A stretch of 63,822 nt of DNA, the filler included, from an uncultured Methanosarcinales archaeon (lineage in GTDB: Archaea > Nanobdellota > Nanobdellia > Woesearchaeales > CAYSVS01), in assembly GCA_964434475.1 (NCBI GenBank). It is 10 parts of 10 records of this genome, joined end to end, with 100 filler letters (N's around TTAATTAATTAA, not from the genome) between each part and the next. Parts side by side here need not be neighbours in the genome. Positions count along the whole stretch, not along the records: positions 36,201 to 42,659 come from CAYSVS010000066.1; 9 more parts are not named here. One strand, written 5' to 3'. The notes beneath the pieces are model-generated. The model had not been told where the DNA came from. It saw only the letters and a list, made by a program, of their open reading frames with translations, and searched no databases. The translations under genes and the position numbers were made by a program. Positions 1 through 63,822 of this stretch are shown here, piece after piece. Numbering within the stretch: the stretch's first letter is position 1; every line of letters starts with the position of its first letter.

Positions 1-1
1 T

Positions 2-598
2 AATTTTCCTTCCAAATTCTAGAATTAATACATTTAATAGAAAATATACAAAATGGATATAAAGAATTGGTTCATTCCATTGTAAAGGGTGTGATATCAT
101 ACTATAAAGAAAGATTTGTAAAAAAAGTAATAATATTAAATTCATAAAATTATATATTACAAAATTCTTCTTAAGATTTTTAATAAAAAAATCATATTTT
201 CCAAGAATAGAATAGCAAAAAGCAACAGACCAATAAACTAGGCTAATTAATGAATATGATGATATTAATAGTATCTGTATAAAAATACCAATAATATTTA
301 AATATTTTAGCTCTTTTAAGCTAATTAATCCTCTTTGAATTGGTCTTTTTTTATGGAATTTATTATCATGAGAAAAATCTTTGTATTCATCTAAAACACG
401 AATATGAAATGTAAATAATAAACATACTAAAAAAGATATAATTATTTGAAAGGAATAATCAAAAATGTTCTTGTTTTCACCCATAATAACAATAAAAGAA
501 CTTAATACTACAGAAAGCGTTGTAAAAATTAAGACTGCAAAAGGGAATCTTTCTTTTTGATATTCATTAAATCTTGATAATATATTTTTTTTTGACAT
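2..598 (-). CDS. UbiA-family prenyltransferase-like membrane protein, partial (runs off window start; missing from ORF track)
   Basis: Manual translation from ATG at 598: MSKKNILSRFNEYQKERFPF...HIRVLDEYKDFSHDNKFHKKRPIQRG...LEFGRKI. Asp-rich DxxxD...RP..RG motif, multiple hydrophobic segments, no stop before position 1. Confidence 0.75.
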   Translation of the reverse strand, partial: MSKKNILSRFNEYQKERFPFAVLIFTTLSVVLSSFIVIMGENKNIFDYSFQIIISFLVCLLFTFHIRVLDEYKDFSHDNKFHKKRPIQRGLISLKELKYLNIIGIFIQILLISSYSLISLVYWSVAFCYSILGKYDFFIKNLKKNFVIYNFMNLILLLFLQIFLYSMISHPLQWNEPILYIHFVYFLLNVLILEFGRKI

Positions 599-697
599 TT
601 TTACTAGTTTAATTGAAAGATTATTTTTAAATTACTATTATTTATAAATTTGCATTAAATTAATATATAAAACTTAATATTTTATACTATATTCAAA

Positions 698-1768
698 ATG
701 AAAAAACTAATCAATTACAGTATGTGTTGGGAAGATCCTAATTTGGTATTATCAGCTTTAGATATATCTAACCAAGATACTGTTTTATCAGTAGCTTCTG
801 GAGGAGAGAATATTTTTGCCATATTGCTCAATAATCCTAAAAAAATGATTGCAATTGACAGCAACATATATCAGATTTATTTAGTCAAGCTAAAAATTGC
901 TGCAATAAAAGAATTGGAATTTGAGGAATTCATAGGATTTATTGGACTTAAAAAATGTAATGAGAGGCTAAAATACTTTAATAAATGCAAAAAGAATCTT
1001 TCTAAAAAAGAGATTGATTTCTGGAATAGATATTCAAACTATATCCGTGAAGGAATAATAAATTGCGGAAAGTTCGAATCTTATCTTAATTTATTTAGAA
1101 AATATATACTACGTTTAGTTCTTTCTAAGAAAAGAATACGACAATATCTTTCATTGCAGAATATGGCAGAGCAAAAAAAATTCTATTTGAAATATTGGAA
1201 TAATCTGAGATGGAAACTGCTTTTTAAAATATTCTTCTCAAGAAAATTGATGCAGTTATTAGGAAGAGATAAAAAATATTTTAAGCATAATCGTATTAAA
1301 AATATTGCATCTCATTTTTATCATAATGCAGAGAAAGGCATAATAACAATTCCAGTTAAAGATAATTACTTTATGCATATGATATTGACAGGCAAAATCC
1401 CTATACCTATTAAAGATCATCCATATTTGGATAAGAATAATTTCTTGAAACTAACGAAAAAAGTGGATAGTATAAATTTTGTCAATGAGAATTTATTAAA
1501 TTTTTTAAGATTCTCTAAGGATAAGATAGACAAATACAATCTTTCTGATATATTCGAGAAAGATACTCCAAAAACTTATGAGGAGATAATCTTTTTGATA
1601 TCTAATAACTCAGTAAAAGGCTCAAGATTGTGTTATTGGAATAATCTAGTAGAAAGAAGAAATCATTCTGTAAATAAAATCAAGAAAAAAAAGAAACTTT
1701 CACAAAAATTATTCAACAAGGATAAAGTTTTATTTTATTCTAATTTTATAGTTGAAGAAAAAATTTAA
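698..1768 (+). CDS. DUF3419 / BtaA-like SAM-dependent 3-amino-3-carboxypropyl transferase family protein
   Basis: N-terminal YSMCWEDP, SAM-binding VLSVASGGEN, D.N..Q...LK, NYF, and C-terminal LSDIFE and YWN, as in the BtaA family. Confidence 0.8.
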   Translation: MKKLINYSMCWEDPNLVLSALDISNQDTVLSVASGGENIFAILLNNPKKMIAIDSNIYQIYLVKLKIAAIKELEFEEFIGFIGLKKCNERLKYFNKCKKNLSKKEIDFWNRYSNYIREGIINCGKFESYLNLFRKYILRLVLSKKRIRQYLSLQNMAEQKKFYLKYWNNLRWKLLFKIFFSRKLMQLLGRDKKYFKHNRIKNIASHFYHNAEKGIITIPVKDNYFMHMILTGKIPIPIKDHPYLDKNNFLKLTKKVDSINFVNENLLNFLRFSKDKIDKYNLSDIFEKDTPKTYEEIIFLISNNSVKGSRLCYWNNLVERRNHSVNKIKKKKKLSQKLFNKDKVLFYSNFIVEEKI

Positions 1769-2634
1769 CTATAGATATTTATTGCTTTTGGATGTATTTT
1801 AAATTCAAAATTATCATTCAGCTCAAGCAATTCTCCATCTGCCATAAACCACTCTTTTTTATCTAATTGAATTTTTAGCGATTTTACTATTTTAGTTACG
1901 CAATCTCTTAAATTTATGTGTTTTCCTTTAATTACTTTTTGAACAACTGAAAATCCAGATATTGCATTTTTAGGTTTAGGAATGTAACACACTTCAAAAA
2001 AACCATCATCATTGACAGAGCTTGGAGTAAGATTGAATCGTTTGCCAATAAAAGCTTGATTGCCTACAGCAAAAAACATCAAATCTTGATTTATACCTTT
2101 TATTCGTGCTCTAGAATATTTAATAAAAACTTTTTTTAGCACAGAATAATAATAGGTCATATCTCTTAATAATTTATTTGATATTTTTTTTGAATTCTTG
2201 TTTACATCTTGAATTACTTCAGCAGGCAAGCCAAAACCACCTCCAGTGATAAAATACTTATCATTTACCTGAATAATATCTATTTTTTTTACTCTATTTT
2301 TCTTAATAAGCTTGTATGCATTATCTAAATTAAATGGGATATTTAATTTCCTGGCTAAATCATTAGCTCTTCCACAAGGTATAATGCCTACTTTTAGATT
2401 TTTTTTAATCTTTTCATCTAATTTCATATAATTATTTATGAAGTAATTAACTGTTCCGTCTCCACCACAAACAATAAAAGAATCACATCCTTTTGATATA
2501 TTCTCTTTTAGATTTTCTAGAAATTTTTTTTGGTATTTATTAGTGAATATTATATTGCTTCTATTTGAAAAAAAATCTCTTGCTTTATTTACTTCATTTG
2601 CATATTTGTTAATTATGATTATTTCTTTTGACAT
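1765..2634 (-). CDS. Diacylglycerol/lipid kinase family protein (YegS/DgkB-like)
   Basis: CGGDGTVN, GIIPCGRANDLAR, GGGFG, DDG and ADGE motifs. Confidence 0.9.
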   Translation of the reverse strand: MSKEIIIINKYANEVNKARDFFSNRSNIIFTNKYQKKFLENLKENISKGCDSFIVCGGDGTVNYFINNYMKLDEKIKKNLKVGIIPCGRANDLARKLNIPFNLDNAYKLIKKNRVKKIDIIQVNDKYFITGGGFGLPAEVIQDVNKNSKKISNKLLRDMTYYYSVLKKVFIKYSRARIKGINQDLMFFAVGNQAFIGKRFNLTPSSVNDDGFFEVCYIPKPKNAISGFSVVQKVIKGKHINLRDCVTKIVKSLKIQLDKKEWFMADGELLELNDNFEFKIHPKAINIYS

Positions 2635-3116
2635 TCTATGTACTTGTTGAATTATTCTATATAATGTTTACTATGTTTTCTCACCCCTTCTAAAAACATA
2701 AATTTTCGAGCAACGAAATTGTGAGCGTAGATAACAAGTAAAAATATAAAAAAATTTGGTAAATTAGATAAAAGATTTGTTGAACCACATTTATTTTGGT
2801 ATTGTAATAGACAAGGTACAAGAACAGCAGCAGCAAATTATGGAATGAATCAAAATTTTGATCGCATTATGAAAGACTATGATGGAAATATAATATTAAA
2901 ATTCATCCCTCATGTTTAAGGTGTTCTCGTGATTGTGTATAACATCAGTTATATTCTCTGAATTACTAGTAAAGCGTAGCGACACAGAGTATTTTATGAA
3001 TATGCAAATACAGGTATTTTCTAGCAGTCTACAATCCAGGGATATGTTATGCGAAATAGCACATTGAAACCTTTACTACAAAAACATTTAAAATTAAGCA
3101 CATTTCTCTATCACAT

Positions 3117-3692
3117 ATGTCATTTGAACTTAACAAAAAAAACTGCTTAAATAAGCTTGATAAGAGCAAAATAGGAGCTATAGACAAGGATATAAGGCCT
3201 TTAGTTGATCTTATCAACAAAAGCGATAACTATTACACAACTTCAAGCTGTGCTGGTAGAATAGTTATTCTAGCTCACAATAACCATAAAAAAAACGAAT
3301 GTGAATGGCTTTTAAGCAGCCATGATACAATAACGTTAGAGCAAGCTAAAAAAGCACTAAAAGACATACCAAAAGATAAAGATATCTGGCTTATGGAAGA
3401 ATCCACTATAATCCATATAGACTGCAGAACATTAGAACATGCAATCCAATTATTAAATCTAGCAAAACCATTAGGTTTCAAAAGAAGCGGAATAACATCA
3501 ATAGGAAACAAGATAATCCTTGAAATAATGGCAACAGAACACATGGATACTATAATCGGAAAGCAAGGACAAATTATAATAGATGACAACTACCTAAATA
3601 TAACCATACAAGAAGCTAACAAAAAACTGTTAAGAACAAAAAAAAAGATCAAAAGAATTGAACAACAATTAAAAAAATATATTAAAAAATAA
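3117..3692 (+). CDS. taw3: tRNA wyosine-pathway methyltransferase Tyw3/Taw3
   Basis: DKSKIGAID, YYTTSSCAGRI, SH, GFKRSGI motifs. Confidence 0.9.
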   Translation: MSFELNKKNCLNKLDKSKIGAIDKDIRPLVDLINKSDNYYTTSSCAGRIVILAHNNHKKNECEWLLSSHDTITLEQAKKALKDIPKDKDIWLMEESTIIHIDCRTLEHAIQLLNLAKPLGFKRSGITSIGNKIILEIMATEHMDTIIGKQGQIIIDDNYLNITIQEANKKLLRTKKKIKRIEQQLKKYIKK

Positions 3693-3702
3693 AAATATTT
3701 TC

Positions 3703-6012
3703 TTATGGCTTGATCAAGAAAGCCACAGCAAAATAACCTATTCCTGCTATTGCAGCAACATTGAGCAGCACCAACAATGTAACATAAAAGCCGCTGTCTG
3801 TAAACGAACTTTTGCTTACTGTCTCCGATTGTCCAGATACTATCTGTGATGCAGTTGGATCAGAGAATAGACTTGAATCTATATCTGTCTTCAAGACAAC
3901 ATTATCTGCTTTCTCTTCTTCTTTATCACTTGACATATCCATTGAGCAATCAGTAACAACTAAAGTAATAATTTCAGTATCAGCATTAATTCCATCTTCA
4001 TACTCTACAGTTACTTCAATAGTGTATGTTCCTGCCTTAAAATCATCATCTATATTAACAGGCAAAGATTTATGAAATTCTGAATCTTCATCATCATATC
4101 CAGCATCAAGATCAATATCTGATTTCTTGAAGTTTATGCCTAGTTGAGTTGCCTTGATAATCAATGTAACATCCTCTTGATCATCTGAACCAAGATTCTC
4201 GATAACAACATTTAATGTTGTATCCCTTATACACTGCATCTCTTCTGTACCTAGTTCTGCTCTTGTTATCCTTACATCGTCATCTTCTTTCTCTACATCA
4301 ATATATACGGTCCATGAAGTATAGTGGTCAGCACCTTCTTCATCTTCACCTTCTGCTTCTATCAATACCGAATATGTACCTTCGTCCGCATTTTCAGGCA
4401 CTTCGAAATCAATAGATACGTCTTTTTCCGTTTTTCCATCTTTGATATCAAAAGAAGAGCTTTCCTCTTCAAGATCATCACCGTCATCTATTCCGTATAT
4501 AGTTATGGTAACAAAAACATCCTCCATCCTTATATCACTGCTTGAATCATATAGGTTCTCAACATCAACAAGGAATTCAAGTTCATCGCCTATATTGATA
4601 TTATCTTCTGTTTCACCGTCATCCAAGTCGCTAGATTTACCGTTAACCTTAATATCAACATCATCTATTTCAAGCTTCGATTCAGCCTGTAAAGTAAAGG
4701 TTGATATTGTAGCATTGTAGTTATCGCTTAATATTATTATGTTACCTATATCTGTAATTATTGAATTTTGCTTTTCTGGAACAAAACATTTTACATATAT
4801 TGTCTTGTTCTTATTGCTATCACTCAATCCTAACTGACTGAAAGTAAGATCGTCATAATAATTAGTGTTGTCTTCTGAAAACTTAACAACATAATCAGAT
4901 GATGCTGTTGAAGATATGTTAAAATTATTCAAAGCATAATCTCCAGTGTTTGATAATACGAATGATACTGGTGATGTTGTTGTATTTCTTTCTTGGCTGT
5001 TGCTTCCTAATGCAACGCTGCTAGGATAACTAAAACTATAAGAAGGTTCTCTTAGATTAACCTTGACTGAACCGGTTTTGTTTAATCCTTCATATGAAAC
5101 ATTAACCTGTGCAGTATAATCGCCAGTGCTTATATTAGCATCTGCAGGCAATGTTGCAGTAAGCTGCACATCATATTTACCATTATCAGCTATGCTTATT
5201 CCAGTTTGTGTTGTTGCGAATGATATTACATCATCGCCTTTTTTCAAATCTCCCATAACAAAGCTAACTCCTGTCAAAGGCATATTTCCTGCTTCTGTTA
5301 AAGTTAGGTTAAAATTTACACTATCTCCGCCAGAATACTTGATCAACTGAGGAGTTGCAGGTGATTGAGATATAGTAACATCTGGGTTTTGAGCCTGGGA
5401 TGTTATCTTAAATCTGGTTGATGCTGTTTTTGCATTTGCATCATTATCATTTACTGTAACATTACAATAAGAATTTCCTACATAACCTTCATCAACTGTA
5501 AATGTTAGGTTAGAACCGGTTATTGTACATGTAACATTATCAGAATCAGCAACTGCAGTATAGTTCAAAGCACTATTGTCAATATCATCCAAGTCTGATG
5601 CTGTTGCGTTTAAGTCGATTGTTTTTGCAATTCCTGCAACTGCACCCTGCTCGCTTATGCTTATCGCAGGCGCTCTGTTAGTGTTTGTAACTGTCAAAGT
5701 AAAGGTGGTTGAATTTGACGAATTACCATCACTAGCATTAATCAATACATCATAAGTTCCTGCATCATCAAAATCAGGAGCTATAGTAAACACTGCGCTT
5801 GTATTTGTAATTGAACTTAATGTTCCAAAAGTCGAATTATCTGTTAAACTTAAAGAACCATTGTCATATTGTGAATATGTAATGTTCAACACAAGTGTTG
5901 AATTTTCTGCTGTTGTATTATCTGGAATCGCGTCCAAAGTAGGATTTGCGCTTGCAAATGCCATAATTATTAAAAACATAAAAATTGTCAGTAAAACACT
6001 TTTTTTCATCAT
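3703..6012 (-). CDS. Putative S-layer/cell-surface glycoprotein with tandem Ig/cadherin-like domains
   Basis: N-terminal signal peptide, many N-x-S/T sequons, acidic beta-rich repeats (GTY.I.V, N.G motifs), C-terminal TM anchor. Confidence 0.7.
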   Translation of the reverse strand: MMKKSVLLTIFMFLIIMAFASANPTLDAIPDNTTAENSTLVLNITYSQYDNGSLSLTDNSTFGTLSSITNTSAVFTIAPDFDDAGTYDVLINASDGNSSNSTTFTLTVTNTNRAPAISISEQGAVAGIAKTIDLNATASDLDDIDNSALNYTAVADSDNVTCTITGSNLTFTVDEGYVGNSYCNVTVNDNDANAKTASTRFKITSQAQNPDVTISQSPATPQLIKYSGGDSVNFNLTLTEAGNMPLTGVSFVMGDLKKGDDVISFATTQTGISIADNGKYDVQLTATLPADANISTGDYTAQVNVSYEGLNKTGSVKVNLREPSYSFSYPSSVALGSNSQERNTTTSPVSFVLSNTGDYALNNFNISSTASSDYVVKFSEDNTNYYDDLTFSQLGLSDSNKNKTIYVKCFVPEKQNSIITDIGNIIILSDNYNATISTFTLQAESKLEIDDVDIKVNGKSSDLDDGETEDNINIGDELEFLVDVENLYDSSSDIRMEDVFVTITIYGIDDGDDLEEESSSFDIKDGKTEKDVSIDFEVPENADEGTYSVLIEAEGEDEEGADHYTSWTVYIDVEKEDDDVRITRAELGTEEMQCIRDTTLNVVIENLGSDDQEDVTLIIKATQLGINFKKSDIDLDAGYDDEDSEFHKSLPVNIDDDFKAGTYTIEVTVEYEDGINADTEIITLVVTDCSMDMSSDKEEEKADNVVLKTDIDSSLFSDPTASQIVSGQSETVSKSSFTDSGFYVTLLVLLNVAAIAGIGYFAVAFLIKP

Positions 6013-6201
6013 TTTTTGACCACCTTTGATTAGTATAATTTTGTGAAATTCATCTAAATTTTTAGTAAGTTGTCACTGTTAAGTACTAATAGTATTTAAA
6101 TCTTATGGATTTTCACCCCTTTGAAAACCACTCTTTTGTTTCTATTGAGTAGTGGCGATTATATTTAAATCTTTCCTATATCATATTAATATATTTATAT
6201 A

Positions 6202-6801
6202 ATGAACAAAATAACAAATAAAATGAAAATATTAAAAGTTGCTATAAGATCGATTAAAGAAAATAAGAACAACATTAAAATAATCAGCTATCTATTCATA
6301 TTAGGCCTGATTTTAGGCATACTCTACCATTATATGCTTCCTCAGGAGATTATGGAATATCTAAAAGAGATAGTCCTAAACCTTGAAACAAGTTCGGCAA
6401 TAGAAATATCTATTTTCATAATGTTGAATAATATAAAAGTCGCATTATATTCCATGATTTTAGGCATATTCTTGGGAATCGTTCCTATGTTAGGAGCATT
6501 GACAAATGGATTTGTCATAGGCAGCATAATAAGAAAAACAGTCCAACAGACAAGCATGTTAACACTATGGAGACTTTTTCCGCATGGCATATTTGAGATA
6601 CCTGCAATTTTGATAGCTTTCAGCTTTGGATTAAGATTAGGAAAATCATGGATCAAAAAAAATAAAGAAAATATGTTCAAGATAAGCAAAAAAGGTTTAT
6701 TAGATGCAATAATAGAATCTATCAATGTATTTATAATTATAATCCTACCATTACTTATAATAGCAGGAATTATAGAAGGAATATTATTCGGAATAAAATG
6801 A
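6202..6801 (+). CDS. SpoIIM (stage II sporulation protein M)-family membrane protein
   Basis: IMLNN, NGFVIG, PHGIFEIPA, AGIIEG motifs. Confidence 0.85.
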   Translation: MNKITNKMKILKVAIRSIKENKNNIKIISYLFILGLILGILYHYMLPQEIMEYLKEIVLNLETSSAIEISIFIMLNNIKVALYSMILGIFLGIVPMLGALTNGFVIGSIIRKTVQQTSMLTLWRLFPHGIFEIPAILIAFSFGLRLGKSWIKKNKENMFKISKKGLLDAIIESINVFIIIILPLLIIAGIIEGILFGIK

Positions 6802-7643
6802 TATATCCGCCGCAAGAAGACAGCTATCTGCTTAAAGAGCAGTTAAAGCAAAATATTAAGAAAACAGACATTGTGCTAGACATAGGCACAGGCTCAGGAA
6901 TTCTTGCATTAGAAGCTTCTAAATACGCAAAAAAGGTTATGGCTATAGATATAAACAAAAAAGCAATAAAAGAATTCGCTAAAACATTAAAAGAAAACAA
7001 AATAAAAAATATAGGATTAAAAACATCAGATCTGTTCTCTGAAATAAAGCAAAAATTCAATATAATCATATTCAATCCGCCATATCTTCCTTTTGATGAA
7101 AAAGAGGACAAAGCCACAAGATTAGCCACAACAGGCGGTAAAAAGGGCTATGAGATCATAGAAAGGTTCATTGAAAAAGCAGATCAACATCTCAAGGATA
7201 AAGGAAAAATACTGCTTTTATTCTCATCATTGACAAACAAGAACAAAGTTGATGAGATAATAGAAAAATACGGATTCAAGCATAAGGAAATAGCAAAAAA
7301 AAGGATGTTTTTTGAAGAATTATACGTTTATCTGATAACAAGAACAGAAGAATTAGAAAGGATAAAAAAACTAAAGATAAATGACCAAAACATTAAAAAT
7401 ATAAAAAAATTTACAAAAGGCCACAGAGGCTTGATATTTACAGGAACATTAAAAAACAAAAAAGTTGCTGTAAAAATCCAGAGAAAGGACATAGATGCAA
7501 AAGGCACAGTCAATAGAGAAATAAGATTATTGAAGAAATTAAACAAGAAAAATATAGGCCCTAGGCTATTGAACCATAGCAGCAGTATGTTCGTATATGA
7601 TTTTATAGAAGGAGAATTTATAGAAAAACACATAAGAATATAA
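6798..7643 (+). CDS. HemK2/PrmC-like (N6AMT1-type) methyltransferase fused to a protein-kinase-like domain; probably truncated at contig end
   Basis: IYPPQEDSYLL, LDIGTGSG and FNPPY motifs, followed by kinase N-lobe features (KGHRGLIF, VAVK, NRE, IGPRL, FIEG). Stop lies at a poly-A run at the contig edge. Confidence 0.8.
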   Translation: MIYPPQEDSYLLKEQLKQNIKKTDIVLDIGTGSGILALEASKYAKKVMAIDINKKAIKEFAKTLKENKIKNIGLKTSDLFSEIKQKFNIIIFNPPYLPFDEKEDKATRLATTGGKKGYEIIERFIEKADQHLKDKGKILLLFSSLTNKNKVDEIIEKYGFKHKEIAKKRMFFEELYVYLITRTEELERIKKLKINDQNIKNIKKFTKGHRGLIFTGTLKNKKVAVKIQRKDIDAKGTVNREIRLLKKLNKKNIGPRLLNHSSSMFVYDFIEGEFIEKHIRI

Positions 7644-7654
7644 AAAAAAAAAAA

Positions 7655-7754
7655 NNNNNNNNNNNNNNNNNNNNNNNNNNNNNNNNNNNNNNNNNNNNTT
7701 AATTAATTAANNNNNNNNNNNNNNNNNNNNNNNNNNNNNNNNNNNNNNNNNNNN
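7655..7754. other. Artificial contig linker (N44-TTAATTAATTAA-N44). Same linker at 15073-15172, 22195-22294, 29190-29289, 36101-36200, 42660-42759, 48967-49066, 54822-54921, 60665-60764.
   Basis: Identical 100-bp spacer carrying stops in all six frames; contig lengths decrease along the window. Confidence 0.98.
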
Positions 7755-7892
7755 AATATTGCAAAATTAATAAATATAGAAATTGCAAGAATTTTCAAAT
7801 CGTACAATACTCCCTTCTTTTAAAAACATTTAAATATAAGAATTATATTATAAAACCTGTATTTCATATTCATAAAAAAAGAGGTGTACCTG

Positions 7893-10382
7893 ATGGCAAA
7901 AAAAGGTTCTAAATCAAAGTCTAAAAGCTCCAGTTCTAAGAAAAGCTCAAGATCAAATAAAAAGATATCAAAAAATGATACTAAATCAACAAAACTTGTT
8001 CTTTGGTTCAAGGAATTGACTAATGATGATGTCGCTCTTGTAGGAGGAAAGAATGCGAGTTTAGGAGAGATGTACAGGGAATTGACAAAAAAAGGAATCA
8101 ACATTCCTAATGGTTTTGCAGTTACAGCTTATGCATACAGGGATTTTATGGAATCTACTGGTACTATGGATAAGATAAAGAAAGCACTTAAGGATCTAGA
8201 CACCTCAAACATGCGCAATCTTCGCGAGAAAGGAAGCAAAGTAAGAAGATTGATAGTTGATGCAGATTTTCCTGAGGATCTTAATGAAGCTATACGTAAA
8301 TCATACAAGCAGATGGAAACAAAATACGGAAAGGATTGTGATGTTGCTGTAAGAAGTTCAGCAACTGCTGAGGATTTACCAGATGCAAGTTTTGCAGGAC
8401 AGCAGGAAACTTATCTTAATATTAGAGGAGAGCATGATCTGCTTGAGGCATGCAAGAAATGTTTTGCTTCTTTGTTTACCAATAGGGCTATAAGCTACAG
8501 GGAAGACAAGGATTTTGATCATTTTTCTATAGCTTTATCTATCGGTGTGCAGAAGATGGTAAGAAGCGATAAGGCTTGTTCAGGAGTAATGTTCTCTATC
8601 GATACAGAATCAGGATTTAAGGATGCTGCTTTTATTACTGGAGCTTATGGTCTTGGTGAAAATGTGGTGCAGGGGGCTGTTAATCCTGATGAGTTTTATG
8701 TGCATAAGCCTACGCTGATGAAAGGCTTTAAGCCTATAATAGAAAAATCATTGGGATCAAAAGATAAAAGGATGGTATATGATACTCAGGGCAACAAACC
8801 TACTAAAAATATATCTGTATCAGAAGAGGACAGAAAAAAGTTTGTGCTTAAGGATGATGAGATATTGACATTAGCTAAATGGTGCACTATCATAGAAGAA
8901 CATTATACCAAAAAAAGGAAAAAATATACTCCTATGGATATGGAGTGGGCAAAAGACGGTAAATCAAACAAATTGTATATTGTACAGGCTCGTCCAGAAA
9001 CAGTTATGAGCCAGAAGGATGTAAATGTGCTGGAGGATTATGTCCTTAAAGAAAAAGGTAAAGTTCTGGTAAAAGGCAAGTCAGTTGGCTCAAAGATAGG
9101 TCAGGGCAAGGTAAACATAATCAAGGAAGCAGCAAACATAGATAAGTTCAAGAAAGGTCAAGTTCTTGTAACAGAGATGACTGATCCTGACTGGGAGCCT
9201 ATTATGAAGATAGCAGGCGCTATAGTTACAAATAGGGGCGGAAGAACATGCCACGCTGCTATAGTTTCAAGAGAATTAGGCATACCTTGCATAGTAGGTA
9301 CAGAAAACTGTACAGAGATATTGAAGAAGGGTCAAGATGTTACTGTAAGCTGCGCAGAAGGTGAAGAAGGCTTTGTCTATAAAGGCAAGCTTAAGTTTGA
9401 GGTTGAGAAACACAACCTTAAGAATCTTAAAAGGCCAAATACAAAAGTGATGATGAATCTTGGAAATCCTGAATCTGCTTTTGAATTTTCCTTTATACCT
9501 AATGACGGTGTCGGATTGGCAAGGATGGAGTTCGTGATAAATGAATCTATCAAAGTGCATCCGAAGGCTTTGATAAATTTCAAGAAGCTTAAGGACAAGG
9601 ATGCTAAACAGAAGATTAAGGAATTAACATTTAATTATAAAGATAAGAAAAAGTTCTTCATAGACAAACTAGCTCAAGGCATAGGCAAGATCGGTGCAGC
9701 ATTTTATCCTAAAGATGTCATAGTAAGGATGAGCGACTTTAAGTCAAATGAATATGCTAATCTTATAGGTGGAAAAGAGTTTGAGCCTGACGAAGATAAT
9801 CCTATGATTGGATGGAGAGGAGCGTCCAGGTATTATGATGACAATTACAAGGACGGATTTGCTTTAGAATGTAAGGCTATGAAAAAAGTACGTGACGAGA
9901 TGGGATTGACGAATGTTAAATTGATGGTTCCATTTTGTCGTACAATAGAAGAAGGCAAATTAGTTCAGAAAGAGATGGCAAAGCATGGCTTGAAAAGAGG
10001 TAAGAATAAATTACAGTTATATGTGATGTGCGAAATTCCAAGCAATGTAATATTGGCTGACGATTTTAGCAAGATCTTTGATGGCTTTAGTATAGGAAGC
10101 AATGACCTTACGCAATTAACATTAGGTGTTGACCGAGATTCTTCTTTGGTTGCACATGTCTATAACGAAAGGAACATGGCTGTTAAGAATATGATTGCTT
10201 TGGTAATATCAAAAGCAAAGAAGAATAAGAGAAAAATAGGTATATGCGGTCAGGCTCCAAGTGATTTTCCAGAATTTGCACAATTCCTTGTTAGGCAAGG
10301 CATCGATAGCATTTCATTGAATCCTGATACTGTATTGAAAACAACACTGAAGATTCTGGAGCAGGAGAAGAAGCAGAAGTAG
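7893..10382 (+). CDS. ppsA: Phosphoenolpyruvate synthase
   Basis: VGGKNASLGEM, AVRSSATAED...SFAGQ, GGRTCHAAIVSRE (phospho-His), FSIGSNDLTQ, GICGQ. GAGGTG ribosome-binding site precedes ATG 7893. Confidence 0.97.
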   Translation: MAKKGSKSKSKSSSSKKSSRSNKKISKNDTKSTKLVLWFKELTNDDVALVGGKNASLGEMYRELTKKGINIPNGFAVTAYAYRDFMESTGTMDKIKKALKDLDTSNMRNLREKGSKVRRLIVDADFPEDLNEAIRKSYKQMETKYGKDCDVAVRSSATAEDLPDASFAGQQETYLNIRGEHDLLEACKKCFASLFTNRAISYREDKDFDHFSIALSIGVQKMVRSDKACSGVMFSIDTESGFKDAAFITGAYGLGENVVQGAVNPDEFYVHKPTLMKGFKPIIEKSLGSKDKRMVYDTQGNKPTKNISVSEEDRKKFVLKDDEILTLAKWCTIIEEHYTKKRKKYTPMDMEWAKDGKSNKLYIVQARPETVMSQKDVNVLEDYVLKEKGKVLVKGKSVGSKIGQGKVNIIKEAANIDKFKKGQVLVTEMTDPDWEPIMKIAGAIVTNRGGRTCHAAIVSRELGIPCIVGTENCTEILKKGQDVTVSCAEGEEGFVYKGKLKFEVEKHNLKNLKRPNTKVMMNLGNPESAFEFSFIPNDGVGLARMEFVINESIKVHPKALINFKKLKDKDAKQKIKELTFNYKDKKKFFIDKLAQGIGKIGAAFYPKDVIVRMSDFKSNEYANLIGGKEFEPDEDNPMIGWRGASRYYDDNYKDGFALECKAMKKVRDEMGLTNVKLMVPFCRTIEEGKLVQKEMAKHGLKRGKNKLQLYVMCEIPSNVILADDFSKIFDGFSIGSNDLTQLTLGVDRDSSLVAHVYNERNMAVKNMIALVISKAKKNKRKIGICGQAPSDFPEFAQFLVRQGIDSISLNPDTVLKTTLKILEQEKKQK

Positions 10383-10394
10383 GATTTACTCCTT

Positions 10395-11180
10395 TTATTT
10401 TCTCTTCATTTTATTCATAAGCTGCAGATGCAGTGAGTTTCTTACCAATTGATCAAGGATTTTTTCGTCTGTTCTGTTGGGTGCTCTATGTATGGATTCT
10501 TGCATAGTATCTAGGTTGATTTCATAGCCTAAAGAATTAACTATGAACATCATCACTATGTCTCCGCCCCATTTGCATTCTATTCTGTATTCTGTTTTAA
10601 AATTTTCTATGTGTTCTTTATATTTTTTTATAGCTTCTTTCAGAATTTTACACCTATATGCGCAAAAACCAGGGCAATTGTGTTTTAGTTCTTTATCTCC
10701 GAATATTATCCTTCCTTGGATCATGCCTTGAGATATATTGAACAATCTATCCATCCTATCCTGATGTTCTTCTTTATATTCTATTTGACATATTGCTCCT
10801 GCAACATTATCTTTTATCTTGCTTACTAATTCTTTTATCTTTGATGGGTCATGCTCATTGTCAGAATCCAGCCTTACTATTATATTATTTGCGTGACAAT
10901 CTTCTGCAAAAAGTCCATACGCTTTAAGCAATGTTTTTGCTACACCTATGTTTTTTTCATTAAACTTTATTTTCAGCCAAGGATATTTCTCTTTGAGAAT
11001 TTTATATTTTTCTTTCCATTCTTCGTCGCTTCCATCATCAAATATAGTTAGCTCTGAAAATATTTTATTTTTAATCTCGACATTTACCTTTTCCAAAAAA
11101 TATTTTAGATCCACGTAGTCCTGTTCATTTTGTATTAACTTTGGCGAAAATACTTTTATCTTCTCATGTTTTATCTTCAT
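10395..11180 (-). CDS. Glycosyltransferase family 2 protein (divergent)
   Basis: IFDDGSD, N.GVAK and RLDSDNEH (DxD) motifs. Confidence 0.7.
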   Translation of the reverse strand: MKIKHEKIKVFSPKLIQNEQDYVDLKYFLEKVNVEIKNKIFSELTIFDDGSDEEWKEKYKILKEKYPWLKIKFNEKNIGVAKTLLKAYGLFAEDCHANNIIVRLDSDNEHDPSKIKELVSKIKDNVAGAICQIEYKEEHQDRMDRLFNISQGMIQGRIIFGDKELKHNCPGFCAYRCKILKEAIKKYKEHIENFKTEYRIECKWGGDIVMMFIVNSLGYEINLDTMQESIHRAPNRTDEKILDQLVRNSLHLQLMNKMKRK

Positions 11181-11241
11181 GATGTTAAGATAATATTTGA
11201 TTTATTTATATGTTGTGATAAATATTTAAGAAATAAGATAC

Positions 11242-11445
11242 TTAGAAACTCTTCAGTTTCTCTCCTATCTTTTCTTTGTTTTCTAAGCAAAACACTTCCC
11301 ACTGTTTCTGGCTTATACCAACAAACTTATTCAGGTCCTTAAAAGAAATATTTTCGTCCCTGTCTAGTTTAAAACATATGAACTCTTTAATCTGTCTTTT
11401 CTGCGCATTATCCAATCTCATACAATCATAATTTAATATTCCCAT
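11242..11445 (-). CDS. Small hypothetical protein
   Basis: 67-aa ORF in intergenic space with an upstream GGGGT ribosome-binding-site-like sequence. Confidence 0.5.
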   Translation of the reverse strand: MGILNYDCMRLDNAQKRQIKEFICFKLDRDENISFKDLNKFVGISQKQWEVFCLENKEKIGEKLKSF

Positions 11446-11547
11446 AATTACCCCCGCACTATCTATGTGTGGTAATAAAAATTATTTTATAAAACTAACG
11501 CAAAAGTATAAATAGAAGTTATACGATTTGATAAAATGTGATTAATT

Positions 11548-12441
11548 ATGCCAAAATATTTCATAGGTGTTGATATAGGCGGTACAAAGATAAAGGCTGC
11601 CTTGGTAACAAAAACATATAAGGTTAAAAAAAGTATTATTTTTCTTACTGAAGCCAATAAAGGCAAAAAGGTCGTTATCAAAAATATAATAAATGCTATA
11701 ACAGAGGTTTGGGACAAGAACGTTGTTGGAATAGGCATAGGTTTTCCAGCTCCTATAGAGCTTAAGACAGGAACTATCAAAGGAGCAATAAACCTGCCTG
11801 GCTGGGATAATGTTCCTCTTAAGAAGATAATCGAGAAAAAGTTCAAAAAAACAGTATATATAAATAATGATGCAAACTGCTTCGCTTTGGCAGAATCAAG
11901 ATTAGGCCAGGGAAAAAAACATAAGCTTGTTGTGGGATTGATAGTAGGTACAGGTTTAGGCTGTGGTTTCATCATAGATAAACAGATTTTTACAGGTTCT
12001 ACATGTGCTGCAGGAGAAGTTGGTCAGATTCCTTTCAAAGGCATAACATTAGAAGAATATGCTGCAGGTCCTGCTTTGAAAAGATTATCTACTTACCAAG
12101 GTTTGACAATGTCTCCTATCAAGATAGCAGAGATGGCAAAGCGCAACAAGGGCTTTGCAAAAAACGTATTCAAGGAATATGGGGTGAATTTAGGTGTTGC
12201 GTTATCTGTCATAGCCAATACTTATGATCCAGATACCATCATACTTGGAGGGTCTGTAAGCAAAAGTTTCCAATACTTCAGGCAAACTATGAACCAGACA
12301 TTGAAAAAGCATGTTTTTCCTATGACTGGCAGACATCTGAAGGTAACTAAGAGTAAATTAGCGGATGCTAGCGTTATAGGTGCTGCGATGCTTGCCATAG
12401 ATGGCAAATCAAAAAAAAAGAAAAGGACAAAGAAGAAGTAA
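11548..12441 (+). CDS. ROK-family sugar kinase (glucokinase-like)
   Basis: GVDIGGTK, NDANCFALAE, GTGLGCG, AGEVGQ, GGSV motifs. Confidence 0.92.
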   Translation: MPKYFIGVDIGGTKIKAALVTKTYKVKKSIIFLTEANKGKKVVIKNIINAITEVWDKNVVGIGIGFPAPIELKTGTIKGAINLPGWDNVPLKKIIEKKFKKTVYINNDANCFALAESRLGQGKKHKLVVGLIVGTGLGCGFIIDKQIFTGSTCAAGEVGQIPFKGITLEEYAAGPALKRLSTYQGLTMSPIKIAEMAKRNKGFAKNVFKEYGVNLGVALSVIANTYDPDTIILGGSVSKSFQYFRQTMNQTLKKHVFPMTGRHLKVTKSKLADASVIGAAMLAIDGKSKKKKRTKKK

Positions 12442-12511
12442 GTTTATATTCTCAAACCAATACATTATGACATCACAAATTATATAAAACCTTTTATCCC
12501 ATTTATTTTCT

Positions 12512-14986
12512 ATGTACATAAAAAAGATTGTTCTCGAGAATATTCGAAGCTATACTAGGCAGTGCATCGAGTTTCCGCATTCCTCTGTCATGCTAAGCGG
12601 AGATATAGGTTCAGGCAAAAGCACGATACTGCAGGCCATAGAGTTCGCTTTATTTGGCTTGAAAAGAAAACATTTGCCAGGATTAAGTTTGCTTAGGAAC
12701 GGAGAGAAAAAAGGAAGCGTTGAGTTGAATTTTAAAATAGGAACAAAAGAGATTATAGTAAAAAGGACCCTGAAAAGACAGAAAAAAGATGTAAAACAAA
12801 CAGAGGGTTATATCATAATAGATGGAAAAAAACAAGACTTAACTCCTGTAGAGCTCAAATCAAGGATTTTGGATCTTCTCAATTATCCAGGGGATCTGGT
12901 TGCTAGGTCAAAGGATGTAATCTACAGGTATACTATCTATACGCCCCAGGAAGAGATGAAAAGAATATTGACGGAAGACAGTGAGTCAAGACTCAATACA
13001 TTAAGGAAAGTTTTTGATATAGAGAAATACAAGCAGATAAGGGAAAATAGTTCTATAACTATATCTTATCTAAAGCAGGAATGCGATAAGATAACTGGAT
13101 TTGTTTCAGATATAGACCAAAAGAAAAAGCAAAAATCTGAAGCAGATGCCTCAAAGTACGATATGATAAAAAGATTGGACATTCTGAAAAAAAGTTTTCT
13201 TGAAATTGACAAAAAAATCAAGACTCAGAAACACTTCATTTTAGAAACTGAAAAAAAGCTTAAGAGATTCAACGATCTGAATAATAAACTAGAGATAACT
13301 TTTGTGAAGTTAGATGATTTAGTTAACAGGCAGGATAATTTTAGCGATGAGAAGAAGATAATCCTTAAGCAGCTCGACAATTTGAAACAGAGGTATGACA
13401 ACATAAAGACCCACGATATTTCAGATACTGATATAGGGGGGGCAGATAAAGAAATAAGCATTATTGAGCAAAAGATTTTCATGAAAGCAAAAGCAAGGGA
13501 CGAGTTGGATATAAAACTTAAAGCGGTTGATGATAAGATAGAGATGATAAGAAAAGATGTAGATGAACAGAAAGTAAAGGATCTGCCTTTGCTTGAATCA
13601 GAGATAGTTAATCTTAACGAGAGTATCTGCAGGAAAAAAGATTTTGTTCAGAAGCTTTCTGAATATGAGACTGAGCTTGATGATTTGTTAGAGAAAAAGC
13701 ACAAGCTTGGATTTCAGATCAACGACTCAAAAAACATAGTTGAAAAGGTAACAAAGCTTAGCAATTGCCCTACTTGCCTCCAACCTGTTGCAGATGAACA
13801 TAAGATAAGGCTTAAGACACGTGAAAAGGACAGGCAGTTGGAATATTTGGCTATTATGGAAAATATTGCGAAGGATGAACATATCTTGAGGCAGGGTATA
13901 GCTAAACTTAAAGATGATATTGAAAATATCCGCAAAGCTGAGCACAAACTGATAGGCTTAAAAAACAGAAAAAAACATCTTGAAGAATATTCAGATGCTA
14001 TAATAAGAAAGAAAAGGATATTGGACAGTTTGAAATCTAAAAGAACGGTATTCAAAAAAAAGATAGAAGATGCTGATTTGGAAAATGTTGATGCTCTTAG
14101 ACGTGATTTAAAACAGAAAAAACAACTGCTTGAAAAATTGCGCGAGAACAAGATGCTTAAACTTGAGAAAAACAACATATCTCATATGATAAAAGATAAA
14201 GCTTCCAGGCTGGAGGAACTGGATGTTCTCATAAAAAAAACAAGCATAGAAAAGAAGACACTTGAAGAAAATAGAGTGCAGTTTCTTCACCTTCTGAAAG
14301 ATCTTAAGAACATAAACATAATTTATGAGAAACAGAACTCTTTGCTTGATTCGCTGCTTGATCAGCACAAGGAAAAAGAACTAGAGATATCTGTAGTTAG
14401 GACAAGGTTAAATAGTGTTCAGGAAAATATACAATCGCTGCAGAAAGAGATAATAGAAAAATCAGAAAAAAGGTCTTTGTTAAATTATTATCTTCAGATT
14501 CAGAACTGGTTGCAGAACCATTTCAAGGAGCTTATGTTTTCCATAGAAAAACAGATCTTGCTTAAAGCATATTATGAGTTCAATAGCTATTTCCAGAGAT
14601 GGTTCAGCTTACTCATGGAAGATGATGCTATGTCTGTAAGGCTTGATGATGACTTCTCTGTAATTGTAGAACAGAATGGTTTTGATACAACCTATAATCA
14701 TCTTTCTGGCGGAGAGAAGACGTCCTGTGCTTTAGCTTACAGGCTTGCTTTGAATAAGGTTATTAATGAGATTAACAGCAGTATAATGACTAAGAATTTG
14801 ATAATGCTTGATGAGCCCACCGATGGGTTTTCATCAGAGCAGCTTGACAAGATGCGAAACGTTCTGGATGAGATAGGTATAAAGCAGATAATTCTAGTAA
14901 GTCACGAGAATAAGATAGAAAGCTTTGTTTCTAAGGTAATAAAGGTTGCAAAAGCGAATCATGTGTCAAAAGTTATTTCAGTGTGA
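12512..14986 (+). CDS. rad50: Rad50/SbcC SMC-family ATPase
   Basis: Walker A GDIGSGKST, long coiled coils with central CPTC zinc hook, LSGGE signature, LDEPT Walker B, VSH. Confidence 0.88.
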   Translation: MYIKKIVLENIRSYTRQCIEFPHSSVMLSGDIGSGKSTILQAIEFALFGLKRKHLPGLSLLRNGEKKGSVELNFKIGTKEIIVKRTLKRQKKDVKQTEGYIIIDGKKQDLTPVELKSRILDLLNYPGDLVARSKDVIYRYTIYTPQEEMKRILTEDSESRLNTLRKVFDIEKYKQIRENSSITISYLKQECDKITGFVSDIDQKKKQKSEADASKYDMIKRLDILKKSFLEIDKKIKTQKHFILETEKKLKRFNDLNNKLEITFVKLDDLVNRQDNFSDEKKIILKQLDNLKQRYDNIKTHDISDTDIGGADKEISIIEQKIFMKAKARDELDIKLKAVDDKIEMIRKDVDEQKVKDLPLLESEIVNLNESICRKKDFVQKLSEYETELDDLLEKKHKLGFQINDSKNIVEKVTKLSNCPTCLQPVADEHKIRLKTREKDRQLEYLAIMENIAKDEHILRQGIAKLKDDIENIRKAEHKLIGLKNRKKHLEEYSDAIIRKKRILDSLKSKRTVFKKKIEDADLENVDALRRDLKQKKQLLEKLRENKMLKLEKNNISHMIKDKASRLEELDVLIKKTSIEKKTLEENRVQFLHLLKDLKNINIIYEKQNSLLDSLLDQHKEKELEISVVRTRLNSVQENIQSLQKEIIEKSEKRSLLNYYLQIQNWLQNHFKELMFSIEKQILLKAYYEFNSYFQRWFSLLMEDDAMSVRLDDDFSVIVEQNGFDTTYNHLSGGEKTSCALAYRLALNKVINEINSSIMTKNLIMLDEPTDGFSSEQLDKMRNVLDEIGIKQIILVSHENKIESFVSKVIKVAKANHVSKVISV

Positions 14987-15017
14987 TTGAAGAATAATGA
15001 ACAATATAATTATAACC

Positions 15018-15031
15018 GGGTTCATCCGGAA
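15018..15031. mobile_element. Putative IS terminal inverted repeat (GGGTTCATCCGGAA) near contig end; exact inverse copy at 29330-29343 near a contig start
   Basis: 14-bp sequence and its reverse complement, each about 40-55 bp from a contig break. Confidence 0.5.
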
Positions 15032-15204
15032 TAAGGTTCAAATAATATTCTAAATATGAGATTAATCATTCTNNNNNNNNNNNNNNNNNNNNNNNNNNNN
15101 NNNNNNNNNNNNNNNNTTAATTAATTAANNNNNNNNNNNNNNNNNNNNNNNNNNNNNNNNNNNNNNNNNNNNAATATTTAGAGGTTTAGCCAAGGCTAGA
15201 GTTT

Positions 15205-15222
15205 AAATCTGCACAACTCCAG
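15205..15222. mobile_element. Putative IS terminal inverted repeat AAATCTGCACAACTCCAG
   Basis: Same 18-mer ends the 53-bp repeats at 54923-54975 and 60765-60817; all lie at contig starts. The internal flank differs here, consistent with the opposite end of the element. Confidence 0.55.
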
Positions 15223-15311
15223 TATAAATAAACAAATTTTAATAAAATATAATTAAACGCGATTAACAGAAACCTTTAAAAATATCACATTAATCCTAAT
15301 AGCCAAAATAT

Positions 15312-15440
15312 GCCGAGGTCGCATAGTCTGGCCATTGCGTTGGATTGCTATAAACTTCGTTTTTATGACTGCGTAGGTCAAATGGATTGTAAAGATCCAA
15401 TGTCCTTCGGGGCACGAGGGTTCAAGTCCCTCCCTCGGCG
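15312..15440 (+). tRNA. tRNA-Ser(GCT) with 44-nt intron at 37/38 (15351-15394)
   Basis: Acceptor GCCGAGG/CCTCGGC plus G, anticodon stem TTGGA/TCCAA, anticodon GCT 15347-15349, long variable arm, T-arm GAGGG-TTCAAGT-CCCTC, BHB motif (TTGC/GTAA helix, TAT and AGA bulges). Confidence 0.92.
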
Positions 15441-15494
15441 TTCTTTTCTTATTTTAAGAAAGACTTATATATCAAGTTAAAAGTATCACTATCA

Positions 15495-17429
15495 ATGAAA
15501 AAACACCAATATATTATAACATATTTTACTATTATATTGATTCTCATAAACTCAACAATAGCAAGCACAGATATTTTCAACAGCGAATACATAATCACAG
15601 ACGTGGATATATCTGGAAAGATAGACATAATAAAAGAGCAAGGCTCAAAAATAGACCATATCTCCGCAAACGTTTATTTTTTTCCAAAGAAAACAAACCA
15701 CCAGGATATACTTATGCAGTCATCTGATCCTAGCGCAGAAAAAACAAAAAGCATAAATTTCAGGTGGCAGAATCCGGAGCAGGAATATTTTATATATAAT
15801 ATAGATTCAAAGGTAAAAACATATTATAACCAAGCGCAGATTAAAAAAAAGATAAATTTTCCTATCGATATCCAAGACCACATAGAATATACACAACCCA
15901 CAAATAAGATAGACTCCAATAATTCTTTGATAATTGCAAAAACTTCAGAGATTATAGAAGGAGAAGATGATATGTATGAAGCTGTATTTAAGATCGCTGT
16001 ATGGATAAGAGACAACATACATTATTCTTTAGATACATTGACTGCAAACGCAGTACAAAAAGCATCCTGGACATTGGAAAACAAGTACGGTGTTTGTGAT
16101 GAAATCAGTTCTTTGTTCATCGCTATGGTAAGAAGCGTAGGCATCCCTGCAAGATATGTAAGCGGATTAGCCTATACTAATTATGATGGCTTGAACGACT
16201 GGGCTCCTCATGCATGGGCTGAAGTATATTTTCCAGATTATGGTTGGGCATCATTCGATATAACATATGACGAATTAGGATATGTTGATCCTGCACACAT
16301 AGTGTTGTTATATTCACAAGACACAGAACAAAGTTCAGCAACATACGAATGGAAAGCAAGAGATGTAAATATAGAATCATATCCTTTGAACTTCAATGTT
16401 TTTTTAGACAGAAAAAAAGCAAAAAAAGTAGATGACATAGATATAAATGCGGAATTTGAAAAAGAGATCATAGGATTTGGATCATACAACAAACTTACTG
16501 TAGAGATAGAGAACAACAAAAATTATTATATTGCAGAAAGATTAAGGATATCATTACCTGAAGACGTGAGAAAATCAAATTATTCCGTAAAAGATATTCT
16601 ACTTAGACCGAATGAAGTTAAAAAAATAAGTTATCTGGTAAAACTTAACAAGAATTTAGATGAACTATATGAATATGAATTTCCTGTATTGATATACACC
16701 AACAAAAATCAATCTACAAAAACATCTTTCAGATCAAACCACGAATCAAAAGTATATGACAAAGGATATTTTGATATACAACAAGATGAAGAAGAGAAAG
16801 AAGAATCAAAAAGAATGATAATATCATGTAAACAAGAAGAAAAATATTATTATACATACGAAAATCCAAAAATTATCTGCAGCATCAAAAACAAAGGAAA
16901 TATAATCTTAAAAGACATTAACCTTAAGACAGAAGACCATTCTGAATTTTTCGACCTAAACATAATGCAGCAAAAAAACATAGAATTATCCGTGCCTGCA
17001 AAAGATTATTATGACATCACATTAAATAACAAAGACATATCAAAAAAACACAGAGTAAATTTAAATATACGAGACACACCCAGAATTTCCATAGACGAGA
17101 TATCTTATCCTAAAGAAGTAAAATACGATGACAAATTTAAAGTTGAGATAAAACTAAAAAAAGAATCCATATCAAACCCGAAAAATGTTAAGATATATTT
17201 CAAAAGGAGTGAAAAGTTCAATATAAGCGATATGGAAAAAAATCATAGGTTGGTCATCGAGATGAAAGGCAAAGATCTTATGGAAGGAGACAACGATATA
17301 AACATAGAAATATTGTATAAAGACGAGAAAGGAAAGAATTATAACGCAACAGATAGAATAAACATAAGTTTGACAAATTTAAATCCAATACAGAAATTCA
17401 TGCTTTGGCTAAATAATATTTTCCGATAA
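15495..17429 (+). CDS. Secreted transglutaminase-like domain protein
   Basis: Signal peptide; GVCDE, RSVGIPARYVSG, HAWAEVY and W..FDIT give a Cys-His-Asp triad; C-terminal Ig-like region. Confidence 0.88.
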   Translation: MKKHQYIITYFTIILILINSTIASTDIFNSEYIITDVDISGKIDIIKEQGSKIDHISANVYFFPKKTNHQDILMQSSDPSAEKTKSINFRWQNPEQEYFIYNIDSKVKTYYNQAQIKKKINFPIDIQDHIEYTQPTNKIDSNNSLIIAKTSEIIEGEDDMYEAVFKIAVWIRDNIHYSLDTLTANAVQKASWTLENKYGVCDEISSLFIAMVRSVGIPARYVSGLAYTNYDGLNDWAPHAWAEVYFPDYGWASFDITYDELGYVDPAHIVLLYSQDTEQSSATYEWKARDVNIESYPLNFNVFLDRKKAKKVDDIDINAEFEKEIIGFGSYNKLTVEIENNKNYYIAERLRISLPEDVRKSNYSVKDILLRPNEVKKISYLVKLNKNLDELYEYEFPVLIYTNKNQSTKTSFRSNHESKVYDKGYFDIQQDEEEKEESKRMIISCKQEEKYYYTYENPKIICSIKNKGNIILKDINLKTEDHSEFFDLNIMQQKNIELSVPAKDYYDITLNNKDISKKHRVNLNIRDTPRISIDEISYPKEVKYDDKFKVEIKLKKESISNPKNVKIYFKRSEKFNISDMEKNHRLVIEMKGKDLMEGDNDINIEILYKDEKGKNYNATDRINISLTNLNPIQKFMLWLNNIFR

Positions 17430-17469
17430 AAATCAAGAAAAAAAAGTCCTGAAATCAGGACATAAGAAA

Positions 17470-17869
17470 TTACTTTCTTCTTTTAGATTTCTTCTTAGCT
17501 GCTTTCTTTTTCTTAGCAGGCTTCTTCTTAGCTGCTTTCTTTTTCTTAGCAGGTTTCTTCTTAGCTGCTTTCTTTTTCTTAGCAGGTTTCTTCTTAGCTG
17601 CTTTCTTTTNNNNNNNNNNNNNNNNNNNNNNNNNNNNNNNNNNNNNNNNNNNNNNNNNNNNNNNNNNNNNNNNNNNNNNNNNNNNNNNNNNNNNNNNNNN
17701 NNNNNNNNNCTGCTTTCTTTTTCTTAGCAGGTTTCTTCTTAGCTGCTTTCTTTTTCTTAGCAGGCTTCTTCTTAGCTGCTTTCTTTTTCTTAGCAGGTGC
17801 TTTCTTCTTAACTGCTTTCTTTTTCTTAGCAGGAGTTTTCTTTACAGATTTTTTTCGTTTCAAAGCCAT
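17470..17869 (-). CDS. Lys/Ala/Pro-rich histone H1-like (Hc2/AlgP-like) repeat protein spanning an assembly gap
   Basis: MALKRKKSVKKTPAKKKK followed by (AAKKKPAKKKK)n and ...AAKKKSKRRK-TAA on both sides of gap 17610-17709; GAGGTG ribosome-binding site upstream. Confidence 0.8.
17491..17832. repeat. 33-bp tandem coding repeat (unresolved; 100-N gap inside)
   Basis: Unit about CTTCTTAGCTGCTTTCTTTTTCTTAGCAGGYTT, repeated on both sides of the gap. Confidence 0.9.
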
Positions 17870-18157
17870 AATGTATTCACCTCTTTGGCCAAAGTGTCTT
17901 TGAATAAGACCCATATAGCTTTTAGGGATAAACTCCTTTAAATACTTTTCTATTTTTATTTTTTGTTGAAAAAATTACAGAATAACAAAACAAAAAAACA
18001 TCGTCGAAGATTTGAAACAAAAAAAAGAAAAAGAAAAATAAGGTTTCTTGAAAAACAAAAACCCATTGAAAAAAAGACAAAAAAAACACCATTATTATCG
18101 ACGACACCAAGTTAAAAACAAAAGGTATTTATACTAGTTAAATCAATTCAAAACAAT

Positions 18158-19980
18158 ATGACAAAAATAAAATATGAAAAAATAATCCCCGACACATCAG
18201 TGATAATAGAAGCAGCTATATCCCAAATGCTTGAAAAAAAAGAATGTTCAGCAGAAAGCATTATGATACACGAAGCAAGCATAGCAGAACTAGAGCATCA
18301 AGCAAACGAAGGCAAATCAACAGGATTCATAGGATTAGAAGAGATTGAAAAGATAAGAAAAATATGCGAAGAGCAAGCTATAAATATTTCTTTCATAGGT
18401 TCAAGACCTAAATTTATTGATGTAAAATATGCAAAACTAGGTGAGATAGACAGCCTAATACTATCTGCTGCATATGAAGAAGGAGCAGCATTGATGACAT
18501 CCGACAATGTTCAAACCAGAGTTGCTAAAGCAAAAGGTGTCGAGGTTATGTTCATACAGCCCAAGAAAAAGGCAAAAAAGATCAAGCTTGAAAAGTTTTT
18601 TGACGATACAACTATGAGCGTACATCTTAAAGAGAATGTAAAACCAAATGCAAAAAAAGGAAAACCAGGAGAATGGAACTTTGTTGAGCTTAGCAATAAA
18701 AAAATAAAACACGAAGAAATAAAAGATATGCAAAGAGAGATAATTGAAGAAGCAAATTCAAGGAACGACGGATTCATAGAAATAGAAAGAAAAGGTTCAA
18801 CCATAGTACAGTTAAGCAATTACAGGATCGTCATGACCTATCCTCCTTTTGCAGACAGATGGGAAATAACAGCAGTAAGACCTGTCAAAAAATTAAATTT
18901 AAGTGATTATACACTCAGTGAAAAACTCCACAAAAGGGTTGCTGAACAAGCAGAAGGCATTCTTGTAGCAGGTTCTCCAGGAATGGGAAAAAGCACTTTC
19001 GCTGCTGCATTAGCAGAATTTTATGCGTTAAAGAATAAGATAGTAAAGACTGTAGAAGCACCAAGGGATCTGGTATTGCCTGAACAGGTAACACAATACG
19101 CAATAAGCCACGGAGACGCCCAAGAAGTTCACGACATATTATTATTGTCTCGTCCAGACTATACTTTTTTTGATGAAATGCGTAACACAGAAGATTTTAA
19201 ATTATTCTCAGACCTGAGACTTGCAGGAGTTGGCATGGTAGGTATAGTCCATGGAACAAATCCAGTAGATTCCATACAAAGGTTTATAGGAAGGATAGAG
19301 ATGGGAGTCATACCCCAGATTATTGACACAGTGATATTCATAAAGAATGGAAAGATAGATAAAGTATTAAGCGTAGAGATGACCGTCAAGGTACCAAGCG
19401 GCATGACTGAAGCTGATCTAGCAAGACCAGTTGTTGTGGTAAGTGATTTTGAAAGCAACAAGCCGGAATTCGAGATATATACATACGGAGAACAGACTGT
19501 TGTTGTACCGATAGGAGCTGAAAAAAAATCATCAGTTCAAAAGTTGGCAGGAAAACAGATTGAGCGAGAAATAAGAAAATACTCTGACAACATAAAAGTG
19601 GATATGGTCAGCGAAAACAAATGTATAGTGTATATGCCTGACAGAGATATAGCAGGGTTCATTGGCAAGCAAGGAAAGAATATCTCAGAAGTAGAAAAAA
19701 GATTAGGCATAAACATAGACGTTCAGGAGATCGACAAAAAGAACAATGATAATATGAAAAAGATTGACGAGTTTATGTATGACATAAAAAAAAGAATATT
19801 GTCCTATTCATAGATGAAGAATTTGCTAACAATAACATAGACATTTATGTCAATAAAGAATTTTTGATGACAGCCAAAGCAAGCAAAGATGCAAAGATAA
19901 AACTAAAAAAGAATAAGATAAGCAAAATACTGATAGATGCATTGAATCACAAAGAAAAAGTGGAATTATACGTGAAATAA
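18158..19980 (+). CDS. pina: PINA (PIN domain, P-loop ATPase, KH domain) Holliday-junction helicase; apparent frameshift near 19786-19793
   Basis: IIPDTSVII PIN motif, GSPGMGKST, DEMR, HG, KH IGKQGKNI. The ORF stops at 19813, but a shifted frame continues KNIVLFIDEEFANNNIDIYVNKEFLMTAKASKDAKIKL to TAA 19978-19980. Confidence 0.88.
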
Positions 19981-20032
19981 CCTAAAGTTTTTATATCAAA
20001 TATACTTTTTAAGTCTGAAAAGAGAGGATATT

Positions 20033-21316
20033 ATGCTAGATATCAAATTAATAAGAGATAACCAAGAAATAGTTGAAAAAGACCTTAAAAAACGCAAGGA
20101 TTCTAAAAAACTAAAATGGATAGATAAAATTAAGCAGCTTGATTCTGAATGGCGTAAACTAAAAGTTGAAACAGAAAAATTAAGAAATAGCAGGAATGTC
20201 ATAAGCAGAGAGATAGCGCAGTTGAAAAAACAAGGAAAAGACGCATCTAAAAAGATTAAAGAAGCTTCTGAAATACCAAAAAAAATAGAAGATATTGAAG
20301 AAAAACAAAAAAAAATAAGAGAAAATATAGACAATTATCTTATGAAACTACCCAACATATTACACGAGTCTGTACCTATAGGAAAAAGTGAAGAAGACAA
20401 TGTCGAAGAAGAACTATTTGGAGAAAAACCTAATTTAAATTTTCCTATAAGAAGCCATGTTGATATTATGCAGGATATGGACATTGCAGACATAGAAAGA
20501 GCTGCAAAAATATCCGGCTCAAGATTCTGGTTTCTTAAATCAGGATTAGCTGAACTGGATCTGGCTTTGCAAAAATATGCTGTTGATTTTATGATTGGAA
20601 AAGGATATAATTTAGTGCAGCCTCCTTTTATGATGAACAGGCAAAGTTATGAAGGGGTTACAGATTTATCTGATTTTGAGAATGTGATGTACAAGATAGA
20701 AGATGAAGATTTGTATCTTATCGCAACATCAGAACATCCATTAGTGGGTATGTTCTACAATGAGATAATAGAAGAAGACATACTTCCCATCAAATTAATA
20801 GGAATCTCGACATGTTTCAGAAAAGAAGCTGGAACACATGGGAAGGATACAAAAGGCATATTTAGAGGGCATCAATTCAACAAAATAGAACAAATAATAA
20901 TATGTAAGCCAGAAGACAGCTGGAAATTTCATGAAGAATTGATAGAGAATGCGCAAGAATTTTGGAAGAATCTAGGATTACATTTCAGACGCGTAAATAT
21001 ATGTACTGGCGACATAGGCACAGTAGCTGCAAAAAAATATGATCTTGAAGCATGGTATCCAGTACAAGAAAAATACAGAGAAGTTGTATCAGGAAGCAAT
21101 TGCACAGATTATCAAGCAAGAAGACTAAAGATCAGATACAGAACAAAAGAAGGCAATAAGTTTGTTCATACATTAAACTGTACAGCCGTTGCAACAGCAA
21201 GAGCATTGGTAGCCATAATAGAAAATTTCCAGGAAAAAGATGGAAGAATAAGGATACCTGATGTACTGGTTCCTTATATGAATAACAAAACACACATAGG
21301 TTGGAAAAATGGCTAA
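20033..21316 (+). CDS. serS: Seryl-tRNA synthetase
   Basis: MLDIKLIR, ATSE, CFRKEAG, GIFRGHQFNKIEQ, KKYDLEAW, SNCTDYQARRL, HTLN. Confidence 0.97.
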   Translation: MLDIKLIRDNQEIVEKDLKKRKDSKKLKWIDKIKQLDSEWRKLKVETEKLRNSRNVISREIAQLKKQGKDASKKIKEASEIPKKIEDIEEKQKKIRENIDNYLMKLPNILHESVPIGKSEEDNVEEELFGEKPNLNFPIRSHVDIMQDMDIADIERAAKISGSRFWFLKSGLAELDLALQKYAVDFMIGKGYNLVQPPFMMNRQSYEGVTDLSDFENVMYKIEDEDLYLIATSEHPLVGMFYNEIIEEDILPIKLIGISTCFRKEAGTHGKDTKGIFRGHQFNKIEQIIICKPEDSWKFHEELIENAQEFWKNLGLHFRRVNICTGDIGTVAAKKYDLEAWYPVQEKYREVVSGSNCTDYQARRLKIRYRTKEGNKFVHTLNCTAVATARALVAIIENFQEKDGRIRIPDVLVPYMNNKTHIGWKNG

Positions 21317-21626
21317 AACTAAAATTCCAGGAATTGCATTCATCATAACAGGTATGATAATTTCAGGAACATCTTATTATCTTAACAAGATAAGAGACAG
21401 CAACAGCCTCAGAATTTTTGTAATCATAGGGTTCTTATTCATAATTTACGGATTATTTAAGATTATATTGAAAAAAGCAATCGATCTGGGCAAACCAAAG
21501 AAACATTACAAACATACACCAGAATACTACCAAAAACACCACACATACAAATTTTGCCCTAAATGTGGTTCAAAATTAAGAGAAACGTTTAATTTCTGCT
21601 ATAATTGCGGAGAAAGGGTGATGTAA
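21309..21626 (+). CDS. Two-TM membrane protein with C-terminal zinc ribbon
   Basis: Two hydrophobic helices; FCPKCG...FCYNCG. Confidence 0.75.
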   Translation: MAKTKIPGIAFIITGMIISGTSYYLNKIRDSNSLRIFVIIGFLFIIYGLFKIILKKAIDLGKPKKHYKHTPEYYQKHHTYKFCPKCGSKLRETFNFCYNCGERVM

Positions 21627-22052
21627 ATGGATATAAAAAAAGCTTCTGCAAAAGATTTTGACAAGATATTAGAGATATGGAACTCAAACGAAGAAATTGT
21701 TGATTTCAGCAAAGATAAGTATGATAAGAAATATCTTAATGATATTGGAAAATCAAAAAAAGACACCATATATGTAGGAAAGCTTAACAAACAAGTAATA
21801 TCAACATTACATATAAAATTAGAGCCTAAAAGAGGATATTGCTTTGTTGATAAAATAGTAGTAGACACATTGTTCAAAAATAAAGGCGTAGGAACAAAGA
21901 TGCTTAAGGAAGCTGAGAAAATCGCTAGAAAAAAGAAATGTAAAAAATCAGTAGTACTTTCTTATGAAGATAATGAACCTATGATAAACTTTATGGAAAA
22001 AAACAAGTATACAGAAAAAGCAAAAATCATTATGTTTGAAAGAAAACTATAA
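21627..22052 (+). CDS. GNAT acetyltransferase
   Basis: V.....KNKGVGTKM motif A, N..MINFMEKNKY. Confidence 0.85.
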   Translation: MDIKKASAKDFDKILEIWNSNEEIVDFSKDKYDKKYLNDIGKSKKDTIYVGKLNKQVISTLHIKLEPKRGYCFVDKIVVDTLFKNKGVGTKMLKEAEKIARKKKCKKSVVLSYEDNEPMINFMEKNKYTEKAKIIMFERKL

Positions 22053-22294
22053 CTAATTTAATATTAAATAGAATAATATGAGACCCTCGTAATTCTAATC
22101 CATATCAGAATTACATCCTTTACTGTCCATATTAGCCTATTCAATTGTGAAATTCGATAATTCTGCAAAATTTATTTGATCAAGTTGGTTTATANNNNNN
22201 NNNNNNNNNNNNNNNNNNNNNNNNNNNNNNNNNNNNNNTTAATTAATTAANNNNNNNNNNNNNNNNNNNNNNNNNNNNNNNNNNNNNNNNNNNN

Positions 22295-22620
22295 CACAAT
22301 AATTGATCCTTGTATTTAATCGCAAGCGATTTATTATTTAAAGGCAAATTTCTTTTATATTTCATTGCCTCTTTCTCATATCTTTTATAGTCTTTTGCAG
22401 AAATAAATTCATTTATCTTTGAAAATTTAATTTCCTTCTTTTCTAATATTTTTTCACTTTGAGAATCAACAGCTATCACAAGATCTACATCATTTAATTT
22501 TTTCTTTAGATTTAATCTACTGAAATAATAGTATAAATCTTCTATGTTATCATACAACTTAGCAAATATACCAGTAATAGGTACATTCAATTTTGGTGAA
22601 TCAATAAAAGCAATCCTCAT
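22295..22620 (-). CDS. Hypothetical protein, partial (truncated by contig edge), downstream of glycan cluster
   Basis: ORF open up to the linker. Confidence 0.5.
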
Positions 22621-22700
22621 AATAAATATTTATCCCTAATGCTTTAAATATTTATCGTAATAACAAAATAGAATATACAAATAATTGTATTAAGCAATAA

Positions 22701-23468
22701 CTAAGAAACTACTGTTTTCTGAACTACATTTTCATTGATTTTCTTTATTTCAGGATTTTTAGCCAAAAAATCAATAATATCTTCAGATAAGAAGACTTTT
22801 GAATCATCATATAATGCTTCAAATACCGCCTTTAGGAATATAAAATCTTCTTCTTCATCTAATGTCCATCGATTGTTGGACCAATCTTGTTCATTATCTA
22901 ATTTCCCAACATTATATTTTAATCTATTTTCATCCTTATAGCAAAAAGGGGTAACATGCTCTCTATCATAATTATCTTTCGCATTGTTATACATATCTTC
23001 CAAAACTGAAAAACTAAATACTTCTGTATCAAGACCTACTGGAAATGTTCTCTTCCCAAACCTATTAGAAACATAATCATAATTCCCTTTAAAATACATA
23101 GCTATTACTTTATCAACAATAACAGGATCAATTAAAGGACAATCTGATGTAATTCTAACAATAACATCAGATAAAGCGTATTTAGCAGCATGATAATATC
23201 TTGATAAGACATCATCTTCTGAACCTCTAAATACCGACACCCTATTATCTGGATAATTTTCAATTAATTTCACAATAGGATCATCCTTATCTTTTATTGT
23301 GGTTGCAATTATAACACTATCAACATTTTTCGCATAAAGAACTCTTTCTATTACGTGTTCTAGTACAGTCTTCCCACATATCTTCATCATCACTTTTCCC
23401 GGTAACCTAGTAGAACCCATTCTTGCTTGAATTATCACATCAACTTTCTTATTTTTCATCATCTTCAC
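22701..23468 (-). CDS. SpsF/PseF-like nonulosonate cytidylyltransferase
   Basis: IIQARMGSTRLPGKV, RGSEDDVLSRY, RITSDCP, REHVT, RWTLD. Confidence 0.88.
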   Translation of the reverse strand: MKMMKNKKVDVIIQARMGSTRLPGKVMMKICGKTVLEHVIERVLYAKNVDSVIIATTIKDKDDPIVKLIENYPDNRVSVFRGSEDDVLSRYYHAAKYALSDVIVRITSDCPLIDPVIVDKVIAMYFKGNYDYVSNRFGKRTFPVGLDTEVFSFSVLEDMYNNAKDNYDREHVTPFCYKDENRLKYNVGKLDNEQDWSNNRWTLDEEEDFIFLKAVFEALYDDSKVFLSEDIIDFLAKNPEIKKINENVVQKTVVS

Positions 23469-24144
23469 TTCCTACTTTCCTTATTAATTTGAATCCTTCA
23501 GCATATTTTATACCTGATTGCACGCCTCTAAAAATTGCCAAAGCCTTAATAGCCTCAGAGCTTCTGGGATTAGGTATAGTGCTTATTTCAGACCCATAAC
23601 ATTTAACTGCAGAAATCTTATTTTCTATATATTCACTAATATCTACAAAAGTATTTGGAACAAAAGGACTCTCAGTATTCTGTTCTGTGCTTGACAAAAC
23701 CTCATAAGAATATATTTCTTTTACACTTTTACACCTAAAAGGTCTTGTAGCTATTAATGTTGCATGATGTATTTTTCTATGATCTATATTTAAATCAGAA
23801 TCATTATGAGTATAAATTATATTAGGCTTTATTTTTGTTATATGCTTCTCTATAACCTTAACTATATCCAAAAGTTCTAATGAATCAAACCTACAGTTAC
23901 TACCGAGATAATCATAATAGATTTCATTCAAGCCCAATATATTCTTCAGTTTATCAACATCTCCTTTTCTTTTTTTAATGATATCCTGGGTTAAAAATTG
24001 TTTATTTTTATATCTTGCACCAATTCCATCGTTCAAAATAAGGCAATAAACATCATTGCGTTTACTTAATTTTATAATAGTACCACCTACACCCAAAGAT
24101 TCATCATCAGGATGGGCTGCAATAACCAATATTTTATTTTTCAT
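23449..24144 (-). CDS. PIG-L (LmbE-like) N-deacetylase
   Basis: AAHPDDE, YTH..DLNIDH, YAEGF. Confidence 0.9.
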   Translation of the reverse strand: MKNKILVIAAHPDDESLGVGGTIIKLSKRNDVYCLILNDGIGARYKNKQFLTQDIIKKRKGDVDKLKNILGLNEIYYDYLGSNCRFDSLELLDIVKVIEKHITKIKPNIIYTHNDSDLNIDHRKIHHATLIATRPFRCKSVKEIYSYEVLSSTEQNTESPFVPNTFVDISEYIENKISAVKCYGSEISTIPNPRSSEAIKALAIFRGVQSGIKYAEGFKLIRKVGSEDDEK

Positions 24145-24848
24145 TTCAACTCATTTCCTCCCATAATTATATTTTTTGAATCAGGACCATGGTTAAATAA
24201 TAAATCTATAAAAGATAAGCAAGGGATAAATTCACCATAAAGCTGATCATATACGGGATGTTTATAATTCTGAAATATGACTGTAATATCTTCCTTACTA
24301 AAATCTTGAATATTGATATAATTTTTACCATTCTTACCAGAAATATATTTATCTGCATTTAATTTTTTACATATATCCAATATAAGGTCTGATTTCACGC
24401 TATTACCCAAATCAATATCAGAAGCATATAATATATGAGTTTTACAATTTAAAACCTCTAAAAAATAATCCAACATATCTTTACACAAGTCATTAAGATT
24501 TTTATACTTCTTAGTTAACAATCTTTCAATTTCAGGAAAGTACTTATTAAAAAATTTAGCTTTTGAATAGTTATTCTTTATGCTTTTAATTATCTTTATA
24601 TTCCATCTTTGGTTATTGTCTATCTCTGCATCCTTGATAAGGATATCAGATTTATTTTTAGTGATTATAGGAACAGTAAGCCAAATAATACCATTGGCAC
24701 TTTTTATTCTATTTCTATTTTGAAAACAATTTTTACCTTTAGCCGAATATTTCACAGTATCCAATATTACAAAAACTTCTGAACTAATAATCTTATGAAA
24801 ATACCCTAACCAAGGTAAAAAGGCTGGCTGATGTATACTTAAAATCAT
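24141..24848 (-). CDS. WbqC-like protein
   Basis: IHQPAFLPWLGYFHKI, QNRNRI, WLTVP, YISG..GKNY, LSFIDLLFNHG. Confidence 0.92.
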   Translation of the reverse strand: MILSIHQPAFLPWLGYFHKIISSEVFVILDTVKYSAKGKNCFQNRNRIKSANGIIWLTVPIITKNKSDILIKDAEIDNNQRWNIKIIKSIKNNYSKAKFFNKYFPEIERLLTKKYKNLNDLCKDMLDYFLEVLNCKTHILYASDIDLGNSVKSDLILDICKKLNADKYISGKNGKNYINIQDFSKEDITVIFQNYKHPVYDQLYGEFIPCLSFIDLLFNHGPDSKNIIMGGNELK

Positions 24849-25939
24849 AGATCCACCTCATCTTGATTAATATTTATATCTTCCCATTTTAAAGGTTCAT
24901 CCTTAGATTTATCGTTTAACAATCTTGCACCAATTATTTTTTTCAAATATTTAGGATGTATTCCTTTAAATGGTCTTTTTAAACAAATTGAATCTTCTTT
25001 TATAGTATCTCTCTTTCTTAAGTTAGTATTACAAGTAATACCTCTATGACAAGATACATATGACTCTTTTTCTTTATCTACTACATATTTATCATAACTA
25101 CCCATTGATTTTTCTATAGCCCTTATTCCTTTTACAAGATCCTTTAACTCTTCCGGATTTGCAGAAAACCAATGATCAGGCCCAGGAAGTTTTTTATCCA
25201 AAGTAATATGTTTTTCTATTACTTTTGCTCCTAAAGCAACAGCCGCAAAACACGCATAATTACCTATAGAATGGTCAGAAAATCCAATTACAGCATCAAA
25301 TTTATTTTGATATGTTTTGATTACATTTAAGTTTAGTTCTTCATAATCTGACGGATAAACACTTGTACATTGCAACATAGATATATTTTTTAGTTTAACA
25401 TTAATCAGCATATCATAAACATCCTCTACGTCTGACATATTAGCCATTCCTGTAGATATAACTAAAGGTTTACCTGTTTCAGAAATTGATCTTATCAACT
25501 CATGGTTAGTCATATCATCCGCCCCTATCTTGAAAAGTTCCACATTCATCTCCTTATCAAGATATTCAACAAACTCTTTACTACCAGGTGTTGAAAAAAT
25601 TACCAAACCTTTCTCTTTTGCATAATCAAATATTTCCTTATGCCATTCTTTTTTAAATTCTAAATTTTTAAATAATTCAAATTGAGATAGCTTAATATTA
25701 TCAGAACCGTTTTGTTTATACTCAAACTCTAAACCTTTTTCAACCACAAAATCTTCGGCTTTAAAACTTTGTATCTTTACAGCATCGGCACCATATTTTG
25801 CAGCATAATCAATCATCTTTTTTACCATACTTAAATCAGAATTGTGATTACTACCTATCTCAGCTATAATAAAAACAGAATTATTGCCCCCTATTTTCTT
25901 ACCTGAACTTAACTCTATTACCTTTTCTTTACTCATCAT
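24845..25939 (-). CDS. Nonulosonic acid synthase (NeuB/PseI family) with SAF domain
   Basis: FIIAEIGSNH, ADAVKIQ, STGM, GFSDHS, IEKHITLD, GPDH, KRP. Confidence 0.93.
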   Translation of the reverse strand: MMSKEKVIELSSGKKIGGNNSVFIIAEIGSNHNSDLSMVKKMIDYAAKYGADAVKIQSFKAEDFVVEKGLEFEYKQNGSDNIKLSQFELFKNLEFKKEWHKEIFDYAKEKGLVIFSTPGSKEFVEYLDKEMNVELFKIGADDMTNHELIRSISETGKPLVISTGMANMSDVEDVYDMLINVKLKNISMLQCTSVYPSDYEELNLNVIKTYQNKFDAVIGFSDHSIGNYACFAAVALGAKVIEKHITLDKKLPGPDHWFSANPEELKDLVKGIRAIEKSMGSYDKYVVDKEKESYVSCHRGITCNTNLRKRDTIKEDSICLKRPFKGIHPKYLKKIIGARLLNDKSKDEPLKWEDININQDEVDL

Positions 25940-26588
25940 AAAAACCTCCTATCAAAAATTTTATAAACTGACAGAAAATAATAACATTTCCTTTGATGAT
26001 TCCCCCAATTTTTGGCACATCATCCCTCGGGAACACTTTAATATATATTTGTTCTCGTTTAAATTTTTTTCTAAAACCCAAAATACCATAATAAGAACCC
26101 ATATACTTATTGCTTTGTTTATTCATATAAGGATACATTTTTTTACCATATACTTTAAAAGCACACAAAGGATCTTTAATTCCAAACATAAGTTTAGTAT
26201 AAAAAGAAAAAATGATCTCACTTATTCTTTTGTATTTGGAATCTTGAAAACCTATCAAAATATCCAATTTGTTTTTCACAAAGAGGTCTAAACCTTTCTT
26301 TACATCTTCAATATTAACTTCTCCATCTGCATCAGTTGTAAAAATAATATCAGCACCAGTTTCAATAGCCTTCCTTAATCCTAATGTAATAGAGTATTCA
26401 TATCCCCTATTCTTTGAATTTACATAAACATTAGCATACTTCTCTGCAATTTTTTTTGTTTTATCTGTAGAACCATCATCAACAACAATAATATAGTCTA
26501 CAAAACTAAGTTCTTTAAGTACTTTTCTTATTGTCTTCTCTTCATTGAATGCAGGTACTACTGCACAAATATTATTGTTTTTTAACAT
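25929..26588 (-). CDS. Glycosyltransferase family 2 (DPM1-like)
   Basis: VVPAFNEE, VVDDGSTD, DADG. Confidence 0.88.
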   Translation of the reverse strand: MLKNNNICAVVPAFNEEKTIRKVLKELSFVDYIIVVDDGSTDKTKKIAEKYANVYVNSKNRGYEYSITLGLRKAIETGADIIFTTDADGEVNIEDVKKGLDLFVKNKLDILIGFQDSKYKRISEIIFSFYTKLMFGIKDPLCAFKVYGKKMYPYMNKQSNKYMGSYYGILGFRKKFKREQIYIKVFPRDDVPKIGGIIKGNVIIFCQFIKFLIGGFYDE

Positions 26589-27519
26589 TTTTTTTCCTCA
26601 AAAGAAGATGCACTTCAGATGAAAGCTTATTTTTATCTATTTCTAACTGTAAGGAATCAATTAATTTATCCATCATTGAGTTATAGTGGTTCTTTAATTT
26701 ATCAATCATCTCTTCAATACCTAATAACTCCAATTTCAATAAATTTATTATCTTAGTACTATCCATAACAGTATCAAAAGGTCTTCTTGCTTCCATATTA
26801 ATATCGCCGATTTTTACAGGAGCAACTAAATTCTTATCAAAACCAAACTTATCAGATACCAATAAAATCAAATCCAACTTTGATAATTTCTCTAAGCCTC
26901 CCAGATTAAATTTTCCAAATACATTACCAACAATAATCTCTTTTAATGCTACAACTATATCACCTATAAAAATAGGAGAGAAAAACACATCATAAAAACC
27001 ATTGATATGTTTACCTTTTGATAAACTATTGTAAATCCACGCAAAAAGACCTTTATCTGACAAATAATTTAATCTAAGAATAGTATATTTGCTTATTTTT
27101 GATACTACTTTTTCTCCTTGAAGCTTAGTAAAAGCATAATGATTAACAGGATTTAAATCTGATTCCTCTGATGAAATCCCATTTTTTTCTGAATACACAG
27201 AATCTGTTGAAATATATATTAAATGAATACCATTAGATTCTGCAAATTCAGCTAACTTTCGAGTTGCATCAATATTTATCTTTGTTGCAACATCTTTATT
27301 TTTCTCACAAAAATCTACATCTGTAATCGCAGCACAATGTATTATAACATCAACTTTAGGAATCTTATCTATAAAATTATCATCAGAAAAATCCACCAAA
27401 ATCTTATTTGATGAACTTTTTCTTCTAGAGGTTCCAATAACATTAAAATCCTTAAGACTATCTAAGAAATATGAACCAAGTACTCCATCTGCACCCGTAA
27501 CCAATACTTTTAACTTCAT
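26572..27519 (-). CDS. RmlD-like NDP-4-keto-6-deoxysugar reductase (extended SDR)
   Basis: VTGADGVLG, HCAAITDVDFCE, YISTDSVY, YAFTK. Confidence 0.85.
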   Translation of the reverse strand: MKLKVLVTGADGVLGSYFLDSLKDFNVIGTSRRKSSSNKILVDFSDDNFIDKIPKVDVIIHCAAITDVDFCEKNKDVATKINIDATRKLAEFAESNGIHLIYISTDSVYSEKNGISSEESDLNPVNHYAFTKLQGEKVVSKISKYTILRLNYLSDKGLFAWIYNSLSKGKHINGFYDVFFSPIFIGDIVVALKEIIVGNVFGKFNLGGLEKLSKLDLILLVSDKFGFDKNLVAPVKIGDINMEARRPFDTVMDSTKIINLLKLELLGIEEMIDKLKNHYNSMMDKLIDSLQLEIDKNKLSSEVHLLLRKKNVKKQ

Positions 27520-28538
27520 AACAAACCATACTCCTTGAATATCTTTTTCAATTCGTTCTTACTTAAAACAGACCCTTCAGAACTATATTGAATCATATCA
27601 TCTTCAGTAAGCCTGTTATTTTCAACCATATATTCACCATTATATTTATCCGAATATTTTTCAATCTGAGAAGCTATTACATACATATCTTTAAAAGAAT
27701 AGCTTCTTGGAACTTCGGAATTATTTATCATCAACTCATGTATCTTTTCTCCAGGTCTAATTCCTATAATATCTATACCATTATCAGCTTTTAACTTATC
27801 CTTAAGTATATCAATAAGAGTTGTTACCTTAAAAGCAGGAAGTTTAGGTATAAAAATTTCACCGCCAACCCCATAATTTAATGCATTAAATATAAGTTGT
27901 ACTGCCTGTTTAGGATTGATAATAAATCTAGTCATTCTTTCATCTGTTAATGGAATTTTTTCACCGTTCTTTATTTTAGATTCAAAGAAAGGTATAACAG
28001 AACCCGTACTTTCAAGTACATTACCATATCTTACTGTAGTAAAAATAGTTTTCTTTGCTCCTTTACTGAAATTGCTCTCAGTAAATATTCTTTCGCTTAC
28101 AAACTTGCAAGCTCCATATGTGTTAACTGGAGAACAAGCCTTATCTGTTGACACAAACAAAACCTTAGAAACATTATTTTCAAGTGCAGCATTAACCACA
28201 TTTAAAGTTCCTAAAATATTTGTTTTTATTGATTCATCTACATTATATTCTAAAATATCCAATCTCTTTAATGCAGCCGCATGTATAACAATATCGACTC
28301 CCGCACATGCTTTTTTCAACCTTTCATAATCTCTAACATTACCAATCAAATTTCTAAGTTTTTCATCATAATTAAAAAACTCTTGTGCCTTATGATGCTT
28401 AACTTCATCCCTGCTAAACAACCTTATGCTTTGAGGATTATATTTAAGGATTTCTTTAGTTAATGCTCTTCCTAAAAAACCGGTTCCTCCAGTTATAAGT
28501 ACAACTTTATTTTCAAATATTTTTTTCATTATCATCAC
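27516..28538 (-). CDS. UDP-GlcNAc 4,6-dehydratase (PseB/FlaA1/CapD family)
   Basis: ITGGTGFLG, FSRDEVK, HAAALK, STDKA, YGACK, VRYGNV, MTRF, GIRPGEKIHE. Confidence 0.92.
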   Translation of the reverse strand: MMIMKKIFENKVVLITGGTGFLGRALTKEILKYNPQSIRLFSRDEVKHHKAQEFFNYDEKLRNLIGNVRDYERLKKACAGVDIVIHAAALKRLDILEYNVDESIKTNILGTLNVVNAALENNVSKVLFVSTDKACSPVNTYGACKFVSERIFTESNFSKGAKKTIFTTVRYGNVLESTGSVIPFFESKIKNGEKIPLTDERMTRFIINPKQAVQLIFNALNYGVGGEIFIPKLPAFKVTTLIDILKDKLKADNGIDIIGIRPGEKIHELMINNSEVPRSYSFKDMYVIASQIEKYSDKYNGEYMVENNRLTEDDMIQYSSEGSVLSKNELKKIFKEYGLL

Positions 28539-29004
28539 CCATCAATTGAACCAAATCGTATTTTTCAAATTTATAAGCATGTAAAGTTGATGATTCAGTC
28601 CAACTACTTATTAAATTGCCAAATTTATCTTTTATGTCTCTTGTTATTTTTTCTTGATCATCAAGACCTTTACAAATAATGACTGCTGATACATCCCATT
28701 GTCCACTTATTGAAAATAATTCAGCCACTCTATTGTGTTCTTTCATATAATTAATAAATTTATCGAATTCTTCTTTTGAATAATCTCTAAGTTTTATCTT
28801 AACATCAATTATATTATTAAAACCCAAGCTTCTGGGTCTTATCTGTATTTTTGAATAAAATATATCATTTTCCATCTTCATGATTCTTTTTCTAACAGAA
28901 TCTACAGAAAGCCCTACTTTTTTTGCAATATTGGTCAAAGACTCCCTACAATTTCCCTGAAGTTCATTCAAAATGATATAATCTTTTTCATCTAAGTCCA
29001 CCAT
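28513..29004 (-). CDS. Lrp/AsnC-family transcription regulator
   Basis: LDEKD..IL..LQ.N.R.S...IAKKVGLS..SVRKRI HTH, ISGQWD. Confidence 0.9.
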   Translation of the reverse strand: MVDLDEKDYIILNELQGNCRESLTNIAKKVGLSVDSVRKRIMKMENDIFYSKIQIRPRSLGFNNIIDVKIKLRDYSKEEFDKFINYMKEHNRVAELFSISGQWDVSAVIICKGLDDQEKITRDIKDKFGNLISSWTESSTLHAYKFEKYDLVQLMGDDNEKNI

Positions 29005-29137
29005 TTTAACTTAAAAAATAAACCAGATTTATAAATTTATCGTAAATTTTAAGGTAAAATGGCCAAAAAGCAACAATTTATCTACTAATCAACAAAAGGT
29101 TGCAATTTAAATAAAAAATCCCAACGGAGCAAGCTAC

Positions 29138-29189
29138 AGAGAACTTTGCATAATTGCTGTTTAGCTTAGCTTTTTAGATTAATTGCACA
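29138..29189. mobile_element. Multi-copy element end (AGAGAACTTTGCATAATTGCTG...), putative IS terminus; copies at 36050-36100 and 63769-63820
   Basis: Identical sequence of about 51 bp with unrelated left flanks, at two contig ends and at the window end. Confidence 0.7.
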
Positions 29190-29395
29190 NNNNNNNNNNN
29201 NNNNNNNNNNNNNNNNNNNNNNNNNNNNNNNNNTTAATTAATTAANNNNNNNNNNNNNNNNNNNNNNNNNNNNNNNNNNNNNNNNNNNNACACCTCGCAA
29301 TTTAGTATTCAGTATACATATTTATTCTTTTCCGGATGAACCCCTAAACTGCAAAGATTTTTAAATAAGCACCAAAATCATAGACTAAATAAAAG

Positions 29396-30826
29396 GTGAT
29401 ATTTATGGATAAGACTGAAAATTATTGTGTTAAAGATCTAAACTTAGCAGATTTTGGAAGAAAAGAGATAGAGATAGCTGAAAGAGAGATGCCTGGGTTG
29501 ATGGCTATAAGGAAAAAATATGGTCCTGGCAAACCATTGAAAGGTGCGAGAATTACAGGTTCATTGCATATGACAATACAAACAGCAGTGCTGATTGAAA
29601 CTCTTGTTGAATTAGGCGCAGATGTAAGATGGGCGTCTTGTAATATTTTTTCTACACAGGATCATGCTGCTGCAGCGATTGCAAAAGCAGGTGTGCCGGT
29701 GTTTGCATGGAAAGGTGAATCATTGGAAGAATACTGGTGGTGCACTATGAAAGCTTTGGATTTTGGTGATTGGAAAGGTCCTAACTTGATAGTTGATGAC
29801 GGTGGAGATGCAACACTGATGATAGTCAAAGGATTAGAATGCGAAAAAGATCCAAGTTTGCTTGAAAAGGATTATAGTGAAAATGGAGAGGATTTCAGAG
29901 AACTAATGAAAGCTTTGAAAAAACTTCATGAAAAAAAAAATGACGTATGGACAAATGTTTCAAAAGAAATGAAAGGCGTAAGTGAAGAAACAACTACCGG
30001 CGTACATAGGCTTTATCAGATGAAAGAAAAAGGAACTTTGCCGTTTCCAGCAATTAACGTAAATGACTCAGTTACAAAAAGCAAATTTGACAATGTATAC
30101 GGATGCAGACATAGTTTAGTTGATGGTATAAAAAGAGCGATGGATGTTCTCATATCAGGAAAGACCGCAATGATATGCGGATTCGGAGATGTTGGTAAAG
30201 GAAGTGCTGAATCATTAGCAAATGAGAAAGCTCAAATAATTATCAGTGAAGTTGATCCTATCTGCGCATTGCAGGCATGTATGACAGGATACAAAGTAAC
30301 AACTATCGAGGATGCATTACCTGTTGCAGATATTTTCGTTACAACTACAGGAAACAAAGCAGTCATTACAGCAGAGCATATGTCCAAAATGAAAGATCAG
30401 GCTATTGTCTGCAACATAGGACATTTTGATAATGAGATTGAAGTAGAGAAATTGGAAAAAATGCCAGGCATAAAAAAAGAAGAGATCAAAGGAAGCGAAT
30501 GTCCTGTACATAGATATACCTTCCAAGACGGACATAGCATATATCTTCTGGCTGAGGGAAGACTTATTAATTTAGGATGTGCTACAGGTCACCCAAGCTT
30601 TGTGATGTCAAGCAGTTTCTCTAACCAAGTGCTGGCACAAATGAGACTTTGGCAGCAAGAGCATAAGATAGGTGTCTATATCTTGTCAAAAGAGCTTGAT
30701 GAAGAAGTAGCTAGGCTGCATCTGCCTCATCTTGGCGCTAAATTAACAAAGATGACAGAAGAGCAGGCAGCATACATAGGCGTGAAGAAAGAAGGACCGT
30801 ATAAGCCAGAGCATTATAGGTATTAG
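29396..30826 (+). CDS. ahcY: S-adenosylhomocysteine hydrolase
   Basis: [66 protein letters not shown]. Confidence 0.98.
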
Positions 30827-30918
30827 AAAACATATTATATTTTTGGTATCTCTTTGAGATACTAACTTTATCTTATTTTTTCAAAAACTATATAAACCAG
30901 CATTCTTAAGATCTGCAT

Positions 30919-32922
30919 ATGAAAGCCAACATAGGCAAAAATATAAAAGACAATTCTAAGTTTGAGTTCAAGCTAAAGAATCTTGTCAAGCATTTTGTCG
31001 CTTTCGGCGGAAGCGGAAGCGGAAAAACAGTACTTAGCAAAGTAATGATAGAAGAAGCTGCGCTTAACGGAGTACCGTCTATATTGATAGATCCGCAAGG
31101 CGACTTATCAAGTTTGGCTGTTCCAGAGAATGAAAAATTTGAAGGAATGAATGTTGCTATATTTACACCAGCAAGCTCTAAAGGCATACCTATGTGCATC
31201 AATCCTTTAAGGATGCCAGAAGGGAAAGTAGACAAGGAAGAGCTGATAAACATATTCCATCAGACAGCAAATTCTATAGCATCATTGATAGGATATGATC
31301 TTGACAAGGATAAAGGAAAGCATGCACAGGCAATACTGTACTACACTCTCCATTACTGCTATCAGAACAAAATAAAATTAAATAATTTCAATGAACTTAT
31401 TAACATATTGTCTGAACCAGATGATGCATTGATTGATGAAGCAGATGGTTTTATAGATGAAGGAAGTAAACAAAAAAAACTTCTGAATAAACTAAAATTT
31501 TTGACTGTTGGTGAAAAAGACCTATTATTCAATCATGGAGTTCCTCTAGATATAGGAAATATCCTCAACAAAAACACAATAAACATAATTTACCTTAATT
31601 CCTTGTCCACAAAAAAAGATAAGGAATTCTTTATCTCTATGCTTGCTCTGCAATTATATGAATGGATGCTAAAAAATCCAAGCATGAGTCTGCAGGCATT
31701 GTTCTATATAGACGAGATTGCAGAATACATGCCAGCAGGAGCAAAAAAGCCAGTAACAAAAGACATATTAAAATTGATATACAAACAAGCAAGAAAATAT
31801 GGGCTTGGATGTATGGTAAGCACACAGAATCCAGGAGACATAGATTATAAGGCATTGGCCCAGTTTGGTACATGGGCAATAGGAAGATTGACGACAAAAC
31901 AAGACAGGGAAAAGGTCAAGGATGCTATGAAGTCATTGGCAGGAAACAAGATAGAAAATCTGATACTGAAGATGCCAAAACTCAAACCAGGAGAATTCTT
32001 GTTCTTTTGTCCGGATGAGTTTGATGAAATACAAGAGATAAAATCAAGATGGCTTTATACTATACATGAAACATTGACAGAACATAAGGTAAAGGAGCTT
32101 ATGAAAGAAAAGAAAAAAGAGTTTTCAAAGTACATCAAGGACGAAAAATTAGAAAGGTTTGATGATCAAGTCAAAAGAACAAAAGAAGATAAAAAAGGAA
32201 AATCAAATAATCTGCTGCATTGGAAAATAGTGGTCAAAGAAGACGAATTAGATGACATAATAAAAAGAAAAAAGAAAAAATCGTTCTTGTTCTTCGGACC
32301 TGAAAAAGAAAGTTTGGTCCACAAAGAATTGCTATTACGGCCTATGTATAGGATGATAGTCGAATCAAAAAGTCTGCTCAAAAAAGAAAAAGAAATATAT
32401 ATAGATGCTGTTGACGGAAACATAGTATCCTTTAATGGAGAATTCTTCACTATACTGAAAGGCGCAAACAGACTTATGGGATTGAATGACACAGAACTTG
32501 CAGTGATGAAACTACTGAGCAAAAGCAGAAAAGGAATGACCAACAAAGAGATATCAAAAGCGTTAAGATTGACCGGAAATTATGTCAATAAAGTAATGAA
32601 TGATCTAATGAAAGATAAATTAATCGCTTATTCGGGCAAAAAAGACAACTCATATGTATGGCAAAAAAATATAGAGATAAGTTTCAACACAAGCACAAGC
32701 AAAGCATCTTCAAGATATACTGAAATTAATTCAGGAAGAATAAAAGGAAAAAGAATAAAAGATAAGATTGAAATGAAAGGTGCAAAGCATTTCGTCAAAT
32801 ACTGGTTTGATGTCGATATAAAAGAGAGCCAAACAGCGTATTATCCTGCATACCAGGTAACATTTTCAGGAAAAAAAGAAAGAATAATCTACATAAGTGC
32901 AGTGAACGGAAAAGAATTATAA
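30919..32922 (+). CDS. HerA/FtsK-superfamily ATPase (DUF87/DUF853-like) with C-terminal winged HTH
   Basis: HFVAFGGSGSGKT, IDPQGDL, YIDE, QARKYGLG, STQNPGDID; C-terminal GMTNKEISKALRL...L..DKLI. Confidence 0.8.
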   Translation: MKANIGKNIKDNSKFEFKLKNLVKHFVAFGGSGSGKTVLSKVMIEEAALNGVPSILIDPQGDLSSLAVPENEKFEGMNVAIFTPASSKGIPMCINPLRMPEGKVDKEELINIFHQTANSIASLIGYDLDKDKGKHAQAILYYTLHYCYQNKIKLNNFNELINILSEPDDALIDEADGFIDEGSKQKKLLNKLKFLTVGEKDLLFNHGVPLDIGNILNKNTINIIYLNSLSTKKDKEFFISMLALQLYEWMLKNPSMSLQALFYIDEIAEYMPAGAKKPVTKDILKLIYKQARKYGLGCMVSTQNPGDIDYKALAQFGTWAIGRLTTKQDREKVKDAMKSLAGNKIENLILKMPKLKPGEFLFFCPDEFDEIQEIKSRWLYTIHETLTEHKVKELMKEKKKEFSKYIKDEKLERFDDQVKRTKEDKKGKSNNLLHWKIVVKEDELDDIIKRKKKKSFLFFGPEKESLVHKELLLRPMYRMIVESKSLLKKEKEIYIDAVDGNIVSFNGEFFTILKGANRLMGLNDTELAVMKLLSKSRKGMTNKEISKALRLTGNYVNKVMNDLMKDKLIAYSGKKDNSYVWQKNIEISFNTSTSKASSRYTEINSGRIKGKRIKDKIEMKGAKHFVKYWFDVDIKESQTAYYPAYQVTFSGKKERIIYISAVNGKEL

Positions 32923-33009
32923 TTGAGCTATATAACCTAGAAGCGAAAAATATTTAAATACAGTATAAAGTCTAATTCTCATATATTATTTGGTTAAAGA
33001 GGGAAATTT

Positions 33010-33642
33010 ATGATAGGATTTGTTAAGAGATTTATCAATAAAGTATTAAAAAATATCTTCAGAAAGAAGAAACACGTTAAGTTAGGTCTATATGGACCTC
33101 CGAATGGAGGAAAAACCACATTAGCCAATAGGATATGTGAAGACTGGCTTGGAGAAAAGATGGGTAATGTTTCAAGCATGGCTCACGAGACAAGAGAAAT
33201 ACAAATAAAAGAACAGATAAACATAAGATCAAAAGGCAAAGAACTCTCATTCAATCTTGTAGATACTCCAGGCATAGCTACGAAAATAGATTATGAAGAT
33301 TTTATCAAGAAAGGTCTAAAGCAGGATGATGCAAAAAAAAGAGCAAAAGAAGCTACAAAAGGCATTATAGACGCAATCAAATGGCTTGATGATATGGACA
33401 TGGTCATAGTAGTACTTGATGCAACCAAAGATCCGTATTCCCAAGTTAATATAACCATAATAGGAAATCTACAAGCAAGAGACATACCTGTGTTGATTGT
33501 CGCAAACAAGGTTGACCTGAAAAAATCAAAATTAAAAAAAGTACAAGCCGCTTTCCCTCAATATGAAGTTGTAGGAATAAGTGCAAAGTACGGCAACAAT
33601 ATAGACGATTTTTATGAAGCATTATTTGCTTTAAGTAAATAA
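33010..33642 (+). CDS. oapA: Era-like GTPase OapA
   Basis: GPPNGGKTT, HETR, DTPG, ANKVD, ISA motifs; first gene of the conserved archaeal three-gene operon. Confidence 0.88.
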   Translation: MIGFVKRFINKVLKNIFRKKKHVKLGLYGPPNGGKTTLANRICEDWLGEKMGNVSSMAHETREIQIKEQINIRSKGKELSFNLVDTPGIATKIDYEDFIKKGLKQDDAKKRAKEATKGIIDAIKWLDDMDMVIVVLDATKDPYSQVNITIIGNLQARDIPVLIVANKVDLKKSKLKKVQAAFPQYEVVGISAKYGNNIDDFYEALFALSK

Positions 33643-33656
33643 AAAAGAGGTGCAAA

Positions 33657-34058
33657 ATGCTATCATTACAATTTATCCCATACAGCGAAATTCAACATCT
33701 TACATCAGTAGGAAGAATCAGAAAATTATTGAATTTAGCAAAACAGAACAATATAGTATTACTGCAGGGAAGGCTCAAGAAAGAAGAAGAAGCAGAACTG
33801 ATCAAGACCACGATGGAAGAAATCAACAAGCAATTTAAAGGCATAGAGCTGGCAGTCGTATATCCTGAAGGAAAGAATGAACAATTTTTCGAGAAACTTA
33901 AAAGAGGATTTCTTAATCTTATGGTCGGAGACAGATTGGGTTTTACGATAATAGGACCTGCCAACGTAGTCAAGGAGATAAAAAGAGATCCTAATAAGAT
34001 ACAGCTTTTGACCGAAGAAAAAACAAAAAAAAGAAAATCTAAAAGGAGAAAGACATAA
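33657..34058 (+). CDS. oapB: DUF2073 protein OapB
   Basis: RIRKLL, IVLLQGRL..EEE..LI..TM, F.GIE, G.TIIGPA. Confidence 0.85.
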   Translation: MLSLQFIPYSEIQHLTSVGRIRKLLNLAKQNNIVLLQGRLKKEEEAELIKTTMEEINKQFKGIELAVVYPEGKNEQFFEKLKRGFLNLMVGDRLGFTIIGPANVVKEIKRDPNKIQLLTEEKTKKRKSKRRKT

Positions 34059-34441
34059 TGCCGCACCAGTGCGTTAGATGCAACAAAATCTACGGAGATG
34101 GAGATTCAGCAGTATTGAAAGGGTGCAGCTGCGGAGCAAAACTTTTTTTCTACGTAAAAAAAGATAAGATAGAGAAAGCTCAGGAAGCTGCAAAAAAACT
34201 TACTGCAGAAGACAAACAAAAGATAGAGAAAGACGTTTACGAAATCATCGGAGACAATCCTGAAGCAGATGATCCGATAATTCTCGATTTTGAATCAATA
34301 AGCATATTAGAACCAGGAAAATTTCACATAGACCTTGTAAAACTTTTTAACAGAGACAAGAACGCACTAGTATATAAACTTGAAGACGGAAAATACATGA
34401 TAGATGTCGCTTCTACTATGGAAAATTTCAGAAAAAAATAA
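34058..34441 (+). CDS. oapC: Zn-ribbon protein OapC (DUF2072)
   Basis: MPHQCVRC...GC.CG.KLF.Y, ESI.I..PG.F.IDL, DG.Y.I. Confidence 0.88.
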   Translation: MPHQCVRCNKIYGDGDSAVLKGCSCGAKLFFYVKKDKIEKAQEAAKKLTAEDKQKIEKDVYEIIGDNPEADDPIILDFESISILEPGKFHIDLVKLFNRDKNALVYKLEDGKYMIDVASTMENFRKK

Positions 34442-34469
34442 GATTGAAAAAAAATAAATTAAACTTTTT

Positions 34470-35426
34470 CTACTCGTGATCCATGACCAATCTTGCTATA
34501 TTGCAGATTAATGTGCTCATATCTTTCAAGTTTGTGACTATCTGAGCAACTTCAGGACTAGAATTTGCCTTGAAAAATTCATCGCATTCATTTCCAAATT
34601 CTTTTCTGAAAGTGTTGATAGTATCTGCAAGACCTATATCCTTATTAAAATAAGCTTTCATAACATTAAGATAAGCCTCCTGCATCTGAGAATATAGTTT
34701 TTTTATCTCATCGTTAGAATTCCTCTTCAGAGAACCCATTATCTGACTCAGATTTTTAGCATGATCTGCCAAGTTCTCCAGATTAACAGACATATACCAA
34801 AAACTTAATGCCTGTACATTGTTGATTCCAAAAGAGGACGCTATATTCTTATCCTTTAATGCTCCTTTCAATATACGATACACCAAAAAATACTGTCTGT
34901 TTACATCATAATCCCTAAACACAATAGACTCATATAGATCTTTTCCGTCTAAAGCTGCGATTGAATCTTGCAATATGCTTCTTACGATCATATCCATCCT
35001 TCTTATTATCTTTTCGACAGAAACATCATTAATGTTCAAAAGATCGTTTGCAACTATCTTCGTGGATGTTTGTTCGCCTATCTCCAAAGCCACAAAATCA
35101 TGGAGCATCTTTCTTATGTCCTTTGCACTCTCATTAAGATTCTTTCCGATTATATTTATAGTGTTATAATTATTAATATATGCAGAAGTTATCTCTCTTT
35201 GGATAGTCTCTAGTCTTTTATTATCTATGTTTATAGTAATCTCACTAATCTCTTTCTTAGATTGTCCTGCTTTTGCAGTGACTATCAACTCATTTTCAGG
35301 AGTTTCATCTATATATATAAGATCTCCTCGTTTTAATCTATTATCGTCAACCCACTTTTTAGGCAAAGAAACAGTATGCGATGCTTCACCTGATTTAACC
35401 AATCTTCTTATATGCACATTAACCAC
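34470..35426 (-). CDS. Archaeal phosphate uptake regulator (AbrB/SpoVT domain plus PhoU domains)
   Basis: RRLVKSG..S..VSLPKKW N-terminal domain; D.DVNR and LENLADHA PhoU repeats. Confidence 0.85.
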   Translation of the reverse strand: MVNVHIRRLVKSGEASHTVSLPKKWVDDNRLKRGDLIYIDETPENELIVTAKAGQSKKEISEITINIDNKRLETIQREITSAYINNYNTINIIGKNLNESAKDIRKMLHDFVALEIGEQTSTKIVANDLLNINDVSVEKIIRRMDMIVRSILQDSIAALDGKDLYESIVFRDYDVNRQYFLVYRILKGALKDKNIASSFGINNVQALSFWYMSVNLENLADHAKNLSQIMGSLKRNSNDEIKKLYSQMQEAYLNVMKAYFNKDIGLADTINTFRKEFGNECDEFFKANSSPEVAQIVTNLKDMSTLICNIARLVMDHE

Positions 35427-35644
35427 CTCAGTTTTTTAATTAGTTCTGATTTATTATAATAACCAAAGACTATTTTTTATTGATTTGTATATACAAAAGC
35501 ACATCATGTACATTAAGTATATAAACTTTTTCAAACATATAACCATTGTGTTCAAACAGAAATAAACCCCATTGGTGGTTTATAACTTGAATACCAAATC
35601 ATAGATACGAGAAATAAAAGAAATAAATCATTCACACACCACAA

Positions 35645-35965
35645 AAACTTGCTTAAAGCAAGCAAATCAGGAAGCATAATGGCTTACCTGACAGCAGATC
35701 AGCGAATTAGGATCTGCTTATATTTAATGGCTGGAAGGCCCGATGACAAGAAACAACCAAAATAAGACAAACAACTAGCAACTACGATCAGAGTAACATC
35801 CATAGAAGCAGAGCGCAAATCTACGGATGTTGAAGGCGATTGCTGAGCGTAAAAACAAAAAAAGCTAAATGCATTTGCCAACTCATAAAATACACTAAAA
35901 GACAAAATAGCAAAAAAAAGCGTAAACACCCTAATTCAGGGAATCTTTTTTGATTCCCAATTTTT
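35645..35965. ncRNA. Candidate structured non-coding RNA (family unassigned)
   Basis: Consecutive hairpins (35648-35662, 35667-35691, 35693-35718, 35795-35831) and a terminal hairpin 35939-35958 with T-run; no credible ORF. Confidence 0.35.
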
Positions 35966-36200
35966 TAATTTTTTTTCGCCAAAAAAATAATTCTATAAGT
36001 AATCTTAAAAAATCAAAAAAAATTGATAAAACTAAGGTTAAATTTGTAAAGAGAACTTTGCATAATTGCTGTTTAGCTTAGCTTTTTAGATTAATTGCAC
36101 NNNNNNNNNNNNNNNNNNNNNNNNNNNNNNNNNNNNNNNNNNNNTTAATTAATTAANNNNNNNNNNNNNNNNNNNNNNNNNNNNNNNNNNNNNNNNNNNN

Positions 36201-36292
36201 AGTGCAGCCATTGGAACAGCAATCAGTCCTGTTAAAAGGACAAGAACTAAACCAATTATAAATGCCCACTTACCAACTTGTTCTAGATCCAT
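36201..36292 (-). CDS. Small membrane protein, partial (5' part only)
   Basis: MDLEQVGKWAFIIGLVLVLLTGLIAVPMAA runs into the linker; GGGGGTG ribosome-binding site upstream. Confidence 0.6.
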
Positions 36293-36443
36293 TACATTTC
36301 ACCCCCCTTGTTTTAAATTACTATTTATATAAGAATAAAAGAATAATAAATATATAAAACTTTCTTTAAATACTTTGTATAAATTAACACTTCTTGCCTC
36401 TTCCGTTTTTTACTTTTTATAGAAACTTAAATTTAATTGTAAC

Positions 36444-36463
36444 TAACATCAGGATCCTTGTTA
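36444..36463. repeat. Miniature attC-like cassette junction TAACATCAGGATCCTTGTTA
   Basis: Identical copies at 37426, 55988 and 57439; variants at 56551, 60445 and, reversed, 50403 and 54751. Confidence 0.8.
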
Positions 36464-36654
36464 GTTGCGTCTTTTCTTAGAAAAGAAAAAGAATAGTGCA
36501 ACGATTCACAAGAAAATCCTATATTTTATGTATACCAAATTTTATAACTTTTTGAGTGTTTCACGAAGTGAAAAAATCCCTAAGAGTTATTTTCAAGGGC
36601 ATCTAAACAAAATAGAAAATGCGACACTCAAAGACAAACATTTTAGAGCAGAAC

Positions 36655-37350
36655 TTAAATTTCAAGAAGAAGTGCTTTATGATCAGAAATATTTAAACCC
36701 AAACATGAAAAAGATTTTAATTTAATTTTTTTTGGAATAAGGAAATAATCAAGACTGTATTTTGCAGGCGGATAAGAAATATATTTTTTTATCTGTCTTG
36801 AACAAACATATTCTTTATCTATTAAATTATAAATTATTTTAGGATCTCTTATGTTAAAATCTCCAATAATTAAAGGATTAATATTAAGTCTTTTAGCATA
36901 ACTTAAAGTTTCTTCAAGATGCAATTTACTAAATAAGTCATCTTGAGAATAATGAACTACTAAAATATTCTTTAAATTATTATCTTCGATTTTAATAGAC
37001 AAAATTCCTCTTGTATATTTATCATCAGGATGTTGCTTTAATTTTTTCTTTTTTACTTCTAGAACAGGTATGTTCGATAGTACTGCAATACCTTCGAAAC
37101 AATCAGGATTTTTTGGAGTTTTATTAACTTGATTAACGTCCATTGTTTTTCTAAAAACGCAATGTTTAAAACCTAAAATTTTGTTTAATTGTTTGGCTTG
37201 GTTATTTCCTTTAGAATTAAACCGTAAATCATCTCTTACTTCTTGAAATGTAACAATATCGGGATTATGTTTTTGAATGAACTTAATAATCTTTGATTTT
37301 CTTTTATCAAAATCATTATAATTCCATAAATTCAAATTTAAAATTTTCAT
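36655..37350 (-). CDS. Endonuclease/exonuclease/phosphatase (EEP) family protein; cassette cargo
   Basis: ILNLNLW, PDIVTFQEV, GIAVLS, IIGDFN, LDY, SDH. Confidence 0.9.
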   Translation of the reverse strand: MKILNLNLWNYNDFDKRKSKIIKFIQKHNPDIVTFQEVRDDLRFNSKGNNQAKQLNKILGFKHCVFRKTMDVNQVNKTPKNPDCFEGIAVLSNIPVLEVKKKKLKQHPDDKYTRGILSIKIEDNNLKNILVVHYSQDDLFSKLHLEETLSYAKRLNINPLIIGDFNIRDPKIIYNLIDKEYVCSRQIKKYISYPPAKYSLDYFLIPKKIKLKSFSCLGLNISDHKALLLEI

Positions 37351-37425
37351 AGTCTAACAACTATTTCAATTATTATTTAAGTTTTGCTTTTTATTTAAAA
37401 AATAGGACTCCTTATTTATTGTAAT

Positions 37426-37445
37426 TAACATCAGGATCCTTGTTA
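37426..37445. repeat. Miniature attC-like junction
   Basis: TAACATCAGGATCCTTGTTA exact copy. Confidence 0.8.
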
Positions 37446-37494
37446 TGTGGGGAGACTGCAAGTCGACCGACCAAAGGGACAGTTTGAAAACCAT

Positions 37495-37749
37495 TTACTT
37501 TTTCTTTTCAAAATTTATAAATGAAGCAACTAGTACGGATTCAATTGTTGTGATTAAGATTGCAAAAAAATCTGATGGTCCAGGAAGAAAAAAATCAAAT
37601 AATTTTACAGATCCATTTAGAAATGGACCTAAATCTTTAGGTAAACTAGAAAAGAAGATTTGTAAAATATATCCTATAAATAATAGGCTGAGAAATGAAA
37701 CTACGAATTTTATTATGATTTTTTTATGTTTTTTAAAATTAAGTTTCAT
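37495..37749 (-). CDS. Small two-TM hypothetical protein; cassette cargo (start re-assigned to ATG 37749)
   Basis: MKLNFKKHKK...; the longer ORF-track version runs through the attC-like site; TATA-like TTTATATA about 25 bp upstream. Confidence 0.6.
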   Translation of the reverse strand: MKLNFKKHKKIIIKFVVSFLSLLFIGYILQIFFSSLPKDLGPFLNGSVKLFDFFLPGPSDFFAILITTIESVLVASFINFEKKK

Positions 37750-37805
37750 ATTTGTGAATAGTAATGAGTTTATATAAATTTTTGGGAGGGTTTTCAAATT
37801 GCGTA

Positions 37806-37915
37806 TAACATCAGGATTTAGAGAAGTTTCGAACGAAGTGAGAAATTTGGGGAATAATCGGGAAATCGCTTGGCGATTTAGCGTAGCGACCGATTTTCCC
37901 TCTAAATCCTTGTTA
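37806..37915. repeat. Long (110-bp) attC-like site
   Basis: TAACATCAGGATTTAGAG ... CTCTAAATCCTTGTTA: same ends as the mini junctions, with an extended stem and internal hairpins. Confidence 0.75.
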
Positions 37916-38143
37916 GTTTCGTTTCCCATACGTAAGTGTGGGAAACCTGCGTCCGCAGAGTCGGGAAAGAGGGCGTTCTATCTAATGAGCGAATGCGATA
38001 CATCAAGAACAAGAATTAAAGGGGACAATTTTAATTTAGCAAAGCCAAAGGCTCTTTTAAAAACATATTTAGGAGTTCCAAAAAACTATTTGAATATTCT
38101 TTTAATTGCAGAAATTATTGCTTCAATTAATTCGGCAATCATT

Positions 38144-38905
38144 TTAATCTAATAATGCATTCAATTTTCCATAGAATTTTTGACATTCGCTAACTGAACC
38201 TGCCCAAGTTATAGCGTTGAAATTAAAACTTAGATCTTTTTTTCTTTTTCCTGTATCGTATACAATCTTCAATACTGATTTATGTGGTCTAAAACTTTGA
38301 CTATCTGTATCTCCACCTAAAAATCCCATAACTAAACCTCTTGCTAAACTAGGAGTGTATGAGTCATCAGTTATTTCAATATTTTCTATGTCTTCAAATT
38401 TAATTTCAAATTTTTCTTTATTAGCATTCTTAAAAATGACTTTTTTGTTAGCTATTGCTAACCAACCATTTGTTGGATCAGACACTTCTTTATGACCACC
38501 AAAAAAAGTTACTGAATTTTTAATAACTGCATTTGGAATTGAAACATCTTCTAGGGTTTTTCTATCTTTTCTAACTTGATCTGCTGCCCAAGATTGAATG
38601 TCTAATTTACATTTTTTACATTTATATGCTCCAAGTTGCCCACCACATTCAGGACATTTTCCATTTAATTTTGCTATAATACTAACATTTTTTGCTTTCC
38701 CAGCAACATCCCAAAAACCTAGTCGTTTACCCGTTTTTGATTTTTGTGTAGAACTTTCTTCATCTTTATCATCTGATTTTGGGCTTTTAACAAAACCAAT
38801 AATTCCCAAAGGTAAAGCAACTATGCCGATACCCATACCTAAAGTTAGAAATCCACCTATGGACAACCACCATTTATATTTTACACAAAAATCTATGAAT
38901 GTCAT
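38144..38905 (-). CDS. Membrane-anchored protein with Zn ribbon and possible PH-like domain; cassette cargo
   Basis: N-terminal TM, CPECG...CKKC, G.L.I.NKKVIF...I.FEDI..IEI pattern. Confidence 0.6.
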   Translation of the reverse strand: MTFIDFCVKYKWWLSIGGFLTLGMGIGIVALPLGIIGFVKSPKSDDKDEESSTQKSKTGKRLGFWDVAGKAKNVSIIAKLNGKCPECGGQLGAYKCKKCKLDIQSWAADQVRKDRKTLEDVSIPNAVIKNSVTFFGGHKEVSDPTNGWLAIANKKVIFKNANKEKFEIKFEDIENIEITDDSYTPSLARGLVMGFLGGDTDSQSFRPHKSVLKIVYDTGKRKKDLSFNFNAITWAGSVSECQKFYGKLNALLD

Positions 38906-38993
38906 TTAACTTATAAAAAGAATGAGTTATATTTAAATCTTTCGGTGTATATTCAGTGAAAAGGCAATATATAAATAGGGCATATTTAGTTCC

Positions 38994-39257
38994 ATGGATA
39001 AGTTAGGACTAATCTCATGGATTTTAAGAGGCTCACAGAGAAGAGTAATTTTTAAAGTAATTAAAGGAAAAATGATTCCAGCACAAATATATCAAGAAGC
39101 AAGAAAAATAAATGATAAAATTACTAGAAACAATGTAAGCGATATTTTAAGAGAAATGAGAGAACAAAAATTAGTTGAGTGCATAAATCCAAAGGAAACG
39201 AAAGGCAGAATATACCAATTAACTAAGAAAGGGCAGGAAATCAAGACAGAAATTTAA
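38994..39257 (+). CDS. Small archaeal winged-helix transcription regulator
   Basis: R..IFK, P.QI, NVSDILREM....LVECINP....GRIYQLT.KG. Confidence 0.8.
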   Translation: MDKLGLISWILRGSQRRVIFKVIKGKMIPAQIYQEARKINDKITRNNVSDILREMREQKLVECINPKETKGRIYQLTKKGQEIKTEI

Positions 39258-39292
39258 TTATTTTTAAATACTAGCGATATTTCTTTTAATCT

Positions 39293-40309
39293 ATGGATAA
39301 AAATAAATATTATGATGAAATTAAACAATTGCTAAATAAAGATTTAGACTTAAACAATAATATTAATAATCCATGGTTAGCATTTTTTAAAGATGATCAG
39401 TTTAATCTTCAAATATGCAATAACATAGTTAATTCTATTAAATATGTTAAAGAAAAAGATGAAGCTTTTTTTAATAAAATATTAAAACGTATTAATTCTA
39501 GTGACTATTGCGAAATATCATCAGCATTATCAGAAATAAGAGTTTTTTATTTTTTGCACAAAATTAATTTTAATGTAGAAACAAAAACTAATGAAAATGG
39601 AGCAAAACCCGAATATTATCTTGATAAAGATTATATAGTCGAAGTAAATGCACCAAATTATAGAAAAGAAGAATTAGTTTTATTAAATGATTTTAAGAGT
39701 AAAACTAATTCTCAATGTATAACTGAACATAGTACTACTCCATTTGGAAAAAAAGATAAGTTTACTGAGATTACTGCAAGTAATGTTATATCTAAAATTG
39801 CATCTATAAAAGGAAAAGAACATCAATTTTCAGATAATAAAAAGAATATTCTTTGGTTAGACTTTCAACATCCAATTTGGTGGTGCATAAATAATCCTGA
39901 GAGATCATTACCTTTTATTTCAAAGCAAGGAGGAATTTACTCAGGGGAATTTTGGTATTCTTTTTTTGGTTGGAAAGGAGCATTAATTTATGAAGGAAAA
40001 GTAGCAACTGTAATGGAACATCCAGGGAGATTTAATCAAAATAATACCAAGATTGATATGGTTATCATTTCATTACCCTCAAAAAATATCTTATTTCAAA
40101 ATCCAAATGGTAAAAAAATTGAAAATAGCTTTTTTGACAAAATCTTAGGTTTATCTTTTTTATCATTGGAATATTCTTGGGTGAATTATCCGTCTGAAGA
40201 TCTCAAAGAAAGATTATTACTTATATATGACCAGATTATGTCTTTTAATAGAGATTTATTTTATATTCCTAACTCTATTGAAAAAGATATAAAAGATTAT
40301 AATATTTAG
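39293..40309 (+). CDS. Hypothetical protein (possibly PD-(D/E)xK-like fold); cassette cargo
   Basis: 338-aa ORF; SE...KPE...VEV pattern only loosely resembles restriction-endonuclease folds. Confidence 0.5.
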   Translation: MDKNKYYDEIKQLLNKDLDLNNNINNPWLAFFKDDQFNLQICNNIVNSIKYVKEKDEAFFNKILKRINSSDYCEISSALSEIRVFYFLHKINFNVETKTNENGAKPEYYLDKDYIVEVNAPNYRKEELVLLNDFKSKTNSQCITEHSTTPFGKKDKFTEITASNVISKIASIKGKEHQFSDNKKNILWLDFQHPIWWCINNPERSLPFISKQGGIYSGEFWYSFFGWKGALIYEGKVATVMEHPGRFNQNNTKIDMVIISLPSKNILFQNPNGKKIENSFFDKILGLSFLSLEYSWVNYPSEDLKERLLLIYDQIMSFNRDLFYIPNSIEKDIKDYNI

Positions 40310-40403
40310 TTTTTGGAACTCCATTTAACTTTTTTAAAATTGTCCCCTCTCTGTTTTTTAGCCCTCTTTCCCGATTGAAACTAACAAGTATTAAACGACA
40401 CAC

Positions 40404-40772
40404 TCAATTTTTAGAGCATTTGTTACAAATGCCTTTAACTTCAATTTGAAAACTAGTTATAGATCCAGGAATTTTATCTTTAAGAAAATCTAACGAATCA
40501 ATGTTAAAGTGGATTACTTTTCCAGTTTTCTCGCAAACAAAGTGGCAATGACTTTTATTTTCTTTTGAATAAACCAATTTACCATCGCAAGCATATGAGA
40601 AAATGTTTCCATTTTTCCTTAATGTTTTTAGAAATCTATATATTGTGGCAAGCCCGATATTTTTATCAACTGATTTGACGTTTTCATAAAGGTCTTCAGC
40701 AGTAAAAAAAGTTTTGAATCTGTTTATTTCTTTCCCGATAATCTTTTTTTGCTTTGTACTTCTTGTTATCAT
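40404..40772 (-). CDS. Fur-family regulator (Zur-like)
   Basis: TKQK, TAEDLY, IGLATIYRFL, HCHFVCEKTG, GICNKC; divergent from the zinc ABC operon. Confidence 0.9.
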   Translation of the reverse strand: MITRSTKQKKIIGKEINRFKTFFTAEDLYENVKSVDKNIGLATIYRFLKTLRKNGNIFSYACDGKLVYSKENKSHCHFVCEKTGKVIHFNIDSLDFLKDKIPGSITSFQIEVKGICNKCSKN

Positions 40773-40840
40773 CCTTATTGATAATGAGAGCCAGTAAAGT
40801 TTATAAAGATTTTGATTTATTTATATGCTTGGTGATTATT

Positions 40841-41782
40841 ATGAAGATTAAAACTTTATTATTACTAGGAATTCTTATATTAACATTATTTCTGGTTGGG
40901 TGTAGTCAGGTTGCTCAAGAACAGAAAGATGACAAAATTGATGTGGTTGTGAGTATCCTTCCTCAAAAAGCATTTGTAAATGCAGTTGGAGGTAATTTGG
41001 TGAATGTAAAAGAACTTATTCCACCAGGAGGAAGTCCTGCAACATACGACCCAAAACCAAGCGATTTAGCATTGGTTGAAAAAGCCGACATTTATTTTAG
41101 AGTAGGGCATATATATTTTGAGAAATCCCATGTTGATAAATTTGCTGGATTGAATCCGGATATGAGAATAGTTGATACTTCTGTTAATGTAGAGTTGAGG
41201 CATTTTGGAGGACACGAAGACCATCATCATGAGCATGAAGGGGAAGTTGAAGAACATGAACATGAACATGAACATGAGGAAGATCGTCATGAAGGAGTTG
41301 ATCCACATCTTTGGCTTTCTCCAATGCAGGTAAAAAAGCAAGTCGATGTTATTGCCCAAACACTTGTGCAAGTTGATCCAGCTAATGTTGATACCTATAA
41401 CAGCAATGCTGAAAAATTCAAAAAAGAGCTAGATGCTTTATACACTGAAATAGAATCAACATTCTCTGAATTGAAAACAGACAAACTGATGGTTTTCCAT
41501 CCTGCGTGGGGCTATTTTGCAGACGAATATGGCTTGGAGCAGATAGCAATAGAAGACTCTGGAAAAGAGCCTACAGCGCAAGAACTTCAGCACATAATTG
41601 GGGAAGCTAAAGAAGAAGAGATTAAAGTAATCTTTGTTCAATCGCAATTCAGTAAGGAAACTGGTGAATCTGTTGCAGAAGAAGTTGGGGCAGTTGTTGT
41701 TTCTATTAATCCATTATCAGAAGATTACATTAATAACCTAAGAAATGTTGCTACAACAATTGCAGAAAGTTTAAATAAATAA
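40841..41782 (+). CDS. znuA: Zinc ABC transporter substrate-binding lipoprotein
   Basis: Lipobox LVGC, His/Glu-rich loop, DPHLWLSP, FHPAWGYF; GGTGA ribosome-binding site before ATG 40841. Confidence 0.92.
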   Translation: MKIKTLLLLGILILTLFLVGCSQVAQEQKDDKIDVVVSILPQKAFVNAVGGNLVNVKELIPPGGSPATYDPKPSDLALVEKADIYFRVGHIYFEKSHVDKFAGLNPDMRIVDTSVNVELRHFGGHEDHHHEHEGEVEEHEHEHEHEEDRHEGVDPHLWLSPMQVKKQVDVIAQTLVQVDPANVDTYNSNAEKFKKELDALYTEIESTFSELKTDKLMVFHPAWGYFADEYGLEQIAIEDSGKEPTAQELQHIIGEAKEEEIKVIFVQSQFSKETGESVAEEVGAVVVSINPLSEDYINNLRNVATTIAESLNK

Positions 41783-41846
41783 TTGTTTTATTTTATTTTT
41801 TTATGAAAAAATAATGCTCAAAAACTAGGTTTTTGTTGTTTAAAAA

Positions 41847-42551
41847 ATGGAAAGAAAAGAAATCATTAAATTAGAAAAAGTAACTTTTAGTTATGGAAAA
41901 GAGGAATTTCTAAAAGACATAAGTCTCTCAATCTATGAGGATGATTTTCTTGGAATCATAGGTCCAAATGGTGGTGGAAAAACAACACTGCTAAAATTGA
42001 TACTTGGCTTGCTTGAGCCTAAAAAAGGGAAAATAAGTGTATTTGGAAAATCTCCAAAAAAAGCACGCCATGAAATAGGCTATTTATCTCAATTTAAGAA
42101 CATTGATTTTGATTTTCCAGTTACAGCACATGGGATTGTCTTGCTTAGCAGAGTTGGAGATAAATTATTTAAAAGATATTCTAAAGAGGATAAAGAAGCT
42201 GTTAAAAAATCAATGAAAGAATTGGGTATTTGGAATTTAAGAGATAAAAAACTAAATGAATTATCTGGTGGAGAAAAGCAAAGAGTATTTGTTGCAAGAG
42301 CTCTAGCTAATAAGCCAAAAATTCTGATTTTAGATGAACCAATGTCAAATCTTGACATCCACATACAAGAAGAATTCTACAAGATTCTTAAAGAATTGAA
42401 CAAGAAAATCGCAATTGTCATTGTTGATCATGATCTTGAGATGGTTTCAAAATACGCAAAAGAAGTAGTCTGTGTTAACAAGTGCAATAAGCATGCGTTA
42501 AGGTATCATGGTGCAGATTCACTAAAGATGAAGGAGATCTGCAATGTTTGA
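41847..42551 (+). CDS. znuC: Zinc ABC transporter ATPase
   Basis: GPNGGGKTT, LSGGEKQRV, LDEP. Confidence 0.9.
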   Translation: MERKEIIKLEKVTFSYGKEEFLKDISLSIYEDDFLGIIGPNGGGKTTLLKLILGLLEPKKGKISVFGKSPKKARHEIGYLSQFKNIDFDFPVTAHGIVLLSRVGDKLFKRYSKEDKEAVKKSMKELGIWNLRDKKLNELSGGEKQRVFVARALANKPKILILDEPMSNLDIHIQEEFYKILKELNKKIAIVIVDHDLEMVSKYAKEVVCVNKCNKHALRYHGADSLKMKEICNV

Positions 42552-42659
42552 AGTTTTAAGTTTTCAATTTTTCCAGAATGCTCTGATTGTTGCTATTTTG
42601 GCATCAATTGCAGCAGGAGTAATTGGGACATACATTGTAGTTAAAAGAATGTCTTTGAT
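42544..42659 (+). CDS. znuB: Zinc ABC transporter permease, partial
   Basis: MFEVLSFQFFQNALIVAILASIAAGVIGTYIVVKRMSL runs into the linker. Confidence 0.85.
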
Positions 42660-42759
42660 NNNNNNNNNNNNNNNNNNNNNNNNNNNNNNNNNNNNNNNNN
42701 NNNTTAATTAATTAANNNNNNNNNNNNNNNNNNNNNNNNNNNNNNNNNNNNNNNNNNNN

Positions 42760-42835
42760 CAAATACAAAACTAAAAACAGCTAGAACTATGATACCTATC
42801 AGCATAAAGCCAGTAATTTGAGCCCTCTTTGACAT
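42760..42835 (-). CDS. Class III signal peptide (pilin-like) protein, partial
   Basis: MSKRAQITGFMLIGIIVLAVFSFVF: K-R-A/Q prepilin cleavage motif followed by a hydrophobic stretch; GAGGT ribosome-binding site. Confidence 0.65.
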
Positions 42836-42888
42836 AAATAAACCTCTTTTTAGAATACATAATAAATCTTTTATATAAATGTTTTTAA

Positions 42889-45800
42889 CTAAGATTCAAA
42901 TATTGGCTTTAGGTCTATACTTGGCATAAGATCTAAAGTGACAGAATCTTCCAGCTTGTTAGAACTACCATCAAAGCATACTATTCCATATGTAAATGTT
43001 CTTTCAAAATCTTCGCCCGAGTTTGTTGCAAGGAAATCAATAGCATCAATCACTTTTCTTTCAACAGAAGTATAGCAAAGACCTCTTAGATTTCCGTCAG
43101 ATATGCTCGAGCAAGGAGTTGAGCTAAAGGTCTTCAATGCAAGCATATAATAACATTCATCATTTGTACCGCAATTTGACTCTATATAGTTTGCGTCTTC
43201 TTCAACATAATCATTACAATTCTGTTGTGTCAAGAATGAAGAGATTGTACCTATGCTGGCGCAATCTGCACTAGAACTTTCTCTAAACGCTTTGTTGAAA
43301 TAAGATATATCATTACACTCATCAGATCTGTCTTGGTCAGATATATAATTGCAATAGCTTGGCAGATCATAGCTTATTGCTATGATGTTGTTTAGTTCAT
43401 CATCATCAGCAGGATTTAAATTTAAATTGTTAATTCTTAAATCTAAGTAATTAGTTATGTCAATATAAGAACTTTTCAACCTATCTCCAAAATCAAGCAT
43501 AGTATAACTTTCTCCATCAAAAGTATAATTACAAGTTGAATATTCTGTTAAATAAAGAGTCAAAGAATATTCTAAATTACTTATAACTTCAGGATTAACT
43601 GTTTCTATCTGAGGAGGATTAGAATCATAGCTATCGCAGATTCCATTATTAATAGTATCTGACTCTACTTCACTACCCCCATATTCCATGGTTTTAACAA
43701 CATATTTACCAATCTCATTATTATAGACAATATTAAACTTCTCAACAACACTTCCATCTTGTCTCTCTAATCCTATTCCTGCACAGTCAAAGCAGCCATC
43801 TTTGTCAAAATCTCCACAGATGTTCTTGTCAAAAGGATCTGCATCATTTGTTAGATCATCTGTTGAATAACAATAATCTGCAAATTCATTAGGATCGCAA
43901 ACTCCGTCATTATCATCATCCTTGTCATAATCTTGTGCATTAGTATAATGCAAAGGCCTATCGCTGTATCCGTCTGCATCATTATCATTACAGATTTCAC
44001 TTCCTCCGTTTGCTGTGCTGTTTACTATAAAATTATGTACAATTATACTGTCCCCTTTCTGGACTAATCCACTGCAGTCATCACAGCCGTCATTATCAAT
44101 ATCATAACAGACCTTAAATGATGTATCGTCTTTATCAACCACTCCAGGTAAAGCACATCCTGAATTAAATCCTTCAATACCAACTCCATCTTTATCCTTA
44201 TCAACGCAAGTATCTGTGTTTCCAGATTCACACTTACCATCCTTATCAACATCATCTTCTTCTGTTTCTATTATTAGATATTCTTCTCCATTATCTATAG
44301 CGGTTTGATAAGCGTCATAATCAAAATAAGCACCCCTACAATCATCGCAATTATCTTCATCCCAATCTCCGCAAACTAAAGGATTTTCACGAGCACTATC
44401 ATATTCGTCAGGAACACCATCATTATCACTATCATCATCAGCAGGATCACAAATGCCGTCATTATCGCTGTCTGCTTCAAATTCGCTTCCGCCTTTTAGT
44501 CTATTCCTTACTATATAATTATCTGTTGCAGGATTGATTTCATACTTCCTCTTTTCAACAGTCCAATCTGGAGAATCTTGGTTCCATAATATTCCGCCGC
44601 AGTCATCACAACCGTCTCCATCAAGATCTCCACATTTGTTTGTTATATATCTATAATCATTTACTTCACCAGGTAAACAGATGCCGTTAACATCCCTTTC
44701 GCAGTCCATCTCATTAGGCACTCCATCTCCATCAATATCATTATCGCAAGCATCTCCTTTTATATCAATGCCATAAACTCCTCCTTTTTTTTCTTCTAAA
44801 ATAAGATCCATATTCTCTTGATTAGGATTTGCATCTAAAGGACAGTTATCTACATTATTGTTGGACAATGAACAAGTTGCACCAGAAGGTATAAAGAATG
44901 AATTGCACACTTCATCCTGATCCCTATCAGGATTACATACGCTGTCTTCTTCACCATTATCAATGCAAGTGCTTACTTGAGATATATTATATTCTCCTTT
45001 TTTGTTTAATGTGATAAGGGTTATGTAATTTATACCTACAAGATCCAAAGGCAATGTTCTATCTAACTTTAATCCTTCATACTGTCCGTTAAAAGGGGCT
45101 TCTGAACTTTCAAGATCCCAATAATATCTATATGCATCACTATCTTCCAAAGCTTCAAGATGTACTGATTCCCCCATATAGAAAGTTGTACCTTCTTCAG
45201 GATATAATATAGTGGCAGAAGGTATTTCTGCATCTGTAAAATTCTGGTTTGTCCTTAATTTGGCAGTTATCTCTTTCCAATTTGTAAATGTTTGAGGGTC
45301 AGAACTATAAACTTGATAATACATTTGATCTCCTGGAGTTACAACAGGCTGGCAGGATATTATCTTATCAAGCATGTCTTCCTGCTGATAATAGTTGATT
45401 ATATTCTCACACAGATCTGTTGTAAAATTATAATATGTTATTCTCATAACTTCATTAGCACCCAAATATTTACTTGAATCTGTTATCTTTTCCTTAACGG
45501 CATGCACTATCTTATCTTCGTGTTTTTCGAAATATATATTATCATAATTTTTTATTACATCAACCTTATCATAATTAAACATATCAACTCTTGGCTTTAT
45601 GAAATTAGATAATATATCGCTGATTGCTTCTGTAGGATTAGTAAAGAACTTAAGAACTATATCAAATATTGATGTTTCAGCAGGATCAAATACGGTTTGA
45701 GTAAAATCCTTATCAAAGAATATTACAGATCTATCCTTAAATTTATACCAGAATGTAAAAGGCAAGCTTTGAGTATATATCCTGCATTTTTCATAATTAT

Positions 45801-48800
45801 CAGGTGCTTCCCTTACGCCTGCTCTGTATTGTGCAAAATCATCTGTCAATAGGTTGCATCCATCAAATCCGTCTATAGCCACAGGAAAAGGTACTTTCTT
45901 GTCAATATGCTGGTTTAAACTTATACCTACTGCATAATCATATTCTCCATCTTCTTCAAAATTATATTTTAATACACATAAATTGTTAGCATTTGTGCCC
46001 GATATTATATAAGTTAATAACACTCCATCTACATTATATTCGTAATAATTTAGTACATCTTCTGCATCTCCACAGAAAAGAGTATAATTATCAGGACTTC
46101 TGGTATTTGCCAAGTATAACATCCTTTCAGCTATCTTCTTTGTTCTTGTTGTCCAAGTGCCGTTGTCACAATAATGGTCTCCCACATCAGCAGAGCTTGG
46201 ATAAGATGTTTTGTAAGTATACCATCCATCATCAACACATTCTGTTCCTATCCAGCATTGGCTATCTTTTAAGCAATAACCTATATTAGAACCTTCGTGG
46301 CTTTGGTTATCCCATGTTTCTTTGTAATATGATTTGTTCCAATGCGCAGTATAATAATATTGACTAGGATCATCATCATCTGTGATTATCTTCTCTCTTG
46401 TACATATGTGCATGTCAAACTCTTTTGATTTATTGCTATAGCCAAACTCTTTTGCAAAAGCATTGCTATGGTATTCTTTTCCTATATCATGTTTGGTATA
46501 GCTTTCATATCTTTCCTGATCTAGCGGCAAATCTACGCCTTGCACGCACATATATCCGTTCCAGCAATAATCTTCTGGACAGCATGCTATTTCTCTATAA
46601 CCTTTAGAAGAATCCATACCAAAATTTATTCTTTTTAGCTCTAACTCTGAAATATCTTGTGTTTTGTTCCTTTCTATAGCTTTTGCAGTTCCAGAATCAA
46701 TATCGCTCCATTCTGGTCTTAGCTGTATTGTGCCGTTATAAGTCTCTCCATAAGAGCAAAAGAAGCTTCCTTTTACAGAGCAATAGTTTTCTTTATCCAC
46801 CATATTCTCAGTATCGTCAACTCCGCCATCATATTCACAGCCATAAAAATTATTATCAACATAAAGCATGTTTAGAGGCACGTGATCAAATTCAATCTGC
46901 TGGCTTTGTGTTTTTGTGGAGATGTCAACCACTTCTTTTGAATAATCTACAAAATATTTTGCATCACAACCTAATTCTTCAGGAGTTGTCTTTTCTGTTA
47001 CAGTAATCAGATTGTATCCCGTTTTAAGATCAATACTAAGAGGTTCGTCTGTATCACAATCAGGAAGTTGTATTGAGAAAGGTGCAGAATCTAATGATAT
47101 ATAAACCTGATAACCATTTCCATAGGTTAAATCAAAAAGAGTTGAAACACTAGGATTTTCGCTCATATAAAGTTTAAAACCTTCGCCAGCTTCAAATTCA
47201 TTGATATACTTAATCTTATCTCCACTAAGATAACCATCAAAAAGATATTCTATTAGAGGATTTTCAGGATTACATGTTAATCCTATAAAGTTCCATCCTG
47301 GTTCTAGATGCCAAATATCTGTTGTATTTATAGGTTCTAAATTTACAGTAGATTCTTTTTCGCAATAAGCATAATACGCATTATTAGGTTCAAGAATGTA
47401 TCCTCCAAAAGGTTCTTTTATCCTAACTCCTGGGTTCTGTTCTTTTTCAATAATGTTCCAATCCTTTACATTATCCTTATAGTCATAAGCAAAAGAAACA
47501 TCATATGCAGAACTTTCTGTTTCTACATCTTTCAGCGTATAAGTAACCAAATCAGAATTAGGCTGAAACTTTGCATTGATGTAGTCAGGCAAACTTAAGT
47601 AGCAGGTATTTGTAAAGCAATAATCTGAAAGATATGCGCCGTCTGTCTCTAGAGCAGTAGGCAAACAATAAGCAGCATCCTGAAATATTCTGCATGATTC
47701 TTCTGCGCTGCAATCGCTGTCCAACCTATTACATGTTATTGGTGTTTTTTCAGAGCCAACATTCAAGCATTGATATACATCTCCGTTTACGCAAGAATAA
47801 TCGTTAGTATTTGTACAGGTTTGATCATACCCTAAATCCTGACAAGTCTGCACTTCACATTCTCCTGATACACATTTATACAGATTGCCGCAGATATAGT
47901 TAGGGTTTTCATCAACGTTTCCGTCGCAGTCATTGTCAACTGAATCGCAGATTTCAAGAGCTCCAGGATGTATTGCAGCGTCGTTGTCATCGCAGTCTCC
48001 ATCATTAATCATAAAACCATCTTTATCATTGTCCATAGGCTGCCCGCATAATTTAAAATGAGTATATTTATTTCCGGCGGGACCGTCATCTCCTACATGA
48101 ACATAAGGAACAGGAACAGAAGAATCTGGAGTAGAATGATATGCAAGAACAGTAGCACTATTTTCTTTGACAACAATACTATCAATTTCTTTAATAGGAA
48201 CTTCTTTAGTAAAACAAGGAGATGAAAATTGATTACCTATAATGCCATAAACTGAAGGATATTTTTCACCATTTAAACCTATATAAGCCCCTTTTCCACA
48301 CCCAGGCAATCCAAATGCGCAGCTTCCTGCGCCACCCGTTGTCCAACCCTTTAAAATTCCATTATCTATAGCAACATAAATGTTTGCATCCATACAAGTA
48401 TCAAAATCTATACATTTCACTTCATAAGATTCTGGACCGCAAACTTCAAAGCTATGCCAATGCACACCAGCACCATTATCCCATATAGTAAATCCTCCGC
48501 CAGGTACAGTTGGATTCAAAGACTCCCATCCATCATATGTAGGATTTATTGAAATCGCTTTTTGTATGCTTACTTTTAAAGGGTTATTTGGACTTATAGG
48601 ACCTGTATTTGTGGTTGGATCATAATTGTATTTTTGCCCATCAATATATATTCCGCTTTCCCCTATATGTCCTGCACAAGAAGACTGGCCAGGCCATCCG
48701 TGTTCCCTATGTTTATTATAAAGTGAAAGATATCCATTGTTTAACTTAAAATGAGTATAATCTGCATCTGCACACGTTTCAATTTTTAAGCATTTATCAA

Positions 48801-48888
48801 CTGCAAATACGCTTGAAGACAAAACCATTATAACCAAAACCAAAAATATTCCCTTTCCCATTCTACCATCAAATATTATACTCAACAC
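42889..48888 (-). CDS. Giant (~2000 aa) secreted Cys/Asp-rich surface protein
   Basis: Signal peptide (likely start MGKG at 48861), DCDDND..IHPGALEICD.VDNDCDG metal-binding repeat, PKD-like segment, thrombospondin type-3-like D.D.DG..D repeats. Confidence 0.85.
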   Translation of the reverse strand: MLSIIFDGRMGKGIFLVLVIMVLSSSVFAVDKCLKIETCADADYTHFKLNNGYLSLYNKHREHGWPGQSSCAGHIGESGIYIDGQKYNYDPTTNTGPISPNNPLKVSIQKAISINPTYDGWESLNPTVPGGGFTIWDNGAGVHWHSFEVCGPESYEVKCIDFDTCMDANIYVAIDNGILKGWTTGGAGSCAFGLPGCGKGAYIGLNGEKYPSVYGIIGNQFSSPCFTKEVPIKEIDSIVVKENSATVLAYHSTPDSSVPVPYVHVGDDGPAGNKYTHFKLCGQPMDNDKDGFMINDGDCDDNDAAIHPGALEICDSVDNDCDGNVDENPNYICGNLYKCVSGECEVQTCQDLGYDQTCTNTNDYSCVNGDVYQCLNVGSEKTPITCNRLDSDCSAEESCRIFQDAAYCLPTALETDGAYLSDYCFTNTCYLSLPDYINAKFQPNSDLVTYTLKDVETESSAYDVSFAYDYKDNVKDWNIIEKEQNPGVRIKEPFGGYILEPNNAYYAYCEKESTVNLEPINTTDIWHLEPGWNFIGLTCNPENPLIEYLFDGYLSGDKIKYINEFEAGEGFKLYMSENPSVSTLFDLTYGNGYQVYISLDSAPFSIQLPDCDTDEPLSIDLKTGYNLITVTEKTTPEELGCDAKYFVDYSKEVVDISTKTQSQQIEFDHVPLNMLYVDNNFYGCEYDGGVDDTENMVDKENYCSVKGSFFCSYGETYNGTIQLRPEWSDIDSGTAKAIERNKTQDISELELKRINFGMDSSKGYREIACCPEDYCWNGYMCVQGVDLPLDQERYESYTKHDIGKEYHSNAFAKEFGYSNKSKEFDMHICTREKIITDDDDPSQYYYTAHWNKSYYKETWDNQSHEGSNIGYCLKDSQCWIGTECVDDGWYTYKTSYPSSADVGDHYCDNGTWTTRTKKIAERMLYLANTRSPDNYTLFCGDAEDVLNYYEYNVDGVLLTYIISGTNANNLCVLKYNFEEDGEYDYAVGISLNQHIDKKVPFPVAIDGFDGCNLLTDDFAQYRAGVREAPDNYEKCRIYTQSLPFTFWYKFKDRSVIFFDKDFTQTVFDPAETSIFDIVLKFFTNPTEAISDILSNFIKPRVDMFNYDKVDVIKNYDNIYFEKHEDKIVHAVKEKITDSSKYLGANEVMRITYYNFTTDLCENIINYYQQEDMLDKIISCQPVVTPGDQMYYQVYSSDPQTFTNWKEITAKLRTNQNFTDAEIPSATILYPEEGTTFYMGESVHLEALEDSDAYRYYWDLESSEAPFNGQYEGLKLDRTLPLDLVGINYITLITLNKKGEYNISQVSTCIDNGEEDSVCNPDRDQDEVCNSFFIPSGATCSLSNNNVDNCPLDANPNQENMDLILEEKKGGVYGIDIKGDACDNDIDGDGVPNEMDCERDVNGICLPGEVNDYRYITNKCGDLDGDGCDDCGGILWNQDSPDWTVEKRKYEINPATDNYIVRNRLKGGSEFEADSDNDGICDPADDDSDNDGVPDEYDSARENPLVCGDWDEDNCDDCRGAYFDYDAYQTAIDNGEEYLIIETEEDDVDKDGKCESGNTDTCVDKDKDGVGIEGFNSGCALPGVVDKDDTSFKVCYDIDNDGCDDCSGLVQKGDSIIVHNFIVNSTANGGSEICNDNDADGYSDRPLHYTNAQDYDKDDDNDGVCDPNEFADYCYSTDDLTNDADPFDKNICGDFDKDGCFDCAGIGLERQDGSVVEKFNIVYNNEIGKYVVKTMEYGGSEVESDTINNGICDSYDSNPPQIETVNPEVISNLEYSLTLYLTEYSTCNYTFDGESYTMLDFGDRLKSSYIDITNYLDLRINNLNLNPADDDELNNIIAISYDLPSYCNYISDQDRSDECNDISYFNKAFRESSSADCASIGTISSFLTQQNCNDYVEEDANYIESNCGTNDECYYMLALKTFSSTPCSSISDGNLRGLCYTSVERKVIDAIDFLATNSGEDFERTFTYGIVCFDGSSNKLEDSVTLDLMPSIDLKPIFES

Positions 48889-49105
48889 CTACGTTTACTT
48901 CTACTTTTCCGAACCTTGTATTATTTAATATAGGCCTTCCTTTCCAGCATCCTGCGTATGAACCGCNNNNNNNNNNNNNNNNNNNNNNNNNNNNNNNNNN
49001 NNNNNNNNNNTTAATTAATTAANNNNNNNNNNNNNNNNNNNNNNNNNNNNNNNNNNNNNNNNNNNNGCCACGCTGCGCTCTCCTCCTTTCAGTCGTCGGG
49101 GCGTA

Positions 49106-49199
49106 TAACAAGGGATATACGGTTCAGCCCTCGGCTCGGGCTTCACCCAAATTTTTCTTCCACTTCGTTCCAGAAAAACTTCGTATATCCCTAACGTTA
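49106..49199 (+). repeat. Canonical-looking attC site (94 bp)
   Basis: (GTA)TAAC-AA-GGGATATACG ... CGTATATCCC-TAAC-GTTA(AAA) with internal hairpins. Confidence 0.75.
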
Positions 49200-49359
49200 A
49201 AATCAATTATGACTACGGGGCACACACAACTAAAATAATAAAAACGAAAGGAAGGGGCACACTCACTATTGAACTACACTCTAAAATATTTTAATCAATT
49301 GAAATCTAAATTGGTTAAAACAAGAAAATTTATAAATAAATCAATTATTTAGAATAGGA

Positions 49360-49761
49360 ATGGGAAACTGTGATAATTGTGGGAAAAAATTCGGATTTCT
49401 TGGTCCTGCTATAGCACCTAATCTAGGAATTGCAAAAGGGAAAGGTTTTTGTAGCATAAAGTGTTATAGGGAATTCAGCAAAAAGAAAAAAGTTGAAACA
49501 GAAGGAAAAGTAATGGAATTTAAATGCAAATGCAACCAATGTGGAAAAATATGGCATTATTTACCTAAGGAAATAAGCGACCTAAGGACACAACAGATTG
49601 GTAACGCTATGATTGGTGCTAGTATGTGTTGTAATCCATTTGGAGCTCTTTTTTCTAATAAAGCAATAGAATCTAGAAGACAAATAGAAAAATTCAACAA
49701 GTGTCCTGAGTGTGGATCAAGTGATATTAAAAAAGAAGAAGTATGGTATGAGAAAAAGTAA
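49360..49761 (+). CDS. Cys-rich zinc-binding hypothetical protein; cassette cargo
   Basis: CDNCG..FCSIKC, CNQCG, CPECGS. Confidence 0.7.
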
Positions 49762-49987
49762 CCTTTTTGTTATATTATCCATATTTTTAATAAAAGAATT
49801 GCACCAAAAAAGATTGTCTCCAAAATTAAATAAGATAGGAACTCGTTGTCGGTTTTATCCATCTTGTTCAAATTATGGCATTGCTGCGTTAAAGAAATAT
49901 GGTTTTATCACAGGATGGATTAAAACAATTAATAGAATTTGGAGATGTAAACCAAACAATTATGATTCATGTATCGATTTTCCTTAA
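49748..49987 (+). CDS. YidD-like (membrane protein insertion efficiency factor) protein; cassette cargo
   Basis: [17 protein letters not shown]...G......RIWRC.P signature. Confidence 0.8.
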
Positions 49988-50235
49988 ATTTTAGTATTTA
50001 ATCTTCTTCTATCAATTTCTTTAAGAACTCTATTTGAATCGTATGCAATAAGCCAATCAAACCAACCATCTAATCTATCAATATTTAAATAACCTTTTTT
50101 ACGCATAAACTCTAGAAATAATTTTTTATCTTCTTCTATAATGTTTTTTCTTTTTTCATGAGATCTAAGTTTAATAACAAATATCCTAACAGCTTCCCAA
50201 AAAGATTTATTTTCTTCCATAAATAATAATATCAA
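49984..50235 (-). CDS. Small hypothetical protein; cassette cargo
   Basis: 83-aa ORF convergent with the YidD-like gene, inside the cassette arms. Confidence 0.5.
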
Positions 50236-50402
50236 TTTATTACATTATTAAAATTTTCTATTTTGTGTCAGTCTCAAATTTACTGTAAGTGTGCCCCTTG
50301 ACGATTGTCCTTGATGTTTGCTCTTTCGATTGGACGACGGTGTGCCCCTACGTCATAACTTTGCGGACGCAATTTTCCCACACTTCGTATGGGAAAAGAT
50401 TT

Positions 50403-50421
50403 TAACAGGCCGCCGATGTTA
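50403..50421. repeat. Miniature attC-like junction (reverse orientation) TAACAGGCCGCCGATGTTA
   Basis: Reverse complement reads TAACATCGGCGGCCTGTTA. Confidence 0.75.
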
Positions 50422-50583
50422 TTTGCAATTTAGTTTAAGTTTAAACGTTCTTTTAGAAAAAGAACCAAAAGGGGGGATTTTAGTCCTTCGGACATTTTGG
50501 CTCCCTATGGTCGAAATTTAATATACCTGAAAGGCGAAAAAAACAAAACTTTATATACAAATGTGTTCATTTGTATTTTAGGG

Positions 50584-50730
50584 ATGGCTATGGTATCAAA
50601 AAATGTTACTCTAAGAGTAAGTTCTGAACTTTATGATAAGTATAAATTGTATTGTAAAGAAAAGGGTTTATTAGCTTCTAGACAGTTTGAAATTTTTATG
50701 GAATCAGAGCTAAAAAAGAGAAAAAAATAA
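50584..50730 (+). CDS. Ribbon-helix-helix DNA-binding protein
   Basis: KNVTLRVSSELYDKYKLYCKEKG...SRQFEIFM pattern; TTTATATA promoter upstream; leads the operon. Confidence 0.7.
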   Translation: MAMVSKNVTLRVSSELYDKYKLYCKEKGLLASRQFEIFMESELKKRKK

Positions 50731-50731
50731 G

Positions 50732-51583
50732 ATGAAATTTGTAAAAAAAATAAAACCAAAGTCAAAAAATGTAAAAGAACATTTCTTATTTACAGCTAAT
50801 GCTTTAAAGATTTTAAAACAAATTCCAGATAAAAGCATTACCTTAGTTGTAACAGATCCACCATATAATGTTGGATTGAAATATAATACTTACAATGATA
50901 AAAAAGAATGGTCTAAATATTATGAAGACATGGGTTTAGTTTTAAATGAAATTTATAGAATTTTAAAGGATGATGGAAGTTTATATTTGATTAATTATCC
51001 TGAAATTAATGCTAGAACTTTACCTTACTTAGATAATGCAAAATTAAAAATGAAACGATGGTTGACATGGCATTATCCAACAAACATAGGACATTCTAAA
51101 AAAAATTATACAAGAAGTCAAAGATCAATTTTGTTTTGTACAAAATCTGAAGATTACATATTTAACAAAGATGCAATTGTTCAACCCTATAAGAATCCAA
51201 ATGTTGGTAAAATAAAAAAGTTAATTGAAGCAGGGAAAAAAGGAAGAACACCATATGATACATTATCAATGGAAGATATTTTTGAAATGGATAAAATTCA
51301 AAATCCCGATGTTATTAATATAAATTTATTAAAAAATGTTTCAAAACATCGTGCAGGATCAAAAGATAAAACTGCAAAAGATCATCATCCTTGTCAGTTA
51401 CCTAGTTCACTAATTGAAGTTTTTATTAAAGCTAGTAGTAATGAAGGAGATATTGTTTTAGATTGTTTTGCAGGAACTTTTACAACTTCTGCTGCTGCAA
51501 AATTATTAAATAGAAAATCAATAGGTATCGAATTAGATCCTGAATACACTAAACTTGGTCTTGCGAGGTTGAAAAATGAGTAA
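50732..51583 (+). CDS. Beta-class N4-cytosine/N6-adenine DNA methyltransferase
   Basis: TDPPYN catalytic motif precedes HP.Q.P and VLDCFAGTFTT...GIE SAM-binding motif. Confidence 0.92.
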   Translation: MKFVKKIKPKSKNVKEHFLFTANALKILKQIPDKSITLVVTDPPYNVGLKYNTYNDKKEWSKYYEDMGLVLNEIYRILKDDGSLYLINYPEINARTLPYLDNAKLKMKRWLTWHYPTNIGHSKKNYTRSQRSILFCTKSEDYIFNKDAIVQPYKNPNVGKIKKLIEAGKKGRTPYDTLSMEDIFEMDKIQNPDVININLLKNVSKHRAGSKDKTAKDHHPCQLPSSLIEVFIKASSNEGDIVLDCFAGTFTTSAAAKLLNRKSIGIELDPEYTKLGLARLKNE

Positions 51584-53282
51584 AACAAAATATGAACCTA
51601 TTACTAATAAAGTAGGAGAAACTCAAAAAGGACAAATTAAGGTTCATAGTAGAATTATAAAAGATTTGAGTTCAGGTATTTATAGTTCTCCTGCGAGTTG
51701 TATCAAGGAATTAATAAACAACTCATATGACGCTGATGCTTCAAAAGTTGTTGTTAGAGTCAAACCACTAGATGAAACAATAACTATTTTAGATGATGGT
51801 ATTGGAATGAATGCTGTAGAATTTAATAATAGATTTGCTTGGATTAGTAAATCTTCTAAAAGAGGAGATAAAGGAGAAATAGAACTATCAACTATTTTTA
51901 AAAGACCTTTAATTGGAAAAATAGGAATAGGGTTTATTGCAGTTAGTGAAATTTGTGATGAACTTGAAGTGGAATCTAGTAAAAAAGGAGAGAATTTCAA
52001 ATTTATTGCCTCTATTAATTTTAAAAAGTATCTAACAGAAGATATAGAATTTGTTGATCCTGAAACTGGTGAAAAGGGTTTAGTAAAAGGAGAATACGAC
52101 ATTAAAAAAGAAGAAGAAGATAAGGAAGAACATTATACCTTAATCAGATTAAAAAAAATTAAAAAAAATGTTTTAAACATATTTGAAAACAAAAGAGAAT
52201 TATCACAAATAGCTAAAAATTTAGATAAAAAGAATTATGAAACAGAATCTTTTAATTCAATGTTAGAATTAGTTCAATTTAGGAAAGAAAGACAAAAAAA
52301 AATAAGAAACATAGAAAATGATAATGAATATTTAAAATTTATTTATGATTTGTCGTCATATCTTCCAATAGAGTATTTGGAAAATGGACCTATATCTGGA
52401 ATAAAAGATAAAATTATATCTGAAATAAAAAATCAAATTATAAAGTATAAATTTACAGTTGATTTCGATGGATTTTATTTGAAAAAACCTATTTTATTTA
52501 CAGAAGAAGATAGCCACATCAGAAAGGTATATTCATTTAAAGATGAGATTAAAAATACAGATGTAGATATAAAATTTAAAGGATATTTTTATATGCAACA
52601 TAGTTATATCTCTCCTAAAGAATTTAATGGAATTTCAATAAAAATAAAAGGAGTTCCAATTGCAAGAAGATATGGTTTTGAAACAACTTTTATGGACTAT
52701 CCTAATTCTGCAGACATCATTTTTAAAAGTTGGGTTTTTTGCGAGATATATATTGAAAAAGGACTTGAAAATGCTATGAATATTGATAGACATTCTTTTA
52801 GGGAAACACATCCTGAATACATGGCATTGCAAAATTATATTCATAAACTAATGAGAACAAAAATATTCTCGGAAATCGTGCAAAAAAAGATTTATGAGAA
52901 AAATCAAGAATTAAATGAAGAAAAAAAGATTGAAAAAAAGCAAGAAAGAATTGAAAAAATAAAAAAATCATCCTTAGTAACAATTAAATATGAAGAACCT
53001 GAAAAAATAGAAGAAAAAAAGAAAAATGTTTCAAAAACAGACACCAAATCTCCTCATACCAAAGAACAAAAAAACACATTCATTATTCCAAAAAAAGAAA
53101 CAGAATCAGAAAATAAGATTATTTTAAATAAAAAATATTTAGACTCATTTCCTAAAAAATACAGAGATATATTAGAAGAAGTATTGTTATCGTTTGAGAT
53201 TTCAATTAAAGAATCTAAAGGAGACATAGACAAACTTAAAAAAAAATTTTACGAGTTAGTTGAAAATTCTTTCAGGAGATAA
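51576..53282 (+). CDS. GHKL (MORC/Hsp90-like) ATPase
   Basis: IYS....KELINNSYDA, DDGIGM, GKIGIG, T.I.L, NIDR. Confidence 0.88.
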   Translation: MSKTKYEPITNKVGETQKGQIKVHSRIIKDLSSGIYSSPASCIKELINNSYDADASKVVVRVKPLDETITILDDGIGMNAVEFNNRFAWISKSSKRGDKGEIELSTIFKRPLIGKIGIGFIAVSEICDELEVESSKKGENFKFIASINFKKYLTEDIEFVDPETGEKGLVKGEYDIKKEEEDKEEHYTLIRLKKIKKNVLNIFENKRELSQIAKNLDKKNYETESFNSMLELVQFRKERQKKIRNIENDNEYLKFIYDLSSYLPIEYLENGPISGIKDKIISEIKNQIIKYKFTVDFDGFYLKKPILFTEEDSHIRKVYSFKDEIKNTDVDIKFKGYFYMQHSYISPKEFNGISIKIKGVPIARRYGFETTFMDYPNSADIIFKSWVFCEIYIEKGLENAMNIDRHSFRETHPEYMALQNYIHKLMRTKIFSEIVQKKIYEKNQELNEEKKIEKKQERIEKIKKSSLVTIKYEEPEKIEEKKKNVSKTDTKSPHTKEQKNTFIIPKKETESENKIILNKKYLDSFPKKYRDILEEVLLSFEISIKESKGDIDKLKKKFYELVENSFRR

Positions 53283-53284
53283 AA

Positions 53285-54154
53285 ATGACTAAATATATAA
53301 ATAACTCTTCTGAAAAAAACCATATAAGGGAAAAGTGGGTTGAATTTGCAAAATTAAATTATGATGATGAACATGAGTTTTCAATGATAGGATTAACAAC
53401 GGAAACATTAGATGATGTTAAATTATTTTCAGAACATAATTTATTTGATATTACTGAAACTGAAACAGGACAATTAAGATTTAATAAGGGAAAGTTTAAA
53501 TGTTTTGAAAGTGATGGCTCAACCTGCAGAAAATTAACGGAACTTTTACCTAATGAATTTGCAATTCATAGTGAAATAGGATTTGAAATAGGGAAAGAAT
53601 ATAATAAAGTTTTTGTAGAATTGCATCAGAGTAAAATATTTCCTTGTGATGTGATCAATCTTGATTTCACAGGTTCTATTTCCAATGTAACAAAGAGGAA
53701 TATATTAGAGGTTCTTAATTGGATTTTTAAAATTCAAAATAAATTTCAAAAAAATTTTTCATTATTTTTAACATTTGCAAATGCTAATGGAACAAATGAA
53801 GAAACCATATTTAATAAATTTGAAGAAATAATTCAAGAGAATATTTCTAATGCACATACAAATTTTAGAAATATGTTTGAAACTAAGTTTAATTCTTTAC
53901 AAAATATAAAAAGCAATCATAATCAATTTTTAGCAACAGGAATTTCTAAATATTTAGTTAAATTCTCATCAGAAAACAAATTTAATTTGAAAAAATATGA
54001 CTTTTATTATTATGAAAAAACGAGACATAATATGATTTCATTATTATTCAATTTTGAATTTTCTAATTTAACAATTCCTCAAATTGATATATATAAAGAA
54101 GATTGTTTGAAATGTTTAGATGACATTAAGAAGGTGACAACAAATGAGCAATAA
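53285..54154 (+). CDS. Hypothetical protein, possible SAM-methyltransferase-like Rossmann fold
   Basis: CFE and CDVINLDFTG, LFLT, YYY...M pattern; tightly coupled in the operon. Confidence 0.5.
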   Translation: MTKYINNSSEKNHIREKWVEFAKLNYDDEHEFSMIGLTTETLDDVKLFSEHNLFDITETETGQLRFNKGKFKCFESDGSTCRKLTELLPNEFAIHSEIGFEIGKEYNKVFVELHQSKIFPCDVINLDFTGSISNVTKRNILEVLNWIFKIQNKFQKNFSLFLTFANANGTNEETIFNKFEEIIQENISNAHTNFRNMFETKFNSLQNIKSNHNQFLATGISKYLVKFSSENKFNLKKYDFYYYEKTRHNMISLLFNFEFSNLTIPQIDIYKEDCLKCLDDIKKVTTNEQ

Positions 54155-54575
54155 TAAAATTTCAGGAGATTTTGGAGAACAAGAAGTTGTTGATTTAGTT
54201 CCTTGTCCTAATTGTAAAAAGAAATTAATGCTTTTACCAAAAAATTATCCTCTTTATGATTTACAATGTACTGGTTGTTCTTTTAGAGTTCAAGTTAAAA
54301 CTAATAATTCAAAACCAAAATCTGAAATATTTGGTGCAGGTTGGGAAATAATCGATAAAGTTTTGAAATCTGGTTTTATAATGCCCCCTTTAATTGCTAA
54401 TTTTAAATGGATCGAGAAAGGTATTGAACATCAAAAAATCATTTTTTATCCTTTTATACCTAAGTCTAATCTTAAGAAAAGACAATTATCATCTACTGCT
54501 AGAAGAGCAAACTATAAAATGTTTAATTATATTGGTCTAGATAAAATTCCAAGTTTTGTTTTATATGAAAAATAG
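54144..54575 (+). CDS. DpnI/Dam-replacing-family PD-(D/E)xK nuclease domain protein
   Basis: G.FGE, CPNC, N.P..DL.C..C...QVK, GA, KR.LS.TARRA; no C-terminal winged helix. Confidence 0.75.
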   Translation: MSNNKISGDFGEQEVVDLVPCPNCKKKLMLLPKNYPLYDLQCTGCSFRVQVKTNNSKPKSEIFGAGWEIIDKVLKSGFIMPPLIANFKWIEKGIEHQKIIFYPFIPKSNLKKRQLSSTARRANYKMFNYIGLDKIPSFVLYEK

Positions 54576-54750
54576 CTACTTCGCCTTTCTTCTTGTCCTT
54601 GATGTGTCGCATTCGCTCTTTCTTATCGGACTAAAATCCCCCGTCCTTCGGACATATAGACTCCCTTTGGTCGAAATAATATAAACTTAAACTAAACTCT
54701 TCGGTTTCCCTTCGGGACGTTGCACTAAACCTCGGTCTTGCAGACGCAAC

Positions 54751-54770
54751 TAACAAGGATCCCGACGTTA
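54751..54770. repeat. Miniature attC-like junction (reverse orientation) TAACAAGGATCCCGACGTTA
   Basis: Reverse complement TAACGTCGGGATCCTTGTTA, two substitutions from consensus. Confidence 0.8.
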
Positions 54771-54921
54771 GGCGTAATTTTTGTCCCACCTCGCAGAACT
54801 TTGTTCAGCTGATTTCTCAGANNNNNNNNNNNNNNNNNNNNNNNNNNNNNNNNNNNNNNNNNNNNTTAATTAATTAANNNNNNNNNNNNNNNNNNNNNNN
54901 NNNNNNNNNNNNNNNNNNNNN

Positions 54922-54975
54922 AAGTGTTCAACTACCTAATTTTTTCGGTTTTTAGAAAAATCTGCACAACTCCAG
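54922..54975. mobile_element. Multi-copy element end (putative IS terminus), identical to 60765-60817
   Basis: AGTGTTCAACTACCTAATTTTTTCGGTTTTTAGAAAAATCTGCACAACTCCAG at two contig starts with different right flanks. Confidence 0.7.
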
Positions 54976-55018
54976 AACTATAGAAACATTTATAAATGCC
55001 TATACCAAACTAAACTCT

Positions 55019-55915
55019 ATGAAACAAGTGATTAAATCTGCTGAAGAATCTGTAAGTAGAGTATTGGAATTTTAAAACGGTGTAGGAACACCTTTAAGCT
55101 ATCGTCCTAGACTCCAATATATTGATGGAATTTGTCCACAAAGACCTGACGCTTTGGCGATGATTAGAGAAGAATTTGAAACTTTAGATAAGTATTTTGA
55201 TTTCATTTCTCAAAATTTAGCAAGAACTATATGGAAAGATGCCTATGGAATAGACATAAGTGATGAAGCCATTGCAGAAGTTACAAGAACCCAAAAAGAT
55301 AAACTTGGAAATATTTTAATTCCACAAGAATTTGAGTCAGGAGCGGATGTTTTGATTTTCCAACCATACCGAAATCATAGTAAGGAACAGGAGGATGGGG
55401 ATGAAATTATTGTTCATGAGGTTTGGCATTTGATTGAAAAAGAAAGAGGTGTATTGCAAGCGCATCCATTTATCACGGAAGGAACTGCAACCTATGCAAT
55501 GAAAAGATTCAGAGGAAAAGGTTGTGATAAACCATTTGAAAAATTTGAGGATTTCTTTATGATGATGTATCTTGGAGCCGCGAATATTGTTCAGAATTAT
55601 GTGGGAAGTTCAGAAAATCCATATAGAACAATGCTCGATAGTCAAGTAAGGAGAAAAATTCAACAAGATATGTTAGGGAGAGTTAAACCTGTCTTAGTTG
55701 AAAGAGTTAAAAGGTCATTGGAAGATGAAGATAATCAAAAAGTGATGGCTCATATAATGCGACAAATTCCAGAATTTCAAGGATTAGAAGGATATTTAAC
55801 TGCTGAAGGAATCATGGAAGCTTATAGACAAATGGGAGCAACTAAATTAGCCGATGAGTTACAAGGGAAAGATTTAGAAGGTTTAATGTATTGGTTTAGG
55901 ATGGCAGGTTTTTAA
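55019..55915 (+). pseudogene. HExxH metallopeptidase-like gene with in-frame TAA at 55073-55075 (or intact from 55154/55160)
   Basis: TTTATAAA box about 25 bp before ATG 55019; frame continuous with ORF 55154-55915 except for one stop; VHEVWH...TEGTATY motif. Confidence 0.55.
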
Positions 55916-55987
55916 GACGCCCGCCCGTTTTCTATTAATTTCCCAAATCGGAGATTTGGACTATTGCGAGCCAACAAAAATTGGACT

Positions 55988-56007
55988 TAACATCAGGATC
56001 CTTGTTA
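55988..56007. repeat. Miniature attC-like junction
   Basis: TAACATCAGGATCCTTGTTA exact copy. Confidence 0.8.
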
Positions 56008-56076
56008 AACGTCCCTGACGAAGTGAGAGCGCAGCGTGGGTCGAGGCGAAGCCGAAGAAGTTTTTATTTTGGCACG

Positions 56077-56493
56077 TTAAAACATAGAAAGAACTTGAGA
56101 ATACTTTGATTTAATTTCTTCTAATTTTGCTTTAGTAATTTTGAAGTCTTCATCTTTCAATTCCCAGCAAAATTCAGTAACTGGTTCACCATCAAGACTT
56201 TCATCAAAGGATAAATAATTCATATCATCTCCACTTGGACCATAAAGAAATTCATAATCATAATGCGCTAAAAATTCTTGATATTCTTTGATATTCAAAT
56301 TATTATAATTGTCAATAATATAATTAATTACTTGGATTATGAATTTTATAATTCTTTGAGCAAATTCTTTATCTTCGGGAATTATTTCATCAGCATATTT
56401 TTTCCAATCATTCTGAATTTTGCTGTATTCTCTATTGATTTCATAATATTCATTCTCAAGTTCTTTAGGTAACTTAATCTTTAACATATACAT
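56077..56493 (-). CDS. Acidic hypothetical protein; cassette cargo
   Basis: Single ORF filling the space between junctions 55988 and 56551. Confidence 0.65.
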   Translation of the reverse strand: MYMLKIKLPKELENEYYEINREYSKIQNDWKKYADEIIPEDKEFAQRIIKFIIQVINYIIDNYNNLNIKEYQEFLAHYDYEFLYGPSGDDMNYLSFDESLDGEPVTEFCWELKDEDFKITKAKLEEIKSKYSQVLSMF

Positions 56494-56550
56494 AGTAGAA
56501 TAAGTTGAATCTTAAAAAAGTATCGAAAGTGCTGAAATAAAAATTGCAAT

Positions 56551-56568
56551 TAACATCGCGCGCTGTTA
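56551..56568. repeat. Miniature attC-like junction variant TAACATCGCGCGCTGTTA
   Basis: Conserved TAACATC and TGTTA ends with a different self-complementary core. Confidence 0.75.
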
Positions 56569-56699
56569 GTTTCGTCTGACCTATTGGAAGACCTAAAATT
56601 TAATGCAACGTCCCGAAGGGAAATTTTTGAGTTTTCATAATCGCCGTCCATCCAAAAAACGAAGTGATACATCATGACAAAGAATGAAGGGGCAAAAGC

Positions 56700-57365
56700 T
56701 TATTTTTTCTGAAATAGATAAAATATAAATTGGTATGGTTTTACTTTGGAAGAATCAAAGTATTTGATTCTATCTACGGGTTTAAAGCTCAGTTTGTCAA
56801 GTAACTTTTCATCGTTAACAATATCAATTAGATGTTGTGTGCTCCTATCTACCCTAGAATCTATTTTTTTCATTTCTACAACTTGATCAAAATATTCATT
56901 AGCTAAATAAAATCCGCCTGGTTTTAGTACTCGACCAATTTCTCTAAGTGCTTGAGTGTAGTTTATGCTAAAATTATCAAAAGTCATTTCATTAGAATGA
57001 ACTACATCAAAGAAATTGGATTCAAAATCCATTTGTTCAACCGAACCAACTACTTTATGAACTCTTGGATATTCATCATGTTCAAAATTTTTTGGATCTT
57101 GATCTAATGAATATAAGTTTTCAGGCTTTAAACCATAATAAAGTAGACCTTTACAAAAAACAGAACCTAAACCACATCCAACATCTAAAACAACTTTATC
57201 TTTTACATTCTGAATCAAGTTTTTAAGGAGTGGATGAATTGGTTGAATTACATTATATTTTTGTTCTTCTAAATACATTTGTAATATGCCTGGGTCAGGA
57301 CTATTTCTATGAAAACTTGACAATTCATCTTGATCTTGACCACTTGGTGAATTTTTAGCAACCAT
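56700..57365 (-). CDS. Class I SAM-dependent methyltransferase; cassette cargo
   Basis: VLDVGCGLG, FDVV, ALREIGRVLKPGG. Confidence 0.9.
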   Translation of the reverse strand: MVAKNSPSGQDQDELSSFHRNSPDPGILQMYLEEQKYNVIQPIHPLLKNLIQNVKDKVVLDVGCGLGSVFCKGLLYYGLKPENLYSLDQDPKNFEHDEYPRVHKVVGSVEQMDFESNFFDVVHSNEMTFDNFSINYTQALREIGRVLKPGGFYLANEYFDQVVEMKKIDSRVDRSTQHLIDIVNDEKLLDKLSFKPVDRIKYFDSSKVKPYQFIFYLFQKK

Positions 57366-57438
57366 ATTTTAAAGTAACATGTGGAATGTTATAAAGCTTT
57401 TGCCCCATTTACATTTAGGCGATTACGAAAATTGAAAC

Positions 57439-57458
57439 TAACATCAGGATCCTTGTTA
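57439..57458. repeat. Miniature attC-like junction
   Basis: TAACATCAGGATCCTTGTTA exact copy. Confidence 0.8.
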
Positions 57459-57674
57459 AACTCTCCGTTAGGATTGATTTTTAGTGCAACGTTCCGAAGG
57501 AAAAAATCAAAGTCGAGAAAGAGGGCGTTCTATCGAATGAGCGAATGCGATATATAAAAATAAACATATATGGGTGAAATAAGAGATATCTAGTTTTTCA
57601 TATTATGAGTTTAGTTTTTAATTTATATTACTTATATCCTTAGATTTATAAATTAGTTTTTATTTCCTAAATAA

Positions 57675-58541
57675 ATGAGTAGTAAAATTAAATATGGACC
57701 TCATTTATTTCCAGGTGGTCCATTATATTATATTCAATCTGAAAAAAAATATATTCAGAAAGTACATAATGAAATCATGCTTAGTTTTGCAATTGCACTA
57801 AATGAAAATGAAAATGGTTCTATAGCTCAACAAATTAAAATAAGAGATTCTGATAGATTGCAATTATCCTTTATGAATTATGGAAATACAGAACTAGTTT
57901 ACTTGCTTAATATTAATAAACAAAAATATACTCTTTTGATTAATCCACCGCATATGGATAAAACAGTTATAAAAAATCAGTTTCAAAATCTTCGTCGACT
58001 TCATAATAATGATTCAAGATTTATTGTTAATGCACATTCTTTTTTTGAAAATGAAAAATATGCTATGTATCTTACAGAATATATAGACAATGCCTTGTGC
58101 GTTGGAAATGAAGAACCCAATGTGCTTGGAGTTTGGAATCCACTCCCTCATTATCATTTTGAAGAATTTAATAGAGAAACAAGCGATTTAGTTAATATAT
58201 CTAGAATTGCACATATTGTGAATTTATATGATGATCTAAATCAAATAGGGATTTCCAAAACTCAAATTAGTGGAAATGATTTTATGTTAACACAAAACAC
58301 TGATTTTCAAGATTTACAGTCAATTATTGATAATACACGAATAATTGGCGCAAGAGACTCTATTTCTATACCTTTTGAACATTATATTGAATTATTAAGA
58401 GAAGAGTTTCAAGTCGCTACCTCAAGAACAGATATTGATGTTCTAGAAGGAAGACTGAAAATAAATCATCATTCGAAAATGCCAATTTCAAAAGATATAA
58501 TTAATGAAGGTATAGAACAAGGATACATGTTAAGAAAGTAA
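57675..58541 (+). CDS. Hypothetical protein, possibly a divergent kinase-like fold; cassette cargo
   Basis: G..ELVY, YLTEYI, GNDF patterns give a weak resemblance only. Confidence 0.55.
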   Translation: MSSKIKYGPHLFPGGPLYYIQSEKKYIQKVHNEIMLSFAIALNENENGSIAQQIKIRDSDRLQLSFMNYGNTELVYLLNINKQKYTLLINPPHMDKTVIKNQFQNLRRLHNNDSRFIVNAHSFFENEKYAMYLTEYIDNALCVGNEEPNVLGVWNPLPHYHFEEFNRETSDLVNISRIAHIVNLYDDLNQIGISKTQISGNDFMLTQNTDFQDLQSIIDNTRIIGARDSISIPFEHYIELLREEFQVATSRTDIDVLEGRLKINHHSKMPISKDIINEGIEQGYMLRK

Positions 58542-58753
58542 ATATTAATAAAATCATTCTTAAATGTATAATATGTCTGTTAAACGTCCCGAACGAAGTG
58601 AGAGCGCAGCGTGGGTCGAGGAATTTTGAAAAAATTCCGAAGAAGTTCAGAAAAGACTTTGCTATCGAGCGAACAAAGTGAGCCATCAAGCAAATACATC
58701 AAGAGCCCCATTCCACAAGAACATTTATATATTTATTTAAATAATTTAATCAT

Positions 58754-59554
58754 ATGCAGAACTCAAATAAATTATGGTATCGATCAAGAGGGTTAGAGAT
58801 ACTAGAATCTAGATTTGGTAATAACTCCATTCAAAATTTTATTGAGAAGAAGTCGATTCATCAAAATGAATTTAGAATACTTGAAATTGGTTTTGGTGAA
58901 GGTAAGTGCCTGATTGAACTTAGGAAAAAATATCCTAACAAAAATATATTATTATATGGCATTAATGACAAAAAGAAAGGCAATATGCATTCTAAAATAG
59001 ATTTTTATAATAATGCTGAAAAATTTGGCCATCCAATTCTAAAAACCAACTTACCAAAGCCATTCTTTTATGATGTTGGAAAAGGTCTCAAATTTGAAAA
59101 TAATTATTTTGATTTGATTATTAGTCAGGTTTGTATTCCATATATTGATAATAAAGCATTTTTATTTGAAGAAATCTGGCGAGTCTTGAAAAAGAATGGA
59201 AAAGCTTTCTTACAAATAGATTCTGAAACTAAAGAAGGATATCCTGATTTCATGAAATTATGTAAAGATACTCCTCGGATGGTAATCTATCAAAATGATA
59301 AAATTATTCCAACAAAAAAAATATTTGATGTTGCTAAAAAGCAAGGATATAATATTAATTTTTCTAGGCAAAAAAATAAGAACGAAAGTTTTATTATTAC
59401 AATGGAGAAAAATCTTAACAAGAAACTAAATTTTAATTTGCTTTTTGATGGCAATTCAACATTATATCTCACCAAGTTAAAGGATACAGACGAGTATAAA
59501 AAACAAAGTGGGGTTTGGTGGGGTACAAGAAGTGTTTTTAAGGTTAAAAAATGA
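58754..59554 (+). CDS. Class I SAM-dependent methyltransferase; cassette cargo
   Basis: ILEIGFGEG, FDLIISQ, EEIWRVLKKNG. Confidence 0.88.
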   Translation: MQNSNKLWYRSRGLEILESRFGNNSIQNFIEKKSIHQNEFRILEIGFGEGKCLIELRKKYPNKNILLYGINDKKKGNMHSKIDFYNNAEKFGHPILKTNLPKPFFYDVGKGLKFENNYFDLIISQVCIPYIDNKAFLFEEIWRVLKKNGKAFLQIDSETKEGYPDFMKLCKDTPRMVIYQNDKIIPTKKIFDVAKKQGYNINFSRQKNKNESFIITMEKNLNKKLNFNLLFDGNSTLYLTKLKDTDEYKKQSGVWWGTRSVFKVKK

Positions 59555-60396
59555 CAGAAAAATTAATACAACAAATACTGAAGGATAATCCCTTTTCAGA
59601 TTTTTTAAAGATTAAAGAGATAAAATCATTAGCAGGACATGGCGCAATTTCTGGAGAATCGTATCTAGTTATAGATGAACATAACAAAAAGTATAAATTA
59701 AGGTTATGTTCAAAAACTAAACAAGCAAAACGAATTGAAAGAAATGTCAAAATATTACCTTATGCATTCCCTAAATTTTATGGCAGAGAAAATAACTATG
59801 TTCTATTTGAATGGGTTGATGGTGATCTTTTTTATGATGTTCTATCTAAACCAATTCCTAATGAAGTTTACTATCAAATGGGAAAACTTGTTGGAGAAGC
59901 TCATGAATTAAATGATATTGATGAATCTAAATCCGCCGATTCATTTTTTGATTCTATGATTAGAAATATTTGTGATGGAGAACAAATTGATAAATCTTTT
60001 ATTGATAAAATTACTAGAAAATATAAAGAGTTAAGACATAAACTAAAAATTGACATAGTCTTAGAAATTAACGATATTCATCCTAGAAACTTCATAATCA
60101 AGAATCGAACAAATCCCAAAAAAACAAAAATTTACTTCGTTGATGAAGATGGTTTTGGGCATAAAATAAAAGGTTTAGGACTGGCAAAACCCTTTTTTAT
60201 TGAAGGTTTAATTAAAACGAAAAAGCAAAAAGATTCTTTTTGGCGAGGTTATAATGAACATCACAGTAATGATTACTTTGACAAAGATTATCAAACATTT
60301 GTGACATTTGTCCAGATTGTTCGTTCAATGGCAGCAAGATCTAGAAACAATAAAGATATATCTGATTTAATAATTATGATAAAAAAATACATCTAG
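59551..60396 (+). CDS. APH/choline-kinase-like phosphotransferase; cassette cargo
   Basis: YKLR, FEWVDG, GKLVGEAH, DIHPRNF (Brenner motif), VDED. Confidence 0.8.
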   Translation: MTEKLIQQILKDNPFSDFLKIKEIKSLAGHGAISGESYLVIDEHNKKYKLRLCSKTKQAKRIERNVKILPYAFPKFYGRENNYVLFEWVDGDLFYDVLSKPIPNEVYYQMGKLVGEAHELNDIDESKSADSFFDSMIRNICDGEQIDKSFIDKITRKYKELRHKLKIDIVLEINDIHPRNFIIKNRTNPKKTKIYFVDEDGFGHKIKGLGLAKPFFIEGLIKTKKQKDSFWRGYNEHHSNDYFDKDYQTFVTFVQIVRSMAARSRNNKDISDLIIMIKKYI

Positions 60397-60444
60397 TGGA
60401 ATGGGGCTCCTTCTAAAAATTAAAAGTCTTTTTTGAATTGAGTT

Positions 60445-60464
60445 TAACATCGGGATCGCTGTTA
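60445..60464. repeat. Miniature attC-like junction variant TAACATCGGGATCGCTGTTA
   Basis: Conserved ends, variant core. Confidence 0.75.
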
Positions 60465-60530
60465 TATTTCCCGAAGGGAAATTTCAGAGTTCTTTAAAAT
60501 GCGACAAAGAATAAATTTATGGGCTGGGCG

Positions 60531-60664
60531 TTAATTTATTATCTGTTTTTGGATTAAGAAATTTTTAATTAATTTATACATTTCTTCATATCCATTTGAA
60601 TTAGGATGTAATCCATCATCTAATAACTTTTGGTAATTTAATTTTGAAAATTCCTGAAACATAT
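60531..60664 (-). CDS. SGNH/GDSL hydrolase C-terminal fragment; cassette cargo, cut by contig edge
   Basis: Manual translation ...LLDDGLHPNSNGYEEMYKLIK...IIN-stop contains the DGLHPN..GY block V motif. Confidence 0.75.
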
Positions 60665-60764
60665 NNNNNNNNNNNNNNNNNNNNNNNNNNNNNNNNNNNN
60701 NNNNNNNNTTAATTAATTAANNNNNNNNNNNNNNNNNNNNNNNNNNNNNNNNNNNNNNNNNNNN

Positions 60765-60817
60765 AGTGTTCAACTACCTAATTTTTTCGGTTTTTAGAAA
60801 AATCTGCACAACTCCAG
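60765..60817. mobile_element. Multi-copy element end (putative IS terminus)
   Basis: Identical to 54923-54975. Confidence 0.7.
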
Positions 60818-60865
60818 TAGTTATAAAAACATTTATAAATACAGTATTTTTCCAATTTTTTATAC

Positions 60866-60982
60866 GAGAGGGTTGCAGAGTCTGGTCAAATGCGCAGGAC
60901 TTAAGCACCAAGGACACTTCATCTTGAGGTGAAGATATCCTGTCCCTTAGTGGGTCCGGGGGTTCGAATCCCCTCCCTCTCA
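60866..60982 (+). tRNA. tRNA-Leu(TAA) with 31-nt intron at 37/38 (60906-60936)
   Basis: Acceptor GAGAGGG/CCCTCTC plus A, anticodon stem CAGGA/TCCTG, TAA at 60902-60904, long variable arm, GGGGG-TTCGAAT-CCCCT; TTTATAAA promoter upstream. Confidence 0.92.
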
Positions 60983-61073
60983 TCATATTCTTAGTTAATT
61001 AGTGCTGTTGAACAGAGTGAAACGTACAGAATTTTCGTCAACGTTTTGGCTTGTTCAAAAGGTTGGTTCTTGT

Positions 61074-61089
61074 ATCCCCTCCCTCTCAT
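61074..61089 (+). repeat. Direct repeat of the tRNA-Leu 3' end (att-like)
   Basis: ATCCCCTCCCTCTCAT is identical to 60968-60983. Confidence 0.75.
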
Positions 61090-61142
61090 TATTTTCTTAA
61101 GACCAATTAATTTTAAAAATAAAATAGATATTTCTAAGCATT

Positions 61143-61652
61143 ATGAACACTACAAGGTTTTGGATACTTGCATTCCAGATGTTTATAATCCTTAAATTAT
61201 ATGATCTATGGGTATATGTAGGAGGAGGCTACCACACATTTTTCATATTTCTTGTAATAATAGTATTGTTGACCATAAACATATTTTTCAAATATGAACT
61301 TGGAAGAAATATTCCCAGCTTATTGCCTTTCAAGCTGATTCCAAAATATACTAAAACTGGCCAAGCTATAGACATTGTATGGATAACAACAGGAGCTATA
61401 ATTTTCAGTTTTGCTTTAGGTTATAATTATAACAATCTAGTGCTTTCTGTATTGATATTATTAATGTTTATATTTTCAAAGATTTTATCAAATACAAAAG
61501 ACAAATTGTTGAATCAATTCAGGTTTACTGTATTAGGCAGTGCTGTAGGATTATTTTGTGCGACAAGCTACAGCAATAATTGGCTGCTTATACTTACAGC
61601 ATTGATAGGTAATTTTGTAGTATATCTTAGCTCAAACCCAGGAGAATTCTAA
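61143..61652 (+). CDS. Multi-pass membrane hypothetical protein
   Basis: About six hydrophobic segments. Confidence 0.7.
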   Translation: MNTTRFWILAFQMFIILKLYDLWVYVGGGYHTFFIFLVIIVLLTINIFFKYELGRNIPSLLPFKLIPKYTKTGQAIDIVWITTGAIIFSFALGYNYNNLVLSVLILLMFIFSKILSNTKDKLLNQFRFTVLGSAVGLFCATSYSNNWLLILTALIGNFVVYLSSNPGEF

Positions 61653-62170
61653 TTATCCAGATGTATCAAAGCCATAATTATCGCTTGTTTAGTATATTCT
61701 TTCCTGTTTACTCTTACTTTTGTATGCAGACCAACAGCGCCTTCATCTGATCCAAGATCATATTTTTTTGATAATCCTAACTCATTATAAGCCTTGCCTA
61801 AGCAGGAATCTTTTTCAAAAATATGGTTTACTATCTGTTTAGGTATCTCAAATCCAGAACTTATTCCAAGATGTATCTCGTTTCCGTCAAATATTGCGCA
61901 GGCACAAAAATTCATATATCCTGATTTAGTATTAGGTATTTGGGTTATACCGCCTTCTATACCAAAACTCAAACTACAGTTATCAAAGGCATTTCTTGCT
62001 CTGTTTATCGCACCTTGTATTGTCTCAGCCATTGTTTTAGGCTGTTCAGAAACATTAGACTTTACAGACACAGGACTGATATCAGCATCATTCAGAATAG
62101 AATAGTCTTGAGTTAATTCCTTTAAAGCATCAACTTTTACTTTATTGTTTGATCCTACGTTGATTTTCAT
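61649..62170 (-). CDS. yjjX: Inosine/xanthosine triphosphatase (YjjX family)
   Basis: VGSNNKVKV, V.S.VSEQP, ET..GA.NRA, GIEGG, GAVG, R......A. Confidence 0.9.
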   Translation of the reverse strand: MKINVGSNNKVKVDALKELTQDYSILNDADISPVSVKSNVSEQPKTMAETIQGAINRARNAFDNCSLSFGIEGGITQIPNTKSGYMNFCACAIFDGNEIHLGISSGFEIPKQIVNHIFEKDSCLGKAYNELGLSKKYDLGSDEGAVGLHTKVRVNRKEYTKQAIIMALIHLDN

Positions 62171-62241
62171 GATAAAATTTTAGAATAAAGTAATATTTAA
62201 AGATTTGCTTATTAAATAATAATAAATAAAAAAAATAGGAT

Positions 62242-62565
62242 TTATTCCTCTTTAGGTTCTTCTTCAGAAGCTTCCTCTTGAGATTCTTCTTCTGAAGATT
62301 CTTCTTCTGAAGATTCTTCTTCTGAAGATTCTTCTTCTGAAGCTTCCTCTTGGGGTTCTTCTTCAGAACCTTCTTCTGCTTTTTTTACATTAACAGCTTT
62401 TGGTCCTCTATCTCCTTGCTCAACATCAAAAGTTACTTCATCATCATCATTTATTACAGCGCCTTCATTCAAGCCGCTTATATGTACAAAATACTCTTTA
62501 CCGTCTTCTCCGATAATAAAGCCAAAACCTTTTGTATTGTCAAAAAATTTCACTTTTCCATTCAT
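62242..62565 (-). CDS. Cold-shock domain protein with acidic tandem-repeat tail
   Basis: GKVKFF...KGFGFI, FVHIS, GDRGPKAVNV, followed by (EEESS)n; GGAGG ribosome-binding site. Confidence 0.93.
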   Translation of the reverse strand: MNGKVKFFDNTKGFGFIIGEDGKEYFVHISGLNEGAVINDDDEVTFDVEQGDRGPKAVNVKKAEEGSEEEPQEEASEEESSEEESSEEESSEEESQEEASEEEPKEE

Positions 62566-62765
62566 TTTTCATTCCTCCGAATCATTAAATTTTGATTGAC
62601 ACTCTTCACAATAGTTAATCTTAGATTCTCCTTTTCTAACTACAAATCTCTTCTTACACATTCTGCAATACTTAACTATTTTGTAATCAACCATTTTATT
62701 TTTTTTAATCAGAAACAGTTAAAACGCTTCCAATATTTTAGTGAAACAAGTCTTCCTTTTTAAAG

Positions 62766-63479
62766 TTATTTGTTTTTAGCGCTTAAAATTGAATAACAAT
62801 ACCCTGTTATGGGCTTTAGGTTTATCGTATCTTCTTCATTATACTCAACCAATCCTTCAAGATATTCTTTTCTGCCAGAGGCTAAAAATGCTCTGTAGCA
62901 GTCTGCAGCACTTCCATATAGATGATAAGGTCTTTCTATGCTTAATTTCTTTTCAATCTCTTTTAGCCCTCCTACAAGGCCAACACGCCTGCAGACGTGC
63001 TTCAAGTCTATATGAGGAATATCAGGTAAGAAATCATAATATTTGTTTAATTTAGGTAGATCATATGCGCTTCCGTTATATGTTATTATAAGTTTGTATT
63101 TACTTAACTCTTTTTTCAGCAATCTTTTGTCAAAATTGATGTTATTTATCATTGTCTTTGTCTCGTATCCGTCGAATATTCCTATCAGAGTTATATTACC
63201 TTCAATATCAACATAACAGCATTCTTCCTTGAAATGTTCATATAAACGCCAGGTTTCTGTTGTCGGCCAATGCTGTTTGAACCAAAGCATATCTTCTTCA
63301 TACAGCGCTTTTTTTGCTTTTAATATTATATTATCATAGAATATCTTTCTTTTTGCGCTTATGCCTTTTATTTGCTTTGCATCAAGAAATGCATTCCAAT
63401 TACAAATACCTTGATCCCTGATGTTTTTTTCTTTCTTGCTTTGTATTCCTGGCAGGAATAGAAAGGTTTTTCTGATCAT
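62766..63479 (-). CDS. RNase H-like (YprB/DEDD-type) exonuclease domain protein
   Basis: TFLFLPGI, YVDIE, TYNGSAYDLP, HIDL, GGLKEIE, YNEED. Confidence 0.85.
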   Translation of the reverse strand: MIRKTFLFLPGIQSKKEKNIRDQGICNWNAFLDAKQIKGISAKRKIFYDNIILKAKKALYEEDMLWFKQHWPTTETWRLYEHFKEECCYVDIEGNITLIGIFDGYETKTMINNINFDKRLLKKELSKYKLIITYNGSAYDLPKLNKYYDFLPDIPHIDLKHVCRRVGLVGGLKEIEKKLSIERPYHLYGSAADCYRAFLASGRKEYLEGLVEYNEEDTINLKPITGYCYSILSAKNK

Positions 63480-63768
63480 TTTCTAAAAAGTTATATTTTA
63501 TCTTTTATATAGCTCACACGCAGTTGTCCAGTGTGTCCAGTGCACATATCAAACCAGAGTACACAACCTCTAACACTAAAATTCAAAAGGTATACACTGG
63601 ACAAAGTAAACTGTCCAATGCGCCAATAAGTTTTAATCAAATCTTAATTTTTTAACCATAAACACCTTTGATTAGATGCGATCATTCGTGAGTTTAATAT
63701 TGTTAATTCTTTTGATTTGCATCAAAAAAAATAATCAAATCAAGACCAGCCCAGTATTCAAAAAATCA

Positions 63769-63822
63769 AGAGAACTTTGCATAATTGCTGTTTAGCTTAG
63801 CTTTTTAGATTAATTGCACATT
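63769..63822. mobile_element. Multi-copy element end (third copy)
   Basis: Matches 29138-29189 and 36050-36100. Confidence 0.7.

Follow-up and report, generated by a model that had tools for sequence, protein, structure and literature searches.

Short hairpin-type sites bound putative gene cassettes in a DPANN-type archaeon and adjoin Xer-like recombinase genes in related genomes

Results

Sites, cassettes and cargo in the window

The stretch of DNA analyzed here (63,822 nucleotides including filler, hereafter the window) consists of about 11 contigs joined through N spacers. A search with the pattern TAACRTC-N(4-9)-TGTTA returned eight matches, compared to a mean of 0.13 and a maximum of 1 in dinucleotide-preserving shuffles, with 0 of 100 shuffles reaching eight. 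These matches agreed in place and strand with the eight copies described in an earlier sequence-only reading (36444, 37426, 55988, 56551, 57439 and 60445 on the plus strand; 50403 and 54751 on the minus strand), and their distribution over three contigs (36201-42659, 49067-54821 and 54922-60664), with one orientation per contig, was likewise confirmed. Two long-form sites that were absent from that reading (37806-37915, plus; 49106-49199, minus) bring the total to ten, eight of which are short-form (Table 1).

Table 1. Positions of the sites, the cassettes between them and their cargo genes, counted from the first nucleotide of the window.
Feature	Position	Strand	Remarks
Short-form site	36444..36463	+	AATT anchor at 36435; centre AGGATCCT
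Cassette 1, contig 36201-42659	36464..37425		endonuclease/exonuclease/phosphatase-family gene 36655-37350 (-)
Short-form site	37426..37445	+	motif match
Small cassette, about 360 nt	37446..37805		short unannotated ORFs only
Long-form site	37806..37915	+	left arm and TAACATC, ~90 nt structured insert, TGTTA
Long-form site	49106..49199	-	near start of contig 49067-54821
Cassette	49200..50402		YidD-like gene 49712-49987 (+), 133-aa ORF, 83-aa ORF
Short-form site	50403..50421	-	centre GGCGGCC
4.3-kb cassette	50422..54750		defence-type block
N6/N4 DNA methylase	50732-51583		in cassette 50422..54750
GHKL ATPase-domain protein	51576-53282		in cassette 50422..54750
289-aa protein, no assignment	53285-54154		in cassette 50422..54750
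DpnI-like protein	54144-54575		in cassette 50422..54750
Short-form site	54751..54770	-	51 nt from contig end; type-1 module 54682-54754 (-)
Short-form site	55988..56007	+	253-aa ORF, function unassigned (55154-55915), on left side
Cassette	56008..56550		138-aa ORF without assigned function 56077-56493 (-)
Short-form site	56551..56568	+	centre GCGCGC; type-1 module 56565-56646
Cassette	56569..57438		SAM-dependent methyltransferase 56700-57365 (-); ends perfectly complementary
Short-form site	57439..57458	+	type-1 module 57455-57527
3-kb cassette	57459..60444		288-aa protein without assignment; methyltransferase 58754-59554; ends perfectly complementary
APH-like kinase, weak match	59551-60396		in cassette 57459..60444
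Short-form site	60445..60464	+	200 nt from contig end

Cassette cargo is accessory, as had been proposed. It comprises methyltransferases and nucleases as well as toxin-antitoxin pairs and a restriction-modification block, and the genes occur in both orientations relative to the site element. Cassette 36464..37425 opens with a degenerate type-1 module (36460-36539), and its ends pair across 9-10 bp, two of the pairs being G.T. The ends of cassette 49200..50402 are perfectly complementary over 10 bp, those of 50422..54750 pair at 4/5 variable positions, and those of 56008..56550 pair at 2/5, i.e., they show no complementarity. The start of cassette 37446..37805 is 93% identical over 60 nt to the start of a cassette in the related genome G004, where the left neighbour differs. 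A search of 200 genomes of the order returned homologues of the 138-aa protein in three (29-50% identity); no cassette sites were detected beside these three, an observation that is uninformative on mobility.

Anatomy of the site

The extended site starts with AATT, which 5 variable nt separate from TAACATC; a GC-rich centre that varies between sites leads on to TGTTA, and after a further 5 variable nt comes a folded module of ~60-80 nt. The size of 18-20 bp given to it previously needs to be revised, as conservation extends to the AATT anchor 5 nt upstream and to the structured module downstream, and the conserved element measures about 120-150 nt when these flanking parts are counted. The span from TAAC to GTTA is 14-23 nt at 35 sites, at which the junction is indeed too short for a normal attC, and 73-158 nt at another 14. 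Short sites form a single 10-bp stem with a 2-nt versus 1-nt asymmetry beside it, and long-form sites hold a structured central insert of ~70-90 nt in the window and 70-150 nt overall. In the long-form site 37806..37915 the ~90 nt insert lengthens the central hairpin, and a module containing CTGCGTCCGCA trails the site up to about 37975. A 10-bp stem has space for only one recombinase monomer, which, with respect to synapsis of the short-form sites, counts against the recombination reading proposed below.

The stem of the downstream module is preserved through compensatory changes in 7/10 pairs, the extended elements are 80-94% identical between genomes with unlike flanking genes, and AT-rich, TATA-like sequence lies upstream of the sites. 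These features would suit elements that invaded the gaps between genes of a variable island, whether as genes for small RNAs, as terminator/promoter units or as miniature mobile repeats, in which case the "cassettes" would simply be the intervening genes. However, the elements occupy one locus per genome and do not generally stand behind genes, the cargo is found in both orientations relative to them, and no Rfam family matched at the sites, either at gathering thresholds or at E values up to 5. An explanation of this kind also leaves unaccounted for the arm complementarity between successive elements and the ending of the array at a matching site before the recombinase gene, both described below, and we consider it improbable.

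Arm complementarity and the point of exchange

Cassette ends were compared at 49 sites, forming 43 neighbouring pairs, in four related genomes and the window. In 18/43 pairs (22 when G.T is allowed), the 5 nt that follow one site are perfectly reverse-complementary to those that precede the next one, while 100,000 shuffles gave a mean of 1.49 and a maximum of 8 perfect pairs; the two arms within one and the same site match in 0/49. By this arm rule, which lies far above chance in the window and the four other genomes, the units behave as cassettes, and the earlier claim of cassette-like units at a short recombination-type junction is thereby upheld. The 25/43 pairs that fall short of perfect, including 4/7 in the window, count against the main reading.

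Seven window units are flanked by sites on both sides; three have perfect 5+4 bp ends, four do when G.T is allowed, and one more pairs at 4/5. Amongst the complementary unit ends listed previously, the fourth example, GTTATGTG/CGTATAAC, relies on two G.T wobbles. The left arm of the long-form site 49106..49199 is fully complementary to the right arm of site 50403, and this long-form site provides the partner of GATTTTAAC, one of the ends in that list.

The centres of the sites pair in place (27/44 sites perfect over 3 nt) more often than across cassettes (8/34), which suggests that exchange takes place between arm and centre and gives no support to exchange at the hairpin tip. The TAAC arm of the strand as written appears to hold the exchange point, equivalent to G|TT on the complementary strand. 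The side of the G|TT crossover implied previously was not supported, as the recombinase-proximal junctions give the mirror image by placing exchange in the TAAC arm. This explanation leaves a few hybrid-looking centres unaccounted for. Amongst near-perfect arm pairs, mismatches of the G.T type outnumber those of the A.C type (8 versus 3), an excess that may be a weak hint at which strand folds.

Arrays in related genomes

In the related genomes, sites with GC-rich centres are confined to one stretch of one contig per genome. In G002, 7/17 motif matches lie within 15 kb of one contig, and 8/13 in G004 lie within 11 kb, all on the plus strand. The leftover matches, which are AT-rich, occur at about the frequency of the reversed-pattern control (4-12 matches per genome). 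With 8-15 sites per array, the relatives each show one co-oriented array and not a motif scattered in the manner of a REP element or terminator. A 20-mer scan returned 78 loci, 23 in archaeal records and 55 in bacterial ones; by reading of the sequences, the full extended element is present at about 20/23 archaeal and 0/55 bacterial loci.

A ParE-antitoxin cassette is common to G004 and G002 (42/83 residues identical), and its nucleotide homology reaches TAACATC and ends inside the site, the DNA beyond being unrelated. Based on seryl-tRNA synthetase, the closest available relative amongst 400 genomes shows 75% identity at best, in a tally of 347/400 that includes 11 genomes flagged as unpublished, on which no claim is built. 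Contigs from the one public run containing this sequence, probably the source sample, when aligned with 54922-60664 displayed no excision or alternative order, which is uninformative either way since contigs drop rare variants, and the few joints amongst them stem from other copies of the repeated module.

The associated recombinase

As noted in the sequence-only reading, the window holds no integrase gene: PF00589 matched 0/60 ORFs, and tblastn with the recombinase of a relative gave a best E value of 1.3. In the relatives, the arrays abut Xer-like tyrosine recombinase genes belonging to one distinct clade, here termed clade A, which was surveyed across 61 sampled genomes of the order and is separated in the tree from a sister clade with support values of 87/87 and 93/81. 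A conserved proximal site built from a left arm, TAACAY and a conserved TATTAAGCG-type hairpin was located ~100-190 nt before the start codon of 22/23 clade-A genes, and the five members of the sister clade have a dif-like palindrome at that place instead; these counts rest on reading of the upstream sequences, the automatic tree labels being noisy. In 9/13 loci with upstream DNA, a cassette-type site was present upstream of the proximal site, and the arm rule between the two held at 5/5 positions in five loci, 4/5 in three and 0/5 in one, where the script probably picked the wrong motif. A candidate proximal half-site before the G001 recombinase was rejected, this gene falling in the dif-type clade. 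The array-adjacent recombinase of G005 is a long-branch outlier in which the typical proximal hairpin is missing. Recombinases most similar to that of G004 were mostly found at contig ends in the 61-genome sample.

The expectation that a recombinase would co-occur with the motif was supported by the clade-A genes adjoining the arrays in relatives, but the cruder survey of 61 genomes was not clear-cut. The strict short-form pattern was present in 17/61 genomes, about 10 of which were convincing by reading and only 5 of those had a detected clade-A recombinase, and many clade-A genomes had no strict-pattern sites. This unclean co-occurrence may be due to variant sites and to assemblies that are incomplete.

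Integron integrases carry an IntI-specific additional domain around patch III. In the relatives, the recombinase is a Xer-like enzyme without this insert and not one of the IntI type: TIGR02249 matched clade A in two stretches that skip model positions ~180-238, at 132-186 bits against a cut-off of 265, and the integron-integrase cut-off was reached in 0/5 related genomes, with all matches split around the IntI-specific region. The best matches of the clade-A recombinase were to archaeal XerA, including the structures 4a8e and 5hxy, both of XerA. With NF040815 (cut-off 220), clade-A members scored 209.9 and 220.2 bits, the G005 outlier 171.8 and a sister-clade gene 246.4.

These results bear on whether the window could hold a classical integron array without an integrase (CALIN), in which diverged attC sites would be served by a true IntI in trans. 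The relation between the arms is identical to R''/R', and archaeal MAGs, Nanoarchaeota among them, have been reported to carry integrons with IntI and canonical attC (PMC9668308). The lack of any integrase above the cut-off in the five related genomes, the Xer-like neighbour of the arrays, and sites that are much shorter than attC and miss the second paired box make such an array very improbable.

The resemblance to XerA invites a different explanation, in which small double-stranded integrative elements would be stacked in tandem at a dif-like site, much like the Xer-exploiting IMEX, with duplex Xer half-sites, no folding, and the cell's own Xer or a paralogue as the recombinase. A duplex Xer core requires a 6-8 bp spacer, and the arm spacing of 14 to 158 nt observed here (14-23 or 73-158 nt) renders a fixed-spacer duplex core unfit, whereas an arm-to-arm hairpin fits. 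The outer 5 nt of the arms also vary yet remain complementary within a cassette, which indicates pairing and not base-specific reading, and at least 7/61 genomes carry clade A and the sister clade together, the latter owning the dif-like palindrome. In agreement with the IMEX-type explanation are the XerA scores (210-220 bits against the cut-off of 220, and the two structures) and the 18-nt form of the site, which suits the dif 11-6-11 geometry given in PMC8371274. Additionally, G004 yielded a single Xer-like gene, which could thus be the chromosome resolvase there too. Altogether, we regard tandem integration of this type as unlikely.

Discussion

Comparison with known systems

Integrons are the textbook cell-owned gene-capture platform, and their chemistry has been linked to long attC hairpins and to a single integrase clade that bears a special insert. 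An attC site folds into an imperfect hairpin of ~55-140 nt that has extrahelical bases as well as R and L boxes. The arrays described here resemble integrons in that transcription of the recombinase gene (here in relatives only) runs away from the array and a special proximal site lies directly upstream of it, defence, methyltransferase and toxin-antitoxin genes are plentiful in the cargo, site length varies at the hairpin tip, and the two ends of a cassette are complementary around an AAC/GTT core, the R'/R'' relation seen here in 18/43 pairs. Co-oriented arrays of promoter-poor accessory cassettes are likewise shared with integrons, including sedentary chromosomal ones and CALINs (archaeal examples are given in PMC9668308). 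In contrast to integrons, the recombinase groups with archaeal XerA and has no IntI-specific insert, the paired part is one 10-bp stem and a small centre, together 14-23 nt, where attC is a hairpin of ~55 nt or longer bearing R and L boxes, the hairpin adjoins a separate structured module, and the cargo lies in both orientations, with several genes in some cassettes.

Xer/dif systems and the elements that exploit them, such as IMEX and the pdif modules of Acinetobacter plasmids, share with these arrays a Xer-family tyrosine recombinase, arms similar to Xer half-sites, accessory genes bounded by such sites and accessory sequence beside the core with a possible role. The pdif modules are bounded by inversely oriented sites, unlike the co-oriented sites found here. 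Variable spacing (14 to 158 nt), private complementary outer arms and a dedicated paralogue with its own proximal site further set the present arrays apart. According to PMC8371274, dif is a single site per replicon in which a 6-nt spacer separates two 11-nt inverted repeats; here, in contrast, many co-oriented sites occur per array (10 in the window, 8-15 in relatives). No description of such a system was found in the literature covered, including passages of PMC9668308, PMC8138268 and PMC8371274.

Proposed explanation and implications

We propose, with a probability of roughly 0.7, that the window contains fragments of one or more gene-cassette arrays made by site-specific recombination through a dedicated Xer-like recombinase. 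The rows of accessory genes, together with arrays that end beside a Xer-like gene in relatives, suggest a gene-capture system of Woesearchaeota that resembles a bacterial integron in layout but is assembled from other components. Each cassette would be a formerly circular unit carrying its own hairpin-forming site, which would consist of two 10-nt arms (5 private nt plus TAACA; TGTTA plus 5 complementary nt) around a variable centre, with the structured module beside it. The circle would recombine with a resident site next to the dedicated tyrosine recombinase gene, and insertion would part the arms of the cassette to opposite ends and keep the centre whole at each junction, so that the arm after one junction would match the arm before the next. 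Exchange falling between the centre and the TAAC arm of the written strand would be G|TT on the other strand, and the layout would thus mirror that of an integron: recombinase gene, proximal site, and cassettes each ending in their own site. We infer that the clade-A recombinase carries out the reaction and that its substrate is folded single-stranded DNA; the cassettes are presumably still mobile, and the recombinase is presumably encoded in the window's own genome.

A broader interpretation, which we hold only tentatively and at somewhat less than even odds, is that DPANN archaea evolved a second, independent integron-type platform, in which a Xer paralogue would act at its own dedicated site on miniature folded single-stranded hairpins. 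Each hairpin would have a 10-bp stem whose outer base pairs are private, a tip that can expand and a structured module alongside, and the platform would store and shuffle defence, toxin-antitoxin and modification genes in genomes of ~1 Mb.

If this is true, an insert-free Xer-like enzyme working on sites of 14-23 nt would mean that the integron design arose more than once and that sites much smaller than attC suffice, and a whole class of cassette arrays would escape standard integron finders. The short site and compact enzyme could also make a potential recombination tool. Such a system would further account for the breaking of metagenome assemblies at such regions and for the fluid pool of defence and modification genes in very small symbiotic archaeal genomes.

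Structure and distribution of the sites

In the window, N spacers separate about 11 contigs, all from one metagenome-assembled genome, and the encoded proteins are archaeal (OapB/OapC, TYW3 and HerA-type). The motif proposed by the sequence-only reading, TAACRTC-N(4-9)-TGTTA, was confirmed at eight copies, correct in every position and strand, where shuffles expected 0.13. These copies are spread over three contigs, with a single orientation per contig. Aligned copies from the window and other genomes revealed, however, that the element is larger than that reading had described. It consists, from 5' to 3', of an AATT anchor, five variable bases (left arm), TAACATC, a centre, TGTTA, five variable bases (right arm) and a module of 60-80 nt. 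The centre is GC-rich and often palindromic (e.g., GGATCC, GGAATTCC or GCGCGC). With two long-form sites, whose inserts extend the central hairpin, the window total is 10 sites. The most common module type contains a 7-bp stem that encloses a small hairpin together with AGTGCAACG, which is invariant (consensus fold, 16 copies), and 7/10 pairs of this fold are maintained by two-sided changes in at least one copy. No Rfam family matched the sites, inserts or modules of the window.

Long-form inserts (e.g., window 37820-37905 and L080:11720-11840 in a relative) share a plan of GAAGT, a hairpin, an ATTTGGG-type motif, a second hairpin and GAAC. A second TAAC/GTTA pair lies close to their ends, as though a site were nested inside a site.

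Sites, cassette cargo and other features of the window and of related genome G002
Feature	Position	Strand	Description
Long-form site	window 37806-37915	+	structured insert of ~70-90 nt in mid-centre
Long-form site	window 49106-49199	-	structured insert of ~70-90 nt in mid-centre
Window cargo			nuclease/phosphatase-family gene
Window cargo			two or three SAM methyltransferases
Window cargo			4.3-kb block: DNA methylase, GHKL-ATPase protein, DpnI-like protein
Window cargo			YidD-like gene
Window cargo			several proteins of unknown type
tRNA	window 60866-60982	+	117 nt at 42 bits by Rfam; an intron is presumed. ARAGORN gave no tRNA across the whole window
1999-aa ORF	window 42889-48888	-	nearly the entire contig; matches limited to MopE-type metal-binding and thrombospondin type 3 repeats
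347-aa protein	L081:17802-18845	-	inside the G002 array; archaeo-eukaryotic primase domain (TOTE-type) and weak tyrosine-recombinase C-terminal match; may be an integrated element within a 6.5-kb unit
1778-aa secretion-type ATPase gene	L081:1674-7010	-	G002; intein splicing and LAGLIDADG domains interrupt the gene

When one genome per species was scanned for the most common 20-mer, 78 loci were returned, a number that by our own arithmetic is about the chance level for the entire collection. Reading of the flanks showed the full extended element at about 20 of the 23 archaeal loci and at 0/55 bacterial loci, and the relatives' records with the same element were titled Woesearchaeota or Nanoarchaeota. 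The scatter typical of a REP or terminator, which the sequence-only reading had named as evidence against a cassette system, was not the pattern observed. Sites were clustered in three related genomes, with 7/17 motif matches within 15 kb of one contig in G002 (all on the same strand), 8/13 within 11 kb in G004 and 3/7 within 4 kb in G001. Matches outside the clusters had AT-rich centres and were about as numerous as in a reversed-pattern control. When long forms were counted, the relatives' arrays held 8-15 sites across 9-20 kb. A close relative of the window's organism was not found in genome collections, and neither excised circles nor alternative cassette orders were seen in the assembled contigs of a public run, an assembly type that drops rare variants.

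One complete site with its module (G004:C4 near 75194, minus strand, in L079) is inverted inside an otherwise co-oriented array, and shares 87.5% identity with the region of the window site at 36444 across 160 nt. The same array carries a near-identical duplication of about 490 nt (L079:17600-18370 and L079:13780-14560) comprising part of a ParE gene, the antitoxin, a site and a module. On the left, the duplication does not stop at a site, which indicates that another process also reshapes the G004 array.

Arm complementarity and the point of exchange

Sites were extracted by rule from the three window contigs and the arrays of G001, G002, G004 and G005, with the arms themselves not used as a criterion. 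The right arm of one site was the perfect reverse complement of the next site's left arm in 18 of 43 neighboring pairs (22/43 with G.T), compared to a mean of 1.49 and a maximum of 8 in 100,000 left-arm shuffles. The two arms of one same site matched perfectly in 0/49. Complementary ends had been proposed for most units of the window; there, three of seven were perfect, four of seven with G.T, and one more matched at 4/5. Joining the window units' own ends in silico produced a 10-bp stem in 4/7, one of these through G.T pairs.

Centre halves paired inside one site in 27/44, a set in which long forms had been selected for such pairing, and across a unit in only 8/34. This difference places the probable exchange point between arm and centre and does not support exchange at the hairpin tip. 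Hybrid-looking centres, with the left half of one palindrome and the right half of another, were observed at G004 site 80016 and G002 site 82948 (L080, L081), and are not predicted by the arm-boundary model.

Cargo genes lie in either orientation relative to the sites, and in the relatives include ParE and PIN toxins, GNAT, HD, PLD, NYN, Fic, nucleotidyltransferase, radical-SAM and reverse-transcriptase genes. G004 and G002 share a ParE-antitoxin cassette (42/83 residues identical) whose nucleotide similarity reaches TAACATC and breaks off within the site; the cassettes on the far side are unrelated.

A recombinase gene adjoining the arrays

As the sequence-only reading had noted for an integrase, no recombinase was found in the window. 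An Xer-like gene was present in 46/61 sampled genomes of the order. The recombinases nearest to that of G004 (at least 50% identity) were mostly located no more than a few hundred bases from a contig end with the upstream side missing, as expected beside a repeat-rich variable region. In the recombinase tree, one clade with 23 members (clade A; support 87/87) stood apart from another with 5 (93/81), and both kinds were present in at least seven genomes. By-eye reading of upstream regions identified, in 22/23 of clade A, a conserved proximal site that precedes the start codon by about 100-190 nt and is co-oriented with the gene. This site is made up of AATT, five variable bases, TAACAY and a conserved hairpin of TATTAAGCG type. 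In the other clade, the five canonical-type XerA genes (L112, L114, L115, L118, L119) are each immediately preceded, at the start codon, by a dif-like palindrome with 11-6-11 geometry.

Cassette-type sites were found upstream of the proximal site in 9/13 loci with upstream DNA. The arms of the last cassette site and the proximal site were complementary at 5/5 in five loci, 4/5 in three and 0/5 in one, where the script probably picked the wrong motif. The proximal site thus has the left arm of the last cassette and the centre of the recombinase's own site, which again points to exchange at the TAAC arm. A survey of co-occurrence between strict-pattern sites and recombinase clade was not clean, and the recombinase adjoining the G005 array is a divergent outlier.

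A proposed folded substrate

The distance between arms was 14-23 nt in 35 sites and 73-158 nt in 14, versus the 6-nt spacer between 11-nt arms that PMC8371274 gives for the duplex Xer-type core. Because of this spacing, because outer arm bases vary freely if complementary within the cassette, and because the adjoining module too conserves pairing, we favor folded DNA as the likely substrate of the recombinase. The excess of G.T over A.C in near-perfect arm pairs (8 versus 3) is a weak hint as to which strand folds. Against this, a 10-bp stem would accommodate a single recombinase monomer and not two.

Comparison with integrons

Clade-A recombinases scored highest against archaeal XerA (210-220 bits; cut-off 220), with 4a8e and 5hxy as best structure matches. 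The integron-integrase model matched them in two pieces, and its cut-off was reached by no match in any of the five genomes. In the portions of the literature covered, archaeal integrons are classical IntI/attC systems only, and cassette arrays served by Xer enzymes are not described. The arrays share with integrons, on the opposite strand, the layout of recombinase gene, proximal site and cassettes each ending in their own site, with the apparent exchange at G|TT. They differ in that the recombinase matches the integrase model around, and not across, the IntI-specific region. By position the clade-A enzyme would thus act like an integron integrase, but it does not belong to that family.

Follow-up and report, generated by a model that had tools for sequence, protein, structure and literature searches.

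The textbook example of recombination acting on folded single-stranded DNA is provided by integrons, whose integrase IntI is served by folded single strands at attC. Xer enzymes provide a further precedent for action on folded single strands, XerCD being served by one at the CTX phage site, and mobile elements exploiting Xer/dif are represented by CTX phage attP, in its folded single-stranded form, and by the pdif modules of Acinetobacter plasmids, the sites of which alternate in orientation. In the layout of dif given in PMC2958812, two inverted 11-bp arms enclose a spacer that is fixed at 6 bp and does not exceed 8 bp. PMC13037366 describes C-G-closed GNA triloops as a DNA mini-hairpin motif, which no other triloops produce and which is much weaker as RNA, the melting temperature being 70–76°C for d(GCGNAGC) and 39°C for r(GCGAAAGC), and reports that these mini-hairpins mark DNA working single-stranded in the single-strand origins of phages and plasmids. 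The comparisons made here cover integron gene cassettes with their attC sites, attC clusters lacking an integrase (CALINs) and the integrons reported from archaea by Ghaly et al. 2022 (PMC9668308) and, on the Xer/dif side, archaeal XerA/dif, CTX phage attP and the Acinetobacter pdif modules.

The DNA analysed here (the window) is a stretch of 63,822 nucleotides joined from ten parts of the genome of one uncultured DPANN (Woesearchaeota-type) archaeon. An earlier note on it had drawn attention to paired arms whose mismatches were mostly G.T on one strand. These arms are private clamps and junction sites at the ends of mobile gene cassettes, which are arranged in integron-like arrays.

Organization of the cassettes and their clamps

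Comparison with the sequence confirmed that the arm pairs quoted in the earlier note are present where it placed them and pair as it described (Table 1). Each cassette starts with GTTA followed by five nucleotides (N5) and finishes with five nucleotides (N5') followed by TAAC, N5 and N5' being mutually complementary, which gives every cassette a private 9-bp outer clamp. Just within it lies a second private inverted repeat of 13–18 bp, the inner clamp, and on the 5' side a hairpin module of ∼40–170 nt is placed between the two. Among 113 distinct adjacent-site cassettes of this and related Woesearchaeota-type DNA, the outer clamp was perfect over its 9 bp in 57, a cognate pairing that corresponds to the R''/R' complementarity of attC, as compared with 502 of 12,656 (4%) non-cognate arm combinations. 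The inner clamp exceeded the 95th percentile of non-cognate controls in 61 of the 74 cassettes tested. Both kinds of pairing are far above chance. Beyond GTTA and TAAC the ends are unique to each cassette, as reflected by 59 distinct inner arm pairs.

Neighbouring cassettes are joined by co-oriented junction sites; among 317 signature sites from 173 sources, only one departed from the strand used by the majority in its source. The cargo consists of unrelated accessory genes, the largest ORF of which pointed in the '+' direction relative to the sites in 23 and in the '−' direction in 26 of 49 cassettes (36 versus 36 in a larger set). The two directions are thus about equally frequent, and a co-orientation of cassette ORFs as expected under a common promoter was not seen. 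TIR transposons or MITEs were considered and rejected, since each cassette has inverted ends of its own and the units abut at conserved junction sites. The junction sequences showed no duplicated flank indicative of target-site duplication, and no transposase was found to be encoded by the cassettes. The sequence AAGTATTA, which follows the right end of cassette C, is read as a decayed terminal half-site that would mark the end of the array.

Table 1. Positions of junction sites, clamp arms and cargo genes in the window.
Feature	Position	Strand	Remarks
Compact junction site TAAC-ATC-AGGATCCT-T-GTTA	36444..36463	+	Upstream of cassette A; identical 20-mer at 37426, 55988, 57439
Cassette A outer clamp, 5' arm GTTAGTTGC	36460..36468	+	Pairs with 37421-37429, 2 G.T in 9 pairs; third G.T at position 10
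Cassette A inner clamp, left arm AGAGCAGAACT	36645..36655	+	Adjoins stop codon of minus-strand ORF
Cassette A cargo ORF, 231 aa, endonuclease/exonuclease/phosphatase family	36655..37350	-	Pfam PF03372, 53.5 bits
Cassette A inner clamp, right arm AGTTTTGCTTT	37380..37390	+	With 36645-36655, 2 G.T in 11 pairs
Cassette A outer clamp, 3' arm GTAATTAAC	37421..37429	+	
Compact junction site, cassettes A/B	37426..37445	+	
Cassette B outer clamp, 5' arm GTTATGTG	37442..37449	+	With 37802-37809, one G.T, one T.G
Cassette B outer clamp, 3' arm CGTATAAC	37802..37809	+	
Long-form junction site	37806..37915	+	TAAC-ATC, P1, GAAGT, hairpin P2, ATTTGGG, hairpin P3, T-GTTA
Cassette C outer clamp, 5' arm GTTAGTTTC	37912..37920	+	Perfect 9-bp partner 40377-40385
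Cassette C inner clamp, left arm CGGGAAAGAGGGC	37962..37974	+	Perfect 13-bp partner 40361-40373
Cassette C right end: inner-clamp arm GCCCTCTTTCCCG, ATT, GAAACTAAC	40361..40385	+	
Long-form junction site, contig C69	49106..49199	-	Array on minus strand
Compact site, core GGCGGCC	50403..50421	-	Cassette between 49199 and this site has perfect clamp GTTAAAATC/GATTTTAAC
Compact site TAACGTCGGGATCCTTGTTA	54751..54770	-	G.T in TAACG/TGTTA and in core
Compact site	55988..56007	+	Upstream of cassette D
Cassette D inner clamp, left arm TTTTGGCAC	56067..56075	+	With 56529-56537, T.G and G.T; adjoins stop of minus-strand ORF 56077-56493
Cassette D inner clamp, right arm GTGCTGAAA	56529..56537	+	
Compact site, core GCGCGC	56551..56568	+	
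Cassette E outer clamp GTTAGTTTC	56565..56573	+	Perfect partner GAAACTAAC 57434-57442
Cassette E middle clamp CATAATCGCC	56636..56645	+	Partner GGCGATTACG 57418-57427; contains A.C
Cassette E inner clamp GGGGCAAAAGCTT	56689..56701	+	Perfect 13-bp partner 57394-57406; clamp flanks methyltransferase ORF 56700-57365 (minus strand)
Compact site, cassettes E/F	57439..57458	+	
Cassette F outer clamp GTTAAACTC	57455..57463	+	Perfect partner GAGTTTAAC 60440-60448; cassette of 3 kb with three ORFs
Compact site, core GGGATCGC	60445..60464	+	Just before contig end

Structure of the junction sites

The junction sites are composed of TAAC-A-TC, a core and T-GTTA, the core being either a GC-rich palindrome of 4–11 nt or a three-way hairpin of 80–176 nt. 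TAAC and GTTA were invariant in all 26 aligned sites. The spacing between TAACA and TGTTA of the short sites was mostly 8–13 nt and amounted to 6 nt in about 22 of 262 (cores GCGC and GTCC), whereas TAACA and TGTTA were 64–164 nt apart in the 51 long sites; overall, spacings of 6 to ∼12 nt were observed, and of 80–176 nt upon insertion of a three-way hairpin. Such a variation is incompatible with a rigid duplex core with a fixed spacer, such as the 11 + 6 + 11 arrangement of dif. In the long site, the stem P1 varies at its tip and has a bulge of 2 nt (TC), the spacer being cut to A/T, and most sites retain only a palindrome of 4–11 nt; in the long-form site between cassettes B and C, P1 is an 11-bp stem formed by AGGATTTAGAG and CTCTAAATCCT. 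Alignment of 26 sequences revealed compensatory changes in 17 of the 26 predicted pairs of the site stem. The short cores correspond to the outer bases of long stems directly joined to each other, for example AGGAT..ATCCT and GGAATT..AATTCC. Compact sites with cores of 4–8 nt are unable by themselves to form a two-protein hairpin, which speaks against an attC-like action.

The resemblance to integrons extends from the co-oriented arrays of promoter-independent accessory-gene cassettes to the boxes ...TAAC and GTTA..., the box that follows a site being complementary to the end box of the same, downstream cassette. Furthermore, the hairpin of the sites, which is imperfect, contains unpaired bases and varies at its tip, appears similar to that of attC, and a single folded DNA strand would be used, as is known for attC and suggested here by the folding data below. 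According to the primer in Data S10 (PMC9668308), a C(GAA)G loop is likewise present on the recombined strand of attCaadA7. The differences are nonetheless considerable. IntI is lacking here, TIGR02249 remaining below its cut-off everywhere it was tested, and the cargo lies in either direction. The R boxes of our sites are 9 bp long with a free 5-nt code, most sites measure only ∼26–30 nt, and the central spacer is nearly gone (A/TC versus T), as compared with 5–6 nt in the attCs of Data S9/S10 (PMC9668308). The extra bases (TC) of the favoured strand belong to its 5' arm, as opposed to the 3' arm of the recombined strand of attCaadA7 as judged from the primer in Data S10 (PMC9668308). The second, inner private clamp and the hairpin modules have no counterpart in integron cassettes. 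Moreover, the junction motif was present in about one-third (139/401) of the sampled genomes of this archaeal order, whereas the part of Data S1 of PMC9668308 considered here lists few Woesearchaeales genomes, with 2–12 attCs. The strings TAACATCG and TAACATCA were absent from the supplement file of PMC9668308, which covers only nine tested attCs and primers. A loose scan of the genome contigs for AATTGNNNNTAACATC...TGTTA gave mostly chance bacterial matches and was discarded.

Comparison with Xer/dif likewise revealed both shared and distinct features. The half-sites are of TGTTA type and inverted relative to each other, two arms with a 6-bp spacer can be fitted to the shortest sites, the array-bearing genomes contain only XerA-type recombinases, and xerA is found beside the arrays in two loci, the link between XerA and the sites being putative. 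Unlike dif, our sites have a variable spacer and are associated with private clamps on each cassette, and unlike those of pdif modules they are co-oriented.

Strand bias of the mismatches

The earlier note had reported that mismatches between paired arms are mostly G.T on one strand and had proposed counting G.T against A.C in more cassettes. Such a count bore out the excess. Single-mismatch outer clamps contained 8 G.T, no A.C and 12 other mismatches, inner clamps 7, 0 and 6, the 11-bp site stems (32 distinct arm pairs) 18, 2 and 14, and short palindromic cores 14, 6 and 19, respectively. Taking as unit the distinct stem holding at least one such apposition, 43 stems of these four classes had G.T as compared with 8 with A.C (binomial P = 7e-7, and P = 1.6e-4 against an expectation of 0.6 that allows for base composition), the statistics including related, hence non-independent, sequences. 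By source, G.T outnumbered A.C in 26, A.C outnumbered G.T in 6 and both were equal in 36. Outer clamps matching at only three of five positions (6 G.T, 5 A.C, 13 other) were kept out of the strict count, as ∼9 of 12 are expected to be non-cognate owing to undetected intermediate sites. The single A.C counter-example of the earlier note was found again in the middle clamp of cassette E, and a second one, which it had missed, is located in the outer arms of cassette 56008-56550.

Taken by themselves, the G.T counts are weak evidence, as many of these pairs fall at recurring positions, namely position 9 in the stem of the sites and the NNCGA/TTGNN outer arms, and as unselected local hairpins showed a G.T:A.C ratio of 70:29 that decreased to 37:29 (P = 0.39) when two conserved wobble positions were removed. 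Transversion-type mismatches were as common in the clamps as G.T (12 in outer and 6 in inner clamps), which would not be expected from simple selection for pairing. In addition, third codon positions exhibited a G>C skew of +0.10 (P = 1e-4) on the same strand whatever the gene direction, and the two G.T pairs that could be polarized against a perfect relative had both arisen by C to T change on the site strand. A strand-asymmetric mutation bias therefore adds to the G.T excess, and selection on pairing in ssDNA or RNA, which the earlier note had put forward, is not the sole source of the bias, even though strand-specific folding as such is supported by the results that follow.

Strand preference in folding

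The preference for the strand reading TAAC-ATC...T-GTTA is seen at three levels, in the pairings, in the loops and in the folding energy. Triloops on this strand were of GNA type in 91 cases and of TNC type in 5. When the 51 long sites were folded with DNA parameters, the TAAC-ATC strand proved the more stable one in 50, the mean difference from the complement being 2.5 kcal/mol, and a separate strand-folding comparison gave the same sign at all four sites. For the long-form site at 37806..37915, the values were −23.3 kcal/mol and, for the complement, −21.0 kcal/mol (z −5.0). The 5' leaders followed the same trend, the site strand being the more stable one in 84 versus 21 cases, as compared with 46 versus 30 in mid-cassette controls. 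The dominance of C-GNA-G triloops among the hairpins of one strand recalls the d(GCGNAGC) mini-hairpins at single-strand replication signals (PMC13037366), with the difference that here they are situated in cassette junctions and leaders and not in a known origin. The view of the earlier note that base pairing within one strand is at work, rather than a symmetric protein-binding site in duplex DNA, is thus upheld mainly by evidence other than G.T, that is, by spacing, covariation, GNA loops and fold stability.

These data have to be weighed against ordinary duplex recombination or transposon ends, for which the complementarity of the arms would be a by-product of end formation and the G.T excess mutational, due to C to T changes on a strand exposed during replication. 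The skew, both polarized G.T pairs and the undepleted transversions agree with this explanation, as does the fit of the shortest sites (TAACA + 6 + TGTTA) to the dif layout. However, a skew of 0.10 implies a G.T share of roughly 55–60%, well below the 43 of 51 counted, and the preponderance of GNA loops (91:5), the covarying stems, the 6–176-nt spacing and the folding advantage of 50 of 51 long sites would all be left unexplained. Neither target-site duplication nor a cassette-encoded transposase was seen, as described above, and a Y1 transposase is present in only two of five array-bearing genomes. We therefore regard the duplex explanation as unlikely.

Still less probable, in our view, is an action at the level of RNA, in which the site strand would be transcribed, over the array or at each junction, and the folded RNA would serve as processing signal, guide or reverse-transcription template for the cassettes. 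Being normal in RNA, G.U pairs would account for the bias; the conserved wobbles in covarying stems (AAGT/ATTT in 25 of 26 sequences; TAC-GNA-GTG) are RNA-like, and a GTAA loop, of the GNRA type, is found in the M1 hairpin of the window itself. Yet the occurrence of cargo ORFs in both directions (23 versus 26) argues against an mRNA structure, as the fold would not be part of the mRNAs, and G.T was found in only 7 of 902 inner-clamp pairs, far under the tolerance of RNA stems. Rfam 15 gave a tRNA as the sole match at the gathering threshold in the window, and permissive scans of two site-rich stretches yielded three chance-level matches (E 0.18–0.31) and no known RNA family. Together with the C-G-closed GNA triloops, which as RNA form much weaker mini-hairpins, the directions of the cargo ORFs favour ssDNA over RNA as the folding molecule.

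Candidate recombinases

The best match to the integron integrase model TIGR02249 in the window's genome reached 35.7 bits (cut-off 265). Seven full-length recombinases of three array-bearing genomes scored 173–216 bits over two stretches, also below the cut-off, and all seven scored higher on the XerA model NF040815 (210–268 bits in G041, G043 and G045, where a 206-aa gene reached 131 bits). PF00589 matches or XerA-type genes were present in all five array-bearing genomes searched, and G045 possesses a single tyrosine recombinase. In two arrays, the last site was followed by a co-oriented xerA-like gene, at a distance of 0.6 and 3 kb, respectively. The only intact tyrosine recombinase of the window's genome is a short XerA-like form of 212 aa (107 bits), accompanied by a fragment, and no sites were found near this genome's own recombinase on contig C40, which weakens the case for an Xer enzyme. 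The region upstream of the largest array, that of G043, which runs to the contig end, contained housekeeping genes and no recombinase.

Strand-specific hairpins with a single-strand signature are also typical of HUH/Y1 (IS200/IS605-type) elements, and the window's genome carries one Y1_Tnp gene (contig C102, 87.9 bits), but we reject single-strand 'peel and paste' by such an enzyme, instead of an Xer-family tyrosine recombinase, as highly improbable, for this gene belongs to an ordinary IS setting, away from any site, Y1_Tnp occurs in two of five array-bearing genomes, broken in one and absent from that with the largest array, and the TAAC/GTTA boxes resemble Xer/IntI sites.

Proposed mechanism and implications

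It is probable, in our judgement, that the junctions are attC-like sites which fold as ssDNA in an integron-like cassette platform, probably run by Xer. Such sites would be active when the TAAC-ATC strand is single-stranded, for example as lagging-strand template or in an excised single-stranded circle, and the substrate would consist of the folded site together with the clamps, which would bring the two ends of the cassette together. The crossover may take place in or beside T-GTTA, so that the stem would remain part of the upstream cassette and N5 would go to the downstream one. By analogy with the folded single strands at attC and at the CTX site, the enzyme could be a XerA-family tyrosine recombinase supplied in trans. 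GC skew on three array-bearing contigs mainly followed gene direction and gave no indication of the direction of replication.

A broader proposal, which we offer tentatively and rate at somewhat under an even chance, is that of a widespread DPANN cassette platform operating without an integron integrase, in which a housekeeping-type XerA would act on ssDNA-folded sites. The two-tier clamp and the DNA mini-hairpins of each cassette would join its ends on one strand, probably the lagging-strand template, with the unpaired bases mirrored relative to bacterial attC. The integron principle would then have been invented in parallel here, or else the platform would be a remnant of the Xer-based state that gave rise to integrons. 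No paper describing such a system was found in the literature. The present analysis contributes the strand evidence for it. The arrays make up a second, abundant system with the same strand-specific signature, lacking IntI and with cassettes that carry their own clamps; if it works as supposed here, the folded-ssDNA principle would be older or more easily evolved than thought. XerA and the 26-nt sites would then offer a simple experimental model, as well as a handle on accessory-gene exchange in very small DPANN genomes.

Recombination was not observed when contigs from four public runs were compared with contig C66: all joints and loose ends fell at repeated modules, and there was no clean excision or insertion junction. 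At one loose end, the same cassette start was found behind a long-form instead of a compact site.

Junction sites and cassette organization

The window (30% G+C) derives from a 1.5-Mb metagenome-assembled genome in 148 contigs, which are chained here through N...TTAATTAATTAA...N linkers. Named records sharing its sites are consistent with a DPANN, Woesearchaeota-like archaeon. It contains one family of ten junction sites, seven on the plus and three on the minus strand, with the layout N5'-TAAC-A-TC-core-T-GTTA-N5. The core takes one of two forms, a GC-rich palindrome of 4-11 nt, frequently AGGATCCT, GCGCGC, GGAATTCC or GCGATCGC, or a long insert made up in order of an 11-bp stem P1, GAAGT, a hairpin P2, ATTTGGG and a hairpin P3. 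The short cores correspond to the outer bases of the long stem fused directly, e.g. AGGAT joined to ATCCT versus AGGATTTAGAG...CTCTAAATCCT. As the N5 following GTTA is complementary to the five bases preceding TAAC of the next site, and not to those preceding its own site, the unit GTTA-N5...N5'-TAAC constitutes a cassette with a private 9-bp (outer) clamp. A further private inverted repeat of 13-18 bp, the inner clamp, lies within the cassette; its left arm, located 40-170 nt from the cassette 5' end, is preceded by a hairpin module, and its right arm mostly stops two bases short of N5' (conserved AATT).

The arms that the earlier note had quoted as carrying mostly G.T mismatches were all present and paired as it described, its two 'deeper' pairs being inner clamps that flank cargo ORFs. 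The A.C counter-example which it placed near 56632/57418 was likewise recovered, together with a second A.C that it had missed, in the outer arms of another cassette.

Coordinates of the features in the window
Feature	Position	Strand	Remark
Contig C66	36201-42659		carries the main finding
Contig C70	54922-60664		carries further examples
Junction sites	36444, 37426, 37806, 55988, 56551, 57439, 60445	+
Junction sites, contig C69	54751, 50403, 49106	-
Arm pair GTTAGTTGC/GTAATTAAC	36460/37421	+	two G.T/T.G
Arm pair AGAGCAGAACT/AGTTTTGCTTT	36645/37380	+	two G.T/T.G; inner clamp
Arm pair GTTATGTG/CGTATAAC	37442/37802	+	two G.T/T.G
Arm pair TTTTGGCAC/GTGCTGAAA	56067/56529	+	two G.T/T.G; inner clamp
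Arm pair CATAATCGCC/GGCGATTACG	56636/57418		A.C exception
Cassette with second A.C	56008-56550		in outer arms
Cargo ORF	36655-37350		flanked by inner clamp
Cargo ORF	56077-56493		flanked by inner clamp
Array end, C66	40385
Lone remnant, contig C60	2932-2965
Leader module	37929-38144		again at 57510; reverse-complemented at 54600
~52-nt stretch	54922-54973, 60765-60817
tRNA	60866-60982	+	Rfam

Among the cargo products of the window are an endonuclease/phosphatase-family protein, two SAM methyltransferases and an HxlR-like regulator; the remainder are unknowns. The C66 array stops at the end of a cassette, and we interpret the AAGTATTA just after it as a decayed half-site. A lone remnant outside any array, ATTGTGTATAACATCAGTTATATTC, corresponds to a junction site without its palindrome. 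The leader module after the long site (...GAAAGAGGGCGTTCTATC.AATGAGCGAATGCGATA...) recurs twice, and in two public runs it was covered 7-8 times as deeply as the flanking sequence, which indicates a multi-copy non-coding module.

Generality of the arrays and pairing of the clamps

The junction motif ATTGNNNNTAACATC was present in 21 copies in the genome of the window versus one for the reversed control, and a related pattern was found in 139 of the 401 genomes sampled from the order, including six flagged unpublished and used for that count alone. In genome G043, 22 sites occupy 25 kb at one terminus of a 559-kb contig (record PCXY01000005.1), and further well-assembled arrays were found in G041, G045, G008, G319 and G135. 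Arrays from 20 additional genomes and 80 metagenome loci with flanks formed the analysis set, which contained 317 signature sites from 173 sources, with just one site on its source's minority strand, and yielded 113 distinct adjacent-site cassettes. The outer clamp was perfect in 57 of the 113, versus 502 of 12,656 non-cognate combinations, and had one mismatch in another 20. Inner clamps exceeded the control 95th percentile in 61 of 74 cassettes (median score 14 versus 9 in the control). Non-cognate arms match perfectly in 4% because the repertoire of private arms is a recurring one: the same 5-nt arms (GAAAC, GAGTT, GCGTA, GAATA, GCAAC and others) were seen across unrelated genomes, so that either the code is constrained or cassettes are shared widely. 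The exact 20-nt compact site was observed on a contig binned as Peribacteria, a CPR bacterium (L014, record MFXU01000033.1), and on contigs labelled Methanosarcinales (L008, L010-L012), reflecting either binning or label errors or cross-lineage cassette transfer.

Evidence for folding of one specific strand

Sites were oriented by the asymmetry of ATC/T and by the ATT upstream, independently of pairing; the site strand is the one reading TAAC-ATC...T-GTTA. Half-sites are spaced 6 to 176 nt apart, a range that suits a hairpin extruded from between TAACA and TGTTA but not a fixed duplex core. Among 26 aligned long sites, compensatory changes were found at 17 of 26 predicted pairs. Of the triloop hairpins (n = 195), 91 carried GNA on the site strand, mostly C(GAA)G, C(GTA)G, C(GCA)G and T(GCA)A, and five the complementary TNC (p 2e-21). 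When folded with DNA energy parameters, the site strand was more stable than its complement in 50 of the 51 distinct long sites, by a mean of 2.5 kcal/mol, and in the first 120 nt of cassettes by 84 to 21, compared with 46 to 30 in mid-cassette controls; a separate folding program gave the same preference in four of four sites. Together with the G.T excess described below, these data support the earlier proposal of base pairing within one strand instead of a symmetric double-stranded site, and folding of the sites on one specific strand.

G.T and A.C, scored identically at every detection step, were counted (G.T, A.C and other, respectively) in outer clamps with a single mismatch (8, 0, 12), inner clamps (7, 0, 6), P1 stems representing 32 distinct arm pairs (18, 2, 14) and short cores (14, 6, 19). 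Per distinct stem, G.T occurred in 43 and A.C in 8 (p 7e-7; p 1.6e-4 against a composition-adjusted expectation of 0.6), and the strand bias suspected from the few quoted arms was found across cassettes. Non-cognate controls gave ratios of 160:110 for outer and 50:40 for inner clamps, and the sign by source was G.T in 26, A.C in 6 and a tie in 36. Outer clamps matching at 3/5 positions (6:5) were left out of this strict count, being mostly expected non-cognate. The G.T count is the weakest among four concordant strand-specific signals: five of the eight outer-clamp G.T share one type (NNCGA/TTGNN), half of the P1 cases come from P1 position 9, and transversion mismatches in clamps were no rarer than G.T. 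Among unselected local hairpins close to sites (n = 537), isolated G.T to A.C stood at 70:29, and at 37:29 once two conserved wobbles were set aside (AAGT/ATTT at the P2 base and TAC-GNA-GTG in a leader hairpin).

Selection and mutation may each contribute to this bias. Plus and minus ORFs were compared in order to separate coding bias from strand bias, and third codon positions of cassette ORFs of all arrays showed G over C on the site strand by 0.10 (p 1e-4) in either gene direction, with no T/A effect. This fits a site strand that is longer exposed single-stranded, and alone would favour C-to-T changes and hence G.T; the two G.T pairs with a perfect relative had both arisen by C-to-T on the site strand. 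As a skew of 0.10 is too small to account for 43 of 51, mutation bias and selection probably act together. GC skew yielded no link between site strand and replication direction, raw skews following gene direction.

Single-stranded DNA or RNA

The folded form could in principle be RNA, in whose typical stems G.T is not rare, unlike in the clamps (7 of 902 pairs). Of 49 cassettes, 23 had their largest ORF on the site strand and 26 on the opposite one (36 versus 36 in a larger set), so that the fold is not an mRNA feature. According to a review (PMC13037366), only GNA triloops form the mini-hairpin, which melts at 70-76 C as d(GCGNAGC) versus 39 C as r(GCGAAAGC) and marks single-strand replication signals. 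Single-stranded DNA is therefore favoured over RNA by ORF directions, GNA triloops and scarce clamp G.T.

Recombinase candidates

Profile searches of the genome of the window and of the recombinases of three array-bearing genomes found no integron integrase. The scored recombinases of these three were XerA-type, with NF040815 scores of 210-268 bits for seven full-length genes and 131 bits for one of 206 aa. Tyrosine recombinases were present in five of five array-bearing genomes, these three included; G045 has just one such gene, away from its array, and in two arrays a xerA-like gene lies downstream of the last site on the same strand (0.6 and 3 kb). The genome of the window encodes a 212-aa XerA-like protein on contig C40, with no sites near the gene, and a recombinase fragment adjoining a long site on contig C111. 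Y1 transposases occurred sporadically. We thus infer XerA acting in trans as the only consistent candidate enzyme.

A gene in which an archaeo-eukaryotic primase-polymerase domain (PF22548) is fused with a truncated tyrosine-recombinase-like domain (L003, from C111, 124-1525; L141, 5514-11487) directly follows a long site with a common leader (GTTAGGCGTAGGCGGAC...) in the genome of the window, where it is split or decayed, and in G041, where it belongs to a cassette of 5.8 kb whose 10-bp clamp is perfect. It could represent a self-replicating or helper cassette.

Comparison with attC and dif

We read the cassette system as a variant of the integron kind. Canonical attCs, among them the archaeal sites assayed by Ghaly et al. 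(Data S9 and S10 of PMC9668308), read xxTAAC-AAnTC-L''...L'-nnnnn-GTTAxx. They share with our sites the TAAC/GTTA boxes and cognate pairing across a cassette, and resemble them in a bulge and a variable tip; attCaadA7 likewise has C(GAA)G on the recombined strand. In contrast to attC, our sites have 9-bp boxes with a free code, are usually very short, have almost lost the central spacer, and have their bulge on the favoured strand's 5' arm. No IntI was found for the system in the genomes searched, and its cassettes differ from those of integrons in their inner clamps, leader hairpins and cargo in both directions. The sites also depart from the fixed-spacer definition of dif. Full-text literature searches on archaeal integrons/attC, XerA cassettes in DPANN and Woesearchaeal attC/CALIN/Xer found no description of the system; the portion covered of Data S1 of Ghaly et al. 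(PMC9668308) contains few Woesearchaeales genomes, each having 2-12 attCs.

Other features of the contigs

ARAGORN detected no tRNA in the entire window, and one was recognized by Rfam alone (42 bits), whose length of 117 nt suggests that it is probably intron-bearing. A common stretch of ~52 nt (AGTGTTCAACTACC...CACAACTCCAG), found at contig ends twice in the window, at the start of C111 (L003 1-51) and also where contig C4 ends, is followed by differing sequence after each copy, twice with a TTTATAAAT box, and is a dispersed repeat breaking the assembly.

Follow-up and report, generated by a model that had tools for sequence, protein, structure and literature searches.

Integrons are the textbook case of recombination that reads the shape of DNA and not its sequence. 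The attP(+) site of phage CTX is reportedly single-stranded, folds into a bulged hairpin and is integrated by XerCD. According to the relevant part of Nivina (2016), attC sites are 57-141 bp long, and the corresponding part of Cortez (2010) gives the dif site as 11-bp arms with a fixed 6-bp spacer. The locus compared with these systems here lies in a window of 63,822 nt (the whole stretch of DNA that was analysed), which consists of ten contigs with linkers (N...TTAATTAATTAA...N) between them and is not a single molecule. Cassettes are carried by three of the contigs, at 36201-42659, 49067-54821 (in reverse orientation) and 54922-60664. On balance, this region is probably part of an integron-like gene-cassette array of a Woesearchaeota-type archaeon, a judgement made jointly with that on the recombination site proposed below.

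The core that separates the cassettes reads ATTG-n5-AAC-ATC-[4-12-nt palindrome]-T-GTTA, and was detected six times in the window (0.04 expected by chance); 66 of 400 genomes of the same taxonomic order also contain it. The sequence ...TAAC ... GTTA... is present at all junctions, in agreement with the integron boxes RYYYAAC / GTTRRRY. The only unpaired bases in the core are the TC right after AACA, and a central spacer is absent. Most sites are of a mini type, with an AAC-to-GTTA span of 15-23 nt; of the 65 cassettes, 63 are closed by a site that was typed as mini or long, and in 57 of them it is mini. The long sites, a minority of 79-157 nt in length, share these boxes and belong to the same arrays. 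The sequence of the palindromic centre varies while the palindrome is kept: junction centres are intact palindromes (perfect over 3 bp) in 57 of 98 cases, the two half-centres of one cassette match in only 3 of 49, and the centres of neighbouring cores differ in 49 of 55 cassettes. Because the junction palindromes are inherited whole, strand exchange can be placed at the TAAC/GTTA boxes, and the complementarity of the cassette 5' end to its own inverse core (see the values for helix 1 below) places it inside the core site. Exchange at the tip, in the middle of the junction palindrome, was considered in view of some chimeric-looking centres and rejected for this family, since the centres are inherited intact. 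When homologous cassettes were compared by eye, no consistent pattern was found as to which neighbour a junction centre travels with. A hammerhead-like motif in the core (CTGATGT) was also dropped, given that the essential A9 is absent and that no Rfam hit was obtained.

The first cassette contig carries two mini cores on the plus strand, one at 36445..36463 (AAC-ATC-AGGATCCT-TGTTA with ATTG in front; -5.4 kcal/mol when folded alone) and one at 37427..37445 (-0.9 kcal/mol alone, not better than shuffles). They are followed by a long classical-type attC-like site at 37807..37915 (+), in which the boxes TAAC-ATC-AGGAT...ATCCT-TGTTA enclose a 98-nt structured insert in the middle of the palindrome; the fold of this site (37798-37924) reaches -23.9 kcal/mol (z -4.86). 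Cassette A begins at 37912..37920 (+) with a GTTA box and helix 1 (GTTTC), the exact complement of 40377-40385 (GTTAGTTTC, 9 nt). Module M1 (37921..37958, +) forms, between helices 1 and 2, a side branch with one small hairpin at 37922-37945 (TTTCCCA-loop-TGGGAAA) and another at 37947-37958 (CTGC-GTCC-GCAG). The left strand of helix 2 (37959..37974, +), AGT followed by CGGGAAAGAGGGC, pairs with 40361-40376, with G·T at AGT/ATT, and is exact over the 14 nt of 37961-37974 / 40361-40374 (TCGGGAAAGAGGGC). Module M2 (GTTCTATC..GAGCGAATGCGATACATCAAGAAC|AAGAATTAA; 37975..38019, +) ends in a pseudo half-site GAAC|AAG. The left strand of helix 3 (38020..38034, +; AGGGGACAATTTTAA, 15 nt), with a conserved GGGG start and an otherwise private sequence, is the exact complement of 40334-40348, and that of helix 4 occupies 38072..38088 (+). 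The cargo comprises three ORFs within 38144..40309, namely 38144-38905 (-), 38994-39257 (+), which has a weak HxlR-like HTH match, and 39293-40309 (+). The right arm (40307..40385, +) then contains, in order, helices 4' and 3', a T-rich spacer, helix 2', ATT, helix 1' and the TAAC box. The arms are of unequal size (left ~177 nt, right ~79 nt), because the conserved modules lie between the helices on the left side only. The array ends at 40382..40397 (TAAC|AAGTATTAAACG, +), adjoining fur, znuA and znuC genes; this end is a direct repeat (~16 nt) of 38005-38020.

A preliminary description had reported four nested inverted-repeat pairs at 37912-40385, all of which were recovered in the correct nested order when the first and last 230 nt were compared. 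The fourth pair (GGAGTTCCAAAAA, 38072-38084 / 40310-40322) is exact over 13 nt, and the 17/16-nt version given earlier is obtained only with a 1-nt indel. The left arm shares 20 9-mers with the reverse-complemented right arm, compared with a mean of 0.48 and a maximum of 6 in 200 shuffles. The pairs described for four other cassettes are likewise present, with 9-mer sharing far above chance. On the reversed contig (all features on the minus strand), a long classical-type site (49106..49198) is followed by a cassette with paired ends at 49196..50406, whose cargo includes a YidD-like gene (pairs of 9 and 12 nt and others; 11 shared 9-mers versus 0.75 expected), a mini core at 50403..50420 (centre GGCGGCC), a cassette with four nested helices at 50418..54754 that carries a DNA methylase, a GHKL-type ATPase and a DpnI-like gene (pairs of 15, 15, 10 and 12 nt; 20 versus 0.58), and a mini core at 54751..54769 (AACGTCGGGATCCTTGTTA). 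The third contig (plus strand) has mini cores at 55989..56007, 56552..56568 (centre GCGCGC), 57440..57458 and 60446..60464 (imperfect centre GGGATCGC). Its cassettes with paired ends are found at 56565..57442, with a minus-strand methyltransferase as cargo (pairs of 9 and 13 nt; 9 shared 9-mers versus 0.59 expected), and at 58573..60448, with a methyltransferase, an APH-like gene and a degenerate upstream junction (a 14-nt pair, 58703-58716 / 60396-60409; 8 versus 0.35).

On the strand 5'-TAAC...GTTA-3', the last 25-80 nt of a cassette with paired arms match pieces of its first 130-190 nt, and the order inward from the boxes is helix 1 (5 nt), M1, AGT·ATT, a private helix 2 (13-16 nt), M2, and helices 3 and 4. 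The AGT/ATT G·T pair was observed in all 31 cassettes of one count and in 23 of 25 in another, and mismatches in helix 2 are mostly G·T (41, of which the invariant one makes up 31, versus 2 A·C). In an alignment of 42 copies of M1, 96.5% of cells are paired versus 76.5% after shuffling, with changes on both sides at 8 of 11 pairs. Both modules carry invariant positions, and M2 is conserved across many genomes. Compensatory changes between homologous cassettes, whose absence had been named beforehand as telling against a paired structure, were found in helices 2 and 3. In helix 2 they occur in L075, L031, L058 and L057: the CGGGAAAGAGGGC of the window is replaced by CGGGAGAAAGGGC in both L075 and L031 and by CGAGAAAGAGGGC in L058, the two arms changing together. 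Helix 3 differs between genomes yet stays matched, and covaries in L075 and L053. The outer helices are common to more genomes than the inner ones, and seven cassettes from seven genomes share only their first ~100-120 nt and last ~45-50 nt around unrelated cargo. As judged by sequence comparison, the arms are the conserved unit of the cassettes.

The specificity of pairing was examined in 65 cassettes from 16 genomes. In helix 1, own ends form a mean of 3.09 Watson-Crick pairs out of 5, compared with 1.95 in cross pairs and 2.03 across junctions; 17/65 own pairs and 3% of cross pairs are perfect (p 7.6e-10). Helix 2 has 12 or more matches out of 14 in 25/65 own pairs (11 genomes) versus 1.1% of cross pairs (p 8.5e-13). 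By whole-arm alignment the own pair scores above all 62 cross pairs in 13 of 32 cassettes; the folding gain is -11.9 kcal/mol for own and -3.8 kcal/mol for cross pairs, with the own pair the best of all combinations in 14 of 32 (p 6.8e-8). Thus, the arms are cassette-specific, and the generic repeat that the preliminary description had set up as the opposing case is not what these comparisons returned. About half of the cassettes lack end pairing: own-end pairing in helix 2 falls below 12/14 in 40/65, and 35 of 60 left-arm anchors are without a matching right arm within 6.5 kb, some of them reflecting missed boundaries or truncated loci.

The cores (~20 nt) alone fold to between -0.8 and -5.4 kcal/mol, 4 of 6 being not better than shuffles. 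When the two arms are brought together in the arrangement of an excised circle, folding predicts an extended hairpin tipped by the junction, as had been proposed; for cassette A the predicted energy is -63.9 kcal/mol with 71 inter-arm pairs. A cassette circle would, according to this modelling, fold into a bulged hairpin of 50-70 bp with the core at the tip. Whole cassettes of 270-337 nt also fold end to end (z -8.06, -2.42 and -4.49). Most of the hairpin loops are triloops, GAA or GCA, a type whose unusual stability holds for DNA but not for RNA. The TAAC-ATC...TGTTA strand is favoured by energy in 34 of 51 cassettes, with a mean gain of just 1.1 kcal/mol, and also by the wobble pairs and the triloops. 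In classical attC sites, such geometry belongs to the non-recombined strand (Nivina 2016).

Our preferred explanation, which we hold to be somewhat more probable than all others together, is that the paired ends and the core together make up a composite, attC-like site which the cassette carries with it and on which a Xer-type recombinase acts. We infer a mechanism in four steps. A Xer-type tyrosine recombinase would exchange strands at the TAAC/GTTA boxes of two neighbouring cores, and the cassette would be excised as a circle in which its two arms flank one core. The single-stranded circle could then fold into a bulged stem of 50-70 bp with the core at the tip, whereby a core too short to fold alone might gain a stable, structure-specific form for re-insertion. 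In its logic the site would resemble an integron attC, or the attP of phage CTX in its folded, single-stranded form. Since the variable stem lies outside the core boxes and not inside, integration would split such a site into two arms around the cargo. Two earlier suggestions are not supported. The arms do not simply supply a missing recombinase-binding stem, as they are also present in cassettes closed by a long classical-type site (2/6, versus 22/57 closed by a mini site), and pairing across the cargo within the array would not rebuild the inner (L) box, the half-palindromes of neighbouring junctions being mismatched. The arms might mark successive rounds of gene capture, as was also suggested.

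No recombinase was found among the 63 ORFs of the window, and no IntI. In a related genome (G003:C18), a XerA-type recombinase gene adjoins array sites, and its orthologue (68% identical) adjoins an M1 module in G134:C81; this adjacency was seen in these two related genomes only. The array-adjacent enzyme scores 244 bits on the XerA model NF040815 (cut-off 220) and 154 bits on TIGR02249 (cut-off 265), that is, below the cut-off for integron integrases, which carry an IntI-specific extra domain. The Xer-like genes examined in G001, G004 and G005 do not lie beside arrays. A fusion of PrimPol and a tyrosine recombinase in the G004 array (L012:5702-6745) was rejected as a general component, its full-length match being confined to G004 among 5 genomes searched. 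That the only recombinases near arrays are of the XerA type would also be expected if the sites were used as double strands in the manner of dif or Xer modules, the arms being inverted accessory protein-binding regions or cruciform promoters and no single-stranded circle being formed. The core with its inverted TAACA boxes resembles a recombinase core site in size, and the invariant positions of M1 and M2 could bind proteins. We regard this alternative as unlikely: the TAACA-TGTTA spacing, as against the fixed 6-bp spacer of dif, varies between 6 and ~16 nt among mini sites and between ~70 and 150 nt among long ones; helices that are private and yet complementary are left unexplained by sequence-specific protein binding; and neighbouring cores, whose centres differ (49/55), would be barred from a classical exchange between double strands through the overlap region.

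The cargo types (restriction-modification, methyltransferase and toxin-antitoxin-like genes) are typical of cassettes. Some cassettes are cargo-less or nearly so (270-337 nt; 2 of 51 without an ORF of at least 50 aa), and assembled contigs from four runs of two studies, possibly from other organisms, join the left arm straight to the right arm with the cargo skipped. Examples of the joints are 38023->40345 (word depth 55-153) and 38010->40350, with flanks of 21-40 nt in assembled contigs, and serve as a lead only. Shares in the public runs X3-X5 are 0.07 and uninformative on habitat. Such units, together with the unrelated cargo within homologous arms and the wider sharing of outer than inner helices, are what would be seen if a hairpin element had existed first, as an empty cassette, and cargo had entered its loop, the arms being a historical by-product. 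The compensatory double changes in helices 2 and 3 indicate continuing selection for pairing, and the mismatches in helix 2 are biased towards G·T; moreover, the skipped-cargo joints come from assembled contigs with short flanks and possibly from other organisms. As the sole explanation, a by-product is therefore quite unlikely; it accounts for the origin of the arms, not for their retention, and is compatible with a composite attC-like site.

It is very unlikely that the paired ends act in RNA, with the 5' and 3' untranslated ends of an end-to-end cassette transcript pairing to stabilise, process or circularise it. Some features would suit an RNA: the constant position of the invariant G·T pair (which would be G·U), the excess of wobble pairs over A·C mismatches, the covariation of the small hairpins and the long non-coding margins (median 140 nt left, 71 nt right). 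However, of the ORFs of at least 50 aa in 51 cassettes, 56 run with the folding strand and 44 against it, a departure from integrons, whose promoterless ORFs are mostly co-oriented, and one shared cargo gene is oppositely oriented in two cassettes. The GAA/GCA triloops are stable in DNA and not in RNA, and the limits of the arms coincide exactly with the recombination boxes. In an Rfam search of 36201-63822 at E up to 5, the arms matched no family, and only a tRNA and two weak snoRNA-like chance hits were returned.

Some portions of the arms belong to a common family: other cassettes, and 152 of 400 related genomes, contain further copies of M1, M2 and even of the helix 2 found in cassette A. 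A copy of M2 lies at 57520-57560, and helix 2 of cassette A falls partly within a block common to the cassette at 57517, whose right arm has no partner. Inverted matches of 28-32 nt connect arms of different cassettes (e.g., 37984-38015 / 54590-54621 and 37934-37961 / 50358-50385). The chance that the nested repeats are fortuitous, or a generic family pairing equally between any cassettes, is negligible despite these matches and the wide occurrence of M1 and M2. The matches are due to the shared modules, and their inverted appearance comes from the reversed orientation of contig 49067-54821 in the window; cross pairs score below own pairs in every test run, and the 9-mer control (20 versus 0.48) contradicts chance.

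The proposed composite site bears on two questions about integrons, namely their origin from Xer-like recombinases and how genes become cassettes. Regarding the former, a plain Xer-type enzyme would be coupled here with integron core boxes and a variable stem outside them; regarding the latter, there are cargo-less hairpin units, and the same arms surround unrelated genes in either orientation. Split sites may show how gene capture runs without a classical integron integrase. A broader and more tentative possibility, which falls somewhat short of probable, is a gene-capture system, widespread in DPANN archaea, that dispenses with IntI and relies on a Xer-type recombinase, its site being a cassette-borne hairpin cut beside the tip at insertion. 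Such a system might represent either the ancestral design of integrons or an independent second invention of structure-specific cassette recombination, with cargo-less hairpin units as the raw material for gene capture. Cores of 20 nt would escape standard integron finders, whose attC models span about 50-150 nt, so that cassette arrays in DPANN archaea are probably under-counted.

Among known systems, the units differ from MITEs and TIR transposons in that just the 4-nt boxes at the tips are constant and the helices are private; no transposase was found in the window, and no target-site duplication beside the units, which abut shared cores. The variable box spacing also sets the sites apart from dif-type 28-bp sites with two 11-bp arms and a fixed 6-8-bp spacer. 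The pdif modules of Acinetobacter plasmids, in the relevant parts of the published descriptions (PMC6449649, PMC13141974, PMC7399989), are similar in being small accessory modules with short sites at their ends, which are attributed to Xer recombinases and allow modules to be shuffled between replicons without a dedicated integrase. The pdif sites, however, are double-stranded, 28 bp long, constant in spacing and alternate in orientation, whereas those studied here are co-oriented, variably spaced and palindromic, and each module has long complementary arms. Phage CTX attP is said to share with the proposed mechanism the action of Xer-type enzymes on a site formed by two inverted stretches of one single-stranded circle, and the loss of the contiguous site upon integration. 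This comparison concerns the proposed mechanism only, the element here being an array cassette with private stems and not a filamentous phage.

The closest resemblance is to integrons. As in integrons, including integrase-less attC clusters (CALINs) and the archaeal integrons of Ghaly et al. (2022; PMC9668308), accessory genes are arranged in tandem cassettes. Classical-length sites (79-157 nt) with the same boxes occur within these arrays. As in attC, the inverse core ends in ...TAAC and the core begins with GTTA.... There is also an inner inverted pair that varies and yet stays paired, and unpaired bases lie on one arm; these may correspond to the L''/L' pair of attC and to the extrahelical bases that lie opposite the AAC arm on its recombined strand. 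The first bases of integron cassettes also match their own inverse core, and the outermost end pair is this known relation. The preliminary description had held all such end complementarity to be unknown in classical cassettes, which is true of the inner pairs, a new feature, and not of the outermost one, which follows the ordinary integron rule. Long end pairing is set apart from classical bacterial cassettes here by published descriptions and general knowledge. No publication describing such split-hairpin cassette arrays was found in literature searches, and the split hairpin at the cassette ends is apparently an undescribed variant of the integron recombination site. It differs in that ORFs lie in both orientations (56:44), in that XerA-type enzymes and not IntI were found near arrays, and in that most sites measure 15-23 nt from AAC to GTTA, below the 57-141 bp of attC, without its unpaired central spacer of 5-6 nt. 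Conserved modules, M1 and M2, are present in one arm. Finally, 30-70 bp of complementarity extend beyond the core boxes, the variable stem lying below the boxes rather than above them, and as this complementarity runs outside the boxes, the site is split by integration.

The paired ends of these cassettes are real, specific and recurrent. The four nested inverted pairs that the preliminary description had placed in the two ends (arms) of cassette A (37912-40385) were all recovered in nested order, with exact matches of 9, 14, 15 and 13 nt, the fourth reaching 17/16 nt with one indel. The left 230 nt of this cassette and the reverse complement of its right 230 nt have 20 9-mers in common, versus a mean of 0.48 and a maximum of 6 in 200 shuffles, and four other cassettes for which the same design had been claimed were likewise paired (8-20 common 9-mers versus 0.35-0.75 expected). 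Inverted matches of 28-32 nt also occur between different cassettes because certain modules are common to several of them, and they appear inverted in the window because one cassette-bearing contig (49067-54821) is reversed versus the other two (36201-42659 and 54922-60664).

The window (63.8 kb, GC ~30%) consists of ten contigs of ~6-7 kb each and is not a single molecule; contig order and orientation are meaningless. The contigs are joined by artificial N...TTAATTAATTAA...N linkers (7655-7754, 15073-15172, 22195-22294, 29190-29289, 36101-36200, 42660-42759, 48967-49066, 54822-54921 and 60665-60764). The gene content of the window includes TYW3, a TFIIE-alpha-domain protein, OapB/OapC, HerA and a Rad50-like ATPase, which identifies its source as archaeal. 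The array ends at 40385, abutting fur, znuA and znuC. The cassettes carry typical cassette cargo, namely methyltransferases, a set of methylase, GHKL-type ATPase and DpnI-like protein, and an endonuclease-exonuclease-phosphatase family protein, together with many ORFs without a family. One 4.3-kb cassette encodes a DNA methylase (PF01555), a 568-aa GHKL-type ATPase and the DpnI-like protein (50732-54575), which looks like a restriction or defence module borne as a single cassette. Besides, two contig starts (54922-54975 and 60765-60818) are nearly identical over ~55 nt (AGTGTTCAACTACCTAATTTTTTCGG...), the second being followed by a 117-nt tRNA match (60866-60982) long enough to accommodate an intron. 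A lone right-arm signature (ATTGTGTATAACATCAG...) at ~2929-2990 (+), on an array-free contig, may be a solitary site.

Adjacent cassettes meet at a junction site of ~20 nt (mini core) with the pattern ATTG-n5-AAC-ATC-(palindrome)-T-GTTA, which has six occurrences in the window with 3 mismatches or fewer, versus 0.04 expected, looser variants also being present. The core centres vary by site and are usually palindromic (AGGATCCT, GCGCGC, GGCGGCC, GGAATTCC, GGGCCC and GGGCTTAAGCCC). At two long sites of the window, 37807-37915 and 49106-49198 (-), and at several in related genomes, the same boxes hold a structured insert of ~70-150 nt at the palindrome centre; these long sites look like classical attC sites, and the fold of one of them (37798-37924) has a predicted energy of -23.9 kcal/mol (z -4.86). 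The outermost pair of a cassette has the classical integron relation, in that the first bases of the cassette match its own and not its neighbour's inverse core, which places the exchange within the core. For 49 cassettes whose two flanking mini cores differ, perfect agreement between the two halves of a single junction was seen 57 times in 98 (mean 2.32), whereas the half-palindromes of one cassette agreed perfectly in 3 of 49 (mean 1.49 of 3). Thus, the palindrome centre is inherited as a unit and exchange takes place at or beside the TAAC/GTTA boxes; exchange through the palindrome centre itself was rejected for this family, as the centres stay intact. In one related locus (L075, G284:C2), the junctions (~125-145 and ~1265-1285) have shrunk to CTAA-TCCTT-GTTAG, without ATC and the first palindrome half.

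Specificity was examined in window cassettes and in others that the core pattern had located in related MAGs, using sets of 32 and of 65 cassettes (the latter from 16 genomes). Equal pairing with the arms of other cassettes, which had been named as the mark of a generic repeat family, was not what was found: the arms are cassette-specific by alignment, folding, helix 1 and helix 2. When the left arm was aligned with the reverse complement of the right arm, GTTA and TAAC boxes excluded, the two ends of one cassette (own pair) scored 51.8 on average and ends of different cassettes (cross pairs) 37.2, and 13 of the 32 own pairs exceeded all 62 cross pairs involving them; a direct-orientation control gave no difference (37.6 versus 36.5). 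In the same 32 cassettes, joining two arms changed the single-stranded folding energy by -11.9 kcal/mol when they formed an own pair and by -3.8 when they formed a cross pair, and the own pair was best of all in 14 (p 6.8e-8). In the set of 65, helix 1 (the 5 nt after GTTA versus the 5 nt before the cassette's own TAAC) had 3.09 of 5 positions paired and was perfect in 17 cassettes, versus 1.95 of 5 (3% perfect) for cross pairs and 2.03 of 5 for the neighbour across the junction (n = 38). Helix 2, formed by the 14 right-arm nt adjoining helix 1, matched the own left arm at 12/14 or better in 25 of the 65 cassettes (11 genomes; 5 of the 9 window cassettes) and in just 1.1% of cross pairs (p 8.5e-13); the 40 cassettes below this threshold pool missed boundaries with any genuine absence of pairing.

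Further analysis of 31 cassettes with helix 2 at 11/14 or better, aligned on conserved anchors, revealed a common architecture. The left arm runs from GTTA through helix 1 (5 nt), an insert of ~30-70 nt (module M1) and AGT to helix 2, which begins at a distance of 22-82 nt from the G of GTTA (commonest distance, 47); the right arm has helix 2', ATT, helix 1' and TAAC without gaps. The AGT/ATT pairing with its invariant G·T was found in 31/31 cassettes and in 23/25 of a second, motif-anchored set, and helix 2 mismatches amount to 41 G·T (31 being the invariant one) and 2 A·C. The invariant G·T opens helix 2 beside the M1 side branch (37959-37961 / 40374-40376 in the window; the same in 31 cassettes from at least 11 genomes) and may be a recognition feature. 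M1 forms two small hairpins, in which 96.5% of cells were paired across 42 aligned copies versus 76.5% when shuffled and 26-58% with slid partner columns, and 8 of 11 pairs had changed on both sides. Past helix 2 on the left comes another conserved module, M2 (GTTCTATC..GAGCGAATGCGATACATCAAGAAC/AAGAAT..), whose place on the right is taken by no more than ~10 nt of T-rich spacer. Helix 3, with a conserved GGGG start and then private sequence, follows on both sides, and further helices are often present. Many of the hairpin loops are GAA or GCA triloops. Compensatory changes across homologous cassettes, whose absence the preliminary description had named as refuting, were found where both arms are present. 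Helix 2 reads CGGGAAAGAGGGC in the window, CGGGAGAAAGGGC in the related loci L075 and L031 and CGAGAAAGAGGGC in L058, both arms changing together, with one G·T each in L053 and L066 and one A·C in L057. Helix 3 reads GGGGACAATTTTAA in the window, GGGGCAGTTTT in L075, GGGGCAGTTGCATAA in L053 and GGGCAAGAAAAC in L066, and in every case the right arm of that cassette has the matching sequence.

A direct repeat of ~16 nt, AACAAGwATTAAAsG, lies at the end of M2 in cassette A (38005-38020) and at the array end by fur (40382-40397). The same fur-side end in a related genome (L013:8813-8960, G003:C55) carries a cargo-less left arm running through ...CAAGAAC/AAGTATCAAAGG. From these sequences, M2 may contain a secondary half-site, GAAC/AAG.

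With regard to predicted folding, the mini cores, flanked on either side by 8-9 nt of the array, reached only -0.8 to -5.4 kcal/mol, four of six being no better than shuffles. With 90 nt of right arm, the core and 190 nt of left arm placed as in an excised circle, the prediction for cassette A is a structure of -63.9 kcal/mol in which 71 pairs link the arms, the core makes the tip loop and M1 the side branches; for three other window cassettes, 49-55 inter-arm pairs are predicted. Three tiny cassettes, of 270, 337 and 293 nt, are predicted to fold as whole units from one end to the other (z -8.06, -2.42 and -4.49, respectively). Of 51 cassettes, 34 have a TAAC...GTTA strand slightly stabler than the complementary one (mean difference 1.1 kcal/mol, p 0.0012), and this strand may be the one that folds; its geometry is that which in a classical attC belongs to the non-recombined strand (Nivina et al. 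2016).

The arms are widespread and are combined with different cargo. The ~120 nt that open the cassette A left arm, used as a DNA query, matched 152 of 400 genomes of the order holding the related genome G001 (up to 89% identity over 122 nt), and the core pattern occurs in 66 of the 400, these tallies taking in four and two genomes flagged as unpublished, respectively, whose sequence was not used. In seven cassettes with homologous arms from seven genomes, similarity is confined to the outer ~100-120 nt on the left and ~45-50 nt on the right, and the cargo (0.8-3.1 kb) is unrelated at the DNA and translated levels, except for one gene common to L058 and L075. This gene is oppositely oriented relative to the arms, at ~461-1049 (+) in L058 (G335:C5) and ~436-1036 (-) in L075 (G284:C2), in cassette coordinates. 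In 51 paired cassettes, 56 ORFs of at least 50 aa run along the TAAC...GTTA strand and 44 against it, with median non-coding margins of 140 nt (left) and 71 nt (right). Moreover, in assembled contigs from four public sequencing runs (X1-X4, two studies), the cassette A left arm runs straight into the right arm, the cargo being skipped (38010 to 40350, 38023 to 40345 and 38023 to 40354), at a word depth of 55-153 in the source study compared with ~9 for the contigs that make up the window. These contigs resemble abundant hairpin units devoid of cargo, although their flanks are short and they may come from other organisms.

Candidate enzymes were sought in the window and in related genomes. No recombinase domain was found among the 63 window ORFs scanned, and between 2 and 5 tyrosine recombinases are encoded in each of five related genomes. 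A 288-aa recombinase (G003:C18) lies ~1.3 kb from three array sites; its bit score is 244 for the XerA model (cut-off 220) and 154 for that of integron integrases (cut-off 265). An orthologue with 68% identity to it (G134:C81) is ~0.9 kb away from a copy of M1, at a contig end. No convincing array was found beside the Xer-like genes at G001:C43, G005:C67, G005:C30, G004:C9, G002:C2, G134:C6, G098:C13, G381:C50 and G318:C58. In addition, a 347-aa fusion of an archaeo-eukaryotic primase-polymerase domain (PF22548, E 4.7e-21) with a tyrosine-recombinase C-terminal domain is located within a cassette array, immediately after a long attC-like site (L012:5702-6745 (-), contig 4 of G004). A full-length match to it was present in one (G004) of five genomes searched.

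On balance, we lean towards the view that each cassette bears a composite attC-like hairpin site, which is split by integration and used by an Xer-type recombinase. Excision would bring the arms together, the joined arms would fold, and the folded composite site would then be recognized. It is unlikely that the paired ends serve a double-stranded mechanism instead. That the arms are a relic of gene insertion into hairpin units appears improbable, and as an account of origin it is compatible with a split hairpin site. A function of the paired ends in RNA is likewise considered improbable. Chance or a generic repeat is hardly credible, as own pairs exceed cross pairs in the alignment, folding, helix 1 and helix 2 tests.

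Among known systems, a dif-type identity does not fit: a dif site consists of two 11-bp arms around a 6-bp spacer (Cortez et al. 2010), whereas the boxes here are separated by a variable distance, 6 to ~16 nt or, in the long forms, ~70-150 nt. Archaeal attCs are reported to share the structure of bacterial attCs, with no mention of pairing of cassette ends in the text consulted (Ghaly et al. 2022, PMC9668308); no description of a split-hairpin cassette design was found in the literature searched. The present system is unlike integrons in site length (published attCs measure 57-141 bp; Nivina et al. 2016), the lack of a central spacer, ORF orientation and an IntI that was not found. On the other hand, integrons are the closest kind, given the core boxes, the match of a cassette's ends to each other, the type of cargo and the presence of sites of classical length in the same arrays; an inner pair, variable in sequence and usually palindromic, is also present and would be the counterpart of theirs. 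The phage CTX reportedly has a folded single-stranded attP used by XerCD, which would be a functional analogue of the composite cassette site.

Follow-up and report, generated by a model that had tools for sequence, protein, structure and literature searches.

The question raised by this locus is how a 110-bp junction and the 20-bp junctions that accompany it between small gene cassettes are related, and whether both belong to an integron-like system. Recombination sites that act as folded single-stranded DNA are known above all from integrons, and the locus bears on how such sites arise and decay and on whether the design exists outside the IntI family. The original prediction had placed the long and mini junctions in one evolutionary series tied to integrons. 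In the reading that we favour, and regard as probable though by no means secure, the long and the mini junctions represent two states of a single family of recombination sites, which bounds mobile cassettes in a Woesearchaeota-type archaeon. Every site has an invariant core, TAAC-(A/G)...T-GTTA, with the boundary of the cassette at the edge of that core.

Source genome and distribution of the junctions

The assembly of the source MAG amounts to 1.50 Mb in 148 contigs, with 33% G+C and 97% completeness. The window (the whole stretch of DNA that was analysed, 63,822 nt) is made of 11 pieces of 10 contigs, C60 to C64, C66, C67, C69, C70 and C93, joined by linkers of the form N44-TTAATTAATTAA-N44. 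Long junction 1 (37806-37915) corresponds to C66:1606-1715 and long junction 2 (49106-49199) to C69:40-133. As the two are on different contigs, their relative orientation is arbitrary; the second junction, predicted to have the same design in reverse, is a homologue of the first, and the reversal is an artefact of concatenation.

The exact 20-mer TAACATCAGGATCCTTGTTA is present in at least 12 MAG contigs labelled Woesearchaeota or Nanoarchaeota, with differing flanks. It was found in four of 60 relatives of the same order and in neither of two genomes of the same genus. Judged from these sequences, the host is a DPANN-type (Woesearchaeota-type) archaeon, and the site family has a patchy distribution.

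Long and mini junctions in the window

The two long junctions of the window are listed below with their scores under R1, the covariance model of the long sites described in the next section.

37806..37915, + strand: long junction 1, 110 bp, made of TAACATCAGGAT, 88 nt and ATCCTTGTTA; 66.9 bits on the + strand
49106..49199, - strand: long junction 2, 94 bp, with the stem AGGGATATACG/CGTATATCCCT; 81.8 bits on the - strand

The sole difference between long junction 1 and the 20-bp junction TAACATCAGGATCCTTGTTA is the presence of 90 extra bases at the centre, the relation that had been predicted. Long junction 2 has ends (TAACGTTAGGGAT...ATCCCTTGTTA) that are similar to those of its homologue and not identical; the claim of shared ends stood as regards membership of one family and the match of junction 1 to the 20-mer, and had to be relaxed for junction 2. 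The latter is placed 40 nt from the end of contig C69, and near-identical copies of it are found in the metagenome loci L135 and L056. Two ORFs overlapping junction 1 (144 aa and 117 aa) are without Pfam match and were treated as spurious.

Eight mini junctions were recognized in the window:

36444..36463, + strand: mini junction, 20 bp, TAACATCAGGATCCTTGTTA exact; R1 score 24.9 bits
37426..37445, + strand: mini junction, 20 bp, exact; long junction 1 follows 360 bp further downstream
50403..50421, - strand: mini junction, 19 bp, centre GGCGGCC
54751..54770, - strand: mini junction, 20 bp, TAACGTCGGGATCCTTGTTA; 2 mismatches
55988..56007, + strand: mini junction, 20 bp, exact
56551..56568, + strand: mini junction, 18 bp, centre GCGCGC
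57439..57458, + strand: mini junction, 20 bp, exact
60445..60464, + strand: mini junction, 20 bp, centre GGGATCGC, halves mismatched; 3 mismatches to the 20-mer

With up to 3 mismatches the 20-mer was found six times in the window (four times exactly) and in none of 100 shuffles, and it has ten matches genome-wide. The minis at 56551-56568 and 50403-50421 were absent from the list of the original prediction. Mini sites measure 16-23 bp and have the same ends as the long sites, and their centres are short covarying palindromes such as GGATCC, GAATTC, GCATGC, GGGCCC and GCGCGC. Sites with non-matching halves were also seen (C70:5524, L019:8628, C88:314, L158:167 and L019:6665).

Structure of the long sites

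Long junction 1 reads as TAAC-A, a 2-nt TC bulge, the 11-bp stem AGGATTTAGAG/CTCTAAATCCT enclosing a three-way junction, and T-GTTA, its interior being arranged as GAAGT, hairpin 1, ATTTGG and hairpin 2. Folded as single-stranded DNA, its + strand reaches -23.9 kcal/mol (z -4.57) and the - strand of junction 2 reaches -17.7 kcal/mol (z -4.17); in each case none of 200 shuffles was as good.

An alignment (A1) of 24 non-redundant long sites was compiled, of which 3 belong to this genome, 7 to 3 Woesearchaeota MAGs and 14 to metagenome contigs. Its members were taken from MAG loci and from a metagenome scan with a loose pattern, which returned mostly chance matches and was filtered for the closing stem, with about 20 true sites among the 122 loci after that filter. 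L030 and L057 were excluded as duplicates, L059 and L105 as false hits and L010 as belonging to an unpublished genome. The first 7 stem pairs of the alignment served as the selection filter, which did not extend to the last 4 stem pairs or to hairpin 1.

The outer helix, formed by A1 columns 7-24 and 153-168, has every cell paired (100%) in all 24 sites. It comprises TAAC, a single A-T or G-T pair, a 2-nt bulge confined to the 5' side and then 11 pairs. Nine of its 16 pairs vary on both sides, and its covariation score is 0.517-0.519, against 0.16-0.20 for 500 shuffled alignments, none of which came up to it, and 0.06-0.14 after sliding of the partner strand. In the unfiltered last 4 stem pairs, 35 cells are altered on both sides, and hairpin 1 (AAGT...ATTT) is 93.7% paired. 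The junction residues between the helices, GAAGT and ATTTGG(G/A), are nearly invariant and the second hairpin branch is variable. The interior of the long sites, as modelled from the alignment, is a conserved three-way junction. The sequence TAAC...GTTA is invariant in the 24 aligned long sites and is also present in the mini sites. On contig C41 two sites carry the compensated change TAAG...CTTA.

The covariance model R1, built from this alignment, finds seven long sites in this genome (on C66, C69, C65, C79, C111 and two on C41) and detects the mini sites too, as the same model with the interior deleted. An Rfam search of the long sites gave no family at the gathering score or at E up to 1.

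Size series and the relation between long and mini sites

Sites were found with lengths of 16, 17-19, 20, 21-23, 55, 69-96, 110-138 and 158-169 bp. The 55-bp site (L031:677) is a plain hairpin with a 19-bp stem. The two states occur together in co-oriented arrays, in the order mini-long-long-long in L016, long-mini-mini-mini-long-long in L012 and mini-mini-long on C66, and the order mini...long, again co-oriented, is found on C66, C69, C79 and C65. They also have flanks in common. The sequence downstream of the mini at C70:2518 is the same as that following an L016 long site (93% over 100 bp), and the downstream regions of the long site of L129 and the mini at L029:8001 are 86% identical over 250 bp. 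Homology among different arrays starts at the first base after GTTA or stops just before TAAC.

The centres of the minis hold information on how the two states are related. In 15 of 27 distinct cases the centre equals the prefix plus the suffix of one known long stem (6.7% when shuffled), and several of the 12 unexplained mini centres are probably chance sites. As the centres are usually the first and last bases of a known long stem, the minis look like deletion derivatives. The stem is broken at varying points (k = 1-5), and one long type (GGGCTTAAG...) fits both an 18-bp and a 23-bp mini. Moreover, the break points are at self-complementary dinucleotides, that is, at direct repeats within the palindrome, as in AGG[AT]T...A[AT]CCT giving AGGATCCT and GG[GC]TT...AA[GC]CC giving GGGCCC. 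Repeated deletion of the hairpin interior is favoured by these repeats and by the one long type that fits minis of two sizes, and the minis would have arisen when long sites lost their interior through deletions that join short self-complementary repeats of the stem (AT...AT or GC...GC). The direction is therefore most likely from long to mini, although the relation formally fits insertion too. The predicted evolutionary series is borne out by the intermediates, by the co-oriented shared arrays and by the match of 15 of 27 centres to long stems; its direction, which had been left either way, is suggested by the break points.

The converse is unlikely, in our opinion, but deserves to be weighed: the mini would be the primary dif-like duplex site and the long site a mini with a small structured insertion at its centre, which would block duplex recombination or switch the site to a single-strand mode. 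The prefix-plus-suffix relation is symmetric and fits insertion equally well, and homology unites all the long interiors (GAAGT...ATTTGG), as expected for copies of one element. In addition, a 20-bp mini together with the 4-nt ends of its own cassette gives 28 bp (4+20+4), in which a 6-nt spacer separates two 11-nt arms that agree at 9 of 11 positions; this is the dif geometry described for archaea (PMC2958812). The conservation of the exact 20-mer across many MAGs with different flanks, in the at least 12 labelled contigs mentioned above, fits poorly with mere deletion scars. Against insertion are the range of mini sizes (16-23 bp), the varied break point and the long type that fits minis of two sizes. 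Furthermore the stem beyond its first 4-5 bp covaries freely, unlike fixed terminal repeats, and the palindromic, covarying mini centres (GGATCC, GAATTC, GCATGC, GGGCCC) would be needless for a duplex spacer.

The 11-6-11 layout applies only to the 20-bp mini; it is not shared by the 16-19-bp or 21-23-bp minis, nor by the long sites as duplex. As the minis range from 16 to 23 bp, most of them cannot share one duplex geometry, and a single Xer/dif reading of all minis was ruled out by the varying lengths. Returning to deletion from long sites, a 20-bp mini joined to its own cassette ends would have the dif geometry and may still recombine as duplex, and the shorter minis may be weak or fixed.

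Cassettes, split arms and excision

Directly after long junction 1 a non-coding module is found, and four cassettes of the window can be delimited by its junctions:

36464..37425, - strand: cassette with a 231-aa endonuclease/exonuclease/phosphatase-family gene (36655-37350, - strand)
37916..38020, + strand: hairpin-rich non-coding module directly after long junction 1, common to other cassette starts
49200..50402, + strand: cassette with a YidD-like gene and small ORFs; first and last 4 nt complementary (AAAT/ATTT)
50422..54750, + strand: cassette with a restriction-modification-like set (N6_N4 methylase, HATPase_c_3 protein, DpnI-like protein)
57459..60444, + strand: cassette with three genes (288 aa, methyltransferase, APH-like); its ends form a 5-nt inverted repeat (aactc/gagtt)

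The cargo of the arrays (methyltransferases, MazEF, the restriction-modification-like set, nucleotidyltransferase/HEPN pairs and the EEP nuclease) is typical of cassette arrays.

A set of 40 adjacent site pairs was assembled from this genome, the MAGs and the metagenome loci. In 16 of these 40 cassettes the 4 nt that follow GTTA are perfectly complementary to the 4 nt preceding the next TAAC, against 4.5% of random pairs and 1 of 83 sites when a site's own two flanks are compared. The 40 pairs include one duplicate (L019/L025) and one false site (C70:2454), and dropping the latter would turn two misses into one hit. The remaining 24 cassettes are without a perfect 4-nt complement, some of them due to missed or false sites; sites missed by the regular expression and yet found by R1 include L025:3451 and 5470. 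An outer stem for each site in the array was considered and dropped, as the 4 nt of a site's own flanks pair in only 51% of cells.

The split arms and the breaks of homology at GTTA and TAAC place the cassette boundary at the edge of the core. This split-arm arrangement is a hallmark of integrons. The 4-5 nt that follow GTTA at the start of a cassette would pair with the 4-5 nt that precede TAAC at its end, and since the cassette ends are complementary, an excised and circularised cassette would rebuild inverted arms of 9-10 bp around its site. The suggestion that minis may rely on external arms fits with this, as the joined 4-nt ends give inverted arms of that length.

Regarding the movement of cassettes, no clean excision joint or recombination event was found in the assembled Logan contigs of 4 runs. 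A joint from 36463 to 37959 and others were rejected as excision products, having sides of 22-40 nt that lie within repeated modules. In X1 and X3, at position 36454, the interior of a long site is joined to the right end of the mini at 36444 and the start of its downstream sequence; this joint fits the sharing of flanks and comes from a short contig. The Logan-contig depth of the module at 37916-38020 is 34-70, against about 9 beside it, and such site-adjacent modules are repeated in the community, given a depth 4-8 times that of their surroundings. The same gene cassette with either junction type, which had been proposed as a check, was not found among the loci compared; only non-coding end modules are shared, for example between the long site of C65 and the mini at L029:6795 (76% over 117 nt).

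Integrase search and comparison with attC sites

A search for IntI with TIGR02249 gave in this genome a best score of 35.7 bits, against a cut-off of 265 bits. None of four distinct relatives that carry arrays passed; the best score there was 122.8 bits, and model positions of about 185-237 are skipped in the matches of these relatives. As the assemblies are fragmented, the result falls short of proving that IntI is absent.

The arrays resemble integrons and CALINs, the attC clusters described by Ghaly et al. (2022, PMC9668308), in their co-oriented accessory genes, imperfect palindromes and AAC/GTT core. They are also alike in the crossover at the core edge, in the pairing of the first bases of a cassette with its own far end, in the structural asymmetry on one strand and in the resemblance of sites within a lineage. 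It could hence be argued that the long sites are ordinary attCs in a CALIN, with a canonical IntI missing from the assembly or acting in trans, and that the minis are decayed attCs. The core, the split outer arms, the co-orientation, the cargo and long-site lengths in the attC range all agree with this, and attC clusters without IntI have been reported in Woesearchaeales MAGs (PMC9668308), where 6 rows of Data S1 mention Woesearchaeales and, among the rows shown, have 2-12 attCs and no IntI.

The geometry, however, is different. The ten attCs printed in Data S9/S10 of PMC9668308 have spacers of about 5 nt between the R and L boxes, whereas the sites described here have one A-T or G-T pair, a one-sided 2-nt bulge and 11 unbroken pairs, with no 5-nt unpaired spacer. 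There is no extrahelical base in the 11-bp stem in any of the 24 sites (the first 7 pairs being filter-selected), and the asymmetry arises instead from the TC or TT bulge beside the R box and from the interior. Unlike attC sites, which have a variable loop and lengths of about 50-150 bp, the long sites have a conserved GAAGT...ATTTGG three-way interior and measure 55-169 bp; the frequent minis of 16-23 bp are too short, and conserved non-coding modules flank the sites on both sides. The statement that the 94-bp junction looks like a classical attC could not be upheld: the L-box geometry and extrahelical bases of attC are absent and the interior is the conserved three-way junction.

Neither family motif, and none of 6 contig prefixes of Woesearchaeota loci, was found in the supplement text of PMC9668308 that was searched, which is weak evidence given that most attCs are unprinted there, and overlap with its attC calls is possible. 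With this geometry, and with IntI below the cut-off in this genome and in four relatives with arrays, we consider ordinary attC sites a rather improbable explanation, somewhat more so than insertion. The proposed tie to integrons keeps its footing in the split arms (16 of 40 against 4.5%) and loses it in the non-canonical geometry and the failure to detect IntI. The system is best regarded as integron-like and probably run by a Xer-type enzyme, and as standing outside the integron family by its site geometry and by the integrase search.

The probable folded strand

The R1 scores of the long sites differ strongly between strands, being 68.6 against 22.1 bits for L016:4269-4354 and 85.0 against 17.5 bits for L012:14794-14915. 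The same asymmetry is seen in the hairpins with GNA triloops, which were counted when closed by at least 3 pairs. In the 24 interiors the TAACATC strand has 19 such hairpins and the complementary strand a single one; around 77 sites, the 120 nt on the downstream side gave 60 and 11, and the upstream side 19 and 12. Units such as GCGAAGC and GCGTAGC were reportedly found by Hirao and co-workers, in the 1990s, to be exceptionally stable DNA mini-hairpins. The confinement of GNA hairpins almost wholly to one strand points to folded single-stranded DNA.

By crude ORF calling, 42 ORFs are opposite to the folded strand and 24 along it, a moderate bias only. For most genes, therefore, the strand that folds is the complement of the mRNA, as is the case with the bottom strand of an integron attC. 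From the GNA strand bias and the ORF orientation we infer a role for the folded strand of the long sites as single-stranded DNA, an RNA role for the fold being less likely. In the long state the core encloses the 2-nt bulge, the 11-bp covarying stem and a conserved three-way junction, which is built of GNA mini-hairpins on one strand, and this folded strand would be the one recombined, as is the bottom strand of attC.

That the sites are not recombination sites at all, and are instead structures that act in the transcript, as terminators or 3' UTR elements, or else remnants of miniature transposons repeated between genes, agrees with their intergenic, hairpin-rich position on the 3' side of most cassette genes, and is nevertheless very improbable: there is no Rfam match, the stable GNA triloops are opposite to most genes so that the mRNA would carry their complements, the complementary cassette ends and the homology breaks exactly at GTTA would be left unexplained, and the 4-nt arms differ among cassettes, unlike transposon ends.

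Candidate recombinases and Xer-based systems

The enzyme of the proposed system would probably be a Xer-like tyrosine recombinase and not IntI. Xer-like genes of 272-313 aa were found in all five relatives searched (including the unpublished G064, on which no claim rests), and a search of this genome's assembly gave no full-length Xer-like gene. Its recombinases are a 212-aa protein on C40 and a primase-recombinase fusion on C111 with one in-frame stop. The former was rejected as the cassette enzyme, having the catalytic domain only (212 aa) and a different context, and the latter was rejected as a general enzyme because it is too rare (this genome and a partial match in 1 further genome of 151 searched in the order). 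In L019 as in C111, some 140-150 nt separate the fusion from a long site.

Among the relatives, sites were found near a recombinase in 2 of the 8 loci examined, 6 of which have full-length Xer-like genes. In L158 four sites are located 4.6-7.6 kb upstream of the recombinase gene, and in L155 a weak 23-bp site (TAACATC...TATTA, 17.6 bits) lies about 60 nt upstream of it. The L155 site overlaps an AATTG-N4-TAAC hairpin on the opposite strand. Read from the coordinates, three of the 6 Xer-like genes are less than 400 nt from a contig end. A Xer-like recombinase is probably the cassette enzyme, and is presented here as a lead and not as a result.

Several known systems rely on host Xer recombinases. 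The archaeal XerA/dif system (Cortez et al. 2010, PMC2958812) resolves chromosome dimers at a dif site of 11-6-11 layout, and is similar in that the relatives have Xer-like recombinases without the IntI insertion and that the circularised 20-bp mini is 11-6-11. However, dif occurs once on the chromosome, and the cassettes of this genome are bounded by more than 20 sites.

The Xer-exploiting (IMEX) phage CTX-phi recombines a folded single-stranded attP with duplex dif by one strand exchange (PMC3442271). In a comparable manner a hairpin with two half-sites could recombine with a short duplex dif-like site by means of the host Xer, and after integration of a hairpin circle into a mini in the CTX-phi style the insert would be bordered by a long site and a mini, in agreement with the mixed arrays. 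Unlike CTX-phi, the system described here is archaeal, and has many small tandem cassettes and a three-way junction rather than a forked hairpin.

In Acinetobacter, plasmid dif modules are flanked by pdif sites (PMC6449649, PMC13141974). As described, those modules are alike in being small accessory modules whose cargo includes toxin-antitoxin and resistance-type genes, with 28-bp Xer-type sites at their borders, and in moving from replicon to replicon without a dedicated integrase; the long hairpin state of our arrays is absent in pdif. The pdif sites around modules alternate in orientation, whereas the sites of each array described here all have one orientation. A literature search found no description of Xer-run cassette arrays in DPANN.

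Significance

The findings that are new here are the match between mini and long alleles with its deletion signature, the size series, the breaks of homology at the core edge for both types of site and the departure from attC geometry. One lineage thus holds a graded series, from a 169-bp three-way hairpin to a 16-bp core, between cassettes and apparently without IntI. The long strand, its complementary strand and the 28-bp duplex are concrete substrates for biochemistry. It is possible, and we advance it only tentatively, that the arrays are a third gene-capture platform in DPANN, distinct from both integrons and dif modules, in which a Xer-type enzyme would use a folded-hairpin long mode and a 28-bp duplex mini mode in the same array. 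If this were true, the loss of the hairpin would be a switch in how, or whether, a cassette moves. Should a Xer-like enzyme run the system, integron-style capture would have evolved, or would persist, on the machinery of chromosome resolution, with implications for how integrons originated from Xer-type recombinases and for the exchange of defence and modification genes by ultra-small archaea.

Sequences flanking the sites

All the sites of the family carry, 6-10 nt upstream, a conserved AAATTG-like motif (AATTG/TATTG), which lies 4 nt ahead of TAAC and on one side of the site only. In the orientation of the genes this motif stands at the beginning of the next cassette, before an A/T-rich, promoter-like sequence. 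On the other side, hairpin-rich conserved modules begin directly after GTTA and cover 60-120 nt past the sites. These modules sort into a few families that recur across genomes, for example ...TTTAGTGCAACG... and ...GAGGGCGTTCTATC.AATGAGCGAATGC.

Conserved elements flanking the sites (positions in the window)
37796-37801, AAATTG-like motif
36434-36439, AAATTG-like motif
37916-38020, hairpin module after GTTA
36464-36560, hairpin module after GTTA
57459-57560, hairpin module after GTTA
Equivalent modules follow other sites.

The variant TAACATTGGGATCCTTGTTA of the 20-bp mini junction was also found in bacterial contigs (loci L013, L021, L022, L023 (Eubacteriaceae/Clostridiaceae), L027 and L028). 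In four of these loci it is embedded in the same sequence, which looks coding and has neither the AATTG motif nor the hairpin modules. These matches look like chance or unrelated occurrences and were left out.

On contig C41 of this genome (G000), two of the family's long sites have TAAG...CTTA in place of TAAC...GTTA, a compensated change of a C-G core pair that is otherwise invariant. This core may mark a second specificity class.

Long sites with the variant core (locus L162)
G000, C41, 4680-4833
G000, C41, 6124-6245

Genes and segments next to the long sites

One gene joins an archaeo-eukaryotic primase domain (AEP-TOTE) with part of a tyrosine-recombinase domain. At both loci where it was found, a long site stands about 140-150 nt away from it.

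AEP-TOTE/tyrosine-recombinase fusion genes
G000, C111, 446-1471, minus strand (locus L003), interrupted by one TAA
L019, 9488-10531, minus strand

Among 151 genomes of the order, the fusion gene was found in only two, in one of them as a partial match.

The 360-bp "cassette" from a mini site to the long site at 37806-37915 (window 37446-37805) has no convincing gene; its 110-aa low-complexity ORF gave no Pfam match, and the segment is possibly a gene-less module.

Contig structure

The window consists of separate MAG contigs, ordered by length and chained via N44-TTAATTAATTAA-N44 linkers, so that inferences of neighbourhood across the linkers are void.

Linkers and gap (window)
7655-7754, 15073-15172, 22195-22294, 29190-29289, 36101-36200, linkers
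42660-42759, 48967-49066, 54822-54921, 60665-60764, linkers
17610-17709, 100-N gap internal to contig C62

Contig C67 is filled by a 1999-aa ORF (42889-48888, minus strand).

Genes for ZnuA and ZnuC end contig C66 (window 41847-42551) and a truncated ABC-3 (ZnuB-like) gene ends contig C51 (G000, C51, 8673-9233), which suggests that these two contigs adjoin. If they abut, an operon for zinc uptake, with a Fur regulator, would lie between two stretches of cassette array.
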